Below the pieces are notes generated by a model, which was not told the origin of the DNA, made no database searches, and saw only the letters and a list, made by a program, of their open reading frames with translations. Position numbers and translations under genes: made by a program. Source: an uncultured Gemmatimonadales bacterium (GTDB lineage: Bacteria > Gemmatimonadota > Gemmatimonadetes > Longimicrobiales > Gaopeijiaceae). From it: a stretch of 64,000 nucleotides of DNA. The stretch lies in contig CAWELD010000003.1 in assembly GCA_963809895.1 (NCBI GenBank), positions 1,824,001 to 1,888,000 on the forward strand, read 5' to 3'. This document shows, in pieces, positions 1 through 64,000 of this stretch (position 1 is its first letter; the number at the start of each line of letters is the position of its first letter).

Positions 1-267
1 GTGGGCGTCGATCTTGTGCTCGCCGTCGTAGATGTGGGCAGCGGCCAGAGTGGCGTCACGCTCCGGCATGCGACAGCGCACGACGATGGCCTGCGGGCGA
101 TAGAGGTCGCCGCTGGAGGGCTGAGGCGTGGGAATCGCGTAGTGGACCCACGTCTGTTGGCCGCCGCGGCCGCGGATCTCCAGATAGAAGCCCGCCCGCC
201 AGGTGCCTTCGATGCGATCCGGGTGCTCGATACGGCCGGAGTGGCCGTGGGTGGCGTAGGTGATCAC
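1..267 (-). CDS. Partial CDS running off the window start; resembles DUF6623-type proteins
   Basis: Not in the ORF track. Manual translation VITYATHGHSGRIEHPDRIEGTWRAGFYLEIRG...WVHYAIPTP...AHIYDGEHKI; the GTG start at 267 is uncertain. Confidence 0.5.
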   Translation of the reverse strand, partial: MITYATHGHSGRIEHPDRIEGTWRAGFYLEIRGRGGQQTWVHYAIPTPQPSSGDLYRPQAIVVRCRMPERDATLAAAHIYDGEHKIDAH

Positions 268-404
268 GGGATACCGTGGTGGAGGGATGTGAGAGACACT
301 TGGCGACCGGCTCCCGGGGACCCGACGGGCCGGCCCTGTCTCGGGGAAGGATCATGGGCCCCTCTCAACGGTGAGAACGACAGCGCCCGAAAGGCAAGGA
401 AGTC

Positions 405-1598
405 TCAGCGCCGGCCCTCGGGCGTCAGGGCGAGCTCCACGATCCAGGGCACGCCGGCGTCGTCCAGCACACGGCCCCACACCGTGCCGTGCCCGGCGCC
501 GAGGAAGAGGAAGCCCTCCGGCATCATGGCGCTGCCCAGGTAGGCGCCGTGGATGCTCACGAGCCGCCACACGACCCGGCCGTCGGGCAGTGCGGGGTCC
601 TCCGCCGCCCGCCAGCGCGCGCTCTGGTACATGGCGACCACCGTGTCCCCGGCCGGATACAGCTCGTTGGTGATGGCCATGGGTCCCGGCCGCTGGCCCG
701 CAGCCAGCGCGCCCATGTCGGCCACCTCGCGGCGAATGTCCTCCTCCGTGTGCTGGCGTTCGCTCAACGGGAGTCGAACCTCACGCCGCAGCGCTCCGTC
801 CAGCGTGTAGACGCGGATCACGGGCAGGTCGGAGCGCATGGTCACCAGATGTTCGCCGGTCAGGGTCCAGAGAGGCCGGCCGTTCTCGATGGTGCCGGGC
901 CGGGCGTCGTCAGGCCAGTCGGGCAGCGTCGCCAGCGTGCGCAGCGCACCGGAGACGCCGTCCACCCGCACGAGGTCGTGGGTTCCGCGGGGTCCCCGCT
1001 CCGGGGCGAGAATCTCCGCCACGAAGGCGTCCGCATCCAGGATCGGGATGGTCTTGAGCAGCAAGGCCGGCGCATCCAACGGCGCACTTCCCAGCCGGGT
1101 CCCCTCGAGGCCGAAGGCGTGCAGCTGACGATTCGCGGGATCGAGGACGCGAAGTCCCGTCGGCGAGGCCGCCACCGCGACGTAGTCCGAGAGCTCCCCG
1201 GGCCCCTGACCCCCTCGGCCGAAGCGCGCGACGACGGAGTCCGCGCTCAGGTCCATGACAACCAGGGGTCGGTCGGCGTGCGGATCCCACACCAGGAGAC
1301 GGTCCCCGGCCAGAGGCACCGCAGCGGCCGGGTCGAAGATCCGTGGCTCACCGCCGGCGTCGACCGTGCGGACGCGACGGACCGTCCGGACCCGCCAGCG
1401 AAAGGACTCGTCCAGGAGCGAGGGGAGGGATTCGAGGCTGGCGAGCTCGATGCCGTCCCGCTGGACGACCGTCGGCGGCACTGGACCCGTGCTCATGGCG
1501 GCAGCGGGGCCGCGGTCACCTCCGTCCTCGCAAGCCGACAGGAGTACCAGGGTCCCCACGAGCCCCACTCCCAGGATGCGACCGTGGACCTCGGACAT
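405..1598 (-). CDS. 6-bladed beta-propeller lipoprotein
   Basis: Lipobox LLSAC; motif FGRGGQGPGEL; repeated beta-blade segments. Confidence 0.75.
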   Translation of the reverse strand: MSEVHGRILGVGLVGTLVLLSACEDGGDRGPAAAMSTGPVPPTVVQRDGIELASLESLPSLLDESFRWRVRTVRRVRTVDAGGEPRIFDPAAAVPLAGDRLLVWDPHADRPLVVMDLSADSVVARFGRGGQGPGELSDYVAVAASPTGLRVLDPANRQLHAFGLEGTRLGSAPLDAPALLLKTIPILDADAFVAEILAPERGPRGTHDLVRVDGVSGALRTLATLPDWPDDARPGTIENGRPLWTLTGEHLVTMRSDLPVIRVYTLDGALRREVRLPLSERQHTEEDIRREVADMGALAAGQRPGPMAITNELYPAGDTVVAMYQSARWRAAEDPALPDGRVVWRLVSIHGAYLGSAMMPEGFLFLGAGHGTVWGRVLDDAGVPWIVELALTPEGRR

Positions 1599-1952
1599 GG
1601 TGGCTCCTCAGCGGGAATCCCTGACGAATCTCCGAACGTTCCTACGCTCGGAACGGGAGGCGGTTGCGAGGCGAATCATCCGCGAGCGCCATCGTGATGG
1701 GGATGTCCGCTCGGCCGAGCCCGCGCTCGCCGGCCCTCTTCCTGCTGGCTCGAGCCGCTTAGATTCCGCCTCCATCCTTGCCGCACCCACAGGAGGTGCA
1801 GAATCACGGACGATCCCGAGACTCCGCCCGGCCACGAAGACGAGGCCGAGTCGGGAGATGCCCCGGTCGCCGAGCCGACGCCGGCCCGGCACGAGCCGGG
1901 ACCCACACCGGCCGAGCCCGCCGCGCGTCCCTCGCTCCGGGCGCGCACCCGC

Positions 1953-2963
1953 GTGTTCTGGCACCGTCATCGCGCGCTCTTCTGGACGCTTCATTCCATC
2001 TGGGCGTTGGGCACCGGCACGGTGGTGATCTACCTGGCGCGCGAACGCTACGGCTTCGTGCGGTGGGTGGCGGTGTTTCTCGGGCTCACCTGGGCCTCCA
2101 CCATGTTCTTCGGCCGTCAGCGGTCCGTGGGAAAGCCCGAGGACGAAAAGGGCAGGCCCCATCCGCCGGGCCTGGTGCACGAAGTGACCTCGTACGTCAC
2201 GCGCATCATGTACCAGGAAACCCTCTTCTTCTTGTTGCCCTTCTACGCCTACTCCACCGTCGTAGGCTCGCCCAACGTTCTCTTCGTGGGACTCCTGGGC
2301 GCCCTGGCCGTGCTGTCGTGTCTGGACCTCCTCTTCGACCGCTGGCTCCGGACCAAGCCGGTGTTCGGACTGGTCTTCTTCTCCATCGTGGCCTTCGCGG
2401 CCATCAACCTCCTCTTGCCCCTCTTCTTCAGGCTGCCGCCCCGCTTCGGCACACCGCTGGCCGGACTGATGGCGGTGGGCGGCGGCGTGCCGTTGGCGCT
2501 GCGCTCATCGGCCGGCGGGCGGGGTAGCCGCATCCGGCTGGGGGTCACGGCGGTCGGCCTCCTGGCCATCGCCGTCGGACTGCCCAGCGTCGTGCCACCG
2601 GTGCCGCTCCGTCTCGAGCGCGCCACCTTCGCCGGGGCCATCGACCGCGAGACCCTGACGCTCCACGACACGCTCACCTCGCCGGTCCCGGCTCACGCGG
2701 TCGAGGGGCCCATCATCGTGCTCGCCCAGGTCTTCGCCCCCACGTCGGTGCCCACCCGGGTCATCATGGACTGGGAGCGTGACGGCGTGCCGCTGCGCCA
2801 GAGCCGCAACATCGAGCTGGTGGCGCATGCCTGGGGATTCCGGGTGTGGGACAGTTGGCGCCCGCCGTCGGGCACCGTGCCACCGGGCACCTACCGGGTC
2901 ACGCTCCGCACCGCGGGCCATCGGGTGTTCGCGGTGGCGCGACTGGTGGTGGCGGAACCGTGA
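1953..2963 (+). CDS. Membrane protein with C-terminal DUF2914-like beta domain (DUF5924/DUF2914 type); may start at ATC 1803
   Basis: About 7 hydrophobic helices, motif QETLFFLLPFY, C-terminal GFRVW...PGTYRVTLRT. Confidence 0.7.
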   Translation: MFWHRHRALFWTLHSIWALGTGTVVIYLARERYGFVRWVAVFLGLTWASTMFFGRQRSVGKPEDEKGRPHPPGLVHEVTSYVTRIMYQETLFFLLPFYAYSTVVGSPNVLFVGLLGALAVLSCLDLLFDRWLRTKPVFGLVFFSIVAFAAINLLLPLFFRLPPRFGTPLAGLMAVGGGVPLALRSSAGGRGSRIRLGVTAVGLLAIAVGLPSVVPPVPLRLERATFAGAIDRETLTLHDTLTSPVPAHAVEGPIIVLAQVFAPTSVPTRVIMDWERDGVPLRQSRNIELVAHAWGFRVWDSWRPPSGTVPPGTYRVTLRTAGHRVFAVARLVVAEP

Positions 2964-3064
2964 GCGGGCGGCCGGGGGCCGCCTCGGGCGACGGGGCGCC
3001 TGGAACCCGCGGAGGAGTCCGAGGGTCTCTCACCTCGACCTCCCTTCAACCCGTGAGCCACGCC

Positions 3065-3553
3065 ATGATACGTTCCCGTTCCCTGGCCGTCGCCGGTACG
3101 CTGGCCCTGTTCCTCGCCGCCGCGTGCGGAGGCAATGCCGACAACGAGGCATCGGAGGGCATGGCCGAACAGGCCGAAGCCCCCGCCGCTGGAGCCATGG
3201 AGGCCGCCGAGGGTCCCAGCGTGACCATCCTCGAGCCCACAGAGGGCGCCGAGATCGACGGCGATTCCGTGCTGGTGCGCCTGGCGGCGAGTGGGGTGCA
3301 GATCGTGCCGGCGGGTGACACCACACCCGGCACCGGGCACCACCATCTCTACCTGGACGCCGACCTGGGCGAGCCCGGCGTCGCCGTGCCGTCGGAGCCG
3401 GGACACATCGTCCACCTGGGGACCGGCGTCAGCGAATACGTGTTCACGGACGTGGCTCCGGGCCAGCACCGACTCATCGCCGTCATCGCCGACGGGCTGC
3501 ACGTGCCGCTGCAGCCGTGGGTGACGGACACGGTGAACTTCGTGGTGCGGTAG
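3065..3553 (+). CDS. DUF4399-domain lipoprotein
   Basis: Lipobox LAAAC; motifs GTGHHHLYLD and PGQHRLIAVIADGLH. Confidence 0.8.
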   Translation: MIRSRSLAVAGTLALFLAAACGGNADNEASEGMAEQAEAPAAGAMEAAEGPSVTILEPTEGAEIDGDSVLVRLAASGVQIVPAGDTTPGTGHHHLYLDADLGEPGVAVPSEPGHIVHLGTGVSEYVFTDVAPGQHRLIAVIADGLHVPLQPWVTDTVNFVVR

Positions 3554-3559
3554 AGAAGC

Positions 3560-3726
3560 TCAGCCCCCGGAGGGGGCGACCAGCGAGGGCACGAAGATGG
3601 CGATGGCCCGCGTGCGGCGATCCGCCGACGTGCCGAGGAACGCCTGGGCCACCTTGGCGCCGGTGCCCGGCTCTTCGATGTCACCCAGGATGATGGCATT
3701 GGCGCCCAGCTTGCCCGCCTCGTCCG
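3560..3726 (-). pseudogene. Headless 3' remnant of a small protein (YbjQ-like tail)
   Basis: Reads DEAGKLGANAIILGDIEEPGTGAKVAQAFLGTSADRRTRAIAIFV...stop with GC3-rich codons; no usable start; begins at the hydrolase stop codon. Confidence 0.6.
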
Positions 3727-4710
3727 CTAGCCGCCCCCCACAACGCCCGCCAGGAATCCCCGCACCGCCTGGAAGAAGGCGTCGCGCTGCTCCACGAACG
3801 AGAAGTGGCCCGCATCGGGGATCGTCACCAGGCGCGCCTGCGGGAGCCCCTCGGCCAGCACCTTCCCGCCGATGCGCGCCCCGGGCTCGTCCGCGCCGAA
3901 CAGGAGCAGCACGGGGACCCGCACCCGCTCCAGGTCACCGGTGACGTCGTAATCGAGAAGGTCCGGCAGCATGTAGCCGAACTGGCGGCTCCGCTCCGCG
4001 TAGTCGGGCTCGATGTGGAAGCGCAGGGCGTCCACCTGCGACGGATCGTGGAACTGGCTCCGGAACGAGAGCTTCAGCGCGGCCTCCACCGCCGCCGGCT
4101 CCTGGGCCTGGTAGGCCGGGTCCCGCTGGAGCGCACCCAGGCCCGCCGTGTCGGCGGGCTCCAGCGACGCCGCCAGCGCTTGCTGTTCCTGCTGCCACAA
4201 CGCGGTGGTGGGTGGCATGGGGCTGACGAGGATCAGGCTGCGCACACGGTCCGGATACCTCTCGGCGTACTCGAGCGCCAGCAGCCCTCCCCAGGAGTGG
4301 GCGATGACGTGCACACGCTCCAGCCCCAGGGCCTGACGCAGGGCCTCGATGTCGGCCACCAGCGTATCCAGGCGGACCGAGGCGCTGTCCACCACGCCGT
4401 CGGAGCGGCCACTGAGCCGCTGATCGAAGTAGACGAGCTCCAGGCTGGAGTCCAACGGCGTCAGGTGATCGCGCAGATAGGTCTGGTCCAGCACCGGACC
4501 CCCGTGGACCACCAGGGCGGGCTCGCCCCTGCCCTCCCGATGCACCCACAGGTGCGTGCCGTTCACGGGCAGGAGGGTGTCGGCGGCCACGAAGACGGAG
4601 TCGGTCCGCTCGCTGCTGCAGCCGGCGAGCGAAGTCAGCAACAGCGTCGCCAGTAACAGGACGTGCCGGCGCGGACGGGCCGGCGGGCCGGCGAGTGCGA
4701 AAGGGCTCAT
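3727..4710 (-). CDS. Alpha/beta hydrolase lipoprotein (proline iminopeptidase-like)
   Basis: HGGP oxyanion motif, AHSWGG nucleophile elbow, C-terminal AGH, lipobox LAGC. Confidence 0.85.
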   Translation of the reverse strand: MSPFALAGPPARPRRHVLLLATLLLTSLAGCSSERTDSVFVAADTLLPVNGTHLWVHREGRGEPALVVHGGPVLDQTYLRDHLTPLDSSLELVYFDQRLSGRSDGVVDSASVRLDTLVADIEALRQALGLERVHVIAHSWGGLLALEYAERYPDRVRSLILVSPMPPTTALWQQEQQALAASLEPADTAGLGALQRDPAYQAQEPAAVEAALKLSFRSQFHDPSQVDALRFHIEPDYAERSRQFGYMLPDLLDYDVTGDLERVRVPVLLLFGADEPGARIGGKVLAEGLPQARLVTIPDAGHFSFVEQRDAFFQAVRGFLAGVVGGG

Positions 4711-4771
4711 GGTCCAGGAACCTTCCACGCTCGCCGCCAGCGGGCAACCAGCGCGCAACCCAATCCCCCCT

Positions 4772-4826
4772 TCCCCTTGTCTGCTAGGGGAGAGGTCGCT
4801 ATATGTTCCCCTAGCGTGCTTGGTAT
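4772..4826 (+). promoter_or_regulatory. Promoter with two putative PadR operators
   Basis: TCCCCTTG-TCTG-CTAGGGGA (4772-4791) and TCCCCTAG-CGTG-CTTGGTAT (4807-4826) overlap TTGTCT-N17-TATATG. Confidence 0.65.
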
Positions 4827-4846
4827 CCCCCGCAACCGGACGATCC

Positions 4847-5191
4847 ATGGGCACGAACGACGTCGCGCTGTCGGCGAGCACCCTGAACTTCCTGGTCCTG
4901 AAGGCGCTGCACGGCGGCGCCGAGCATGGATACGGCGTGGCCCGCTGGATCGAGCGCGTCACGGACGACGCGCTGAGCGTGGAAGAGGGCTCGCTCTATC
5001 CGGCGCTGCACCGGATGGAGAAGCAGGGGCTCCTGGAAAGCCGCTGGGGAACGTCGGACAACAATCGACGGGCCAAGTTCTACCGACTCACGGAACGAGG
5101 CCGGACGCGACTGGCGACCGAGCAGGCGAGCTGGGTGGAGTTCGCCGCGGCCATGGCCAAGGTGGCGGCCGCGGGATCGAGCGCGGGGTGA
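4847..5191 (+). CDS. PadR family regulator (acidobacterial ADOP-associated type)
   Basis: HGYGV, EEGSLYPALHRME, NNRRAKFYRLT. Confidence 0.92.
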   Translation: MGTNDVALSASTLNFLVLKALHGGAEHGYGVARWIERVTDDALSVEEGSLYPALHRMEKQGLLESRWGTSDNNRRAKFYRLTERGRTRLATEQASWVEFAAAMAKVAAAGSSAG

Positions 5192-5204
5192 ACGGGAGAC
5201 GACG

Positions 5205-7895
5205 ATGAGCGGAGAGGAACGAGAGGACTGGGGCCGGGACGACCGGCCGCGTCAGGACCCGGAGCGGGACGTCCAGGACGAGATCGCGTTCCACATGGAG
5301 ATGCGGATCCGCGAGAACGTGGCCCGGGGGATGAGCCCGGAGGCTGCACGAGAGGAAGCCGAAGGACGTTTCGGCAATCCCCGGCGCGTCGAACGGGAGA
5401 TGCTGGCCATCGGAGTCCGGGGCGGCTCACCGGTGGGCGCCGCCCGAGGCCCCGAGCTCCTGCGGGAGCTGTCCCGGGCCGTACGCACGCTTCGGCGCAG
5501 ACCCGCCTTCACGGCCGTGACGGTCCTCACCCTGGCGCTGGGCATCGGTGCCGCCACCGCGGTCTTCAGCGTGGCGAACTGGCTCCTCTTTCGCACCGTC
5601 GCCGGCGTGCAGTCCCCGGACTCCCTGGTCACGGTGACGATCGCCACGGAGAGCTCACCCGACGGCGCCTTCTTCTTCGATCACCCCAGCTACGAGGCAT
5701 TCCAGGGCGCGGCGCCCGCGTTGAGCGGGCTCACGGCCTCGCAGGTCACCGAGGCCAACGTCTGGCTCCCGGGCAGCGACCGGCCGCAGCGGATGACCGC
5801 GGCCTACGTGGCACCCGACTTCTCCCGCGTCCTGGGACTCCGTCCGTTGGCCGGCCGCACCTTCACCGCGGAAGACCGGGTCGAGCCCCACGTGACGCTC
5901 ATCAGCGACCACCTGTGGGCGACCCTGTACGGCCGGAATCCGGCGGCGGTGGGGTCGACGCTGACGGTGAACGGATCGGCGGTGACGGTGGTGGGGGTGG
6001 CGCCGGCCGACTTCCGCGGCGTCCAGCTCCTGGGCGACACCGACCTGTGGATCCCGGTGGAGGCCCGCGACGTGGTCCTGGCCTCGGCGCCCGCCGACGT
6101 GCTGTCCAGCGACTGGAACATCTGGAGCCAGATGGTGGGACGACTCGCTCCGGGCGCCACGCTGGAACAGGCGGCCCAGCAACTCACGGCGGTGGCCACG
6201 GGACTGCGAAGCGATGCGGGAGGGTCCCTGCCCACGAAGGCGGTGGCCCGCACGCGCGCGGGCATCGGCCTGACGCCGTGGCAGCGTGGCCAACTCAGCG
6301 AGATCTTCCGGGTGCTGGCGGGCGTGGTGGGGCTCCTGCTGCTGCTGGCGTGCGCCAACGCCGCCAACCTGCTCCTGGCCCGCATCGGAGGACGGGCCGA
6401 CGAGCTGTCCATCCGCCGGGCCATCGGCGCCGGCCACCGCCGCATCGTGCGCCTGTTGGTGACCGAAGCCGGACTCGTGGTCTGCATCGCCGGCGTCGTC
6501 GGTGTGGGGCTCGCCGCCGGCGCCGTGCGCCTCTTTCGGGGGGAGCGCTTGCTCACCTTCATGCCACCGCTGACCGGGACCCGGCTCGACGGCCGCGTCC
6601 TCCTCTTCGCGTTGGCCCTCAGCCTGGCTACGGGGCTGGTCTTCGGCGTGATCCCCTCGCTGCTGGCGAGCCGGCGCCTGGGCACCGTGCTCCGGTCCGG
6701 TGCGCGCAGCGTGAGTCGGCGCGGCCCGAGCCAGGTGCTGGTGATGGCGCAGGTCGCCATCTCGGTGACCCTGGTGGTGGGCGCGGGGCTGCTCCTGAAC
6801 ACGGTGGTCCGCCTCAACCACCAGGAGCTCGGGTTCCGCCCCCAGGGCGTGCTGGAGGCCTCGGTGGACCCGGGATCGCAGGGCTACGAGCCCGCCCGCA
6901 TGCAGTCCTTCTTCCGCGAGCTCCGCACCCGGGCCGCGGCGCTGCCGGGCGTCCAGGCCGCCGGACTGTCCTGGATCCCGGTCCAGGGACGGGACCGCGC
7001 GGGCAACGTCGTGCGACCGGAGGGTCTCGCGCAGGACGACGAGCGCGCAGTTCAGGCCGCGGCGAACCAGATCACCCCCGGCTTCCTCACCGCCGTGGGC
7101 ATCGAGCTGATCGCGGGGCGTGACTTCCGGGGTGACGAGCTGTTCGACGAGCAGGGCGATGTCGTGATCGTGAGCGAGGCCGTGGCCGCCCGCATGTTTC
7201 CCGGAGGCGACGCCCTCGGCCGCATCGTGGATCTGGGGTACCGCGAGCCCGAGCTCCGCGAGATCGTGGGGATCGTGGGCGACGCCCGCGTCAACACGGT
7301 CAAGGACGCGGAGGACGGCCTCGTCTTCCAGCCGCTGGGCGTGCCCTGGAGCCCCACCCGCGCCACGCTGTACGTGCGAGGCCAGGGGGATCGCATGCCC
7401 GACCCCGGCACCCTGCATCGACTTCTCACCGAGCTGGATCCCGCCCTGCCCTTCTACGACATGCAGCCCCTGACCCGGCGCGTCGCCGGCACCCTGACCA
7501 TGGAGCGCGTGCTCGCACGCCTCACGGCGGTCTTCGCCACGCTGGCCCTCGTACTGGCCGCGGTGGGGCTCTACGGGATGATGACCGTCGCCGTCCAGAG
7601 CCGGGTCCGGGAGATGGGGATCCGCCTGGCGCTGGGGGCCCGGCCGCAGCAGGTCCGGCACATGGTCCTGCGCCGTGGTCTCCTCCTCACCGTCGCAGGC
7701 GTGGCGGTGGGGCTGCTGGCTTCGACCCAGGCCACGCGCCTGATCCGGTCGCGGCTCTGGGGCGTGGGTCCGTGGGATCCCGTGGTGTTCGGCGCCGCCG
7801 CCCTGGTGCTGCTGGCCACGGCCGTGGTGGCGTGCTGGATCCCGGCGGCCCGCGCCACCCGGGTGGACGCCGTGGCGACGCTGACGGAGGAGTAG
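5205..7895 (+). CDS. ADOP duplicated ABC permease with prefix-domain-1-type N terminus
   Basis: DEIAFHMEMR..RFG prefix; TLALGIGAATAVFS, ACANAANLLLAR, REMGIRLALGA; two MacB_PCD+FtsX units. Confidence 0.93.
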   Translation: MSGEEREDWGRDDRPRQDPERDVQDEIAFHMEMRIRENVARGMSPEAAREEAEGRFGNPRRVEREMLAIGVRGGSPVGAARGPELLRELSRAVRTLRRRPAFTAVTVLTLALGIGAATAVFSVANWLLFRTVAGVQSPDSLVTVTIATESSPDGAFFFDHPSYEAFQGAAPALSGLTASQVTEANVWLPGSDRPQRMTAAYVAPDFSRVLGLRPLAGRTFTAEDRVEPHVTLISDHLWATLYGRNPAAVGSTLTVNGSAVTVVGVAPADFRGVQLLGDTDLWIPVEARDVVLASAPADVLSSDWNIWSQMVGRLAPGATLEQAAQQLTAVATGLRSDAGGSLPTKAVARTRAGIGLTPWQRGQLSEIFRVLAGVVGLLLLLACANAANLLLARIGGRADELSIRRAIGAGHRRIVRLLVTEAGLVVCIAGVVGVGLAAGAVRLFRGERLLTFMPPLTGTRLDGRVLLFALALSLATGLVFGVIPSLLASRRLGTVLRSGARSVSRRGPSQVLVMAQVAISVTLVVGAGLLLNTVVRLNHQELGFRPQGVLEASVDPGSQGYEPARMQSFFRELRTRAAALPGVQAAGLSWIPVQGRDRAGNVVRPEGLAQDDERAVQAAANQITPGFLTAVGIELIAGRDFRGDELFDEQGDVVIVSEAVAARMFPGGDALGRIVDLGYREPELREIVGIVGDARVNTVKDAEDGLVFQPLGVPWSPTRATLYVRGQGDRMPDPGTLHRLLTELDPALPFYDMQPLTRRVAGTLTMERVLARLTAVFATLALVLAAVGLYGMMTVAVQSRVREMGIRLALGARPQQVRHMVLRRGLLLTVAGVAVGLLASTQATRLIRSRLWGVGPWDPVVFGAAALVLLATAVVACWIPAARATRVDAVATLTEE

Positions 7896-7904
7896 CATAG
7901 CAGC

Positions 7905-7938
7905 GACCCCTCCGCCACCCTCAGGCGACGGAGGGGTC
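7905..7938. terminator. Hairpin between convergent genes
   Basis: GACCCCTCCG ... CGGAGGGGTC, perfect 10-bp arms. Confidence 0.6.
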
Positions 7939-7970
7939 AGAGCGCCTCCAAGGGTCCGGAAGAGCCGGAA

Positions 7971-8254
7971 TCAGGACCCGCAGCTGACGGACAGGCTGCC
8001 GTGGTCCGACGCGCCGGGTCCTACCTGGAGCGTGGCCCGCAGGCGCCCGCCACCGGCCTTGTTGGCGGGCAGGATCATCTGGAGCTGGAGCGACGACACC
8101 AGCGTGACCCGGTCCGTCACGACGCTCCGGTGGTGCTCCTGGACCTTCGCCTCCATGGGCTCCCCGACCTCACCGGTGCCCACGTCGATGGGCGTGAGCG
8201 AGAGGCGGCCGCGCGCCTGGAAGTTGCTGTGCAGATTCCCGTGGGAGGCGTGCC
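7971..8254 (-). pseudogene. Headless 3' remnant (about 94 codons) of an unknown protein
   Basis: HASHGNLHSNFQARGRLSLTP...SLSVSCGS-stop with host-like codon bias; starts directly after the DUF2332 stop. Confidence 0.5.
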
Positions 8255-9292
8255 TCAGCGAGGGCGCAGAAGCTCCCGGAGCGTCCCCACCGCCTCGTGG
8301 TCGGGCTCGATGAGCGACGGATGGGGATCGCACGAGGCGAGTTGGAGGGTCTCCCCGGACAGGTGGATCGTGATCGCCGCGGGCGGGCCGCCTTCCCGGG
8401 CGACCTTCGTGACCTCGAGTTCGACCCACAGGGCCGCGCCCGGGGCGTGGCCCGCGATCCATGCGCGCATCCCCTCTTCGTAGCGACGCAGCTCGTCGGC
8501 GGGCAGGTAGTCCCGCATGACGGTCTGGAAGGCGAGCATGCGGGTGTGTGGAGGCGCGTCGGTGGGGAGCAACGCCGGCACGTCTCCCGCGGAGGCCGCC
8601 ACCAGCTCCGGACGCGGATCACTGGCGCGCCACGCCCGGATGGCGGCCTCCAGGCGGTGCTGCCGGCTGGCCTGCCCGGGCCACACGCAGGCCCGCAACC
8701 AGCGCGCGCTGTCCTCGTCGGTGACGTCCAGCGGGCGCAGGTCGTAGCCTCGACGGAGGGTGATCTCCGGCAGGGGATCCACCTGAACCGGTTCACCACC
8801 GGGCCGGGTCCAGACTCGCGGGAGGGCGTCGGCGACCAGGTTGAGTCCCGCGCTGGTGCCCACGTCGAAGATTTGCAGCCTCGCCCGCGGATCGACCTCG
8901 GCCAGGATGTGGGCCGGCCACAACCACGCCGCCGCCCTCGTGGTCTCGTTGGTCTGCACGTAGCGGCGGCGCAGGGATGCCCACAACGGCCGATCGGGGG
9001 TGAGGGCGACGGCCACGGCCTCGGGCGTGATGACGGCGAGCTCCGGTTCGGTGCCCATGGCCGCGAACAGCGGATGCGCCGGCCCCTCGGCCAGGGCGTC
9101 CGCTCGCAGCGCTGCCAACAGGAGCAGGGGCCGCTCGTACCAGGCCCCGAACGAACGCTCGGCCCACACCTCCGCAAGACGATCCATGGGCAGCGCCTCG
9201 GGAAGGAGCGCCAGGATGCGCGCGTAGGCCGGGGCACGCGTCGCCACGTAGTCCCGCTGCGAAGCCAGGTCTTCGAGAAGGCCCTCGATCAT
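8255..9292 (-). CDS. DUF2332 family protein (methyltransferase-like fold)
   Basis: VQTNETTRA, FDVGTSAGLNL, WLRACVWP, DPH motifs; ATGA overlap with vapC. Confidence 0.85.
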   Translation of the reverse strand: MIEGLLEDLASQRDYVATRAPAYARILALLPEALPMDRLAEVWAERSFGAWYERPLLLLAALRADALAEGPAHPLFAAMGTEPELAVITPEAVAVALTPDRPLWASLRRRYVQTNETTRAAAWLWPAHILAEVDPRARLQIFDVGTSAGLNLVADALPRVWTRPGGEPVQVDPLPEITLRRGYDLRPLDVTDEDSARWLRACVWPGQASRQHRLEAAIRAWRASDPRPELVAASAGDVPALLPTDAPPHTRMLAFQTVMRDYLPADELRRYEEGMRAWIAGHAPGAALWVELEVTKVAREGGPPAAITIHLSGETLQLASCDPHPSLIEPDHEAVGTLRELLRPR

Positions 9293-9705
9293 GCCATCAG
9301 ACGCCGGTAGCCGGCGACCTCGAAGTGGTGATCGAAGGCGAAGGCCGTGGTCAGATCCAGGCGGCGCATGACCTCGAAGCTCACGGCGTCGGCAAGGGAG
9401 AAGTGCTGATCCCGGAAGCGTCGCATCCAACGCTCCAGGGCTTCGCCGATCAGCTCCGTCGAGGCGTCGAGCCACTCGTGGGCCGGATCGGCCATCAGGC
9501 GTTCGAGGTGTTCGCGGGCCACCTCGGGCCCGCGACGATGGAGGAGGTGTCCGTGAAGCTCCGCAAGCACGAGGGTCGTGCCCACCCATCGCCCCCCGGT
9601 GGCCAGGAAGCGACGACCGATGGCCACGGCCTCCTCGTGGTGTTGGTCGCGCGGATTCGCCACGGCCAACAACGCGCCGGTGTCAACGAGCGCTCGACTC
9701 GCCAT
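9289..9705 (-). CDS. vapC: PIN-domain VapC toxin
   Basis: LVDTGALLA, SLADAVSF, AFAFDHHF. Confidence 0.9.
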   Translation of the reverse strand: MASRALVDTGALLAVANPRDQHHEEAVAIGRRFLATGGRWVGTTLVLAELHGHLLHRRGPEVAREHLERLMADPAHEWLDASTELIGEALERWMRRFRDQHFSLADAVSFEVMRRLDLTTAFAFDHHFEVAGYRRLMA

Positions 9706-9982
9706 CGTCGAGATCCGTGCCGTAGAGGTAGCGCTCGTGATGCTCGGCCAGGTCGTCGGGGAGCGACGGATCGTCACCCAGGGCCCCGACGAGTCCTTCG
9801 AACGCCGTCCCCGGCGCGTGCTCCGTCAAGAGATCACCGGCCACCCGGCGGAGACCCCGTCTCAGGATCTCGGCCCGCGAAAGCCCTGTCCGCTCGGCGG
9901 TCTCGTCCAACAACGAACGGTCGGCCGGGTCCAGGTAGACCTGCACCGGCTCCTTGACCTGAGCGCGTTTTCGTGGGGCCAT
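9683..9982 (-). CDS. vapB: CopG/ribbon-helix-helix antitoxin
   Basis: VQVYLD...TGLSRAEILRRGL; DLAEHHERYLY tail; overlaps vapC. Confidence 0.82.
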   Translation of the reverse strand: MAPRKRAQVKEPVQVYLDPADRSLLDETAERTGLSRAEILRRGLRRVAGDLLTEHAPGTAFEGLVGALGDDPSLPDDLAEHHERYLYGTDLDDGESSAR

Positions 9983-9989
9983 CGGTCTT

Positions 9990-10050
9990 CATGTAAAGGT
10001 TACATGCATACTATGCATGCAATCTTGTGACAGGTCGGGCACTCTGTCAA
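9990..10050 (-). promoter_or_regulatory. TA promoter with palindromic operators
   Basis: TTGACA-N17-CAAGAT on the minus strand; palindromes CATGTAA-AGG-TTACATG and ATGCATA-C-TATGCAT. Confidence 0.7.
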
Positions 10051-10065
10051 ATGAAGAGGCCCACG

Positions 10066-11493
10066 TCAGCTCCCCAGCCCTTCCTCGACGATGGCCTCCC
10101 GGGCCACGCGCTCCTCGATATCGGCCTTGCCCGCGGCCAGCGACGGACGCTGCCAGCGGCCGCGCCGGAACCAGCCCATGGCCAGCGCCGCGCCCAGGAC
10201 GTTGGAGACCGGATAGGCCCAGAAGATGCCTGTCTCGGCGAGCCCGCTACGGCTGGAGAGGATCCACGCGGTGGGAAACAGGAACACCCACAGCTGCGTC
10301 ACGGTGAGCACCAGCGACGCGCCCGTGGCACCTGCCCCGCGCAGCGCCCCGGTGAGCACCTGCTGCACGCCGATGAAGCCGAAGAAGAGGCCGATGATGC
10401 GGAGGAAGCGGGTGCCGATGGCCAGGACCTCGGGGGCGTCGGGCACGAAGGCGGCGATGAGCGCGGGGGCGAACACGAAGATGAGGACGCCCGCGACCGA
10501 CATCCCCAGGAACGCGATGCGCACCCCCGTCCAGGCCGTGCGCATGGCGCGCTCCGGTCGGCCGGCGCCGATGTTCTGGCCCACCACGGTGGTGGTGGCC
10601 ATGGACAGGCCCAGCGCGGGGATGATGATGAAGCCCAGGATGCGCACACCGATGCCGTAGGCGGCGGTCACGGTGGTGCCGAAGCCCGTGACCAGCAGCA
10701 TCATCACCGAGAAGCCCAGCCCCCGGGCCGACTGCTCCAGCGACGACGGGATCCCCAGCGTCAGGATCTTCCGGATCAGAGGTGCGTCGGGCCACAGATC
10801 GCGCAGGTGCAGATGGATGCCGAAGCGCCCGCGGGTGAGCACCCATACGCCGACCACCGCGGCGATGGATTGCGTGAAGATCGTGGCCAGCGCCGCACCG
10901 CCGACACCCATGGGCGCGATGGGCCCCCATCCCAGGATGAGAAGGGGGTCGAGGACGAAGTTGAGGGCGACTGTGCCCGCGACGATATACAGTGGCGTGC
11001 GTACGTCTCCCACCCCGCGCATGAGCGACTGCACGACGAAGTAGATGAAGACCGCCACCATCCCCAGGAAGGAGATGCGCAGGTAGTCGGCGGCCATGGC
11101 GCCCACCGTGGCGTCCGGTGCGAACAGCCGCATGAGCGGGTCGGTGAGCAGGTAGCCGGCGACGGACAGCCCGATGGAGACGACCCCCACGGCCAGGAGC
11201 GTCTGCGCCGACACGTGGTCCACGGCCTCGGAATTCCCGGCACCGTAGTGCTGGGCCACCAGGATCGCGCCGGCGATGGCCAGACCACCGCCCAGGGCGA
11301 TCATGACGAACAGGATGGGGAAGCTCACCGAGACCGCCGCCACCGCCTCGGGCCCCAGGCGACCGACCCAGAAGGTGTCGATGAGCTGATAGACGGTCTG
11401 CAGGAGGTTGGCGGCCACGATGGGGCCGGCCAGCGCCAGCAGCGCGCGGGTGATGGAGCCCGACGTGAGATCCCGCGTCGGGCGCCGGGTCAT
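10066..11493 (-). CDS. MATE family efflux transporter
   Basis: DLTSGSI, QLIDTFWVGRLG, RGVGDVRTPL, GQNIGAG; about 12 TM segments. Confidence 0.93.
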   Translation of the reverse strand: MTRRPTRDLTSGSITRALLALAGPIVAANLLQTVYQLIDTFWVGRLGPEAVAAVSVSFPILFVMIALGGGLAIAGAILVAQHYGAGNSEAVDHVSAQTLLAVGVVSIGLSVAGYLLTDPLMRLFAPDATVGAMAADYLRISFLGMVAVFIYFVVQSLMRGVGDVRTPLYIVAGTVALNFVLDPLLILGWGPIAPMGVGGAALATIFTQSIAAVVGVWVLTRGRFGIHLHLRDLWPDAPLIRKILTLGIPSSLEQSARGLGFSVMMLLVTGFGTTVTAAYGIGVRILGFIIIPALGLSMATTTVVGQNIGAGRPERAMRTAWTGVRIAFLGMSVAGVLIFVFAPALIAAFVPDAPEVLAIGTRFLRIIGLFFGFIGVQQVLTGALRGAGATGASLVLTVTQLWVFLFPTAWILSSRSGLAETGIFWAYPVSNVLGAALAMGWFRRGRWQRPSLAAGKADIEERVAREAIVEEGLGS

Positions 11494-13829
11494 GCCCGCG
11501 ACGCCTCCCGCGTCCGCTCCTGCAGCAGGTCGATGAGCTGGCTGGCCGTGCCTTCGCGGCCGCCAGTGAGCTCGTCCAGCGAGGCTGCGTCCACCAGCGC
11601 GGCCGCGTCCGCTTCCGAGAGCGACAGGTCGTCGGCCAGGCTGCGGATGAGCTGAAGCTGCTTCCTGCTGGGCGGGCGCCGTTCGTCGTAGACGGCCTTC
11701 AGCTCGGTGATGGCCTCGCTGGCCTGGTCGCTGTGGACGATGTCATCCAGCGAACGCACACCGGCGATCTCGTGGAGATCCTCCTCGCCGAGTCCCAGAT
11801 CGTCGGCAAGCTCCCGCAGGTAGTGCATCTGCTTCTCGGTGGGCGCCGGCTTGATGCCGTCGTGCTTGAGGCTCGCGATGAGGTCCGTGGCCTCTCGGTG
11901 GGTGAGCGACGCCAGGCCGGGCTCGTGCCGCTCCTTGACCTCTGGCGGGGCATTGGCCAGGAGCCGCTGCAGGAGCTCGATCTGACTCGGTACGATCGAC
12001 CCCGCCTGCTTCTGCTCGCGGGCAGCGTCATGCAGCTCACGGATCTGGTCGCGCCACCGCTCCCAGCTCTCGGGGGCCGGCAGCTCACCGCGGGCGATGG
12101 CGTCCAGACGCTCCTCCATCTGCGCGGTGAAGTCCGTGTCGAAGAGCTCCATGGCCTCGCCGTTCTCTTTGCCGGGTTCCGAGTACAGCGGCGCCACGTC
12201 GAGCCAGGCCGCCCTGCCCCGCTCGGTGGGCGCCAGGCTACCGTCCTCCATCTCCACGTACCTGCGCTCCTCCAGCTTGTCCAGGGTGCGGCTGTAGGTG
12301 GAGGGACGGCCGATACCGGCGTCCTTCATGGCCTTGATGAGCGTATGGGGACGGTACCGGGGCGGCGGCCGCGTCTCGTCCTCGACGAGCCGGGGATTGT
12401 CGGCGTCCTCGGTGGCGGGATCCAGCGGCCACACCGCGCCTTCCTCCAGCGGCACGTCGGGCGGCGCCACGGCCACGTCGCCCATGAACTCGCGGTACGC
12501 CGCCTCCCACCCGTCGAAGGTGCGCCAGGAGACGCTCCCGGTGAGGCGCCGGTCCAGCTCGGCGCAGGACGCATCGATGCTCACCACGTTCCGTACCGAC
12601 GGTGCCATCTGGCTCGCCAGCGTCTGGGCCCGCACCAACCGGTACAGGCGGCGCGCGTCGGCGTCGTCCACGGCAGGCTCGTCCAGCTCCAGCCGGGTGG
12701 GGCGGATGGCCTCGTGGGCATCCTGGGTCGGGCCGGCGCCGGCCGCGGCGCGGGCACCCGGTCCCAGATGATCCTCACCGAAGCCGTCCTTCACGACGGC
12801 GCGAGCCTTCTCCACCGCCGACGCCGCCAGCCGCGTGGAGTCGGTGCGGATGTAGGTGATGTGGCCCGCCTCGTAGAGCATGGACGCCAGCACCGAGGTC
12901 TTGCGGGGTGACCACCCGAAGCGCGATCCCGCCGCCTGCAGGAGGGCATCGGTGGTGAACGGCGCCGAGGGCCGCCGGGACCGGGTGCTGGACTTGACCC
13001 CCTCCACCCTCACCCGGCCCGCCGCCGTCAGGGCGGCCAGCGCTCCCTCCGCCAGCTCGCCGTCGAAGGTGCGCGTCGGGTTGACCCGGCCGCCGTCGTC
13101 CTTCCAGGCGGCGGGGTCGTCGGGCTCGTGGAAGCGCACCTGCAGATCGATGCCCCGGGCCGCCGCGTGCACCTCGAAATAGGGGATGGGAACGTGGGCT
13201 TCACGCTGCAGCTCGCGCTCCACCACGAAGCCCAGCGTCGGCGTCTGCACACGACCCATGGACGCCGAGCCGCCGGGCACGATGGAGCGCGCCATGCGCG
13301 AGGTCCGGTAGCCCACCAGACGGTCCAGGAATTTGCGCACCAGCGCGCTGTCCACCATGCGGGCGTCCACGCCGCGCGGGTGCTCGAGGGCAGCCTCCAC
13401 GGCCTCGCGGGTCACCTCCTGGAAGGTGACGCGATGCGTGGGTCCGTGGGATTGCAGCTTGCGATCGAGCCCCCAGGCGATGAACTCGCCCTCGCGGTCC
13501 GGGTCGGTGGCGATCCAGAAGGTGGCGTCGGCACCCGCTTCGTCGAGGATCTTGCGAATGGCGTCCTCGCCCCGGTCGGTGGGCACCCAAGGCGGTGCCG
13601 GGAGCTCGCCAGGCCGGTTGGCCCAGAACGCCTTGGTGGCGTCCTTGCCGTGCGCCTTGCGGTTGTGGGGCAGGGTTTCGATGTGGCCGCCGGTGGCCAC
13701 CACGACCCAGTCGGCACCGAGGTACCGCTGGAGCGTCTTGGCCTTGGCGCCGGACTCGACGATGAGGACGTTCAAATCAGTTGGCGGGGTGGAAGTGCGG
13801 ATGTCGGACGGGACATAAGGGACTACCAC
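11490..13829 (-). CDS. topA: Type IA DNA topoisomerase with atypical helical-repeat C terminus (start may be TTG 13775)
   Basis: TOPRIM VES.AK and ATDPDREGE, GRVQTPTL, catalytic ITYIRTDS, QDAHEAIRPT, GIGRPSTY. Confidence 0.9.
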   Translation of the reverse strand: MVVPYVPSDIRTSTPPTDLNVLIVESGAKAKTLQRYLGADWVVVATGGHIETLPHNRKAHGKDATKAFWANRPGELPAPPWVPTDRGEDAIRKILDEAGADATFWIATDPDREGEFIAWGLDRKLQSHGPTHRVTFQEVTREAVEAALEHPRGVDARMVDSALVRKFLDRLVGYRTSRMARSIVPGGSASMGRVQTPTLGFVVERELQREAHVPIPYFEVHAAARGIDLQVRFHEPDDPAAWKDDGGRVNPTRTFDGELAEGALAALTAAGRVRVEGVKSSTRSRRPSAPFTTDALLQAAGSRFGWSPRKTSVLASMLYEAGHITYIRTDSTRLAASAVEKARAVVKDGFGEDHLGPGARAAAGAGPTQDAHEAIRPTRLELDEPAVDDADARRLYRLVRAQTLASQMAPSVRNVVSIDASCAELDRRLTGSVSWRTFDGWEAAYREFMGDVAVAPPDVPLEEGAVWPLDPATEDADNPRLVEDETRPPPRYRPHTLIKAMKDAGIGRPSTYSRTLDKLEERRYVEMEDGSLAPTERGRAAWLDVAPLYSEPGKENGEAMELFDTDFTAQMEERLDAIARGELPAPESWERWRDQIRELHDAAREQKQAGSIVPSQIELLQRLLANAPPEVKERHEPGLASLTHREATDLIASLKHDGIKPAPTEKQMHYLRELADDLGLGEEDLHEIAGVRSLDDIVHSDQASEAITELKAVYDERRPPSRKQLQLIRSLADDLSLSEADAAALVDAASLDELTGGREGTASQLIDLLQERTREASRA

Positions 13830-14096
13830 AGAAGGCGCGTCACCTCAAGGGCTGGATGAGCCGAGACGCTGTCGTGGGGGGCGGGAACGCGCCTGAGCGC
13901 CGCGACGGTGGCGAGCAGCAGGACGCCCCTTGCCGCACAGAACCCCGGTGCCGCCGGCCCGGTCCATGGGCGCCGTCAGGGTGAGGCCTGCCAGCACGGC
14001 AGCGACGCCCTGGCTGGCGGCCCGGGCGAAGAGGCCGGAGGGATGCGACGCGGATCGGCGCCCAGCGCCCAACGGCTGCCGCACGCGAGTCGAACC

Positions 14097-14253
14097 GTAC
14101 CACTGGAGCACCGTTTTCGAACGTTTGGTCGATAGAGCTCGCTGAGCGAGTTGAATCGACGAATGGAGGTCGGCCCGAAACATGGTTGATCGACTTCGAC
14201 TCGCTGAGCGAGTTGAGTCGACGAATCGTCGCTGGAGAGGGCTCCAGTGGAAC
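14097..14253. repeat. Intergenic element: terminal inverted repeats enclosing two 27-bp direct repeats
   Basis: CCACTGGAGC (14100-14109) / GCTCCAGTGG (14241-14250); CTCGCTGAGCGAGTTGARTCGACGAAT at 14138 and 14200. Confidence 0.8.
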
Positions 14254-14304
14254 CGGAGCGACACACGAGCCTGGCTCCGGGGTTCCGTCACACGCGCGGG
14301 CGGA

Positions 14305-14372
14305 AGGCGCGGTGCATTCCGAGGCGCGGTGCCCTCCGAGGCGCCGCGCACTCCGCCGCGCGGCACGCTCCG
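14305..14372. repeat. Four degenerate 17-bp tandem repeats
   Basis: AGGCGCGGTGCATTCCG / AGGCGCGGTGCCCTCCG / AGGCGCCGCGCACTCCG / CCGCGCGGCACGCTCCG. Confidence 0.7.
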
Positions 14373-14413
14373 CGGCCCGACGCCCGACGGAACCCATCCC
14401 CAGGAGCAGACAC

Positions 14414-14911
14414 ATGCCCTCACCCATGGAAGGCGCCCCCGGTCCCTACCTCGCCGACGCGCTGCGCGCCGTGGTCGGCGGCAAGCCCTGGTACGGGCCG
14501 GCGCTGTTGGAGTCCGTGGAGAACCTGGACCCTGAAGCCGCCGCCTCGCGTCCCATCGCCGACGCCCACTCCATCTGGGAACTGGTGCTCCACATCGGCG
14601 CCTGGGCCGAGATCGTCCACGAGCGCGTGAAGGGACAGCCCCCCGCGGTGACGATGGCGCGCAACTTCCCGCCGGTGGACGAGGTGAGCGACGACGCCTG
14701 GTCCCGCGCCATCGAGGAGATGGTGGCGCAGATCCACGCCCTGGCAGACACCGTCGCCGCCCTGGACGCCGCCCAGCTCTGGCAGGAGCGCCCGGAGCTC
14801 AAGCGCATCCCCGGCGAGCAGGTCCAGGGCGTGGTGGAGCACGCCGCGTATCACGCGGGTCAGATCAACCTGCTGCGGCGGGCGCTGGGCATCGCGCCGC
14901 CGCCGAGCTGA
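14414..14911 (+). CDS. DinB family protein
   Basis: PWYGP, HSIWELVLHI, EHAAYHAGQI; SD AGGAG. Confidence 0.88.
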   Translation: MPSPMEGAPGPYLADALRAVVGGKPWYGPALLESVENLDPEAAASRPIADAHSIWELVLHIGAWAEIVHERVKGQPPAVTMARNFPPVDEVSDDAWSRAIEEMVAQIHALADTVAALDAAQLWQERPELKRIPGEQVQGVVEHAAYHAGQINLLRRALGIAPPPS

Positions 14912-14926
14912 GGGGGGCTCCCTACC

Positions 14927-15460
14927 CTACCGCTTTCGCAGCACCACCGGCTCGGTGTCCTCGCCCAGCTCGCGGGCCAGGTCGCGGAGGTAGGCGTCCA
15001 TGGTGGCGGTGGGTGGGAAGGCGATCCGGCTCATGATGCGGAAGACGGGATTGCGGACGAAGCCCTCCTCGGTGATGGTCACGCGGGTGCCGCCCACCGT
15101 GGGCTCCAGCTCCCAGGTCCAGGTGCCGCCGAAGGGCATTCCGTCGTCGATGACGCGCACCACCTGCCGGGACGGAGCCTCCTGCGCCATGACCTCGAAC
15201 GGCGTGCGGCCCTGCTTGGCCACCTCGACGAAGCGCATCCGGCCTTCGACGGGATCCCCCATCTCGAGACCCGCGACGGCCGCCCGCCAGCGCGGCGTGT
15301 CCGCGAAATCGGAGACCAGGGCCCACACGGCGTCGACGCCGGCGCGCACCTCGAGGGTCATGCGCGCCACGTGGTCCCGGGGCAGGAGGCCGCCGACCAG
15401 CCACAGCACCAGCACGAGGCCCACGAGGCCGGCGACGGCCCCCAGCGCCCACCGGATCAT
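14927..15460 (-). CDS. SRPBCC (START/polyketide cyclase) family protein with N-terminal TM anchor
   Basis: AVWALVSDF, FGGTWTWEL, TRVTITEEG; ATGA overlap with MarR. Confidence 0.85.
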   Translation of the reverse strand: MIRWALGAVAGLVGLVLVLWLVGGLLPRDHVARMTLEVRAGVDAVWALVSDFADTPRWRAAVAGLEMGDPVEGRMRFVEVAKQGRTPFEVMAQEAPSRQVVRVIDDGMPFGGTWTWELEPTVGGTRVTITEEGFVRNPVFRIMSRIAFPPTATMDAYLRDLARELGEDTEPVVLRKR

Positions 15461-15936
15461 GCGTCGTCCTCGTCCCATCGGGTCCCCTCCCTCGCGTTGA
15501 GCTCGGCGGCCGCCTGGGCCAGGAGCGTGATTCCCTCCACCGCCCGCGCCCGCTCCTCGGGTGCGAGCAGGGCCAGCATGCGCTTCACCAGCTCCTCGTC
15601 CAGAACCGTGGCGTCTCGCATGGCCTCCGCACCCTCCTCGGAGAGGAAGAGATCGACGCGCCGCGCATCCTCTTCGGAGCGTCTCCGCTCGAGGTAGCCC
15701 AGCCGCTCGAGCCGCTTCACCGCCTCGGACACGGTGGACGCCCCCACGGCCATGTGCTCGGCGAGGCGCGCGGGACTGACCGGGCGCTCGCGCTCCAGGT
15801 GGCCCAGGATCCACGCGTCGCGCGCGGAGACCCCGTCGGGCCCGGTGCGAGTGCGCGGGTGGCGGCGGTGGCAGGCGTGATAGATCCGCGGGTAGGCGGC
15901 GAGCACGGCGAGGACGGGATCGGTTTTCATGCGCAT
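15457..15936 (-). CDS. MarR family regulator
   Basis: LAEHMAVGASTVSEAVKRLERLGY, DARRVDLFLSEEG; SD GGAGG. Confidence 0.9.
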   Translation of the reverse strand: MRMKTDPVLAVLAAYPRIYHACHRRHPRTRTGPDGVSARDAWILGHLERERPVSPARLAEHMAVGASTVSEAVKRLERLGYLERRRSEEDARRVDLFLSEEGAEAMRDATVLDEELVKRMLALLAPEERARAVEGITLLAQAAAELNAREGTRWDEDDA

Positions 15937-16070
15937 ACACTACATCCTCCACCTGATTCTTCGTCAAATCGAACGACCTGCGAGAAGGGCGCCGCACGAG
16001 CGAAGCGTCGCCTCGTGTCCTATCTTGATGGCCACCATCAATCGAGCGTCCACCCGTGTCCATGATCGCC

Positions 16071-19000
16071 ATGCACCGCATACCGACGGCGCGCACGCGC
16101 CCTGTTCACCGCCCTGCCTTCCTCGCCGCGTCACTCCTCGTCCTGGCGGCCGCATCGCCGCTCGCCGCTGCCCAGGTCCGCGGCCCGTCCGCCGGCGACC
16201 CGGCGACGGCACCGGAGACGGCGCTGCCCCGCGCCGACTCCGCCAAGAAGGTGCTGACGCCCGAAGACTACTCCCGCTGGCGCACCATCTCCGACGAGAG
16301 CATCTCCAGCGACGGCAAGTGGGCGACCTACGTCTACCGGTTCACCAACGTGGCGCAGCGGGACGAGAAGCCCGAGCTGCACATCCGCAACCTCGACAGC
16401 GGCGAGGACGTCGCCATCGCCAACGCCTCGGGTGGCGAGTTCTCGCCCGACGGCCGCTGGCTCGCGTATCAGGTGGACTCCATGCCGGCCCGGAACGGGC
16501 GGAGCCGTGGGGGCGACGAAGGCGAGGGCGGGGGATCCGGGGGAGGGCGCAACGGCGGCTCCACGACGCTCCACCGGGTGGAGCTCCGGGAGCTGGCCAC
16601 CGGCCGAACCCAGGTGTGGCACAACATGCGGTCCGTGACCTTCAACCAGGCCTCGACCTTCGCGCTGGTGCGGGATCGCGCCTCGGGAGGCGGCGGACGG
16701 GGCTTCGGGGGCGGCGGCTTCGGGGGAGCCCGCGGCGGTGGTGGCGGAGCCAACGGCGGCGGCTCGGACGCCATCCTCTACGACCTGGGCAGCGGCCGCA
16801 GCCAGCTCCTGGGCAGCGTGGGCGACGCCGAGTTCGACCGCGCGGGCCACATGCTGGCCTACACCGTGGACGCCGACGTGAAGGACGCCAACGGGCTGTT
16901 CGTGGTGGACCTGGCCACCGGCGCCACGCAGGCGCTGGACAACGAGGCGCGCTCCTATGCCCAGATGGCGTGGAACGACGCCGGCACCGGGATCGCGGTG
17001 CTCAAGGGCCAGGACGTGGACAAGATGCGGGAGAAGGACAACGTGCTGCTGGTGGTGCCCGACGTGCGGGCGGCGCTGGCCAACCCGAAGCTCGCGGGGG
17101 TGACGCTGGACACGACCGCCACGGGTTTTCCGGAGGGATGGGTGATCAGCGAGCGCGCACCGCTGAGCTGGAGTGAGGACGGCAGCCTGGTATTCCTGGG
17201 CGCCATGCCCCAGACGCCGGCGTCGGACACCGTGCGGGTGGAAAGCTCCGACACCACCACCGACGTGGACGTGTGGAGCACGGCCGATCGCTACATCCAG
17301 TCGGTGCAGATGGGCCGGGCACAGCGCGACCGGAACTTCACCTACCGCGAGGCCTTCGCCGTGGGCAGCCGATCCTACGTGGCGCTCAGCGACTCGACCA
17401 TGCGCGATCTGCAGATCTCGCCCGACGGCCGCTGGGCCGTGGGTCAGGACGAGCGCGCCTACGTCTCGGACTGGAAGCCGTCCCGGGCCGACTTCTACCG
17501 GGTGAACACGGCCACCGGCGAGCGCACGCCCATGTTCCAGGGTGAGCTCACGGGCCGGTCCGCCATGGGATTCTCGCCCGACGGCAAGAGCTACCTGTTC
17601 TGGAAGGACGACACCTTCCAGGCCTACGACCTGGCCTCGGGAACCATGAAGGTGCTGGGCAGCGATGCGCCGGCCTTCGTGGACACCACCTACGACCATC
17701 CCGGCCCGACGCCGCCGTGGGGCGTGGCCGGCTATACCTCCGACGGCCGCCGCCTCATCGTCGAGGATCGCTACGACCTGTGGACGCTGCCCCTGGACGG
17801 AAGCGCCGGCGCGCGCAACATCACCGACGGCTTCGGGCTGGAGAACCGAATCCAGCTCCGCATGGTCCGGCCCGAGCCCATCGATCCCCTGGCGAGCCGG
17901 CGCGTGCGCACCGGTGACCAGTACGATCTGTCGAAGCCCGTGACACTGTCGGCCTTCGGCGAGCTCACCAAGAAGGCGGGCTTCTACCGCCTGTCGGGCG
18001 GAACGCTCGACGAGGTGCTCTACGACGACGCCATGTACGACACCCCGGAGAAAGCGGCCCACGCCGACCGCTTCCTCTTCACGCGCCAGACCTTCACGGA
18101 ATCCCCCGATCTGCGTGTGTCGGGTGCCGACTTCAGCGACGCCGAGAAGATCACGGACTCCAATCCCCAGCAATCCGAATACCGCTGGGGCCACAGCGAG
18201 CTCTTCGACTTCAGCGACCGCTACGGGCACCCGCTCCAGGGCCTGCTCTGGTTCCCCGACGACTACCAGCAAGGCGAGAAGCGGCCGATGCTGGTGACGT
18301 TCTACGAGAAGAATTCGCAGATCCTGAATCGCTACCCCATGCCCGAGCTGCTGGTGAGCGTCGGGCGCCCGGCCATCGAGGCGGTGAGCAAGGGCTACAT
18401 CGTCATGATTCCCGACATCTATTACAACACCGGGGAATCCCACGACGACCAGTTGGACGGGGTGGAGTCGGCCACCCGCAAGATCATCGACATGGGCTAC
18501 GCCGACCCCGATCACATCGGGCTCCACGGCCACAGCTACGGCGGTGAGGGCGCGGCGTACATCGGCACGAAGTCGCGGCTGTTCGCGGCCGTGGCCGAGG
18601 GCGCCGGCGTCACCGACCTCTACACCGACTTCAGCCAGGAGTGGGGCTGGTCGTACCAGAACAGCGGCGGCTCGGGCGCCAACGGCAACCAGTACTACGT
18701 CTACGGCCAGGGCCGCTGGGGCGCGTCACCGTGGGAGATCCCCGACGTCTACCACGACGAGTCCGCGCTCAACCACGCCGACGAGGTCACGCAGCCCATC
18801 CTCATCATGCACGGCACGGCCGATCCCACGGTGTCGTTCAACGAGAGCCTCAAGTTCTTCAACGCGCTGCGCTTCAACGAGAAGACGGCGTGGCTGCTGG
18901 CGTATCCCGGCGAGGGCCACCACCTGAGCAAGCTCGGCAACCGCACCGACTTCACCATCCGCTTCTTCCAGTTCTTCGACCACTACCTGAAGGGCGCGCC

Positions 19001-19109
19001 GGAGCCGGCGTGGATGACCGAAGGGATCCCCTTCATCAAGAAGGCGACGCTCATCGCTCCGCAGGGGAGTTCGGACCAGGGCGAAGAGCCGGGCGGGGGC
19101 GAGCGGTAG
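16071..19109 (+). CDS. Secreted S9 (prolyl oligopeptidase) family peptidase
   Basis: Signal peptide, WD40/TolB-like SPDG repeats, GHSYGG, HGTADPTV, YPGEGHHL; start could be 16062. Confidence 0.92.
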   Translation: MHRIPTARTRPVHRPAFLAASLLVLAAASPLAAAQVRGPSAGDPATAPETALPRADSAKKVLTPEDYSRWRTISDESISSDGKWATYVYRFTNVAQRDEKPELHIRNLDSGEDVAIANASGGEFSPDGRWLAYQVDSMPARNGRSRGGDEGEGGGSGGGRNGGSTTLHRVELRELATGRTQVWHNMRSVTFNQASTFALVRDRASGGGGRGFGGGGFGGARGGGGGANGGGSDAILYDLGSGRSQLLGSVGDAEFDRAGHMLAYTVDADVKDANGLFVVDLATGATQALDNEARSYAQMAWNDAGTGIAVLKGQDVDKMREKDNVLLVVPDVRAALANPKLAGVTLDTTATGFPEGWVISERAPLSWSEDGSLVFLGAMPQTPASDTVRVESSDTTTDVDVWSTADRYIQSVQMGRAQRDRNFTYREAFAVGSRSYVALSDSTMRDLQISPDGRWAVGQDERAYVSDWKPSRADFYRVNTATGERTPMFQGELTGRSAMGFSPDGKSYLFWKDDTFQAYDLASGTMKVLGSDAPAFVDTTYDHPGPTPPWGVAGYTSDGRRLIVEDRYDLWTLPLDGSAGARNITDGFGLENRIQLRMVRPEPIDPLASRRVRTGDQYDLSKPVTLSAFGELTKKAGFYRLSGGTLDEVLYDDAMYDTPEKAAHADRFLFTRQTFTESPDLRVSGADFSDAEKITDSNPQQSEYRWGHSELFDFSDRYGHPLQGLLWFPDDYQQGEKRPMLVTFYEKNSQILNRYPMPELLVSVGRPAIEAVSKGYIVMIPDIYYNTGESHDDQLDGVESATRKIIDMGYADPDHIGLHGHSYGGEGAAYIGTKSRLFAAVAEGAGVTDLYTDFSQEWGWSYQNSGGSGANGNQYYVYGQGRWGASPWEIPDVYHDESALNHADEVTQPILIMHGTADPTVSFNESLKFFNALRFNEKTAWLLAYPGEGHHLSKLGNRTDFTIRFFQFFDHYLKGAPEPAWMTEGIPFIKKATLIAPQGSSDQGEEPGGGER

Positions 19110-19142
19110 CGCGGAGGGTCAGGAGTCGCGGGGTCCACATCC

Positions 19143-19202
19143 TTGACACCACCGTAGCCGTGGGGTATGCTCGCTGTGATCATATAATCATTCCGATCAT
19201 AT
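19143..19202 (+). promoter_or_regulatory. PadR module promoter and putative operator
   Basis: TTGACA-N17-TATGCT; imperfect palindrome ATATAATC-ATTCC-GATCATAT. Confidence 0.65.
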
Positions 19203-19218
19203 GACAGGTCCGGTGCGC

Positions 19219-19608
19219 ATGTCCTCGTCCAATGATTCTCCCCCGGTGGAATTCCACCTCCCCCTGAAGCCCAAGGACTACCATCTGTTGGCCGCTCTGT
19301 GCACCGGCCCCCTCCACGGCTACGGGCTCGTGAAGGCGCTGGAGGAGCAGACGGACGGACTCATTTCGCTGGCTCCGGGCAACCTGTACCGGGTCGTGCG
19401 GCGGTTGGAGCGGGACGGCCTGGTGGAAGCGGCGCCCGATGCGGAGCGTCCCGAGGTCGAGCCGGCTCATGAGCGCGAGGAACAGAGGATCTACTACCGC
19501 GTGACTCCGTTGGGACGGCGCGTCGTCGCGGCCGAGACCGAGCGGATGCGGGCGCTGGTGCGGCAAGCAGACTCGCTGGGCCTTTCCGCGCGGTCTGGAA
19601 GCGGGTGA
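19219..19608 (+). CDS. PadR family regulator (alternative start 19201)
   Basis: PLKPKDYHLLAAL, LHGYGL, PGNLYRVVRRL, RIYYRVT. Confidence 0.9.
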   Translation: MSSSNDSPPVEFHLPLKPKDYHLLAALCTGPLHGYGLVKALEEQTDGLISLAPGNLYRVVRRLERDGLVEAAPDAERPEVEPAHEREEQRIYYRVTPLGRRVVAAETERMRALVRQADSLGLSARSGSG

Positions 19609-19649
19609 GGCGGCAGCACCGTGGAATCCGGGATGCGGCGGAAGGCGCC

Positions 19650-22353
19650 ATGATGGGCGAAGGCTTCTATCGCCGGCTTCTCGTCCTGTGGCCCCGCAGC
19701 TTCCGGCGACGCTACGGGAACGAGGCCGTCGAGATCTTCCGGCAACGGATGGACGAAGCTCGGCGGCGCGGCACCTTCACCCGAATCCGGGCGTGGAGCG
19801 TGCTCCTCTTCGACGTGCTGGCCACGGCCGTGAGCGCCCGTCTGGAGAGGAGCGCGCGGCCGAGTCGGGGCTATCGTGCCGGCGCCCCCCTGGCCGTCCT
19901 CCAGGATGTCCGACTCTCGCTGCGCGGAATGCGACGCCGACCGGGGCTCGCAATGGTGCTCATCCTCACGCTCGCCTTCGGGATCGCCGGGAGCACCACG
20001 GTCTTCGCACTCGCCGAGTGGATGCTCCTGCGGCCGGTGCCCGGAGTTCGGGATCCCGCTCGGCTGGTACGCGTCGGCGTAGGCCCGGCGAACGACGCGC
20101 GCATCGAAGGCATCCCGGTGTCGTATCCCCTTTCCGACCCGGACTTCACCGACCTTCGACGAGGCGCTCACACCCTCGCGGGGCTGGCCGGCTTCTTCAC
20201 CGAAGAGGCCAACGTCTCCACCACCACCTCCCTGCCCCGACGGGTGTCGGCGGCCGTTGTAACCGCGAACTACTTCGACGTGCTCGGCGTGACACCGGCG
20301 CGGGGTCGGACCTTCGTGGCTGCGGATGGCCGCACCGGACGAGGTGGACGCGGTGGTCCTGCTGGCGCCTGACCTCGCCGCGGCGATGTTTCCGAGTGCC
20401 GATCCGGTGGGCCGAAGGATCCTGGTGAACGGCCGACCCTTCACCGTGGTGGGGGTCACGCCGGACGGCTTTCACGGCCACGACCTGCCGGGCGAGACAC
20501 GCATGTGGCTGCCTCCGTCCGCCACCCGCGTGCTGGCGCCGTACGTTCCTTCGCGATGGCCCGACCTGCGGGAGCAGATGCTCTGGCAGGTCGTGGGCCG
20601 CCTCGCGCCTGGAGCCGACGTGGCGGGAGCCGCCCTCGATCTCTCCACGGTGGCCCGTCGCATCGCCGAGGCACATCCGGGCGAGACGATGTTCGGGGAC
20701 CGTCAGGTGCCTACGGTCTCCGGTGGTGTCGGCGCGTCCCCGGCGCTCGAGGCGCGGTTGAGCCGGGCGCTCGGGCGATTGGGGATCGGGGCGTTGATCC
20801 TGCTGCTCCTCGCGGTGGCCAACGCAGGAGGCCTGCTGGTGGCGCGGGCCGCGATGCGAGAGCGGGACGTCGTCATTCGGCGAGCTCTCGGCGCCAGCCG
20901 CGGAGCAATCGTCCAACGCACGGTGATCGAATCACTGTTGGTGGCCGGCCTGGCCGGAGCCGTCGCGCTGGCGCTGACCAAGCTCGCGCTCGTCGGGATC
21001 GAGGGATTGCGGCTGCTCCAGTTCGGCGCGGCCGTGGAAGGCGCACGGCTCGACGCACGTGTGGCACTCTTTGCCGCAGTGGTGTCGGCGGCCGCCGGGC
21101 TGCTGACCGCCGTCGCGCCGTCCATGTTGGCGGCTCGCGAACGGGACCTGAGCCAGACGCGCGCGGGGGCTCCCCGCCAAGGGCTGCGCCGCGGGCTGGT
21201 GATCGTCCAGGTGGCGCTGTCGGTGGGGCTCTCGGTCGGAGCGGCCCTCATGGGCCGGACCGTGACGAAACTGAGTGCGGTGGACCCCGGCGTGAACATC
21301 GACGACGTGCTGTCCTTCCGAGTGGCGCCGGGGCTGCAACAGGACTGGGCCCCCGATGGCGAACAGTTCTTCCTGGCCCAGGTCCACTCGGCACTCGCCA
21401 CGCTACCCGGCGCACGCGCCGTCGCGTTCTCCTGGCCCGCGCCCTTTGCACTGCAGTTCGCCCGGGCCACCGTCCGCCGACCGGACGAGCCCTGGGACAA
21501 TGCGGTGCAGGTTCGCAGCTTTCGTGTCTCGCCGGATTTCTTCGAGACTGTGGAGTTGGGCAGCAGGCAGGGACCGCTACCCTCCACGAGCTCCTCCGAA
21601 GGCGATGCCTCCGGGGAACCCGGCATCGTCGTCTCCCGTCGGATGGCGAGGCTGCTGTTCCCCGACGAGGACCCCCTGGGCCGGGCGGTGGAGCTTCGGG
21701 GCGTCCGTGGTGAACGCCGGGTGGCCGCGGTGGTGGAGGACATGCGGGTAGGGAGCCCAAGGGACGCCCCGGCTCCGATCCTGTTCGAGCCGCTCGGGCA
21801 GCGGAGGGCCACCGGCGACTACACGGTCCTCGTGCGTACGACCGGCGATCCGAAGGCGCTGGTGCCGGCGATTCGCCGAACGCTCCGGGAGGTCGCCCCG
21901 GCCCTCCCGATGTTCGACGTGCAGACACTCCGGGAGCGGGTCCGCCGCACCATTGCGGAGGAACGGACGCTGGCCGGTGTGGGCGCGGCCCTGGCAGCCC
22001 TCGGCGTATTGATGACCGGCCTGGCGATCTTCGGCATCCTGGAGTGGGCGGTGGCGACACGGGAACGGGAGATCGGGGTCCGCATGGCGCTCGGTGCGCA
22101 AGCCCGGCGAGTCGTCGGACATGTCGCCGCGCAGGCGCTGGCGATGATCGGTGTCGGAGCGATCGTTGGCCTGCCTCTGGCGTGGGTCCTGGCGAGAGCC
22201 CTGCGATCCCAACTCTTCGACGTGACCCCCTGGGATCCCATCGCCTGGTGCGGAAGCGCCGTCGTGCTCCTTGCCGTCGCCGCGCTCGCTGCCGTTCGCC
22301 CGGCCCACCGCGCCACGCGAGCGGACCCCGCCGAGGCGTTACGCGCGGAGTAG
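19650..22353 (+). CDS. ADOP duplicated permease; one frameshift near 20328
   Basis: Prefix LWPRSFRRRYGNE; ORFs 19605-20372 and 20326-22353 join if one G in GATGGCC is removed; ends ALRAE. Confidence 0.85.
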
Positions 22354-22438
22354 TCGGAGCCCCGGCCCACGCCCCATCGCCGGCGCGTGGTGCTCTGAGT
22401 CTGACCTCATCGCACGTGCCCCGTATGGATGCTGTTCA

Positions 22439-23608
22439 TCAGCCCCCCGACAACGTATCCCCCAGCTCGGTGGCCGAGCTCCGATACGGCTGGAAGGTCC
22501 GGCCCCAGTCCACACCCACGACCTCCATCCAGACCGAGGGGCCGTCGACGTGGACGATCACGTAGTGGTACGGGTTGCCGCCGGGCTCCAGCCCGGGCTT
22601 GACCAGGTGGCTGACCCGGACCTGGGCGTCGCGGTTCTCGGCCTGGTACTGCCGCAGGTCGGGCTCGCCGACGTACCAGTACAGGGGCGCGCCGCCCCCG
22701 CCGGTCACGATCTGGTCGATGCGCCGCGCCGTGCCGTCGGGGTCCCGGTAGCGCTCGACCCAGTGCTCGAAGAGGTGCTCGTGGCCGGCGAAGAGCATCT
22801 CCACGTGGTAGCGCCGGAAGAGGGGCATCCACAGATCGCGCACGCCCTGCGCCTGGGCTTCGGTCCGGGGCCCGCCGTGGGGACCCGACGAGAACGCGGG
22901 ATGATGGAAGAAGGCCACGACGTGCTGGTAGCGGTCGCGGTCCAGCCCCTGGAGCTGCGCCTCGGCCCACGCGAGCTGCGTGGAGTCGCGCGGGATGTTG
23001 GAGTCCAGCGCCAGGAAGAAGGTGTTGCCGTAGCCGAAGGAGTAGACGGGGTAGCCGTCCAGCCGTCGCGGAGATCCCTCGGGCGGAATGAGGTTCGAGA
23101 CCGCGGACAGGAAATTCGTGAGCCCGGCGTCGCGGCCCGACGCCGGCAGGTCGTGGTTGCCGGGAGCGAGGAAGTACGGCACGTCACCCTCGGTGGTGAG
23201 CTCATCGATGAGAGGCACGAAGCTGACGTTCCATTCCTGCGCCTGGCGGCCGTCCACCACGGCGTCGCCGCTCTGGAGCACGAAGCGGATGGGATCCGGG
23301 CCCGACTTCATGGCGTCGATGTGCTCGAGCATGGACTGCACGATGAGCCAGTGCTCGTACTGGATGGCCGAGCCGTCGCGCCGGCCCCGCGTGTCGCCGT
23401 AGACCAGGAACGAGAAGCGCGAGTCCCCGGCGCTGGCGGCCTCGGAGGGGAGCGGCGTGGGCGGCGCCAGGATGGGCGTGACCACCGAGTCGGGGCGCGC
23501 CTGGGCAGGCACCTGAGCGCGGACGGACGTGGTCGTCGTGAGCAGCGCCGCACCGGCGACGCACAACACCAGCGACAGGGGATGGGATGTCGCCTTCCAT
23601 GTCCTCAT
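22439..23608 (-). CDS. Secreted metallophosphoesterase (purple acid phosphatase-like)
   Basis: YGDTR, SGDAV, PGNHD, FHHP, AGHEH; signal peptide. Confidence 0.9.
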   Translation of the reverse strand: MRTWKATSHPLSLVLCVAGAALLTTTTSVRAQVPAQARPDSVVTPILAPPTPLPSEAASAGDSRFSFLVYGDTRGRRDGSAIQYEHWLIVQSMLEHIDAMKSGPDPIRFVLQSGDAVVDGRQAQEWNVSFVPLIDELTTEGDVPYFLAPGNHDLPASGRDAGLTNFLSAVSNLIPPEGSPRRLDGYPVYSFGYGNTFFLALDSNIPRDSTQLAWAEAQLQGLDRDRYQHVVAFFHHPAFSSGPHGGPRTEAQAQGVRDLWMPLFRRYHVEMLFAGHEHLFEHWVERYRDPDGTARRIDQIVTGGGGAPLYWYVGEPDLRQYQAENRDAQVRVSHLVKPGLEPGGNPYHYVIVHVDGPSVWMEVVGVDWGRTFQPYRSSATELGDTLSGG

Positions 23609-23838
23609 TCGTGCTTCTCGCGTCCGGGAGGGTGGAGCGGGCCGTGGCGGGCCCGAGAGCGTCCAGCCTAATGAATCACGCCCCCTACGTCGAATCGCGG
23701 GCCTTCGCACGTAGCCCCGCGTCGCCGCCACTCCAGGTGAGGTTGCCGGTGGGCTGAGGCCGCCCACGCCCCGGGCTCCCGGCCCGGCCCCTGGACCCGA
23801 ACGCTACGAGAGCGTCGGGCCCAGGAGCCTGCTTGGCC

Positions 23839-24183
23839 TCAATCCTCGCACGACTTGTCCTCGTTGGTGTTGGAGGCCTGCGCGATCATGAGCTCGCAGC
23901 CCTCTCCGGGCTGGCGCCAGACATCGTAGTCGGCGTTTTCCGGGAAGCAGATCTCGCCGGCCGACTCCCACGGCGGTTTTGGAGCGGGCAGCGGTAGGGG
24001 CTGCGTTTGCGAGATGACCACGCTGGTTCCGGACCGGCACCAGACCGTCACCTGGCCGGCGGGCACCCGGTGGCGCCCCTGATAATTCCAGTTTCGCTGG
24101 GCCACCTCGAAATCCATGCAGTCGGGGGTGTGGCTTCCGACCTCACAGACCCAGATCCCGTTTCCGCAGCTTACACAAGCCAT
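23839..24183 (-). CDS. Small cysteine-rich hypothetical protein
   Basis: SD AGGAG before ATG; 114 aa, 8 Cys, N-terminal CxxC; host-like codon usage. Confidence 0.7.
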   Translation of the reverse strand: MACVSCGNGIWVCEVGSHTPDCMDFEVAQRNWNYQGRHRVPAGQVTVWCRSGTSVVISQTQPLPLPAPKPPWESAGEICFPENADYDVWRQPGEGCELMIAQASNTNEDKSCED

Positions 24184-24253
24184 CGGACTCTCCTGAAAGG
24201 GTTCACGAATGTCCTCCCCGGCGGGAGGTACAGGACGGAGGACGACGAGGGAT

Positions 24254-27200
24254 TCAGCGACCTCTCGACGTCAGCTCGGCGATGCGCTCCCGCGCCCGCA
24301 CCTCCAGGGGGGCGGGCTCGTCGCCGGAAATGCGTGTGTCCACGAACCGCTGATAGAAGCCCAATGCCGAGGCGGTGTCGGCGAGGAGCTCGTGGGCTTC
24401 GCCTCGTCGGAACAGTGACAGGGCCTTGAGCGCCCATCCCAGATCCTGATCGCCAATACTCAGGGGGATGCTGTCGAGTCGGCTGAGGAGGCGAACCGCG
24501 AGATCCGCCTCCCTCACCTGAAGCGCGGCGTGGCCCAGGAGGTAGGAGCGCTCGGGCTCGGGGACCTCGGGAGCGGTGTCCGCCATCGCCGCCCGGATCC
24601 GTCCCGGCCGGTCACCTGCCGTGGGATCGATGGCGTCCCAGATCGGATCCTGAAGGTCGCCGTCCGCCGTCCACCGCCTCAGCTCGGCTGGGTCTTCCGC
24701 CAGCGCAGCGGCCAGTGAAGGCGCCTGGATGGACCGTAGCGTGGCAAGGGGCATGCGGCTGTCGGATGGAGCCGACAAGCGAGTCTCCATGTCGGCGAAC
24801 TGCGCCACGACCCGCTCCGTGGCGCCCATGGCGCCCAGGACGCCCAGACGTGCGAAGAGGGCGCCCGTGCCACCGTCGTCCATGAGACGATCCGTGGTCG
24901 GATCCTTCCAATAGGCGTTCCGGACCGTCACGAGCTCCAGCGCGTCGTCGGCCATGGCGAGATCGCCCGTGAACGACGGCACGTTCAACGCGGCCCGGGG
25001 AAGCGCGTCGTCGGGCCCGCGCCCGTCCAGGATGCCCCCCAGGATCTCGTGGGCCCGACCCGTCTGGCCCGTGGCGAGGAACAGGTTCGCCAGCTGTATT
25101 GCGTCATCCGGCATGGTGTCGGTCTGCAGCGCCAGGGCACGCTGGGCCTGATCCAGTGCAGCCTGGGCCAGGCTGTCCAGAACCTCGGGACGCTGGGGAA
25201 TGCTCAGAACCTCGCGCTGGCGCACCGTCCAGGTTGCGAGCTCGGCGTGGGGGCGCGGCTCGTCCGGGGCATACGCGGCCCAGCGACGGAGCGTGCGGAG
25301 CGATCGGTCGAGAAGCCGCCGGGCGCCGTCCTGGAGCTCCGCGTCGTTGGCCCCGAGAAGGCTCCCCTCGTCCATCCACACGAGTGAATCGGTGTAGACG
25401 ACGCCGAACGCCTCGAGAGAGCTCGGATCCGTCCGGGACTCCCATACGGGAACGAGCTCGTTGCGAGGACGCTCGAAGCCCTGCCGGAAGGTGCGCGCCG
25501 AGAGCGCCAGCTCGGTGATATCGAAGAGGTGCCCATACCCCAGATGGAACCCGGGATTGAGGCGCGTGGTCTCGGTAAAGTCCCGGACCGCCGCGTTGGG
25601 ATCCCCCCGGGGGCGCAGCGATCCGTCGGGTCCTTCGGTGAGCCAGGGATCCTGGAACTCGACGATCCCCGCCAGCAGCCACGCATAGACGTCGGTGGAG
25701 TCCCGGGCGATGAGGTCGGCGTACTGCTCCCGAGCCACCTCGTAATCCCCCTCGAGGAAGCGATTGAATGCCAGCACGTGCTCGCGCTCCCGGATCGACA
25801 GGTCGTCGGAATGCCGCAGCGCCGCACGAGAGAGCCGTACGGCTTCCGGCCCCAACTGCGAGAGACCCCGGGTGGCGTCCGCACCCTCCCAGTACAGGAC
25901 CACGGCGAGGTAGTGGTGCGCCATGGCGAAGGTCGAATCCAGGGCCACGGCCTGGCGGAAGGCCCGCTCCGCGTCCGGCAGACGCCAGCGGCCCATGAGG
26001 TCCAGCCCCTCGCCGTAGCGCTGGAGCGCCAGCGGGTTGGAGGAGCGCCGCCGCAGGTTCTCCACCTCGTCGACGGAGCCCGTGAGCCCCAGCACGCCCT
26101 GCACGATCGCGGCGGCGACCTGGAAGGGATCATGCCTCGGACCCTGGGATTCCAGCGGTTGCCCCACCTGGCGCTGGGCCCGGACGTCGAAGCGGGTGGC
26201 GGACACGAACACCGAATCCCCCCGCACCCGGGCGTTCAGGGCGATCATGGTCTCCACCCCCAGAGCGCGTGCGGTACTCAGGCCGTCGTCGAGGCGCTCC
26301 AGGGCCGGGCCGCGCACGCCCAGGTCGAAGGTCACGCCGGCCAGCGCCACCTGCGGGACCGCGCGGATGGAGTCCCAGCGGTTGAGCTGGCGCGTGAGCT
26401 CGTCGGCCAGGTCCACCACGGTGCGCACCTCGTCGGGCGTCTGGGTGGCGTCGCGGAAGGGAAGCACCACCACCGAGCCGGCACGATCCGTGAGATCCGC
26501 GGCTGCGCCTCTCCACGGAGGCTGGAGCACCAGCACGGCTGCCACGCCGAGCAACGCCACCGCCGTGATCCCCGCCCAGGTGCGCCGACGCTCGTGCCCG
26601 GCCCCACCCAGCGCGGCGCCGAGCTCGGCGGCGTCCTGGAATCGTTGGGCGGGATCGGGGGCCAGCGCCCGCTCCACCGCGTGGGCGACCTGCGACGGTA
26701 CGCCGCGGCGCACCCCGGTCACCGTCGGCACGGTGCCCATGACCCGGCCCGCCAGCACGTTGCTGCGGAAGGGCCGCTTGCCCGTGAGCATCTCGAAGAG
26801 GACGCAGCCCAGCGAGTAGACGTCGGACCTCGCGTCGATGTGGTCCTCGCCCAGGATCTGCTCCGGGCTCATGTAGGCGGGGGTGCCGATGGCGATGCCC
26901 TCGCCCGTCAGCGTCACATGGGTGTCCACCGCGGCCCGGGCCACACCGAAGTCCGCCAGCAGGGCATTGTCACCCGCCAGCAGGATGTTGCCGGGCTTCA
27001 CGTCGCGGTGGACGATGTCCCGGTCGTGGGCATAGCTCAGCGCCTCGGCCACCTCGCGGGCGATCTTCACCGCGCGCGCCACCGGAAGCTGACCCTCACG
27101 GTCGAGGAGATCCTGGAGGCTCTCCCCGTCTACCAGCGCCATGACGTAGTAGAGGAGTCCGTCCGCCTCGCCCGAGTCGAAGAGGGGGACGATGTGCGGG

Positions 27201-27445
27201 TGGGTCAGTCCAGCCGCGATGTGGATCTCACGGAGGAAGCGCTGGCTTCCGACGCTGGCGCTGAATTCCGGACGCAGGACCTTGAGCGCGACGCGCCGGT
27301 CGTGCTTGCGGTCCAGGGCGGCAAAGACGGTGCCCGTTCCTCCCGACCCCAGCACCTGCTCCAACGCGTACCGATCTCCCAGGGCAGCCTGGAGTCGGCT
27401 GCGGAGACGATCCATCTCCGAGCCTGCCCATGAATCCGCGGCCAT
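24254..27445 (-). CDS. Hanks-type Ser/Thr kinase with TM segment and TPR-like C-terminal region
   Basis: LGSGGTG, VALKVL, HRDVKPGN, DFG, GTPAYMSPEQ, DVYSLG. Confidence 0.93.
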   Translation of the reverse strand: MAADSWAGSEMDRLRSRLQAALGDRYALEQVLGSGGTGTVFAALDRKHDRRVALKVLRPEFSASVGSQRFLREIHIAAGLTHPHIVPLFDSGEADGLLYYVMALVDGESLQDLLDREGQLPVARAVKIAREVAEALSYAHDRDIVHRDVKPGNILLAGDNALLADFGVARAAVDTHVTLTGEGIAIGTPAYMSPEQILGEDHIDARSDVYSLGCVLFEMLTGKRPFRSNVLAGRVMGTVPTVTGVRRGVPSQVAHAVERALAPDPAQRFQDAAELGAALGGAGHERRRTWAGITAVALLGVAAVLVLQPPWRGAAADLTDRAGSVVVLPFRDATQTPDEVRTVVDLADELTRQLNRWDSIRAVPQVALAGVTFDLGVRGPALERLDDGLSTARALGVETMIALNARVRGDSVFVSATRFDVRAQRQVGQPLESQGPRHDPFQVAAAIVQGVLGLTGSVDEVENLRRRSSNPLALQRYGEGLDLMGRWRLPDAERAFRQAVALDSTFAMAHHYLAVVLYWEGADATRGLSQLGPEAVRLSRAALRHSDDLSIREREHVLAFNRFLEGDYEVAREQYADLIARDSTDVYAWLLAGIVEFQDPWLTEGPDGSLRPRGDPNAAVRDFTETTRLNPGFHLGYGHLFDITELALSARTFRQGFERPRNELVPVWESRTDPSSLEAFGVVYTDSLVWMDEGSLLGANDAELQDGARRLLDRSLRTLRRWAAYAPDEPRPHAELATWTVRQREVLSIPQRPEVLDSLAQAALDQAQRALALQTDTMPDDAIQLANLFLATGQTGRAHEILGGILDGRGPDDALPRAALNVPSFTGDLAMADDALELVTVRNAYWKDPTTDRLMDDGGTGALFARLGVLGAMGATERVVAQFADMETRLSAPSDSRMPLATLRSIQAPSLAAALAEDPAELRRWTADGDLQDPIWDAIDPTAGDRPGRIRAAMADTAPEVPEPERSYLLGHAALQVREADLAVRLLSRLDSIPLSIGDQDLGWALKALSLFRRGEAHELLADTASALGFYQRFVDTRISGDEPAPLEVRARERIAELTSRGR

Positions 27446-27600
27446 GGCCTGCTCGCTGCTGGGGGGGGCACCGGGAGGGATGCGAGGAAGAACCGGCACC
27501 CTGCCCGGCCACGTAGCGGCAAGCTAGGACGGGACTTCGGCTAACTGCAAGCAGAAAGTCCGCAGGATGGACACGCCGGAGCGGCCTGAGCCGACACTCG

Positions 27601-27646
27601 TTGACATACCTAGAGCTGCAATGCATGATGGTGCTATGCAACCTGC
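27601..27646 (+). promoter_or_regulatory. PadR module promoter and putative operator
   Basis: TTGACA-N17-CATGAT; the spacer contains TACCTAG-AGCTG-CAATGCA. Confidence 0.65.
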
Positions 27647-27681
27647 ACCCGAGTCCCCTGTGACGTGCGACGCGTGATGTG

Positions 27682-28068
27682 ATGGAGATCAACAAGGATC
27701 TGATCGCCGCGTCCTCGACCCCGCTGGTGTTGGCGATCCTGGCCGTCGAAGACAGTTACGGGTATGCCATCCTGCAGCGGGTGCGGGAGCTCTCGGGCGG
27801 GCACATGGAGTGGACCGACGGGATGCTCTACCCGGTCCTGCACCGCCTCGAGCGGCTCGGCTACATCGAGGCGCGCTGGGAGGTGGCGGATACCGGACGC
27901 CGCCGGAAGTACTACCGGATCACGGCCGGGGGGGAGGCTCAGCTCGCCCACGAACGCGAGCAGTGGCAAGCGGTGGACGCCACGCTCCGGGGCATCTGGA
28001 CCCAACTCCTGGCCGCCATTTCCAGCCGCCATCCGCGGTTCCCTCAACCGCGTCCACAGGGGGCTTGA
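27682..28068 (+). CDS. PadR family regulator
   Basis: STPLVLAILA, SYGYAI, DGMLYPVLHRLE, RRRKYYRIT. Confidence 0.92.
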   Translation: MEINKDLIAASSTPLVLAILAVEDSYGYAILQRVRELSGGHMEWTDGMLYPVLHRLERLGYIEARWEVADTGRRRKYYRITAGGEAQLAHEREQWQAVDATLRGIWTQLLAAISSRHPRFPQPRPQGA

Positions 28069-28071
28069 ACC

Positions 28072-29469
28072 ATGTCGTCGTCGGATCATCAGGATCGGCT
28101 CGAGGAGCAGATCGAGCAGTGGCGGGCGTACCTCTCGCGCCGGCAGGCGATTCACGCCGTCGACGTGGCGGAGCTGGAGGACCACCTGCGGGAGCAGATC
28201 GGGGCGTTGACCGAAGCCGGACTCGCGCCGGACGAAGCCTTCCTGGTCGCCGTCAAGCGCATGGGCGCGCTGGACGAGCTGTCGCGCGAGTTCGCGCGCG
28301 AGCATTCGGAGCGGCTCTGGAAGCAGCTCGTGGTCTCGTCGCCCGATGACTCGGCAGCGCGCCAGGCCGTGCCCACCGACGCCATCGTCGCCGTGTGTCT
28401 CGCGGTGGCGGCGGCGGTGACCATCAAGATCCCGGCGCTGTTCGGGCTCGCGCTGGGTCCCGACGCCGGGTTCTACTTCCGCAACGCGAGCCTGTTCGTG
28501 CTGCCGCTGCTGACCGGCTATTTCGTCTGGAAGCGGGGACTCGGCGGTAGCCGGCTGCGCTGGCTGGCCGTGGCGTTCGTGGCGGCCACCGTCTTCGCCA
28601 ACGTCTATCCCTTCCAGGCCAACGTGCCCGGGTCCGCGACGCACGATCCTGGCAACACCGAGCTGCTCACCGGGCTCCACCTGCCCATCGCGCTCTGGAT
28701 CCTGGTGGGGATCGCCTACGCCGGAGGCCGCTGGGGTCGGGTGGAGGGCCGCATGGACTTCATCCGCTTCTCGGGCGAGCTCTTCATCTACTACGTGCTC
28801 ATCGCCCTGGGCGGCGGCGTCCTCACCGGCTTCATGGCGATGATCTTCCAGTCCATCGGGGTCGACATCGAGGTCTTCTTCCAGTCGTGGCTGCTGCCGT
28901 GTGGCGCGACCGGCGCCGTCCTGATCGCGTCCTGGCTGGTGGAGGCCAAGCAGAGCGTCATCGAGAACATGGCGCCCGTGCTCACCCGCCTCTTCACTCC
29001 GCTGTTCGCCGCGGTGCTCGTGACGTTTCTGGCGACCGTGGTGTGGACCGGCCGGGGCGTGGACATCGACCGCGACGTGCTGATCGCCTTCGATCTGTTG
29101 CTCGTGGTGGTCCTGGGCCTGGTGCTCTATTCGCTGTCGGCCCGCGATCCCCGCTCGGCGCCCGGCATGTTCGACGTGCTCCAGATCGTGCTGCTGGGAA
29201 GCGCGCTGCTGGCCGACGCGGTGGCACTATGGGCCATCGCCGCGCGCATCACCGAGTTCGGCTTCACGCCCAATCGCGTGGCGGCGCTGGGCGAGAACAT
29301 GGTGCTGCTGGTGAACCTGGCCTGGTCCGCCGTGCTCTACGTCCGCTTCATGCGCGGACGTGGCACCTTCGAAGCGCTGGAGCGCTGGCAGACCAACTAC
29401 CTGCCGGTCTACGCCGCGTGGGCGGCGATCGTCGTGATCGCCTTCCCGCCCCTGTTCGGGTATGTGTGA
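28072..29469 (+). CDS. Multi-pass membrane protein with permease prefix domain 1 (not an ADOP)
   Basis: ELEDHLRE...EAFLVAVKRMG prefix; about 12 TM segments; GFTPNR motif. Confidence 0.85.
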   Translation: MSSSDHQDRLEEQIEQWRAYLSRRQAIHAVDVAELEDHLREQIGALTEAGLAPDEAFLVAVKRMGALDELSREFAREHSERLWKQLVVSSPDDSAARQAVPTDAIVAVCLAVAAAVTIKIPALFGLALGPDAGFYFRNASLFVLPLLTGYFVWKRGLGGSRLRWLAVAFVAATVFANVYPFQANVPGSATHDPGNTELLTGLHLPIALWILVGIAYAGGRWGRVEGRMDFIRFSGELFIYYVLIALGGGVLTGFMAMIFQSIGVDIEVFFQSWLLPCGATGAVLIASWLVEAKQSVIENMAPVLTRLFTPLFAAVLVTFLATVVWTGRGVDIDRDVLIAFDLLLVVVLGLVLYSLSARDPRSAPGMFDVLQIVLLGSALLADAVALWAIAARITEFGFTPNRVAALGENMVLLVNLAWSAVLYVRFMRGRGTFEALERWQTNYLPVYAAWAAIVVIAFPPLFGYV

Positions 29470-29492
29470 GCGGAGGGCCCGCGGCGTCCGCC

Positions 29493-29860
29493 TCAGGCGT
29501 CCGGTGCGGAGAGTGCGTTCAGGTCCCCGCCGGCTTCGAGCTCCTTGCGAGCCGCCCGGCGGGCGCTCGCGACCACGCCGAGCCCCAGCGCTCCGCCCCC
29601 TGTCGCGGCGGTGGCGATGAGGCGGAGCACTCCCGGGCTTCACCGCCGGTGATGGCGAGCAGCACGCCCACGACCAGGAGCGACGCTACGGCGCCACCGA
29701 TGGCGCCCCAGGCGCCGGCCCGCCACAGCGAGAGGTCGGCCACCGAATTGCCCGACTCGAGAACCGCCAACGCGCCGGCCAGCACCGACGTCGTGACAGC
29801 GCCAAGGCTTCCGTGGAGGGCAGACACCCCCAGTTCCCGGCCTGCCTCGAGGCCGGTCAA
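29493..29860 (-). pseudogene. 5'-truncated, frameshifted small membrane-protein remnant
   Basis: LSLWRAGAWGAIGG hydrophobic frame shifts near 29635 to GVLRLIATAATGGGALGLG...PDA-stop. Confidence 0.45.
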
Positions 29861-29886
29861 GTCGGCATCGCGCGAAGCTGAACGGG

Positions 29887-30026
29887 CGCGGTGCTGGATT
29901 CGCCGGTCTCCCGCCGGTCAATCCAGCGAACTGGCGCTCGGCGTCGGCTCGCATTCTGGCTTTGCAGGCCATGGGGCGGTCAACCCAGCACCGCGGCCTG
30001 GACCGCCCCCGGAATGCTGGATTCGC
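29887..30026. repeat. Palindromic intergenic repeat cluster
   Basis: CGCGGTGCTGGATT / AACCCAGCACCGCG inverted pair; CGGTCAAYCCAGC at 29915 and 29977; TGCTGGATTCGC at 29892 and 30015. Confidence 0.65.
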
Positions 30027-30094
30027 GGGCCCGGCTCCGGCGCTCGCGCGGGTACGGCCCTGCCGCCCCCATCGCACCCGCAGGCCGCCCCCCC

Positions 30095-30529
30095 TCAACC
30101 CGGAAGTGGGTTCCGTACGGTGAGCGCCGGAAAGCGTGAGAAGTCCCGATCGGCGCTCCAGAGCTCCCGCACGCCGTGGTACAGGCACAGCGCCGCGATA
30201 CGCCCGTCGTGCACCTTCGCGCCGGACACCCTGCCCGACTTCAGGACGTCCGCGAGCCGATCGGTGTAGCCCGACCCTCCGGCCAGGAGAGCGAGGGTGG
30301 GGGATTCCATCCAGGCCGCGACCTGATCGATGGCAGCCTCGGTCGTTGTCGGGGGGTCGTAGATCCCGGGGTGGGTCGCGATCGCCAGGAACTCGTGGAT
30401 GCAGGGCCACGGGATCGCCCACCGCTCCGTACCCTCTGCCAGCTCCCGGAGAACCTCGGCGGCCGCCTCGTGCCACCCTGCGTCCCGCCGGTGCGCATAC
30501 ACCAGGAGGTTCGTGTCGACGGTGATCAC
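30095..30529 (-). CDS. vapC: PIN-domain VapC toxin
   Basis: VDTNLLVYAH, EFLAIATHP, VHDGRIAAL, SADRDFSRFP. Confidence 0.92.
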   Translation of the reverse strand: MITVDTNLLVYAHRRDAGWHEAAAEVLRELAEGTERWAIPWPCIHEFLAIATHPGIYDPPTTTEAAIDQVAAWMESPTLALLAGGSGYTDRLADVLKSGRVSGAKVHDGRIAALCLYHGVRELWSADRDFSRFPALTVRNPLPG

Positions 30530-30783
30530 CCGCCGCGCCCCTCGTAGACCAACTCGGTCATGCGCTCCCAGCCACCTTCCCGCACGTCCGGCCGAAGACC
30601 GCGCCCATCCACGCTGGCATCCCGTAGCGTGAATCTCTCCTTCTCCGCCGCCTCATCCAGGACATCGCGGAGTCCCGCTTCGACGAGGGCACGCAGAGTC
30701 GTTCCCGTGGCCTGCGCATGTTCCTTCGCGGCCGTCAGGAGGGCGCCGGACGCCGCTCCCAATTCCAAGAATGCGGCACCCAC
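30526..30783 (-). CDS. vapB: VapB-like antitoxin, N terminus apparently truncated or replaced
   Basis: LLTAAKEHA...TTLRALVEAGLR; FTLRDASVDGRG; GTGA overlap with vapC; usual MKTT strand missing. Confidence 0.65.
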   Translation of the reverse strand: MGAAFLELGAASGALLTAAKEHAQATGTTLRALVEAGLRDVLDEAAEKERFTLRDASVDGRGLRPDVREGGWERMTELVYEGRGG

Positions 30784-30859
30784 CAGCCGCCGCTTCCGAC
30801 CCGCCGCGTGGAGCCGCGGAGGTCAGGCTTCGACGCATCCCGCCGACGGAGCAGGTCCG

Positions 30860-31000
30860 ATGATCCACGCACGTTTCCGGTTCCTCCTCGCCGCCGCCCT
30901 GGCGCTGCTGGTGATCGGCTGCGGACCAGGTGCCGACGCCACGCCCGACGCCGACGCCACGCGCTTCACGCTTTGCCTGCGAGCCCCTCGGCCCCAATAG
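30860..31000 (+). pseudogene. Displaced 5' end (signal peptide) of the cyclase gene
   Basis: [32 protein letters not shown] shares a 54-bp identical block with the 33471 gene. Confidence 0.7.
30902..30955 (+). repeat. 54-bp direct repeat, copy 1
   Basis: Identical to 33522-33575. Confidence 0.95.
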
Positions 31001-31016
31001 TATGGAGGTCGAGTAT

Positions 31017-31979
31017 GTGGCCGCCCAGTCTTCGACTCCGGAGGGCGTGGACGCGATGGACGTGTTTCGATACCGGGCCGTGATCGACTTCGACGTGCGC
31101 GTGCGTCCGCTGAGCCGATCCTACCTGGAGCGTCGCGAGGCGGCGCGAATCCAGAAGCGGGTCGCGGCAGGATGGCTTCCGCACATGTTCGACGTTCCGT
31201 CCGAGAGGGAGCTCCTGCCCCTGCAGGCGTTGCTCGGGGCAATCCTCGAATCCCCGGAAACCCTGGACCGTTGGGTGGTATCCCGGGCCATCGGGAGTCT
31301 CTGGGGCGGCTTCGCCCTGGACGGTGAGGCGTTCGACAGGGATCCCTACGAGCTCCTCCCGCCGCTGGCCGCGCAGATTTCCGACCTGGCCAGCCACAGA
31401 ATCGCGAAGGCACTCGCGACCACGGCCTGCGATCCCGCGGTGGATGAGTTCTGGTGGGGATTCGAGTCCGCCCCGGTGGAGTTGCGGGTCTCCTCGATTC
31501 CGGGGCCAGACGGGCTACTGACACCGAGCGCCGATGTCCTCTACGGTCGCCGGGTGCGGGCGGTTGCCCTGGTGGAGGTGAGGCCCAACGAGATCTCGCT
31601 GGCTCGCGCTTTGGAGCGTCACGCCTCCCGCCGGCTGAAGTACTTCGATGCTCTGGAGGACCCATTCCCCTTGCCGTCGGAAGCCGACATCTGGCTGGCA
31701 CAGCAACTTCAGGCGGCCGTGCTCCGCTCACCGGAGCTCCGCCACCGCCTGTTCACGATCAACGTCCTGAATGCGATTCGTGACAGCGGGGTGGCGGGGA
31801 TGGGCCCCCCACCCGCCGAGTTGCACGAGTTGCTCCCCCTGGTGCACGCCATCGAGCCCCACATGCGCCGCGCCCTCCCCCTGCATGACGAGCTGAAGTT
31901 GGAGGACGCGCTGTGGCGCGTGGTGGAGTGCTTCGAGGATGAGACGGGGTCCGTGGCGATCCTGGACGACCTGAGGTGA
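31017..31979 (+). CDS. Hypothetical protein with internal domain duplication (start 31002, 31017 or 31056)
   Basis: Long ORF; SD GGAGGT before GTG 31017; the two halves align by eye. Confidence 0.7.
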
Positions 31980-32025
31980 AGCGAGGGGTCTGGTGCCGCA
32001 GCCGTGCCGCCGCCAATCTTCGCAC

Positions 32026-33474
32026 ATGAACGTCGGTCGAAACGACCCCTGCCCCTGCGGCAGCGGGAAGAAGTACAAGCGGTGCCATGGCCGGGCGGCG
32101 GAGACTCCGTCCTCGGCCGAGGACGCCACATGGCGCCGGCTGCGCGCATCGCTGGACGGGTTCCCCACCGTCATGCTCCGCTTTGTCGGCAAGGTCTACG
32201 GGCCCGGCGTCGTCGACGAGGCATGGGCGGAGTTCACGGCGTGGCGGGACGACGGGGGATTCGATCCCGACACGCCGCACATGCCGGTCTTCATGCCGTG
32301 GTTCTTCCACCAGTGGGCGCCGGACCCGGAAGACACCGGCGTCGGGGACACGTCGTTGTACGATCGCAGCCCCACCCACGTCCTGCTGGAGCGCAGGGGG
32401 CGACGGCTCGACGCGATCCTGAGGGACTACCTGGAGGCATGCCTCGCCTCTCCGTTCAGCTTCCACGAGATCGTGCGGACCGATCCCGGCCGCGGATTCC
32501 ACACCCGTGACGTGTTCACGGGCGAGGAACATGATGTCCTCGAGCGCTCGGCGTCACGCACGCTGCAGCCCGGCGACACCTTCTTCGGGCAACTGGCCAC
32601 GTCCCACGGCATCACCCTGCTGGAAGCCTGTTCCCCACATGCGCTTCCTCCGCGGGACAAGCTCCGGCTCATCGACCTGCGCGAGCGGATGGGCGGCGAG
32701 GGAGGTCATCTCACCCGCGAGGCGCTGAAGGAGTGGGACATCGAAGTGCGACTGGAATATCTGCGACGCACGGAGGCTCTACGGAACCCGCCGGCCCCGC
32801 AGCTTCAGAACACCGACGGAGAGACCATCGCGTTCCATCGATTGTCCTTCGACATTGCTTCGGCGCAGGGAGCGTTCGACGCGCTCAAGAGCCTCGCGCT
32901 CGATGACACGGACGACGACCTGCTGGAATCCGCCGACATCGATGCCGACGGACGCGTGCGCCGTGTGTCGTTCGCCTGGAAGCGAACCGGCAACGCCCTC
33001 CACCGGAGTTGGGACAATACCGTCCTCGGCCACATCGAGATCGACGGCGAGCGGCTGGTGGTGAGTGTCAATTCGGCGGAGCGCGCGGCGAGGGTGAGAG
33101 AGCTCGTGGAGTCCCGGTACCCGGCTGCTCGCCTCACGGGCACGGACGCGGAGACGGTCGAGGCGGCGATGGCGCGACGCTCCGAGGCCGGGGAGGACCC
33201 CTCCGAAAAGGCGGACACGTCGTCCCTCAGCGAGATCCCGGAGGTGCGGGAACGGATCCGGGAGATCATGGCGGAGCAGTATGCGGACTGGATCCACGAG
33301 CCGATCCCGGCCCTCGGCGGCCTGACACCGGTGGATGCGGTCAAGAAGGAGGGAGGGCGCGAGAAGGTCGAGGCCCTCGTCCGCCAGATCGAGCGCGATG
33401 GTCGGCGCATGGATCCGCCACTCGATGAAGCCGTCCCCCGGAGAATGCGCGAGCGGCTCGGGTTGGCCGAGTGA
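32026..33474 (+). CDS. SEC-C motif protein with C-terminal Xre/MbcA/ParS-like domain
   Basis: [32 protein letters not shown]. Confidence 0.85.
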
Positions 33475-34445
33475 CCGTGAATTCCGTCGTTCGCGCGAGG
33501 CGCATCATCACCTCCTCGGTTGCGCTGCTGGTGATCGGCTGCGGACCAGGTGCCGACGCCACGCCCGACGCCGACACACCACGCTCCGCCTCTCAGGGCA
33601 CCGACGCCCCCGGCCTCTGGCAACTCTGGGATCAGACGCTGCGCCACGCTCGCTACGTCGACCTCACCCACACGCTCACCCCCGACATCCCCGTCTGGCA
33701 CGGCTTCGCCCCATCCACCTTCGGCCTCGCGCTCAACCCCGAGACCGGCGAGCCCTATCTGTACGCCGCCGACGGATTCGAGGCGACGCGCTACGAGTTG
33801 GGCACGGACCAGTTCGGAACGCAGCTCGACCCACCCGCCCACTGGGCGCCCGAGTACCCCGCCATCGACGAGCTGCCGCCCACCTACGCCCTGCGGCCGC
33901 TGGCGGTGATCTCCATCGCGAACCAGGTGGCCAGCGAGCCAGGCTACCACCTCCAGGTCGCGGACATCGAACAGTGGGAAGCCCGGAACGGCCGTATCCC
34001 CGAGGGGTCGGTGGTGATGGTGCGCTCGGACTGGTCGAAGGACTGGCCCGATCCGGCGCTGGCGACGCAGACGGTGTTCCCCGGCGTGTCGCTGGCGGCG
34101 CTCCAGTTCCTGCACGAGCAGCGCCACATCCTGTTCCATGGCCACGAGCCCCTGGACACCGACACCACGCCGACCCTCGAGGGCGAGGACTGGCTCATGC
34201 ACCACGGCTACGCTCAAGCCGAGGGCGTCACACACCTGGATCAGGTCCCCGAGACCGGGTGCCTGGTGACGATCGGCTACCCCAAGTTCAAAGGCGGCGT
34301 CGGGGGATTCGCGCGCTACGTGGCCATCTGCCCGTCGGAGTGGACCTCGGGCGTGGCGGTCGGCGAGGTACCGGAGGCCCCGCTACCGCGCAGCGAGCGG
34401 ATCCTGCAGTGGGATTCGGTTCGGGGGATGCGGGTGCGCCGGTAG
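33471..34445 (+). CDS. Cyclase family (kynurenine formamidase-like) lipoprotein
   Basis: [28 protein letters not shown]; lipobox VIGC. Confidence 0.88.
33522..33575 (+). repeat. 54-bp direct repeat, copy 2
   Basis: Identical to 30902-30955. Confidence 0.95.
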
Positions 34446-34454
34446 CGGCGCTAG

Positions 34455-35630
<1,176 letters not shown>

Positions 35631-35634
<4 letters not shown>

Positions 35635-35891
35635 GAGTCGAGTTTCCGCGCCACCTCTTCGGCCTCGAGCTCGTCGACCAGTTGGTTCAACCGATCGAGA
35701 TCGGTGCCCGGGCGAAAGCCGAACTGGTGCGGTTCGACTGTGAAGGCCGCCGGTGTAGCGGGCTTGTCGGTCATCCCGAGGCCGAGACGGAGCGCGCGGT
35801 TCACGACGGCCTTCATGCCCTCGCCGGAGCGCTTCATCTCCGACTCCAACCGCTTCGCCACATCCGGGTCCAGTGTAAGGGTGGTACGCAT
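35631..35891 (-). CDS. vapB: VapB-like RHH antitoxin
   Basis: MRTTLTLDPDV...KAVVNRALRLGL; GTGA overlap with vapC. Confidence 0.88.
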
Positions 35892-35895
35892 GTCC

Positions 35896-35926
35896 GCATC
35901 ATGATGCTCACAGTTGATGATGTCAA
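35896..35926 (-). promoter_or_regulatory. Probable leaderless TA promoter with operator
   Basis: TTGACA-N17-CATGAT-N6-ATG; palindrome GCATCATGATGC covers the -10 box. Confidence 0.7.
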
Positions 35927-36055
35927 GATGATCTCCCGCCACGCGGCGCCCCCAACTCCCGAATCCGCTGAAGGCGTGCAGGCGTCCACAAACTGCACCG
36001 TCCACCTGGGCGAGCCCATGGGTGAATGCGCCGAGTGCCGGCTGGCTGAAGACCC

Positions 36056-38752
36056 CTACTCCGCCCCCAGCACCCTGGCCGGATCCAACCTCGTGGCGGC
36101 GCGCGCCGGCACGAGGATGGCGGCTGCGGATACGGCGACGACCACCACCGCGATCACCACGTACACGAGCGGATCGGTGGCGCTGACGCGGTACAGGAGT
36201 CCCTGGATCAGGCGGGTCAGGAAGAGGGCGGCACCGGTGCCCACCGCGAGACCCACGAGCACGGGCAGGACCATGGAGCGGACCTGGCTCTGGAGAATGG
36301 AATCCCCCGACGCGCCCAGGGCCATGCGCACGGCGATGTCCCGCCGCTGGCGGCTGATGGCGTAGGCGACCACGCCGGCGATCCCCACCACCGACAGGAC
36401 GAGCGCGAGCGCGCCGAACGCGGACAGGAGGACGGCGCCCATGCGCTGCGGCATGAGCACCCCCGCCACCATGTCGTCCATGGTCCTGGCGTAGTACGCG
36501 GATACGTCACGGTCCAGAGATCCCAGGACCGAGCGCATGGTGCCCAGCGCGGCGTCCGGTGAGGCCGAGCGCGTGACCACCGTCAGGAACCTGGACGCCG
36601 CCATGGAGGGCATCTGCGCCAGGGGCGCGTACATGTAGTTCGTGACCTCGTCGTCGAGCCCGTTCCAGGTCGTGTTGCCGAGCTCGCCCACCACCCGGAA
36701 CTCGGTGCCGCTCACCGTGACGAGACCGCCCACGGCCCCACCGGACGGCCAGTAGCGCTCGGCCATCCCCCGACTCACGAGAGCCACGCGCTCGCCGCCC
36801 TGAGCGTCGCCGTCATTGAAGTCACGACCTTCCAGAAGCGGCACACCGACGGTCTCGGAGAATCCCGGAGTGGTGACGACCAGGTCCAGCCGGAGCTCCT
36901 CGTCGGGCGCCGGCTGATAGCCGTTCACGTCGAAGAAGAGCCCCAGGGCGCCGCCGTCCTGCAGCGGCACCCGGGTCGCAGTGGTCACCGACTCCACGCC
37001 CGGTGCCGCCCGGAGGCGATCCTCGAAGGTGCGCACGAAGCTCCAGGCATCCTCCGTCTGGTATCCCACGAGATCCAGATTGTAGCGCAGCGCGGCCACG
37101 CCTTCGGGGCGGAAGCCGAGGTCCGTGGCCAGGCCGGCCCGCAGCGTCCGCACGAAGAGCCCCGACCCGATCAGGAGCACCAGGCTGAGCGCGATCTGCA
37201 CCGCCACCAGCGCCTTGCGGGCCCGGGTGGAGCGGTGATCGTCGCGCGTGCTCCGCCCGCTCGTGAGGGCCTGCGACAGATCCGTGCGGCTGCCCTGAAG
37301 CGCCGGCGCGAGGCCGAACAGCACCGCGGTGCCCAGGGTCACGAGGCCGGTCAGGAGGAGCGCGCCCCCGTCGAGGCCGAGATCCAGCGAGGCGATAGGG
37401 ACCCCGCCCGGCAGATCGAAGCGGCTGAGCACGCGCATGAGGGCGTCGGCCACGACCAGGCCCGCGAGGCCTCCCAGGGCGGCGAGCACCACGCTCTCGG
37501 TGGCGAGCTGCCGCACGATGCGGCCACGATCAGCGCCCATGGCCCGGCGCACGCCCACGTCGCGCCGACGACCCGAGGCCCGGGCCAGGAGCAGGTTCGC
37601 CAGGTTGGCGCAGCACAGCAGGAGCGCGAGTCCCACGGTGCCGCCCAGCAGGAGCACGAAGGTACGGAGGTCGGCCTCGCGCTCGGGCGGCAGGATGTAG
37701 CCCTTCAGCGGGTCCAGGGTCACGGAGCGGGGACCGCGCGCGTCCGGGTCCTCGTCCTGCATCTGCGTCGACAGTGCCAGCAGCTCCGCCCGGGCGGCCT
37801 CGGGCGACGTCCCGGGAGCCAGGCGAGCCACCAGCAGGTCGATCCAGCGACTGCCGCGCACCTCGAAGCGGTCCGTGAAGTCCTCGTCGCCACCCGTCAG
37901 GTACGGGCGCGATTGCATCGGGACCCACAGCTCCGGATGCAGGTTGATGCGGAGGCCGTCGAAGTCGGCGGGCGCGACGCCCACGACCTGGAAGGCCCGG
38001 CCGTTGAGCCGGATCGTCGAGCCCACCACCCCGGGATCGGCGGCGAAGTGCGTACGCCAGAGCTCGTGGGACAGCACCGCCACCGGTGCGCCTCCGCCGA
38101 ACTCGTCGTCTGCGGGCGAGAGCAGGCGTCCCTCGGCCGGCACCAGGCCCAGCAGATCGAAGAAGTTGCCCGTGACCGTCTGGACCGTGAGGAGCTGGGC
38201 GCCCTGATCCTCGCTCCCCAGCGACGCGCTGATGAGCGCCGTGGCGGCCAGGTCCCGGATCCCGTCGGTGCGGTCGCGGTAGTCGAGGAAGTCCGGATAG
38301 GAGCTCGAGCAGCGGGGGGTCCCGTTGCGGCACGTGGTGTAGACAGCGGCCAACTCGCCCACGTCCCGAACGGCCGGCGCGGCGAGGAGCGCCTCTCGCG
38401 CCACGCTGAAGATCGCCGTGCTGGCCCCGATCCCCAGTGCCAGCGTGGTCACCGCCACCAGCGTGAACAGAGGCTCCCGCCGATACGACCGGAGGGCAAT
38501 CCTGAGATCCTGCGCCATCGATCCCACCCACTCGCGGAACGCCGTCGTCCACCTCGTCATCCTCGCCTCCCTCATCATGCGTCTGCGTATTTCATCGGGA
38601 TCCCCGAACGCACGCACCGCCTCGCGCCGCGCGGATGCCGGATCGAGGCCCGACGCCTCGAACTCCTTCGCCCGCATCTCGAGATAGAATCGGATCTCCT
38701 CGCGCACTTCGTCGGAGACGTCCGGCTCTTCGAGTCGCGTCCACAGGCTCAT
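36056..38752 (-). CDS. ADOP duplicated permease with prefix-domain-1-type N terminus
   Basis: EEIRFYLEMRA..AFG; QDLRIALRS; TLALGIGASTAIFS; CCANLANLLLAR. Confidence 0.93.
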   Translation of the reverse strand: MSLWTRLEEPDVSDEVREEIRFYLEMRAKEFEASGLDPASARREAVRAFGDPDEIRRRMMREARMTRWTTAFREWVGSMAQDLRIALRSYRREPLFTLVAVTTLALGIGASTAIFSVAREALLAAPAVRDVGELAAVYTTCRNGTPRCSSSYPDFLDYRDRTDGIRDLAATALISASLGSEDQGAQLLTVQTVTGNFFDLLGLVPAEGRLLSPADDEFGGGAPVAVLSHELWRTHFAADPGVVGSTIRLNGRAFQVVGVAPADFDGLRINLHPELWVPMQSRPYLTGGDEDFTDRFEVRGSRWIDLLVARLAPGTSPEAARAELLALSTQMQDEDPDARGPRSVTLDPLKGYILPPEREADLRTFVLLLGGTVGLALLLCCANLANLLLARASGRRRDVGVRRAMGADRGRIVRQLATESVVLAALGGLAGLVVADALMRVLSRFDLPGGVPIASLDLGLDGGALLLTGLVTLGTAVLFGLAPALQGSRTDLSQALTSGRSTRDDHRSTRARKALVAVQIALSLVLLIGSGLFVRTLRAGLATDLGFRPEGVAALRYNLDLVGYQTEDAWSFVRTFEDRLRAAPGVESVTTATRVPLQDGGALGLFFDVNGYQPAPDEELRLDLVVTTPGFSETVGVPLLEGRDFNDGDAQGGERVALVSRGMAERYWPSGGAVGGLVTVSGTEFRVVGELGNTTWNGLDDEVTNYMYAPLAQMPSMAASRFLTVVTRSASPDAALGTMRSVLGSLDRDVSAYYARTMDDMVAGVLMPQRMGAVLLSAFGALALVLSVVGIAGVVAYAISRQRRDIAVRMALGASGDSILQSQVRSMVLPVLVGLAVGTGAALFLTRLIQGLLYRVSATDPLVYVVIAVVVVAVSAAAILVPARAATRLDPARVLGAE

Positions 38753-38759
38753 GCGCGGG

Positions 38760-39092
38760 TCAGCGCCCGTCGTCGGCCAGCACCGCCTGCACCGCGCCCG
38801 ACAACTCGTTGAAGCGCGCCGACTGCGTGGCCAGGTGCGCGGTCCCGGCCTCGGTCATGCGGTAGAACTTCGCCCGCCGGCCCGTGTCGGTCCGGTCCCA
38901 TTCGGACACCAGCAGTCCCTGCCGCTTGAGTCGGTGGAGCGCCGGGTAGAGCACCCCTTCCTCGACGTCCAGCACCCCATCCGACGTGTCCCGGATCTCG
39001 CGGCCGATGGCGTATCCGTGCTTGGGTCCGGCCCGCAGGGTGCGGAGGATCAACAGGTCCAGGGTGCCGCTGAAGAGATCGCTACCGCCCAT
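38760..39092 (-). CDS. PadR family regulator (acidobacterial type)
   Basis: GTLDLLILRTL, HGYAI, EEGVLYPALHRL, RRAKFY. Confidence 0.93.
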   Translation of the reverse strand: MGGSDLFSGTLDLLILRTLRAGPKHGYAIGREIRDTSDGVLDVEEGVLYPALHRLKRQGLLVSEWDRTDTGRRAKFYRMTEAGTAHLATQSARFNELSGAVQAVLADDGR

Positions 39093-39129
39093 GAGTCACC
39101 TCGCTTGCGGCGAGCAGCGCTCCCGCTCA

Positions 39130-39192
39130 CCCCTAGTTCGACTATGCTTGGTTCGAACCAGTATAACGGGGGATCCCTATCCGGGCTAGGGG
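39130..39192 (-). promoter_or_regulatory. PadR operators and promoter
   Basis: Minus strand CCCCTAG-CCCGG-ATAGGGA and GCATAG-TCGAA-CTAGGGG flank a TATACT box. Confidence 0.6.
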
Positions 39193-39200
39193 TGGGGGTG

Positions 39201-39626
39201 CTACGAGCCCGGCAGGATCCGGAAGCCCTCCAACCGAGCCGCCAGTGCGAGCCGCTCATCGAACGTGACGAAGGCCGCCCCCGTGAGGCCTGGACTCCAG
39301 ACGCGGGCGGCCGCCAGCTGCAGCGCGTCGGCGGCCTTGAGAGGATGGACGCGAAGGAGCCGCTTGGCGTGATCCCGCACCTCCTCGGAGGGCAGGATCT
39401 CGAGCCAGGACTCGCGGAGCCGAGCGAGCAGGTCGAGGACCTGCCCCTCCTCCTGCGGGGTCAGCCGCTCCTCCCGCCGGAGACGGGCTGCGGCTGATGC
39501 GCATTCGACGGGCGTCCCCCACCATGCGACGATCTCCGGGTCCTCCGAGAGCAGGGCGGAGACGCTCGCGGTCAGCTCCTGTTCCAGGAGCAAGGGGACG
39601 AGCGCCGACGTATCCCAGAACCTCAC
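39201..39626 (-). CDS. vapC: PIN-domain VapC toxin
   Basis: FWDTSALVP, LKAADALQLAAA, FVTFDERL. Confidence 0.92.
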   Translation of the reverse strand: MRFWDTSALVPLLLEQELTASVSALLSEDPEIVAWWGTPVECASAAARLRREERLTPQEEGQVLDLLARLRESWLEILPSEEVRDHAKRLLRVHPLKAADALQLAAARVWSPGLTGAAFVTFDERLALAARLEGFRILPGS

Positions 39627-39919
39627 CAGCCCTCCGCGCGCTCTTCGAGGACCGCCGCCAGACTGCGGCCCTCGGGATCGGCGGGGCGGGAGCCACTCAG
39701 GGAGCCGGGATCCAGCCGCCGAACCGGCCGTCGGATCAACCCCGCCCGGGCCAACTCCTCCGTGTGGCCCGTGAGGGCGTCCGCCCCCTCCAGCGGACCC
39801 AAGCGGGCGACCGGCGTGCCGCGATCGGTCACGACCACCCCTTCACCCGCCTTCGCCTTTCGCAGGTACTCGCTCAAGTGAGCCTTGAGCGTGGCGACGG
39901 AGACCCGCGCTTCCGACAT
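39623..39919 (-). CDS. Phd/YefM family antitoxin
   Basis: VSVATLKAHLSEYLR, VVVTDRGTPVARL; SD GGAGGT. Confidence 0.9.
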   Translation of the reverse strand: MSEARVSVATLKAHLSEYLRKAKAGEGVVVTDRGTPVARLGPLEGADALTGHTEELARAGLIRRPVRRLDPGSLSGSRPADPEGRSLAAVLEERAEGW

Positions 39920-40025
39920 CACACCTCCATGGTCATGATCATATAACCATATTAGTCACATATCCTCCATCAAGCCAGAGAGAGGGTGAGTAAACACCCC
40001 GATCCCTCACGTCGTCTCAGTTCAC

Positions 40026-42452
40026 GTGAACTCCCTCCTCCGTGACCTGTCGCACGGCATCCGCGTCCTGCGGAAGACTCCGGTCTTCTCGGTGGTGGCG
40101 ATCGTGACTCTGGCGCTGGGGGTCGGCGCCAACGCCGCGATCTTCTCGCTGGCCCGCACCCTGTTGGTCCGGCCCGTCGAGGGCGTTCGGGCCGAGGGCG
40201 TATTCCACGTGACCGCCCGGCGCGCCGATGGCACCACGGACGGCATCTTCTCCTACCAGGACTACATGCGCCTCCGGGCGAGGAGCGCGTCCGCGGAACT
40301 CGCGGCGCACTACTCGTCGGCGCCCCTGACCGACGACTCGGACGCCGGCCGTGAAGTGGCCGGTGCGGCCGTGTCGTCGAACTTCTTTCGGGTGCTGGGC
40401 GTGGAGCCCGCGCGCGGGCGGTTGTTCACGTCTGAGGAGGAAGGTCTCCGGGGCGGCGCGCCCGTGGCCGTGATCAGCGATGCCTTCTGGCGGGAGCGCT
40501 TCGGAGGAGCACCGGATGCCGTCGGAGCGGAGATCCGCCTCAACGGGGTCGTGTTCACGGTGGTCGGCATCGCGCCCCCGTACTTTCACGGCGTCCGGAC
40601 CACCTGGCGCAACGACGTGTGGGTGCCGCTCTCCATGCTGGGCACGGCCTATCGCTGGTGTGATCCTTTCGAGCCCGGATGCGACACGCTGGGCCTGGTG
40701 GGGCGACTGCACGGCGGCGCCACCCTCGAGCAGGCGCGCGCAGAGCTGGCGAGTCTGTCCCCTTCCCTGACCCCGGAAGACGGTGACGATGCCCCCCGGA
40801 CGTTGGAGCTGACAACTCTCGGGGGATTGATGCCCGGCGCGGGCCGAGAGGGCTGGCGCAACAATCTCGTCCTCCTCTTCCTCGCAGGTGGGCTTCTTCT
40901 CGGCGTGGCGTGCGCCAACCTGGCCGGCGCGCTTCTGTCGTCGGGGCTCGCCCGCCGTGGGGAGTTGGCCGTGCGCCTGTCGCTGGGCGCCAGCGCCAGC
41001 CGCATTCGACGGCAGCTCCTCACCGAGAGCCTCATGCTCGCCCTGGCCGGTGCGGGACCCGGAATTCTCGTGGCCGATCGGATCCAGCGCCTCCTGGCCG
41101 CCATGTACGCGGTGGACTCCGAGGGATACGCCATGCCGCTGGACCTGCGCCTGGATCCCACGGTCATCGGATTCGCGGTGGTCCTGGCCCTGGCTACCGG
41201 CATGGTCTTCGGACTGGCGCCGGCCTGGCGCGCCGGCCGCGCCGACCTGAGCCGCACCCTGCACGAGTCCGGCACGCGCTCCACGCGCCGCCCACCTCTC
41301 GTCGGTGCCCTGGCGGCGATCCAGGTCGGGCTCACCCTGGCGGCGCTGGTCGGTGGGGGATTGCTGGCCCGCAGCGCAGCCGGGATCGGGGCGGGTGCCG
41401 GCTTCGATCCCTCGCGCGTGGCGCTCTTCCGCGTACGTCCGCGGCTGATCGGCTACAGCGCGTCGCGCGCCCGGGCCTACACCGCCGAGGTGCTCCGCCA
41501 GCTCGAGGCCACACCCGGCGTGCGTTCTGTCACGTTGGCCGACGGGGTCGGGTTCGTGTGGGGAGACGGCTCTCCCACGCCGACGTGGTCATCGGACGCG
41601 CCACCCGACGACCCCGAGGCCGCCCTCCGCGTGGGTCACAAGGAGGTCGCGCCCCGTTTCTTCGAAACCCTGGACGTGCAGGTCGCCGGACGCGAGTTCG
41701 GATCCGGAGACGAGCCCACCTCGGAGCCCGTGGCCGTAGTGGACCGGACCCTGGCCCGGCAGCTCTGGCCCGACGGCGCCGTCCTGGGCCGCAGCGTGGT
41801 GGTGGACGGCCGGACGCGTCGCGTGGTGGGAGTCGTGGAAGACATGCACTTCCACAGCGCCACCGAGCCCGCTCGACCCCACGTGTGGACCCCCTACGCA
41901 CAGGACACCACCCAGGTCGATGCCCGCTTCGCCGTTCGGGTAGAGGGCGATCCCACGACTCGCATGCCCGAGCTACTTCAGGTCGTGCGCGGCGTGGATC
42001 CAGCGGTGCCTGTCACGGAGACGCTGGCCCTGGGCGCCCAGGTGCGCGCCGCGTTCCGGTCCGTTCGCGTCATCGCGCTGGCGGTGGCGTACTCGGCGCT
42101 GCTGGCCGTGGTCCTGGCCGGGATCGGCCTCTACGGCATGGTCACGTTCACCGTGGCCAGCCAGCGGCGCGCTCTCGCCGTGCGCAAAGCCCTGGGGGCT
42201 GCCGCCCCGGACATCATCGGCGCGCTGGCTCGGGACATCGGCACGATCCTGCTGGCCGGCACAGGGGTCGGCATCGTCCTGGCCCTGGCACTGGCCCGCA
42301 CGCTGGCGCACCTGGCCTACGGCGTGGCGCCCTGGGATCCCGTCACCCTGGCCCTGGCCGTCACGACGCTGCTGGCGGTGGCGCTCGCGGCCTTCGCCTG
42401 GCCCACGCGCAGAGCGCTGGAGGTGGAGCCCCGGGAGGCGTTGGCGGAATGA
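40026..42452 (+). CDS. ADOP duplicated permease lacking an N-terminal prefix domain
   Basis: Starts NSLLRDLSHGIRVLRK; TLALGVGANAAIFS; ACANLA. Confidence 0.92.
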   Translation: MNSLLRDLSHGIRVLRKTPVFSVVAIVTLALGVGANAAIFSLARTLLVRPVEGVRAEGVFHVTARRADGTTDGIFSYQDYMRLRARSASAELAAHYSSAPLTDDSDAGREVAGAAVSSNFFRVLGVEPARGRLFTSEEEGLRGGAPVAVISDAFWRERFGGAPDAVGAEIRLNGVVFTVVGIAPPYFHGVRTTWRNDVWVPLSMLGTAYRWCDPFEPGCDTLGLVGRLHGGATLEQARAELASLSPSLTPEDGDDAPRTLELTTLGGLMPGAGREGWRNNLVLLFLAGGLLLGVACANLAGALLSSGLARRGELAVRLSLGASASRIRRQLLTESLMLALAGAGPGILVADRIQRLLAAMYAVDSEGYAMPLDLRLDPTVIGFAVVLALATGMVFGLAPAWRAGRADLSRTLHESGTRSTRRPPLVGALAAIQVGLTLAALVGGGLLARSAAGIGAGAGFDPSRVALFRVRPRLIGYSASRARAYTAEVLRQLEATPGVRSVTLADGVGFVWGDGSPTPTWSSDAPPDDPEAALRVGHKEVAPRFFETLDVQVAGREFGSGDEPTSEPVAVVDRTLARQLWPDGAVLGRSVVVDGRTRRVVGVVEDMHFHSATEPARPHVWTPYAQDTTQVDARFAVRVEGDPTTRMPELLQVVRGVDPAVPVTETLALGAQVRAAFRSVRVIALAVAYSALLAVVLAGIGLYGMVTFTVASQRRALAVRKALGAAAPDIIGALARDIGTILLAGTGVGIVLALALARTLAHLAYGVAPWDPVTLALAVTTLLAVALAAFAWPTRRALEVEPREALAE

Positions 42453-42500
42453 GGGGGCTTCGAGGCCTGGTCCGCTCAGCCCCCGGACCCGCGCCGACCC

Positions 42501-45173
42501 CTACTCGCTCTTGAGCACCGTCATGGGATCCACCCGCGCGGCGCGGCGGGCCGGGACGTAGCCCGCCAGCAATCCCACGAAACCCACCACCAGGGTCACC
42601 AGCAGATAGGTGAGGGGATCCAGGGTCGGCAGGTCGTACAGGAAGCTCTCGAGCACGCGGGAGCCCGCCAGAGCGATGATCAAGCCGAGCACCAGGCCCC
42701 CGCCGCAGAGCCTCAGCCCCGAGCCCAGCGTGGCCCCTACCACCTCGCCACGGCGCGCCCCCAGCGCCATGCGTAGCGCTACCTCGCGCGTGCGCTGGGA
42801 CGCCGAGAACGCCACCACGCCGTAGACGCCCAGCAGGGCCAGGATCGTCGCCAGACCCGCCAGTCCCACCACGAAGAGGGTGCGGAACCGGGGAAGCGCC
42901 ACCGACCGGGCGATGTGCTCATCCAGGACCATCTGCCACCGCACCGGCGTGGTGGGAGACAGATCGGTCACGATGTCCCGGGCTCTGGCCAGGGCGGCGG
43001 CGGGATCCGCGGAGCGGAGCACCCACTGGGATACCTCCCGGCGGCTTTGCGCGGTCGGCACGTACACCTTGGGCTCCGGCGGTTCTTCGAGGGACTGGTG
43101 GCGGACGTTGCCCACGACACCGACCACGGTCGCCCACTCGTCCTTGTTGTGGCGGACGCGGCGGCCGATGGCGGACTGGCCGGGCCAGTAGGCGTCGGCC
43201 AGCGCCTGGTTCACCACCGCCACCCTGGGTGCGCCCGCCAGATCCTGCTCCTCCAGGCCGCGGCCTCGAAGAACGGGAATCCCCATGACCTCGAGGTAGT
43301 CGGGATAGGCCGCGGTGATGAGGACGTCGACGTCTTCACTCACCACGCCGTCCGCGCCCTCGATGTCGTACGAGGTGTAGGACCATGCGCCCGAGAGGGG
43401 GACTTCGCTGCTGCCGGTGACCTGGACGCCGGGCAGGGCGCGCAGCCGTTCCCGCAACTCGTCGGCGAAGGCCTTGCGAGCCGCCGTCTGCGCCTCGTCC
43501 GTCTCGTACAGGGACACGTCGGTAGAGACCGACATGACGGCGAGCCCCTGGGTGGGGAATCCCCGATCCTCGGTCCACAGGTTCATGTAGCTGCGGCCCA
43601 GGAGTCCCGCCCCCACCAGGAGCGAGAAGGCCAGCGCCACCTCGGCCACCACCAGGATCGAGCGCGCCCGTCCGCCGCCGCTGCCGGCCACGGACCGAGA
43701 GCCCTCGGCCATGGCGCGTCCGGGATCGACCCTCGACGCCCGCAGCGCGGGCAGGATTCCCACTGCCACCGCCGTCGCCGTGGTCACCAGGATCCCGAAC
43801 AGGAGCACGGCCGGATCCATGGTCACGTGATCGGCCCGCGGAAGCGACGGCGGCAGCGCAGCCACCAGCGCCGGCAGGGCGACGCCCGCCAGGACGAGCC
43901 CCGTCAGCCCACCCAGGAGCGCGAGGCCCGCGCTCTCGAGCAGGAGTGCCCGGACCAGTCGGCCGCGCTCGGCACCCAGGGCCGCGCGCACGGCGAGCTC
44001 ACGCCGGCGCCCGAGGCTCGTGACGCTCAGCATGTTGGCGATGTTCACGCAGGCGATGGCCAGGACGAAGCCCACCGCCCCCAACAGGAACCACAACGTC
44101 GTGCGCACGGCGCCCACCTCGGAGTCCAGCAGGCCTTCGACGTTGGCCCCGTAGTCCTTCTGCGCGTCGGGGTACGACGCGGACAGGCGGTCCTGGAGCG
44201 CCTCCAGATCAGCCTCCAGTGAGGCGACGGTAGCGCCCGGCTTCAGCCGGCCGATGGCGGTGAAGGACTGGTTGTCGCGCACGTCGGTCTTCCGGTCTTC
44301 GGGCAAGGAGGTCCAGATCTCGACGTTCTCGTGTCTCGGCACCGCGAAGCTCGCCGGCATGACACCGATGACCGTGGTCTGCTCGCCGTCCAGGTCGAGG
44401 GTCGTGCCGAGCACCTCCGCCTCGCCCCCCAGGCGCTCCTGCCAGAAACCGTGACTCAGCACCGCGACGCCCGGCGCTCCCGGCTGGTCGTCGTCCGCGA
44501 CCAGGGTTCGCCCCAGCGCCGCCGGCACCTCCAGGGCGTCGAATACCCCGTGCGTGAGGATCAACGCCTCCACCGTCTCCGCCCGCTCCGGACCCTGCCA
44601 GGTGCGCGTGTCCTGCGCTACGATCCCCACGGACTCGAAGCCCGTGGTCGCCGCCTGCCAATCGTTGAAAGTCGGCACCGACAGCGGCATCCGCTCAGCG
44701 AAGCTGCGGAACATCTTGCTGGGGTGACCCATCCACTCCGGATGGGTCTGCCAGGCCGCCACCAGCCGGTCGGGCTCGGGAAAGTCCAGAGGCCGCAGCA
44801 GGACCCCGTTCACCACGCTGAACACCGCCGTGGTCACCCCCACCGCCACGGCCACCGTGGCCGACACGGCGAGGCTCACCGCCGGCCGGTGGCGCACGCT
44901 CCGGAGCACGCCCCGCAGGTCGGATCCCCATCCTCCGCTCATGGTCGCTCCTCCTCCCCCCGTTTCCACATGTGCCACCCGTCGTAGCTCGAACGGCCGA
45001 ATCCACAGGGTCTGACGCCACATCCAGGCATCGGCGGCGAGCCGTCCAGTCTCGCGTCGCCGCTGGGCGTAGCGCTCGCGCAGATCACCCTCCACCGCCT
45101 CCAGGAGCTCGGCCGGAACCAGCCGCCGGAGCAGCCACACCGCAAGGCGGGGCGGATGCGGTGGACCCGTCAC
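42501..45173 (-). CDS. ADOP duplicated permease with prefix-domain-2-type N terminus
   Basis: GTG start overlapping the PadR stop (GTGA); PPRLAVWLL...EGDLRE; IACVNIANML; ends DPMTVLKSE. Confidence 0.92.
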   Translation of the reverse strand: MTGPPHPPRLAVWLLRRLVPAELLEAVEGDLRERYAQRRRETGRLAADAWMWRQTLWIRPFELRRVAHVETGGGGATMSGGWGSDLRGVLRSVRHRPAVSLAVSATVAVAVGVTTAVFSVVNGVLLRPLDFPEPDRLVAAWQTHPEWMGHPSKMFRSFAERMPLSVPTFNDWQAATTGFESVGIVAQDTRTWQGPERAETVEALILTHGVFDALEVPAALGRTLVADDDQPGAPGVAVLSHGFWQERLGGEAEVLGTTLDLDGEQTTVIGVMPASFAVPRHENVEIWTSLPEDRKTDVRDNQSFTAIGRLKPGATVASLEADLEALQDRLSASYPDAQKDYGANVEGLLDSEVGAVRTTLWFLLGAVGFVLAIACVNIANMLSVTSLGRRRELAVRAALGAERGRLVRALLLESAGLALLGGLTGLVLAGVALPALVAALPPSLPRADHVTMDPAVLLFGILVTTATAVAVGILPALRASRVDPGRAMAEGSRSVAGSGGGRARSILVVAEVALAFSLLVGAGLLGRSYMNLWTEDRGFPTQGLAVMSVSTDVSLYETDEAQTAARKAFADELRERLRALPGVQVTGSSEVPLSGAWSYTSYDIEGADGVVSEDVDVLITAAYPDYLEVMGIPVLRGRGLEEQDLAGAPRVAVVNQALADAYWPGQSAIGRRVRHNKDEWATVVGVVGNVRHQSLEEPPEPKVYVPTAQSRREVSQWVLRSADPAAALARARDIVTDLSPTTPVRWQMVLDEHIARSVALPRFRTLFVVGLAGLATILALLGVYGVVAFSASQRTREVALRMALGARRGEVVGATLGSGLRLCGGGLVLGLIIALAGSRVLESFLYDLPTLDPLTYLLVTLVVGFVGLLAGYVPARRAARVDPMTVLKSE

Positions 45174-45529
45174 GATCCGTCGCGCGCCACCGAACCCGCG
45201 GCGTCCTCCAGATCCCCCTCCAGCCCGTCCCACATGGACAGGAGCCGCCGACGCGACTCGTCCAACGCCGCCATCCCCTCCGGCTCCACCGAGAAGTAGC
45301 GCCGCGCCCTCCCCCCGCGCTCGTCGGTGGGCTCCCCCATCCACGAGCGCACCATCCCCTTCTTCTCCAGGCGGGTCAGGGTGATGTAGATGGCGCTGAT
45401 GGAGGCTTCCCGGTCCGCCGTCTGATCGAGCTCCTCCTGAATGCGCGCGCCGTAGGCGTCCTCGCCCAGCCGCATGACGGCGAGCAGCGCCATCTGCTCG
45501 AACTCCCCCAGGTGATCGGTCTTGGCCAC
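45170..45529 (-). CDS. PadR family regulator
   Basis: LGEFEQMALLAV, AIYITLTRLE, RGGRARRYF. Confidence 0.92.
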   Translation of the reverse strand: MAKTDHLGEFEQMALLAVMRLGEDAYGARIQEELDQTADREASISAIYITLTRLEKKGMVRSWMGEPTDERGGRARRYFSVEPEGMAALDESRRRLLSMWDGLEGDLEDAAGSVARDGS

Positions 45530-45542
45530 CGATGTCTCCGTG

Positions 45543-45574
45543 GTTTCACAATGTTAAGGTTAACAATGTGAAAC
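45543..45574. promoter_or_regulatory. 32-bp palindromic putative PadR operator
   Basis: GTTTCACAATGTTAA-GG-TTAACAATGTGAAAC, one mismatch. Confidence 0.75.
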
Positions 45575-45616
45575 ATGCGGGCGGAGGACGGGGCGGTCAA
45601 GCAGGGGGGATTGGCG

Positions 45617-46252
45617 TCACTGGTCGGACTCGAGCGCCCGAGCGGCCGCGACGATCCCCTGCGCCCATGCCGGGACGTCGTCAGTCAGGTGGATGATCCG
45701 GTCCCGCTCCAGGTGGAGGAGCAGTCTCGGCTCGACGACGCCCCGCTTGCCGACCGGCGCGCTGTTGTCGTACACCTTCAGCGCAGCCAACTGGGGGATC
45801 AGGCGGATAAGGTTCTGGTGGCTGCTGCTGTATCGCTCCCGGATCTTCCGTTCCGGAATGTCGTGGCCGCCCCGCTCCACCCGCTCCTTGACGCGCTGGA
45901 TGTGGAGCTCGGCGCTCTCGAGACCGACGTACCACATATGAACATCGAGTGCGGCCGCCGCTGCTTCGCGGAGCGTTCGTGAGACCGTCCGTCCACCCAG
46001 CGTGGTCTCGAATGCGAATGTCCCACCGTCCTCGATGGTGGCCTTCAGAAAGTCGATCTCCTTCCTCCAGGCCTTGATGTTGGCCTCGGCCACCGACAGG
46101 CGCGGCTGAATCGCACGCAGCTGACGTGCGACCTCATCCGGGTTGTAGTAGTCGGCGCCGGACTCGCGGAGCATGGACCCGAGCACAGAGCTCTTCCCCG
46201 CTCCATTCGTTCCGGCGAGAACGTAGATCGTCCCCCGACTCCGGCCGCTCAC
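45617..46252 (-). CDS. Zeta toxin-like / AAA P-loop protein (COG4185-like)
   Basis: Walker A GTNGAGKS, NPDE, FETTLGG, RVERGGHDIPE. Confidence 0.85.
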   Translation of the reverse strand: MSGRSRGTIYVLAGTNGAGKSSVLGSMLRESGADYYNPDEVARQLRAIQPRLSVAEANIKAWRKEIDFLKATIEDGGTFAFETTLGGRTVSRTLREAAAAALDVHMWYVGLESAELHIQRVKERVERGGHDIPERKIRERYSSSHQNLIRLIPQLAALKVYDNSAPVGKRGVVEPRLLLHLERDRIIHLTDDVPAWAQGIVAAARALESDQ

Positions 46253-46258
46253 GGTATC

Positions 46259-46801
46259 CTACGGTCGGGACGCGGCTGGCTCATCTTTCTCGATTCTCAC
46301 CCGCGGCTGCGTGTTGAAGGCACGCTGTGCCGCCTCAAGGAACGCCGGCTTCTGCATCCGGGCATACAGCTCATCCAGCTCGTCGTCCAGGATCGCAAGC
46401 GCCGCACGCTGGGCCAGGGTCAGGTCCGAATCTCGCGTGGATTCACCCCTCTGTCCCGAGCGCAACATGCCCAGCAGGTGATTGAAGCCGAGCAGCGCCC
46501 CCAGGACTGTCTCGGTCCGGCCGGATACGATCATTTCACGCGGCGTCCGGTCACCCAACGCCCCCATCGGCGCGTCGAGCCACTCCAAAGCGCGCTCCTC
46601 CCCCACGCTGCGCACTACCTCATCGATGAGCTCCTGCAGTCGCTCGAGGCGGTCACGATACGTCGCCGTCGGCGTCGCGCCTTCGCGCCAGCGGTAGAGC
46701 GTCGCCGAATCCGCACGTAGCGACGTGGCAATTTCGTCGAAGGTCAGCCGGAACACGCGGCGAGCGGCGTCGATCCCGGGCAATTTCGTGTTCGTGCTCA
46801 T
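46259..46801 (-). CDS. Xre/MbcA/ParS-like antitoxin with extra C-terminal helix
   Basis: HTH TFDEIA..ATLYRW; WLDAPMGALGDRTP; SD AGGAGGT; palindrome TTGCAATTGCAA upstream (46849-46860). Confidence 0.75.
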   Translation of the reverse strand: MSTNTKLPGIDAARRVFRLTFDEIATSLRADSATLYRWREGATPTATYRDRLERLQELIDEVVRSVGEERALEWLDAPMGALGDRTPREMIVSGRTETVLGALLGFNHLLGMLRSGQRGESTRDSDLTLAQRAALAILDDELDELYARMQKPAFLEAAQRAFNTQPRVRIEKDEPAASRP

Positions 46802-47014
46802 CGGTACCTCCTGACATCGGGATGCACCTTCAAGATACCAGGAGCACATTGCAATTGCAAGATGGCGACCGAGCTAGCCAGCTTGGGGGCAGCTAGAGCA
46901 GCGCGGGACAAACAACGGCGAAGCCCGAGTAGCAAGCAGAAGCGAGATCTGGCTACGCCGAGGGTGGGGCACACTCCACAGCATCGAGCCCTTCGCGGAG
47001 CCGGAAGACGTCGC

Positions 47015-49325
47015 TCACGTGATCCACTCGGCCAGATCCACCACTCTCCACCCGTCGTTCGGTCTGCACCAGAATCAGCGAGCCACCACCGGAATAGCCC
47101 TTTGGGGCCTCGTCGGCGGCGCGATGCAGGTAGGCGGTCCATCTCCAGCTCAGCGCGAGGAACGGCCCCCAGCGCATGGGTGCGCGGAAGTCGAAGATGT
47201 GCCCGCCAGCGCGCAGATCCCGTGCCTGCCACTCCTCCGGCGTGACGACCGTGACCCCGGCGAGGGGGGCGTCGAGGACCGCCTGGGGTAGGTTCGCCGA
47301 CAGGAGGAACCTCGGCACCTCCTCCACGCCGTGCGACGACGTCGCGATCCCCTGCAGGGACTGGGCGCCCGGTATGGCCGGCCACGGATAGGCTCCTCCG
47401 GCGAAGATCGAATCCACCAGCGGTACCAGCACCGCCACCACCGACTGGGGATCCACCACTTCGCCCTCACCCATCCGGCGGCGGATCTCCCAACGGGCAC
47501 TGCGCACCCGCGCCTCGTCGCCAGAGAGAACGTCGGCCCGGAGCTCGTCGGCGGTTCGCGCGGGGATCGCATCCGCCGCGCGCAGGATCTCTTCCAGGAC
47601 CACCCGCGCCGAATCGTCGGCTGGTGGCCATCCTGCGACCAACTCCGCCATCGGATCTCGGCCGGTGCGGGCGGCGTAGAGACGTAAGGCACGGAGGATC
47701 TGCCTTCGGTCTCGACCACCACCGTTCCACCAGCTCCGCCACGCCGTCCAGTCCGCTCCGGCCGGAGGCACCGCCGGCGCTCCCTTCCGCGCGACCCCGC
47801 GACCGTAACGAATCGCTTCGGCCACCAACGTCGCTCCCTCCTCCTGGCGCACGACCAGAGAATCGAACCAGCGAGCGGGATTCCAGGCGAATCGGCCCAC
47901 GAGCGCCGCGTCGCGCAGTCGAGGCTCGGAGGAGGCTGCGCCGCGCTCGATCATCAAACGGCACGCGGCGGGCTCGCATCCCCAGCGGGTGGAGTCGGGC
48001 TCCGCGATCGGTCCCGAACGCAGGAGCGTGCCGGCCAGCTCGAGGTAGTCGTAGCGGGCAGGGGCGCCCAGGCGCCACAGACGCCCGGGGTCCTCCAGAT
48101 AGGGGAGCACCCGCTCCGCGTCGGCCACGGTGAGCCGCCGCGAGTACGGAATGTGCCCCCGTGCCGTCCTCAACAGGGTCAGGGTATCCTCCCTGGCCAG
48201 AGCGAAGACGCGTGCGAGGGAGTCCATCTGGTCAGCCGTGCGCGTCCCACTCGTATCGTAGCGCCGCAGCAGACTCTGCAACTCGGCGATCTCGTCGGGG
48301 TCCCGGCTGACACGCCAGCGCTCGACCAGGGAGTCGGCAAGCACGGGGTCACCGGCTCGCAGACGCCGCTGAAGGTCGGTGGTTGGGAGCATGAGCATGC
48401 CGGTGCTGGCCCGGGCGCGGGCCGCCCGCATCGAGTCCTGGAGTGCCTCTAAGCTCGCCGAGTCATAGCGCGTCCAGGTGCGCACCCGCTCCATCCGAAC
48501 CCCCGACGTGAGCGGACCGCTCACCGAGTCGCGCAGCACGGCGCGGCCCTCCCAACGCGCCGTGTCCGCTCCGCCCACGCGAAGCATGGTCTCCGGCTCC
48601 ACGAGAGCGATGCCGCGGGTGCGTCCTGCGAGGGTGCGGTCGACCGGCCGCACACTCTTCAGGAGCACGTCGAGGTCAGTCGCCTCGTACTGAACCTCCT
48701 CGACCATCCGGATCCGAAGCGCGCGTCCCCCGCCGGTCATGGTGTCGCCCAGAACCTCGAAGCGACGCACCGACCGATACGATTCGCTCAGCCCTTCACC
48801 CGGCTCCGCGACGAAGGCCAGGGTATCGATCCACCGCTCTCCTGCGGCCAGGTCTTCGCGGGGGAGTGGCACCCACAGCTCGCGGAACCGGCTCGACGGC
48901 AGGCGCAGCGCGACCGCCCGCAACTCAGGCCGTCCTTGCAGCCGCCACACGCCGTTGCGGCGACGATCCGCGGCGTCGTCCCACCTCGTGGAGGACAGGG
49001 CCGGAAGTCGCATCTGCACGGAGCGGATACGACCGCTCTCGTCGAAGTACGCCTCGGCATCGACCAGGCCGGCCGTCACGGTCCAGACCGGATCCCGGAG
49101 CATCGGCGACCGGATCTCGCGAGCGTGGAACGCCTCGACTCTCTCCGTGGTGGGCACGAACTCGGGCGGTGCGTCCTCGTGGATCCAGCGCTCCTCGGTG
49201 ACGCGGCGGATGACCTGGACGGCGGTGGTGTCGGCGGGGACTTGGGCGTCGGCGTGCGCCGGAACGACGACCCCCAGAGCGAGGGCGGTCAGCGTTACGC
49301 GGGGCAAGCAGCGGCACACGGACAT
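47015..49325 (-). CDS. Large secreted hypothetical protein; probable frameshift near 47057 (uncorrected ORF ends 46953)
   Basis: Signal peptide ending AHADAQ; corrected end DGWRVVDLAEWIT-stop. Confidence 0.7.
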
Positions 49326-49433
49326 GCGCCTAAGATGGGATTTCTGATCCCCGTTCAGCAAGCCATCAACAGGCGCTGACGACATCCTGGGCAGCACTTC
49401 AGGGTCGCGAACCTCCTGCATACCTGCGTGCAC

Positions 49434-49921
49434 TCATCCGTTGCGCCCCATCGGTGGACCGCCCTCCACGAATCGGCCAGGTTCTTCAGGGACGCGTTCA
49501 ACCCTACCTCGTGGTCCTCTGGCCGAATCCCCTCGGGTACGTCTTCAGCCTCGACCGTGACGAGCGTGCCGCCCTTGGTGGACTCAAACGTCCACCTCAT
49601 ACGCATGATGCCTGAGAACGCGGGGTCCTCGCTGTCGAAGGTCACCTCCTGCTCGATCTTTCGTGCGTCTTCGAGCTTCGTCAGGCGCACCGCTACGTCA
49701 TCGGAGTCCTCTGAGCTCTTGCCTCGTCCCAGGTGCCGTTTCGCATAGGTGAGCCGCATGTGATAGGAGCCGCCTTCACGGAAATCGAAGTGCAGCATCT
49801 CGCCCGTCATGTCGCTCGGGGGAATCCACTCCTCCATCGCACCCGGCTCCGCGAAAGCCCGATACACGGCCTCCGGCGTCGCCGAGATCAGTCGAGACGC
49901 TGAATCGACTCTTGGACTCAT
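49434..49921 (-). CDS. SRPBCC/AHA1-like protein; probable frameshift near 49473 (uncorrected ORF ends 49355)
   Basis: SRLISATPEAVYRAF, FDFREGGSY, GIRPEDHEVGLNASLKNL. Confidence 0.85.
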
Positions 49922-50084
49922 GGTTCTTCCGGTGTGTGATGCGGCTGGGCAGCGAACCCGCCACCTCCAGCTTCGTAGCCATGATCATGCTCCTCTCTTC
50001 GGGCACCGATCAAGATGGGATCTTGGGTCCCCGTGTAGCATGTCTAGGCTGTGACGGCTGGCGCGGTAGCCTTCCGCAGGGGCG

Positions 50085-51608
50085 TCAGGCGGCTGGAGAC
50101 GCGGATCGGAGGATGAATCTCGCGAACGGAGCGAAGTCCTCGTCGAGCTGGGCCGACTTCAGGGTCGCGAAGTACTCATCGCGCTGGTCCACCCGGATGG
50201 TGAGCCACGGAAGCCCTCCCCCCAGGAACGCCGTGTTCATGAGAAACCGTGCGGTCCTGCCGTTTCCGTCCGGGACCGGATACGCCCACACGAACCAGAG
50301 GTGCACCAGGATACCGCGTAGCATTCCCTGATCGTACCCGATCTCCGCGAGCTCCTTGAAAGATCAGGTCCAGCATCGCCGGCACCTTGGTCACGCCCGG
50401 TGGAACATAGAGGGTGTCCCGGATGAACACGGGTCCTGCTCGCCAGCCGCGGAGATCCTCGATTGGAATGATCCCGGCCTCGACGGAGGGCTTGAAGAGG
50501 TCCGTGTAGAGATCGAGGGCCAGCCCGCTGGTGAGGGGCACCTCTCCGTCGGCGTCACTGATTCGGCGAAGCAGCGTGTCGAACGCGAGCCCGTAGCCGA
50601 GTACTGCGAGTCTCGAGCGGACGTCCTCGATGTCCCGTCGATCGTCAGCACCGCCCCCCAGCAGGATGGACACGTCGTCCAGGCTCAGCCGGTACCCTTC
50701 GATGGACGAGGAGTGATAGGCGTCATACACCTTGGCCTGAGCGGCGTCCTCCAGCAGTTCCGCGAGCTTGATGTATTGTGCCGGGCGACCCATCTCGTCG
50801 ATGCGCTGTCGCAACCGCCTCCCGGGACCGTCGGAACGCCACCCGGAGTCTGATCCAACCAGGGCTGGTGGCTCGTTCCGGTCGAGACGACGACCTGGGG
50901 GACCACGAGCCCCCTCCCGACATCGGTCCGATCCCTTCCGATCCGTACCGACTGCTCCTCTGCCAGCACGCCTTCGATCATATCGGCCAGGCGCTCGTTG
51001 CCCACGTCGCGAGCGATATGCTCCAAGCGCTTGAGAACCACCGGGCGTGGGCGTCGTCGATAGGCCGCGACCAGGGCCGGCCGCGCGAGTGTCAGGGACC
51101 TCATCCAGATCGCCACGTCCTCGATTCCGCCGTCCCGGAGGAACTGCAGGGGTAGCGTGAGGAGCACCGTCTCCGGCGAGTCCACCGGAATGCTCGCCTC
51201 GCCCACATCGACCCATTCGCTACCGGACACGTCTCCGCTCTCGACCCTGATGGACACGCCCGGGAGGATTTCCTCGCGCCAACGTGTCTTGCCCGTCTGT
51301 CGGATACGGATCTCAGGGCCGGGGTCGGTCCTCCCGAGAAGCAGGCGGACAGCCGAGTCGCGCTCGACCACGGCGGGCGCGTACGCGGAGGTGATGTGCT
51401 CAACGATAGGCCACAGGAGCGAGCGGACGACCGTGTCTCGGTCATCTCCCGGCGAGCGTACCACGATCACTCCGCCGGGAATGTAGATCGTCAGATCGAG
51501 CCGGCGAAGAGTCTGCAGGACATCTTTCGGGATGTCGCTTTCAAGGAACACCGGAACCGCTTCGGCGTGCGCTTCCAGCCAAGCAAGTGCGCCCTGTCGA
51601 TCGACCAT
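50085..51608 (-). pseudogene. Fic-domain protein with long N-terminal region, 2-3 frameshifts and a degenerate Fic motif
   Basis: DAYHSSSIEGY, GWRAGPVFI and YPVPDGNGRTARF lie in different frames; shifts near 50852, 50804 and 50360. Confidence 0.75.
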
Positions 51609-51624
51609 GGCCAGCTCTCCTCAT

Positions 51625-51716
51625 GCATACCTGGCCTCGAACCGTATGCATACGTAAGCGCGAACTACTTGCATACATTAGCGCGATAAAGGCGCATACA
51701 CAAGTGCGATGGGCGC
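51625..51716. repeat. Four degenerate 23-bp direct repeats upstream of the Fic gene
   Basis: GCATAC-N7-CGA at 51625, 51648, 51671 and 51694. Confidence 0.8.
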
Positions 51717-51812
51717 AAGAGAGCAAGTAGGGACATCGTGATTCCACCAACCGAGGTCCCACGCGCGTTCGGGAACTCGAATACCTCGCAGAAGGCCTCT
51801 CGGGTCCCGCCC

Positions 51813-51869
51813 TTGACTAATCCGATCATCGGAACATAGCTTCCGGCGACACTATTCCGACGATCGGAA
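51813..51869 (+). promoter_or_regulatory. PadR module promoter with two operators
   Basis: TTGACT-N18-TAGCTT; TCCGAT-C-ATCGGA (51821-51833) and TTCCGA-CGA-TCGGAA (51855-51869). Confidence 0.7.
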
Positions 51870-51903
51870 GTTCTCGAGCCAGACCCCCTGCCCGAACCGA
51901 CCC

Positions 51904-52278
51904 ATGTCCGACGACGAGATTCCCCTGACGCCCCTTACCATGGCCCTCCTCCTGGCACTGGCCGGAGGCGATAGCCACGGTTACGCCCTCATGCAGGAGG
52001 TGGAGCGTCAGACCGACGGGCGCCTCAAGCCGGGAACGGGCAGCCTCTATGCGGCCCTGCAGCGGCTCATGGACGACGGGATGATCGAGGAGTCGCCGGA
52101 CCGACCGGGTCCGGGCGAGGACCGGCGCCGCAAGTACTTCCGGATCACCGCCGCGGGCTGGGCCATGGCTCGCCGGGAGGCGGAGCGGATGCTCCAGGTG
52201 GTGGCGGCGGCGAGGGAGCGGAGAATCCTGCAGGAGCCACCGCCCGGGTTGATCACGGACCCGACGGGGCGGACGTGA
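51904..52278 (+). CDS. PadR family regulator
   Basis: PLTPLTMALLLALA, HGYAL, GSLYAALQRL, RRRKYFRIT. Confidence 0.92.
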   Translation: MSDDEIPLTPLTMALLLALAGGDSHGYALMQEVERQTDGRLKPGTGSLYAALQRLMDDGMIEESPDRPGPGEDRRRKYFRITAAGWAMARREAERMLQVVAAARERRILQEPPPGLITDPTGRT

Positions 52279-55048
52279 CGGAGTCTTCGGGGCGGCCCGG
52301 CAAACGGGACACCGACCGTCGGGACCGACTGGGGCCGGCTCCCGCCCCGGAGCCGGAGTCGAGCAGGCTCTACCGGCTGTTGGCAGCGCTGCTACTGCCG
52401 GGGGGATTCCGGGCCAGCCACGGAGGGTCCATGGAGGAGACCTTCCTGCGGTCGCTCGAGCATGCACGGAGGGTTGGGGGGCGGTGGGGCGTGACGCTGC
52501 GCTGGGCCAAGGAGCTGGTGGACCTGGCGCGGACGGGTGTGAGGCTGAGGATGCCGGGGCGGGGGTCACTTCGCGACGCCGGGAGCGACGTGGACTCGGG
52601 GCATAAAGGGAGGGGGCATGGAGCGCACGCTGGGCGGGTGGGCACGGGGTGGATGGGATGAGGCACGGTTCGCCGTCAGGGGGCTGGTGAGGAACCCGAC
52701 CTTCTCGCTCTTCGCGGCGGGGACACTGGCGTTGGGCGTGGGGTCGTCCACCACCGTCTTCAGCGCGCTGGAGGGAGTGGTGCTGAACCCCCTGCCCTTC
52801 GCGGGCGCCGACCGGATGGTGACGGTGTGGCGGTCGACCGCCGGAGGTCGCGGCTTCCTAGCGCCCCACCTGGCACAGGCCCAGGCGTGGCGAGAGATGA
52901 AGGACGTATTCGAGGACCTGCACGCGTACCGAGCTGGAGGTGCCACCCTCACCGGGCTCGGCGACCCGGTCCAGGTACGACACTTCCGGGCCGATGAGGG
53001 GCTGTTCGGGTTCCTGGGCTACGAGCCGATTCTGGGCCGGACCTTCACCCACGACGAGCACGCGGGCCAGGGAGCCCGGGTGGCGGTGATCTCCGAGGGC
53101 CTCTGGAAGCGGCGTTTCGGGGCCCGGCGCGATGTCCTGGGGACCGCTCTCACCCTGAACGGGGAGCCGTGGACCGTCGTGGGCGTGGTGCCGGAGATCC
53201 CGGACCCCACCGCGGCCATCCTCCCGGTACAGGTGTGGTCGCCCCTGGGCACAGGGGCGGCGGTGACGAACATCTCGACGGTGGGGCGGCTGGAAGAGGG
53301 CGTCACTACGGCGGAAGCGGACGCCCGCCTGGAGGCGTACGCGGAAGGAGCGGCGAGCGCGGCCGGCGACGATCCCTCGGAGTGGGCCGCCCGGGCCATG
53401 CTGGTGGCCGAGTTCGGGCGGGACGGTATCGCCGCCACGCTCCGAAGCCTCATGGCCGCGGCGGTGATCCTCCTCCTGATCGCCTGCGTGAACGTAGCGA
53501 ACCTGTTGCTGCACCGGGCCGTCCGTGTGCGTCGGGAGACGGCTGTGCGAGCCGCGTTGGGGGCCAGCCGCGGGCGGTTGCTGCGCCAAGCCCTGGGGGA
53601 GAGCCTTCTGCTGGGCCTGGCCGGATGCGCGGCAGGGACGGGGTTGGCGTGGATCTCGCTCCGGGCGATCGAAGCCCTCCGTCCCACCCAGATGCGGATG
53701 CTGGATGGGCTCACCCTGAACGCGACGGTCCTCGGCTTCGCCCTGGGTGCGTCGGTCGCGGCGGGGCTCCTCTTCGGCGCACTCCCCGCCCTTCGGCTCG
53801 CGCGCCGCGACTGGGCCGCGGGCGTGGGAGGCGCCTCCTGGGCCGGAAGGGATGGCTCGGATGGACGTCGCGCCCGCTGGGCGTTTGTCGCTGCCGAGAT
53901 CGGCCTGTCCTTCGCGCTGGTGGTCGGAGCTGGGGTGGTGGTGGGGTCGCTCCGGGACATTCAGGCCCGGGACCCCGGGTTCCGAGCGGCGGGCCTTCTC
54001 TCGGTTTCGGTCAGCCTACCCTCCTGGCGCTACCAGGAGGCGGCGGGGAGGGAGGCCGCCTTCGGGTCCATGCTCGACAAGGTCCGCCGGCTCCCAGGAG
54101 TCCAGACAGCCGTGCTGGGCTCGGCGCTCCCGCCGAATCTCGGCGCCCTCTTCGGACGGCTCCAGGTGGAGGGACAGCCCGCCGACGAGGAGAGCGCGTT
54201 CATACGCGCCGGCCAGTACGGTCCGGGTATCCTGCACCTTCTGGGACAACCGCTCCTGGCAGGCCGGGACCTGGAGTCGGGCGACGCCGAAGACGGAACC
54301 AACCCCATCATCGTGGGCCAGACCCTGGCCACGCGGCTCTTCCCTGGCGCGTCGCCTGAAGAGGTGGTGGGACGCCGCTTCCGCACCTCACCGGACGAGG
54401 AATTCCAGACCATCGTGGGCGTGGCTGGCGACATTCGCACCTACCTCCCCGCCACGGAGCGCGACGCCGTAGCCTACTTCCCTCGCGCCGCCACGTACAA
54501 CCAGATGACGCTGGCATTGCGCCTCGCCCCCGGCGCGGCGGCCCCAGACCCCGCGACGCTCCGTTCCCTGATCCGCGAGGTCGAGCCTGACGCCCTGGTC
54601 GAGACCAGCACGGCCAGCCGCATGCTCGCAGAGACGGCGGGAAGGGAGCGCTTCACGACCGCGCTTCTTTCGGCCTTTACCCTGCTGGCGCTCGCGCTGT
54701 CGGCCGTGGGCCTCTACGGCGTCCTCTCTCAGGCCGTCGGCGAACGAACCCGGGAAATCGGAATACGCATGTCCCTGGGGGCCGACGCCAGCAAGATCCG
54801 GGGGATGGTCCTTCGAGGAGGGGCCGCAGCCACCCTGACCGGGCTCGTCGTGGGTGTCGTCGTCGTTCTCGTGGGGATGCGCGTCGCGGCGAGCTGGCTG
54901 GCAGGCCTCACGGGCATCGACGAGACCGGGTGGACCTCCTGGCTCACGGCCGCCCTGGTGGTCTCCGGCGTCTCTCTCCTGGCCACCTGGGTCCCGGCCC
55001 GGCGAGCCATCCGGACCGACCCGGCCCGCGCCATGCGAGGCAGAGTGA
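52275..55048 (+). CDS. ADOP duplicated permease; frameshifts near 52615 and 55039 (uncorrected ORFs 52275-52661 and 52618-55104)
   Basis: Prefix LLPGGFRASHGGSMEE; IACVNVANLLL; REIGIRMSLGA; removing one G gives the MRAE-stop ending. Confidence 0.85.
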
Positions 55049-55061
55049 GCGGCCCGAACGG

Positions 55062-55218
55062 GCCTCGAGCGCGACATCGATGCCGATCTTCTTCCGGTAC
55101 TTGAAGAGGTCGGCGATAGTCTTCGCGATCGAGTAGACACGGACCTCGACGCCCTCCACCTCGTGGACCTCCTGACCTTCTTCGAACGCAGGTCCCGTGA
55201 ACCAGACGAACTCCATGG
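55062..55218 (-). pseudogene. abiEi: Internal abiEi fragment (duplicate of 56700-56856)
   Basis: 157 bp with two synonymous differences from the intact gene. Confidence 0.85.
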
Positions 55219-55256
55219 TTGGACCGGAGACAGACGACGCCTCCAGGTACCAGAGG

Positions 55257-55657
55257 CTCTCAATCCGCCGCCCGTAGCCAACGTCCAAGGCCCTCACCTC
55301 ACAGCGAGTACTCCTCGATCCGCTCCTTGCCCGAGACGCTCACCGGCAGCCGTGTCCCGTCGGCCAGGATCGCGAGCCACTTCTCCGGTCCGTCGTCGCG
55401 CAGCTCGCGCACCCGCTCGAAGTTCACCAGAGCCGAGCGATGGACGCGCACGAATCCGTGCGACTCGAGCTTCTTCTGGAGGGAGCGCATCGTCTCACGC
55501 AGCAGGAGGCTCCTGCCCCCGGTGACCACCTGGACGTAGTTGCCTTCGCTCAGGATGTAGTCGATGTCGCGGACGGGCGTCAGGACGGTGCGGTTCCCGA
55601 CGCGCAGGGGGAGGCGGTCATCGGCGTTGGCCGCACGCAGGCGCTGGATGCTCGACC
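55257..55657 (-). pseudogene. lytTR 3' end copy C plus downstream flank
   Basis: 55299-55657 is near-identical to the 3' part of the 61843 gene; 32-bp flank identical to 57274-57305. Confidence 0.9.
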
Positions 55658-55659
55658 CC

Positions 55660-56582
55660 TCATGCCCATCCCTCACCCGGCTTCCAGCTCTTCCTCATGG
55701 TCCGGCCGGCAGCGGAAGCCTGGAAGACCGGATGCGCGAACTCCCGAACTCGAGCTACGGCCTGGGAGAACTCGTCAGGACCCGAACGGGCCTCGGTCCT
55801 TCGTCGGAAGGCCTCCCACTGCTGCTGGCTATCGGCTTCCTCCGCGAATCCGTCCTGCAAGGCCTCCGGTACCGAACTGGGAATCTCCGTCCGTCGTTGC
55901 CTGAAGGTGGCTTCGATCTGGTCCTGTAGCTTCGGGCCCTCAAAAGGCTCCTCGTTGGACAGGACCAGGATGTCGAAGAAGTCCTTGAAGCGCGTCGTGA
56001 TCCTGCCGAGCTTCACGATTGCCTCGAGCTTCTCGGCGACCACGGCCTCCTTGCTGTAGATCAGCATTCGCGGGCGGGGCAGGTCGAGGATCGCGGGCAG
56101 CTCTGCCGCGATCGGGGCTTCAGCCACGACATCGCCGAAGCCGAGGTCGATCTTGGTCCGAAGTCTGGAGCCGCCCATCCGCCCCGTGACTCGGATCTCG
56201 AAGCCGCGGTATTCTCCCCCTCCTGGGTTTGGATGAACTCCAGGCTGTCCGGGTCGAAGTCGATCGCGTCATCCACGTCGACATCCGCTCCGAGGATCTC
56301 TCTGAAGATCGTGCCGACCTCGGCCTCCGAGTTGGCGAAGTGACCCGCGAAGTCGACATCCCGCGTCGCCCGCTGCGGGTCTCCCCAGAGGAAGAACAGC
56401 CAGGCGCCCTTGAGCACAAAGCGATCGGCATATGCGGATCTGGAGATACGGTACATGAGCCGCTCCGTCGCGTAACGGAGTTGGATGACCTGTGGGTCCT
56501 CGCCGGTCTCACGAGCGAAATTCCGGAGTTGCACGAGGACCGACTGAGCCAGGTTCGTCTTCCCCTCCGTCCAGTGGCTCAT
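55660..56582 (-). CDS. abiEii: AbiEii nucleotidyltransferase toxin; frameshift in a G-run near 56216
   Basis: FVLKGA, RATRDVDF, IDLGFGD, AEKLEA, RFKDFFD; ATGA overlap with abiEi. Confidence 0.88.
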
Positions 56583-57196
56583 GGGGTCGTCGTCAGGGAC
56601 TGGAGGTACGGCCGCATCACCGTTCGCACGCGACACACAGCAGCGTATCGGTCGAGCTCCTCCATGGTGAAGAGTCGATCCCGCCACGCCTCATGAAGAG
56701 CCTCGAGCGCGACATCGATGCCGATCTTCTTACGGTACTTGAAGAGGTCGGCGATAGTCTTCGCGATCGAATAGACACGGACCTCGACGCCCTCCACCTC
56801 GTGGACCTCCTGACCTTCTTCGAACGCAGGTCCCGTGAACCAGACGAACTCCATGGGTGGATCCGAGACATCCGGCTCTCGCCGGTTCTCCCGGTTGAGC
56901 GCCATCCACATCCGGCGAGGCATCTGCGTACCCACCTCATGAAACGCCAGTGCGGACAGGAGACAGACGATGCCCCTAGGCACAAGCTTTGAGGCCTCGG
57001 CGAAGCCGTGCTTCTCCGTGAACTCCGTGTCTGGATGCTTGAACAAGCCAGGAGCGACTTCCAGGAGCTCCCCGCGGTCTCGCAAGCGGTAGAGGAGATA
57101 AGAAGGGAATCCTGCATCCTCGACGTCCCGTGGACGGGCCAAACCCTTCCCGCGGACGAAGTCCCTTACCCGTTCGGTAACGGTACGCTCTTCCAT
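56579..57196 (-). CDS. abiEi: AbiEi type IV antitoxin / regulator
   Basis: N-terminal wHTH, IVCLLSALAFHE, AKTIADLFKYRKKIGIDVALEAL. Confidence 0.9.
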   Translation of the reverse strand: MEERTVTERVRDFVRGKGLARPRDVEDAGFPSYLLYRLRDRGELLEVAPGLFKHPDTEFTEKHGFAEASKLVPRGIVCLLSALAFHEVGTQMPRRMWMALNRENRREPDVSDPPMEFVWFTGPAFEEGQEVHEVEGVEVRVYSIAKTIADLFKYRKKIGIDVALEALHEAWRDRLFTMEELDRYAAVCRVRTVMRPYLQSLTTTP

Positions 57197-57210
57197 CGGA
57201 CGCCCAGATT

Positions 57211-57256
57211 GTGGTGATTTGCGGACACATAACAATATATGTCCGCATTTTACCAC
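57211..57256. promoter_or_regulatory. Inverted-repeat operator of abiE
   Basis: GTGGTGATTTGCGGACA...TGTCCGCATTTTACCAC; AbiEi proteins are known to autorepress through inverted repeats. Confidence 0.75.
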
Positions 57257-57273
57257 GCCGCAAGCGGCAGCCC

Positions 57274-57732
57274 CTCTCAATCCGCCGCCCGTAGCCAACG
57301 TCCAACGCCGTCACATCACAGCGAGTGTCTCTCGATCCGCGCCTTTCCCGAGACGCTCACCGGCAGCCGTGTCCCGTCGGCCAGGATCGCGAGCCACTTC
57401 TCCGGTCCGTCGTCGCGCAGCTCGCGCACCCGCTCGAAGTTCACCAGAGCCGAGCGATGGACGCGCACGAATCCATGCGACTCGAGCTTCTTCTGGAGGG
57501 AGCGCATCGTCTCACGCAGCAGGAGGCTCCTGCCCCCGGTGACCACCTGGACGTAGTTGCCTTCGCTCAGGATGTAGTCGATGTCGCGGACGGGCGTCAG
57601 GACGGTGCGGTTCCCGACGCGCAGGGGGAGGCGGTCATCGGCGTTGGCCGCTCGCAGGCGCTGGATGCTCGACCGGAGGTCTTCCCCGCCCGCTCGCCCC
57701 TCGAGCAGGGCGAGGGCGCGCTCCCAGGCCCG
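57274..57732 (-). pseudogene. lytTR 3' end copy B plus downstream flank
   Basis: 57316-57732 is near-identical to 61843-62259; its last codons have diverged. Confidence 0.9.
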
Positions 57733-57822
57733 TGCTCTGCACCCCGTTTCTGGTCCACTAGAAGCGAGAGTTTTCGAGCTCCTCAGGGCCTGGGGTGAGT
57801 AGAGCGCGATCGAACCGCGTCG

Positions 57823-58155
57823 TCAGCTGACCGGCGCGTCCCCCAGCAGGTCGCGGCCACGGGCGTAGCGCACGACGGCGTCCAGGCGCAGCAACTCCTC
57901 GCGCAGCGCTTGCCGTCCCGCGCCCGCCAGCACGTAGAAGCGCCGGGGCGGGCCTCCGGACACGGGCTCGTCGATGGGGGCGTCGACCTCGTCGATCAAT
58001 CCCTGCTCCACCAGGCGGTGGACGGCCTCGTACAGGGTGCCGGAGCCCAGCACGACCTGCCCCTCGGTGCGCTCCTCGACGGACTGTTTGATGCCGTAGC
58101 CGTGCAGCGGCCCATCGGCGAGGGCGAGGAGGATCTGGAGCGTCCGGGTCGTCAT
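57823..58155 (-). CDS. PadR family regulator (downstream of its ADOP)
   Basis: LQILLALADGPLHGYGI, SGTLYEAVHRL, RRFY. Confidence 0.92.
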   Translation of the reverse strand: MTTRTLQILLALADGPLHGYGIKQSVEERTEGQVVLGSGTLYEAVHRLVEQGLIDEVDAPIDEPVSGGPPRRFYVLAGAGRQALREELLRLDAVVRYARGRDLLGDAPVS

Positions 58156-58159
58156 GCGT

Positions 58160-60781
58160 TCATCCTTCCTCTCGGAGCGCATCCACCGGGTCGATGCGGG
58201 CGGCCCGTTCTGCCGGTACCCATGCAGCCAACACGCCGGAGCCGAGCACCACGGCCGCCACAGCAACGTACGACACCACGTCCCGAGGCGTCACGTACGC
58301 CAGCACGTCCGTCATCGCGCGGGACGCCAGCGCCGCACCCGCCAGTCCCAGCACGATGCCGATGCCCACTGTCGCGCCGGTGCGCGCCACCACATCCCCC
58401 ACCACCCTGGCGCGGCGCGCACCCAGCGCCATGCGGATACCGATCTCCCGGGTACGGGCCCGTGTGGCGTACGCCGTGGTGCCGTACACGCCCACGATGG
58501 CCAGCAGGAGCGCGATCATCGCGAAGGCGCCGAAGAGCCCGGTGTAGAAGCGCGCCCGGGCGCGGCCGTCGGCGGCGAGGCTCTCCACCGTCGCGATGCT
58601 GGTGACGGGAAGCGCAGGATCGATGCGGTGCACCAGAGCCCGGATCGCCGGCGCCAACGCCGCGGCGTCGCCATCGGTCCGGAGCATCAGGTCCATGCTG
58701 CTCCACGGCACGTCCTGGAGCGGGACCATGATCTCCGGCGGCGTCTCCTCACCGACCGTGGTGCGCACGTCCGCCAGGACACCCACGACCTCGTAGTTGG
58801 CCTCGTCGTCGATGCCCTTTCCGCCGGACCTCACGTGCTTGCCGAGGCCCGACTCCCCGGGCCAGTACTTGCGCACGAAGGCCTCGTTGACCACCGCCAC
58901 GGGGGCGGTTCCGTCATCGGTGGGTCCGAAAGCCCGGCCCTCCACCATCCGCGTGCCCACCGTGCGCACGTAGTCCCCACCCACGACGAGCATGGTGATG
59001 AGGTCGCCCTCTTCGTCGGCCGCCGCAGCCTGCCCGGCCGGCGGCTCGGGGCGGTACGTGGAGCTGATGCGCGTGCCGCTGTACGGCGCCTGGATGGCCA
59101 CGCCAACGGAGGTAACGCCGGGGATCGATGCCGCGTCGTCCATGATCCGCTGCCACATCCCCACCCACTCGTCCTTCCCGAAGCGGGGCTTCAGGTCGAG
59201 GCGGGCGCTGGCCAACCCCTCCGGTCGGAAGCCGGGGTCCTCGTGGGCGAGCCGAACCAGGTCGTGGGCCAGGAGTGCGGAGCCCACGGCGAGCACCACC
59301 GCCAGCCCGGTCTCGACGATGACCAACGTCCCGCGCAGGCGCCCCTCGCTGCGGCTTGCCGTGCCGCGCCGTGTGAGCGTCTCCACGCCGGGGACCGTGG
59401 CCGCCGTGCTGCGCAGCGCGGGAAGGAGGCCGAACAGGATGACGGTGCCCATCGCCACCGCGAGGGAGAACGCCAGGCCGCGGCCGTCCACGGCCACCTC
59501 GACCAGCCGAGGCAGCCCTTCCGGCGCGTGGCTACGGAAGAGCGTCACCGCGCCCCACGCCAGGAGCGCGCCGAGGGCTCCTCCGCCGGCGGCGATGAGG
59601 CCACTCTCGGCCAGGAGCTGGCGCACCAGGCGTCCGCGCCCGGCGCCCAGGGCGACGCGCACCGAGAGCTCACGGGCGCGCTGCGCCCCTCGCGTGAGGA
59701 GCAGGCTCGCCACGTTCACGCAGGCGATGAGCAGCAGGAGCGCGACGGCGGCCATCACCCGGTCGAGGGTCGACCCGATCTTGCCCACCACCTGAGTACG
59801 GTAGTCGGCCACCGACCCCCCGATGACGAAGTTCGGCCCGTCGCTCCCGTACACGTCCGTCACCGCCTGGTCGATCCACGCGTCGAGCTCGGCGAGGGTG
59901 CGTCCCGGGCGCGCCCGCGTCACGCCGACGAGAAAGAAGCTGCGTGTGTGCGCCGAGGCGGTGATGGGAAGAGGCACCCAGAGATCCCCGTCGTGGATCA
60001 GTTCGGGGGGCGGCACGAAGTCCCGGGCGAGCACGCCGATGATGGTGTACGGCTCGTCCCCCATCCGGAGCGTGCGGCCCACCACGCCCGGGTCCGCGCC
60101 GAAGCGGTCGCGCCAGAAGCCGTCGCCCAGGACCACCACCTTCTCCGCACCCGGGTCGTACTCCGCATCCACCGGAAAGCGCCCCAGCCCGGCGCGAGCG
60201 CCGAAGAAGGAGAAGAAGCCGCGGGTCACCTGCATCACCGCGTGCCGCTCGAGCCCGTCTCCGAAGTGGAGCACTTTGGCCGTGGGCGAGGCGGCGACCA
60301 CCCCCTCCGCCGGCCCGAGGCCCTGCTGCAGGCGGACCATGAGCCCGTCGCTCAGCGGGCCCACGCCCTCCGGGTCGTTGCGGGCCTGGATGCCGACGCG
60401 CGCCATGCGCTCCGAGCCCGGATACGGGAGCGGCCGGAGCACCACCCGGTCCAGCACGCTGAACACCGCCGTGGTGGCGCCGACCCCCAGCGCCAGGGTG
60501 AGCACCGCGAACAGCGTGAAGGAAGGCGCGCGCCTGAGCACCCGCGCACCGCTTCCCAGATCCGCCAGCAGCTTCCTCATCCTCCTGTCCCCTCCCCCGC
60601 GCCGCACCGCGGCGGCCGCGCGCAAGTGATCGATCACCAGGCGCGGCCAGTAGCCCACGCCTCCCTCCCCCGAGGCCCGGGCCTCACGGTGGAACGCCTC
60701 CATCTCGGACCCATAGCGGTCCCGATACGCCCGAGGGTACAGGCGGACGAGCCAGCGGAAGAGTCGGGAACGGGGCGCCAT
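58160..60781 (-). CDS. ADOP duplicated permease
   Basis: Prefix LYPRAYRDRYGSEM; TLALGVGATTAVFS; IACVNVASLLL; REIGIRMALGA. Confidence 0.93.
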   Translation of the reverse strand: MAPRSRLFRWLVRLYPRAYRDRYGSEMEAFHREARASGEGGVGYWPRLVIDHLRAAAAVRRGGGDRRMRKLLADLGSGARVLRRAPSFTLFAVLTLALGVGATTAVFSVLDRVVLRPLPYPGSERMARVGIQARNDPEGVGPLSDGLMVRLQQGLGPAEGVVAASPTAKVLHFGDGLERHAVMQVTRGFFSFFGARAGLGRFPVDAEYDPGAEKVVVLGDGFWRDRFGADPGVVGRTLRMGDEPYTIIGVLARDFVPPPELIHDGDLWVPLPITASAHTRSFFLVGVTRARPGRTLAELDAWIDQAVTDVYGSDGPNFVIGGSVADYRTQVVGKIGSTLDRVMAAVALLLLIACVNVASLLLTRGAQRARELSVRVALGAGRGRLVRQLLAESGLIAAGGGALGALLAWGAVTLFRSHAPEGLPRLVEVAVDGRGLAFSLAVAMGTVILFGLLPALRSTAATVPGVETLTRRGTASRSEGRLRGTLVIVETGLAVVLAVGSALLAHDLVRLAHEDPGFRPEGLASARLDLKPRFGKDEWVGMWQRIMDDAASIPGVTSVGVAIQAPYSGTRISSTYRPEPPAGQAAAADEEGDLITMLVVGGDYVRTVGTRMVEGRAFGPTDDGTAPVAVVNEAFVRKYWPGESGLGKHVRSGGKGIDDEANYEVVGVLADVRTTVGEETPPEIMVPLQDVPWSSMDLMLRTDGDAAALAPAIRALVHRIDPALPVTSIATVESLAADGRARARFYTGLFGAFAMIALLLAIVGVYGTTAYATRARTREIGIRMALGARRARVVGDVVARTGATVGIGIVLGLAGAALASRAMTDVLAYVTPRDVVSYVAVAAVVLGSGVLAAWVPAERAARIDPVDALREEG

Positions 60782-60794
60782 GCATGATCTCGGA

Positions 60795-60832
60795 AACTAG
60801 ATCGGCGTCCGACAGTCGGACATCGACATAGT
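60795..60832. promoter_or_regulatory. Putative PadR operator upstream of ADOP
   Basis: GTCCGAC-A-GTCGGAC core within ACTAGATCGG...TCGACATAGT. Confidence 0.55.
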
Positions 60833-60939
60833 TAAGGGGCGGAGGTGGAGCCCGCAAGGGCGAGGGAATGGGGGTCGCAGCGCAGCCGACGATGAGATGG
60901 TCACCCCAGGCCCGGACGTACATGCCCTGAGTGATGGGG

Positions 60940-61656
60940 TTAGTCGCGGATCAATCCGCCCGTGTTCTCTCGGGCCCATTGGAGGTCCCGCGGGGTGAGC
61001 CTTCGTCGCTTCAGCCCCGATGGTTGCCGGGCGTCCATGACTGCGCTGACGTCGCCGACGCAGGTCATCGCTCCGCAGACGTGGCCGGGCCCGAAGAGGA
61101 CGTGCCCCCATTCGTGCAAGACCGTGGTCTGCACATCCAGAGCAGCCGCAGGCACGTCGTCCGAGACGCTCCACACGCGGCCCGGATAGTCGAACTGCTT
61201 CGTGGCTGAATTGTATTCCCGCTCGCCGAGGCTCTGGAGCACGATCATTCTGGGCATGCACGGGAAGCGGGGGTGTTGGGCATACGTTGCGAACGCCTGT
61301 GCCCTCTCATAGAAGGCGTTGTTTTCCGTCTCAGACGCCAGCACATCCCAACGGATCAGGACATCGGCCGAGGATGCCGATGGCGAACTCAATCGCTCGA
61401 TCTTGACCCCGGTGTGGTTGGACCACTCTTCGGCGGCGCCCACCATCGCCGCGATCATCTCGCTGTAGCTGTAGAGCAAACTCCGTGGGATGGGTCCCCA
61501 GAACGCCCAGGTGATCGTGGTAGGGGTCGCGGTAGCCTGTGTCGCATCACAATAGTATCCCCGCTCGTCAAAGCGTCGCCCGGAAGTCTCCTGAGGAGCC
61601 GCAAACGCCATGAGCGCAATAAGGGGCGCCAATGCAAACAGGGATACACGCCTCAT
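60940..61656 (-). CDS. Secreted matrixin-like (metzincin) metallopeptidase
   Basis: Signal peptide; HEWGHVLFGPGH and a downstream AVM Met-turn; SD GGAG. Confidence 0.75.
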   Translation of the reverse strand: MRRVSLFALAPLIALMAFAAPQETSGRRFDERGYYCDATQATATPTTITWAFWGPIPRSLLYSYSEMIAAMVGAAEEWSNHTGVKIERLSSPSASSADVLIRWDVLASETENNAFYERAQAFATYAQHPRFPCMPRMIVLQSLGEREYNSATKQFDYPGRVWSVSDDVPAAALDVQTTVLHEWGHVLFGPGHVCGAMTCVGDVSAVMDARQPSGLKRRRLTPRDLQWARENTGGLIRD

Positions 61657-61842
61657 GATCACTCTCCGCGCCAAGTTCGACTCTGATCCGAGAGAACTGC
61701 CCCCGCGCACGGAGGTCAACCCTCTTGTCCCTGGGCTCATTTCGGCGCCGACAGGATGCGTCGGGCGTCATGGGGTGCCTTGCTGGTTCGGGGGCCCAGG
61801 TGATCCGCCTGCCGAGGGGCCCGTTGCCAACCAACGCCGTGG

Positions 61843-62584
61843 CTAGAGCGAGTACTCCTCGATCCGCTCCTTGCCCGAGACGCTCACCGGCAGCCGTGTC
61901 CCGTCGGCCAGGATCGCGAGCCACTTCTCTGGTCCGTCGTCGCGCAGCTCGCGCACCCGCTCGAAGTTCACCAGAGCCGAGCGGTGGACGCGCACGAATC
62001 CGTGCGACTCGAGCTTCTTCTGGAGGGAGCGCATCGTCTCACGCAGCAGGAGGCTCCTGCCCCCGGTGACCACCTGGACGTAGTTGCCTTCGCTCAGGAT
62101 GTAGTCGATGTCGCGGACGGGGGTCAGGACGGTGCGGTTCCCGACGCGCAGGGGGAGGCGGTCATCGGCGTTGGCCGCACGCAGGCGCTGGATGCTCGAC
62201 CGGAGGTCTTCCCCGCCCGCTCGCCCCTCGACCAGGGCGAGGGCGCGCTCCCAGGCCCGGGCCACGCGCTGGAACTCGAAGGGCTTGAGCAGATAGTCGA
62301 TGGCGGCGACGTCGAAGGCGCGCAGCGCGAATTCGTCGTAGGCCGTCACGAAGATCGTCACCGGCACCTGGTCGGTATCGAGGCCCTCGATGACCTCGAA
62401 GCCGTCCCGGCCCGGCATGCGGATGTCGAGGAATACCACGGCCGGGCGCTGGGCCGCGATCATCTCCAGCGCCTGATCCCCGGACGCGGCCTCGACGATG
62501 GTCAGCTCATCGTCGAGCTGCGGTCAGATGCTCGCGGAGCATCTCCCTCACCAGGGGCTCGTCGTCGGCGATCAGGACCTTCAC
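61843..62584 (-). CDS. LytTR family response regulator; frameshift near 62521
   Basis: VKVLIADDEPL in an upstream frame; FLDIRMP, FVTAYDEFA, YLLKP, FVRVHRS; GTGA overlap with the kinase. Confidence 0.88.
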
Positions 62585-63691
62585 GGGATCTTCTCCAGGG
62601 GCAGCGAGACCCGGGCCTCGACGCCGGGCTCGGCCGCTCGGAGCTCCAGCGAGGCCTCACTGCCGTACAGCGCCGCCAGCCGCTCCCGCGTGAGGCCCAG
62701 ACCCGTGCCTTCCTTGACGCCGTTGGGCGAGCCTCCGTTCCGCAAGGCCCACTCCGGTGTCGCGCACGGACAGCAGCAGACGTCCCGGGGAGACGGACGC
62801 CGTGATCGACACCTCCGCCGGACCCGTCCCGGGGGACACCCCGTGCTCCACCGCGTTCTCCACCAGCGGCTGGAGAATCAGGTGCGGGACGAGCGCGTCG
62901 CCGGCCTCGGGATCGATGTCGAAGCGGACCCGCAAGCGGTCGGGCATGCGAAGCTCCTGGATGCCCGTGTAGCGGCGCAGGAAGTCGATCTCGGCATCGA
63001 GGGGCTGCACCTGCCGGCCACTCGTGGACAGCACGCTGCGGTAGAGATCGGCGAGTTGCACCAGTGCCCGGTTCCCCGCCGCGGGATCGCGGGCGTTCAC
63101 GGTCGCCACCGCCTGCAGCGCGTTGAACAGGAAGTGCGGCTGCAGGCGCGCCTGGAGGGACTGCATCTGGGCCCGGGCGAGGCTCGCTTCGAGGGCCGCC
63201 GCCTCGGCGCGCGCGTTCCGGGCCTCCCATGCGTTGACGGCCGACCACCAGGCCGCCAGGAGTCCGAAGCAGGCGATGACCTCCACCAGCAGCACCGTGC
63301 GGAAGTGCGTGAGGAGCACCTGGCCCGCCGGCTCCTGGATCTGATCGCCGAAGAACAGCAGGTCGACACCCACGACGCCGGCCGAATGGAGCAGGATCGC
63401 CACGGCACCCAGCCCGACAAGCGCCGCGATGCGGCGGCCACGAGCGGCATTCCGGCGCCGCAGGACATGATCGACCACGAGGGCCGGAAGGACCGCCGGT
63501 AGCCACGTGCCCCACTTGGCGAGGTTGAACGCGACGAGGGTCGCCACCGTGATGTCGGGAGTCGTGCCGCCGGCCTGCCACGCCAGGAGCGTCTGCGACG
63601 TCGCGATCAGGCCGCAGAGGCCCAGCGCCAGCACGCTCCACCCCAGCAGGCGGACCACGCCCGGCTGCCCATCCACCCGCGTCCGTGTCAC
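62581..63691 (-). CDS. LytS/YehU family sensor histidine kinase; frameshift near 62740
   Basis: TM N terminus, LQPHFLFNAL, LQPLVENAVEHG, DTGVG; GTGLG..RERL continues in the shifted frame. Confidence 0.88.
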
Positions 63692-63703
63692 ATTCCTCTC
63701 ACC

Positions 63704-64000
63704 TCACCGGTCGTTCCCGATTCCCCGAACCTTCGCACGCAGCGTGTCGGTCGGCGTGGGTTCATTATGCAACGAAAGGATCGTGTCCGCCCGGGCCCCG
63801 ACCGCATCGAGGGCCGCCAACCCTTCCGCGAGCGACTGCCGCCAGAAGTTCGGCTCGAAGCGCTCCGGGACGTAGAGGTCGCCGAGATAGGCGAGCGAGA
63901 CATCGTCGAAGGTCACGATCAACGAAGCGCGCCCCCGATCGCCACCGGGCTGCGGAGCCCGACGGACGACGAGGCTGCCGATCCGCACGCTGTCGGCCAC
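63704..64000 (-). CDS. Partial CDS (C terminus), possibly metallo-beta-lactamase-fold
   Basis: AYLGDLY and DTILSLH resemble late MBL motifs; runs off the window end. Confidence 0.45.
   Translation of the reverse strand: MADSVRIGSLVVRRAPQPGGDRGRASLIVTFDDVSLAYLGDLYVPERFEPNFWRQSLAEGLAALDAVGARADTILSLHNEPTPTDTLRAKVRGIGNDR

Follow-up and report, generated by a model that had tools for sequence, protein, structure and literature searches.

PadR regulators match the N-terminal tag class of their partner membrane proteins in a Gemmatimonadales genome

In the genome of an uncultured Gemmatimonadales bacterium, the class of a PadR regulator agrees with the class of the N-terminal tag on its partner membrane protein in 95 of 95 pairs, spread over four classes. 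The pattern came to light in one stretch of 64,000 nucleotides (the window; genes are named by their start positions), where a sequence-only reading had proposed that PadR subtype tracks the partner's prefix. We confirmed that this observation is real and reaches far beyond the window.

Pairing in the window and across the genome

The inventory on which the proposal was built held up. All seven PadR genes start where the reading placed them and match PF03551 above cut-off, and all seven ADOP permeases are present by TIGR03434 (cut-off 622.3 bits; the body is a duplicated MacB_PCD+FtsX unit). Six of these score 663–811 bits; the seventh, 19650/20326, scores 113 and 468 in two pieces, and the reading had been correct to bridge it and 52275/52618 as frameshift-split genes. 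The one further membrane protein, 28072, is a non-ADOP product of 465 residues with seven predicted TM segments and perm_prefix_1. ADOP 40026, described as having neither prefix nor adjacent PadR, indeed has neither; a Phd/PIN toxin-antitoxin pair sits between it and PadR 39092. As claimed, the window holds no ABC ATPase above cut-off and no MFP (a weak ATPase match at 46031-46237 is a Zeta/AAA_33-type protein instead), and the quoted tag and PadR motifs are present in the translations. In the profile search NF038403 matched 5205, 28072 and 38752, NF038404 matched 45173, and the three window class B tags matched no family.

Table 1. PadR genes, membrane proteins and predicted operator-like sites in the window.
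Feature	Position	Strand	Evidence
Two class A operator-like palindromic sites	4771..4826 (4771-4791, 4806-4826)	+	predicted
PadR, class A	4847..5191	+	TIGR03433 129.4 bits, above cut-off; cluster A
ADOP permease with class A tag (perm_prefix_1, HAAS-like)	5205..7895	+	NF038403
Class B operator-like palindrome	19182..19202	+	17.7 bits, predicted
PadR, class B	19219..19608	+	PF03551; clustering
ADOP permease with class B tag	19650..22353	+	frameshift near 20330-20370 in assembly
Class A operator-like site	27606..27626	+	10.9 bits, predicted
PadR, class A, divergent	27682..28068	+	TIGR03433 92.1 bits, under cut-off; clustering
Non-ADOP multi-TM protein, class A tag	28072..29469	+	NF038403 41.4 bits; 7 predicted TM
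ADOP permease with class A tag	36056..38752	-	NF038403; weak PF22564 HAAS match, E 0.005
PadR, class A	38760..39092	-	TIGR03433 124.1 bits, above cut-off
Class A operator-like site	39173..39193	-	11.4 bits, predicted
ADOP permease without tag or adjoining PadR	40026..42452	+	TIGR03434
ADOP permease with class C tag (perm_prefix_2)	42501..45173	-	NF038404 46 bits
PadR, class C (LGEFEQ)	45170..45529	-	PF03551; clustering
Two ACATTGT class C operator-like sites, inverted pair	45544..45576	-	predicted
Two class B operator-like sites	51817..51872 (51817-51837, 51852-51872)	+	predicted
PadR, class B	51904..52278	+	PF03551; clustering
ADOP permease, class B tag	52275..55104	+	tag/body frameshift near 52600 in assembly
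PadR, class B, downstream of its permease	57823..58155	-	PF03551; clustering
ADOP permease, class B tag (residues 1-70; three predicted helices)	58160..60781	-	

The whole genome encodes 103 PadRs and about 124 ADOP permeases, the latter alone making up 5.7% of it. The high share of frameshifted ADOPs (21 of 124) suggests assembly errors; for the frameshift near 52600, no bridging contig was found among the read-derived pieces listed. Tags and PadRs, clustered separately, fell into four classes (A, B, C and D). Three of these are the pairing classes that had been drawn from the window, each of which is matched; D had been missed. Genome-wide, the PadR tree requires three class changes, the minimum, versus a mean of 47.1 after shuffling, and none of 200 shuffles was as low.

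Tag and PadR also come and go together, as had been claimed. Among 123 ADOPs, 91 have both and 27 were scored with neither, one of which later proved to have a broken C tag; about 26 ADOPs thus lack a tag and a PadR alike. NF038403 matches follow a class A PadR in 26 of 27 cases (the remaining one has a class A PadR downstream), and NF038404 matches follow a class C PadR in 15 of 18, three having none. The same matching was found elsewhere, with no mismatch in any sample and the remainder having no detected partner: relatives gave 53 matches among 57 PadRs, Acidobacteriota 26 among 32, a draw of class D 21 among 22, and a selection made from the tag side 23 among 26 tags. A literature search returned nothing relevant on class pairing, operators or ADOP function.

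In 90 of the 95 pairs PadR and tag lie next to each other, often with overlapping stop and start codons, so linkage alone carries them along together. Only two observations argue past mere linkage: retention of the match across phyla, and the five pairs in which the PadR lies downstream of the permease, all of which are matched (chance about 0.003). In the window, PadR 58155 lies downstream, not upstream, of its partner 60781.

The permease bodies mix across classes, with 33 class changes among 78 tagged rows and a nearest body of the same class in 33 of 77, which indicates that PadR and tag move as a module. The bodies are not fully class-independent (p 0.03), and their tree is poorly resolved, with 44 of 100 forks open.

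Tag families and predicted operators

Class A corresponds to the HAAS-PadR dyad already in print (Ravi 2024); the class C tag is, by profile match, NCBIfam perm_prefix_2. A stand-alone PadR nearby and fusion to the N-terminus of a multi-TM protein, both HAAS-PadR traits, were found here. The three consecutive N-terminal helices expected of HAAS appear in the folded models of both A (H12-33, H38-49, H52-71; pLDDT 82.5) and B tags (H3-13, H17-37, H44-63; pLDDT 77.9). The GxP-type kink was found in class A, where G50 is invariant between helices 2 and 3 (40 rows) and [FM]G[DNGS] occurs in 19 of 25 tags, strict G-x-P in only 6 of 25; the pattern occurs in 1 of 36 B, 0 of 26 C and 1 of 23 D tags. 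PF22564 (HAAS) has five matches in the genome, one above cut-off and all beside cluster A PadRs, and matched 0 of 68 B tags at E 1. In hhalign comparisons of A tags with B, C and D, all scores were under 3%, leaving room for a very remote kinship.

The class B tag (YPxxW/FRxRYGxE) belongs to no Pfam or NCBIfam family. It adjoins a B-type PadR in nine named phyla. The protein bodies behind it include 27 unrelated ones, most of which are not ABC permeases, and the B PadR is still alongside; 59 of 64 non-ADOP partners have at least one predicted TM segment. Residues P16 and R20 are conserved in at least 90% of 136 rows. A search for class D at E 1e-20 came up empty in 60 class-wide genomes and was positive in five of five PadR-rich genomes. 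Fold searches returned nothing beyond generic helical matches for the A (best Z 6.8, rmsd 7.2) and B models (best Z 5.4, rmsd 4.2, 64 aligned); neither listed the DUF1048 structure 2O3L, so comparison with that fold is powerless here. PDB sequence searches with the tags gave designed or unrelated helices only. An Atlas look-up returned three unnamed clusters.

TIGR03433 scores of the B, C and D PadRs stay below the cut-off (101.8 bits); in the window the three class B PadRs reach 50.4, 58.9 and 53.4 bits and the class C PadR 25.2. Within classes, PadR likeness and tag likeness correlate at rho 0.31 in A, 0.01 in B and 0.30 in C, so cognate specificity within a class is unsupported at the protein level. 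Inter-protein covariation over 262 B pairs, a set too small to make the negative a firm one, did not rise above that of shuffled pairings: the top z was 5.5 by Gaussian DCA (4.1-6.0 in 16 shuffles) and 6.7 by pseudo-likelihood (6.3-7.1 in 10 within-cluster shuffles), and the highest-ranking pairs mirror the division between long and short B subfamilies. Four of 19 long records (P0034, P0037, P0041, P0043) looked like PadR-tag fusions; each is a single sequence on one contig and likely a frameshift artefact, and none was counted.

The reading had sorted the window pairs correctly and had overlooked the operator-like sites in their promoters. The palindromes in these promoters are class-specific, with variable positions that change from paralog to paralog, and we infer that they are PadR operators. 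Palindrome models for three classes reached EM log-likelihoods of 105, 122 and 98, versus 30-42 in shuffles, and half-site symmetry at low-information positions had p 0.0002 per class under three nulls. Leave-one-out assignment chose the promoter's own class in 68 of 85 cases, and tag-less ADOP promoters reached 10 bits in 0, 1 and 0 of 27 under the three models. The PadR column with the most explanatory power for operator likeness fell at the start of the recognition helix in each of the three classes tested. A clear repeated site was found in only 34 of 92 promoters, and operator likeness follows whole-PadR likeness only weakly in B (rho 0.12, p 0.06) and C (0.15, p 0.03). Because the variants differ by paralog and track the recognition helix start, they support insulation at the DNA level; the earlier claim of many insulated circuits is supported in this respect and lacks support within a class at the protein level. 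With most PadRs having their own palindrome variant, many separately wired membrane-to-gene switches are likely. A B-like site before ADOP 40026, closest to the 19219 promoter, was rejected as a trans target because it immediately precedes a divergent Phd antitoxin gene. For the tagged orphan C3:826704, the promoter's best match was not its sister unit's operator.

A possible mechanism and its rivals

The idea that orphan permeases act as sensors was weakened. Each half of the body retains a coupling helix (consensus R.rE.avR.ALGA and R.rE.G.R.ALGA over 103 bodies), the best PDB matches of the body are MacB, and a TolC-MFP-ATPase operon that includes a tag-less ADOP lies elsewhere in the genome and also in relatives. 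The kept helices and this operon make a transporter role with shared partners more likely; by sequence, the permeases are likely pumps that also sense, rather than pure sensors. That operon spans C3:756574-767500 and carries two ATPases. The remaining permeases would then use the shared ATPase, MFP and outer-membrane factor. A search at E 1e-75 did not detect the hub ATPase in 5 of 12 genomes of the genus, including one with 62 PadRs (G001).

We lean, by a modest degree, towards the following reading. The units are likely self-repressed operons, each with a PadR dimer that would occupy its own palindromic operator. The three-helix tag, presumably cytoplasmic by MacB topology, is predicted to bind the class-matched PadR directly; when the membrane protein is engaged, the tag would pull PadR off the DNA and relieve repression. 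MacB-type permeases borrowing a shared ATPase, adaptor and outer-membrane channel could in this way signal their own load and step up their own expression. Units would be insulated twice over, by the four tag classes at the level of protein and by paralog-specific operators at the level of DNA. For class A, a tag acting as a PadR-binding signalling domain has already been proposed (PMC11237479, section 28). The sign is borrowed from Listeria LftS, a DUF1048/HAAS protein required for induction and dispensable for repression (10.1101/2023.07.27.550809, PMC4517056). As LftS stands alone and the B, C and D tags have no detectable class A kinship, this sign may not carry over.

The sign is where the most serious rival lies: the tag may instead hold PadR at the membrane at rest, or co-repress, until a signal or tag cleavage releases or reshapes it. 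All the genomic evidence is blind to sign, the HAAS model permits 'release or reconfiguration' in that same section 28, and part of 10.1101/2025.01.14.632903 words it as release of bound PadR. We nevertheless regard this route as fairly unlikely, since releasing a repressor would switch the engaged permease off, LftS is needed for induction (10.1101/2023.07.27.550809), and the operator-like sites lie near sigma-70-like -35 boxes, as for repressors (15/22, 13/27 and 15/22 promoters, raw counts with no background).

Less probable again is that PadR senses a small ligand directly, as LmrR does, and the tag serves the membrane protein in anchoring, assembly or ATPase docking, with classes matching by shared descent. 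The closest solved structures to class B PadRs are the 3f8b/7qz7 series of LmrR, and tags of classes B, C and D combine a basic character (median net charge +7 to +9) with an amphipathic look; yet ADOPs without a tag also lack a PadR, and the B tag keeps its B PadR on 27 unrelated bodies. The least probable account, by a small step, has promoter, padR and the next gene's 5' end recombining as a linked cassette with the tag as passenger or translational coupling, which suits the tight adjacency and the swapped bodies but not the five matched downstream PadRs, nor the conserved P16 and R20 and predicted three-helix fold across phyla.

We offer a broader reading only tentatively. PadRs may have taken up as plug-in anti-repressors two or more tag superfamilies that are unrelated to each other, namely HAAS and a B/C/D superfamily built on an amphipathic helix-Pro-helix core, and so have arrived at an alternative to two-component systems that needs no kinase. 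The B tag would be a cross-phylum adaptor through which nearly every membrane protein could control a PadR. In this genome about 95 insulated circuits would run on one shared ATPase-adaptor-TolC hub, and their helix-to-operator code would be readable.

Relation to known systems

The HAAS-PadR proposal, which section 28 of PMC11237479 presents with one ADOP example, so far rests on co-occurrence. With four matched classes, cognate and non-cognate controls are built in, and the question of binding reduces to a simple 4x4 design. The B tag, a domain both widespread and unnamed, flags many hypothetical membrane proteins in Actinomycetota, Chloroflexota and Acidobacteriota as probably linked to a PadR. 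The roughly 70 operator-PadR pairs predicted in this one genome are a ready-made data set for working out a recognition code, and orthogonal repressors might be drawn from them.

Class A belongs to the HAAS-PadR dyad, which likewise sets a stand-alone PadR next to a multi-TM protein bearing a three-helix domain at its N-terminus and for which the signalling proposal is identical to ours. Unlike that dyad, tags B, C and D have no detectable kinship to class A, each has its own PadR clade, and about 95 paralogous units in this one genome have paralog-specific predicted operators; the PadR rows compared from the HAAS supplement all pair with HAAS only. The NCBIfam models TIGR03434, TIGR03433, NF038403 and NF038404 cover the permeases, class A PadRs, and tags A and C, whereas tag B has no model, and the model descriptions compared do not mention that prefix 2 goes with PadRs of the LGEFEQ clade.

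In Listeria LftR-LftS (PadR plus DUF1048, controlling LieAB), a PadR repressor also sits beside a HAAS-superfamily partner needed for transporter induction. LftS is a free protein, whereas here the tag is fused to a membrane protein and the target would be its own operon. Type VII ABC systems (MacB/MacAB-TolC) share the duplicated MacB_PCD+FtsX body, both coupling helices and a TolC-MFP-ATPase operon, but here about 124 permeases stand against two hub ATPase copies. BceAB-BceRS is a flux-sensing system; unlike in that case, the read-out here would reach a PadR, not a histidine kinase.

Pairing of PadR and tag classes

The 7 PadR repressors, 7 ADOP (TIGR03434) permeases and one other membrane protein described in the sequence-only reading were all found in the window, together with the motifs it gave for the PadRs and for the N-terminal prefixes (here, tags) of their membrane partners. 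As it also claimed, no ABC ATPase or MFP, the adaptor of MacB-type pumps, lies within these 64 kb. Two window permeases carry a frameshift in the present assembly, and PadR 58155 (units are named by window start position) sits behind its permease. Family searches placed the tags of 5205, 28072 and 38752 in NCBIfam perm_prefix_1 (class A) and that of 45173 in perm_prefix_2 (class C); those of 19650, 52275 and 60781 (class B) gave no family match.

Other genes are listed in the table. The Zeta/AAA_33-type ATPase and its small neighbor are a possible toxin-antitoxin pair. Near-identical translations of ORFs 55440 and 57325, which flank the AbiEi-AbiEii pair, suggest a local duplication. An AT-rich palindrome at window positions ~39927-39965 has 14 of 15 bases in common with the 19219 promoter.

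Genes near the PadR units of the window, and the L376 operon elsewhere in the genome
Feature	Location	Strand	Remark
Ser/Thr kinase, 1081 aa	window 24254-27499	-	among PadR units
Phd/YefM antitoxin and PIN toxin	window 39201-39922	-	between PadR 39092 and tag-less ADOP 40026
Zeta/AAA_33-type ATPase	window 45617-46849	-	behind small protein without Pfam match
AbiEi-AbiEii type IV toxin-antitoxin pair	window 55660-57298	-	AbiEii split over two frames
LytTR response regulator	window 61843-62463	-	among PadR units
Outer-membrane efflux protein, MFP, ATPase, tag-less ADOP, second ATPase, sigma-54 response regulator, histidine kinase	L376, G000:C3:756574-767500		one operon

The genome (5.33 Mb, 95% complete) contains 104 PF03551 (PadR family) matches. 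A purpose-built profile gave 106, of which two belong to different winged-helix proteins and one is a fragment left by a frameshift; without these, 103 PadRs remain. Of 125 ADOP loci above 1.8 kb, the 123 with an intact start were analyzed. Tags and PadRs, clustered separately by their own sequences, each formed four groups. Tag class equaled PadR class in 95/95 pairs (A 28, B 36, C 26, D 5), eight PadRs being left without a pair, and the PadR tree required 3 class changes, the minimum, versus 47.1 in shuffles. The proposal that PadR subtype tracks prefix class therefore holds genome-wide, as do classes A, B and C, but the number three does not, given the fourth class D. Five PadRs lie downstream of their own permease, and all five match in class (chance ~0.003). 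Curated models reproduce the pairing independently of our own clustering: a class A PadR precedes 26 of 27 matches to NF038403 (perm_prefix_1) and lies downstream of the remaining one, and a class C PadR precedes 15 of 18 matches to NF038404 (perm_prefix_2), the other three being without one. Tag and PadR are both present at 91 of the 123 ADOPs; two have a tag only, 27 neither (one with a broken C tag), and three were scored as tag-less beside a PadR, two of which show a B tag by eye.

Contig C1 (15.8 kb) holds near-copies of window units 39092/38752 and 27682/28072, both counted within the 95 pairs; it is either a duplication or a strain-variant contig. PadR counts at E 1e-7 range from 0 to 95 over 21 related genomes (G000-G020), and equally inside the genus.

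With profiles built from the studied genome, draws selected by class and related genomes that are not independent, class matches were found for 53/57 PadRs in ten relatives, 26/32 in four Acidobacteriota genomes, 21/22 in a class D draw and 23/26 tags in a draw from the tag side. There were no mismatches; the others had no detected partner.

Permease bodies and pump components

On a tree of 103 intact ADOP bodies, the permeases minus their tags (21 frameshifted ones excluded), the classes were scattered, with changes close to shuffled values for A (18 vs 19.0), C (19 vs 19.9) and D (4 vs 4.0), and 22 vs 26.7 for B. The nearest body was of the same class in 33/77 cases (shuffled 23.6, p 0.03), compared with 95/95 for PadRs. 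The comparison of groupings proposed in the sequence-only reading thus yields agreement between PadR and tag and bodies that mix across classes, from which we infer that PadR and tag travel jointly over permease bodies. Joint movement alone is no proof of contact, since the pair members adjoin in 90/95 cases.

Both coupling helices are conserved in the ADOP permeases, which likely borrow ATPase, MFP and outer-membrane parts from the L376 operon. Its first ATPase has a 98% copy standing alone elsewhere and occurs in 13/20 relatives (1-2 copies each); it was not found in 5/12 genus genomes at E 1e-75. An MFP lies before it at 10/15 loci, and at three loci the two ATPases are consecutive, without an intervening permease. 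The two different L376 ATPases could form a heterodimer on fused permeases.

Predicted operators and the B tag

Repeated promoter sites were found at 34/92 PadR units versus 2/28 tag-less ADOPs. Classes A, B and C each have a distinct 21-base palindrome; the D sample is too small. The halves mirror each other even where the class lacks a consensus (59/110, 76/135 and 85/154 positions; p 0.0002, three nulls), which argues that every paralog carries its own variant of the predicted operator. Leave-one-out assigned 68/85 promoters to their own class. In A, B and C, the PadR column best explaining operator likeness is the start of the recognition helix, a ranking without a separate significance test; whole-protein PadR likeness correlates weakly with operator likeness in B and C. 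Part of the B motif coincides with a -10-like element.

An orphan class C PadR (G000:C10:61115) retains the predicted operator of its closest paralog, unit C3:3254396, and an orphan C-tagged permease (G000:C3:826704) has its closest match in this same complete unit for both tag and body, but not for the operator. The two orphans are possibly a split cognate pair working in trans. Separately, a C-tagged ADOP behind a class A unit (G000:C4:74844) has a class C-like site of 9.8 bits and no adjoining class C PadR.

The B tag, a predicted three-helix fold, belongs to no Pfam or NCBIfam family over 68 members; its 36 database matches are hypothetical proteins or permeases, and its nearest Atlas clusters are mainly Gemmatimonadota. 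Tags B, C and D align mutually in register (probabilities 31-91%), and in no case with A. Searching genomes with a DNA pattern that encodes the recognition helix of B PadRs yielded 120 loci. A profile from the studied order alone gave 66 matches, 65 of them with a B PadR immediately in front; two further rounds of searching, partly circular in nature, raised this to 93/118 B PadRs accompanied by the tag, in nine named phyla. Of 120 metagenome loci, 102 had a B tag and none another class. ADOPs make up only 6/70 partners in long loci, and 57 non-ADOP bodies form 27 unrelated groups, mainly membrane proteins; Pfam matched 4/25 partners scanned, never on the tag itself. Among Bacillota B-like PadRs, 4/8 have another partner type, which we take to be DUF2812-like. 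Further B-tag partners include Wzz-like and TMEM260-like proteins and, in a Chloroflexota genome (L175:597-1589), a PP2C phosphatase fused to the tag. In a ~350-aa family (P0001-P0029), three B-like PadR domains stand in tandem and the C-terminus has a hydrophobic segment.

Mechanism and known systems

We lean slightly toward a mechanism, by analogy, in which the PadR would repress its own unit and the tag of the neighboring membrane protein would relieve that repression. PadR-tag residue covariation in 262 class B pairs, a small set for a firm negative, gave no signal beyond shuffled pairings. Our literature search, with most subscription papers outside its reach, returned nothing on class pairing, B or D tags or operators. 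Class A and the core signaling idea have already been published, as Ravi et al. propose a HAAS-PadR dyad with an ADOP example (PMC11237479), restated as release in a preprint (10.1101/2025.01.14.632903). Autoregulation by PadRs of this type is reported as demonstrated (PMC6624303). The sign of the putative tag effect is taken from the Listeria protein LftS, which carries DUF1048 and is described as dispensable for repression (PMC4517056) and required for induction (10.1101/2023.07.27.550809).
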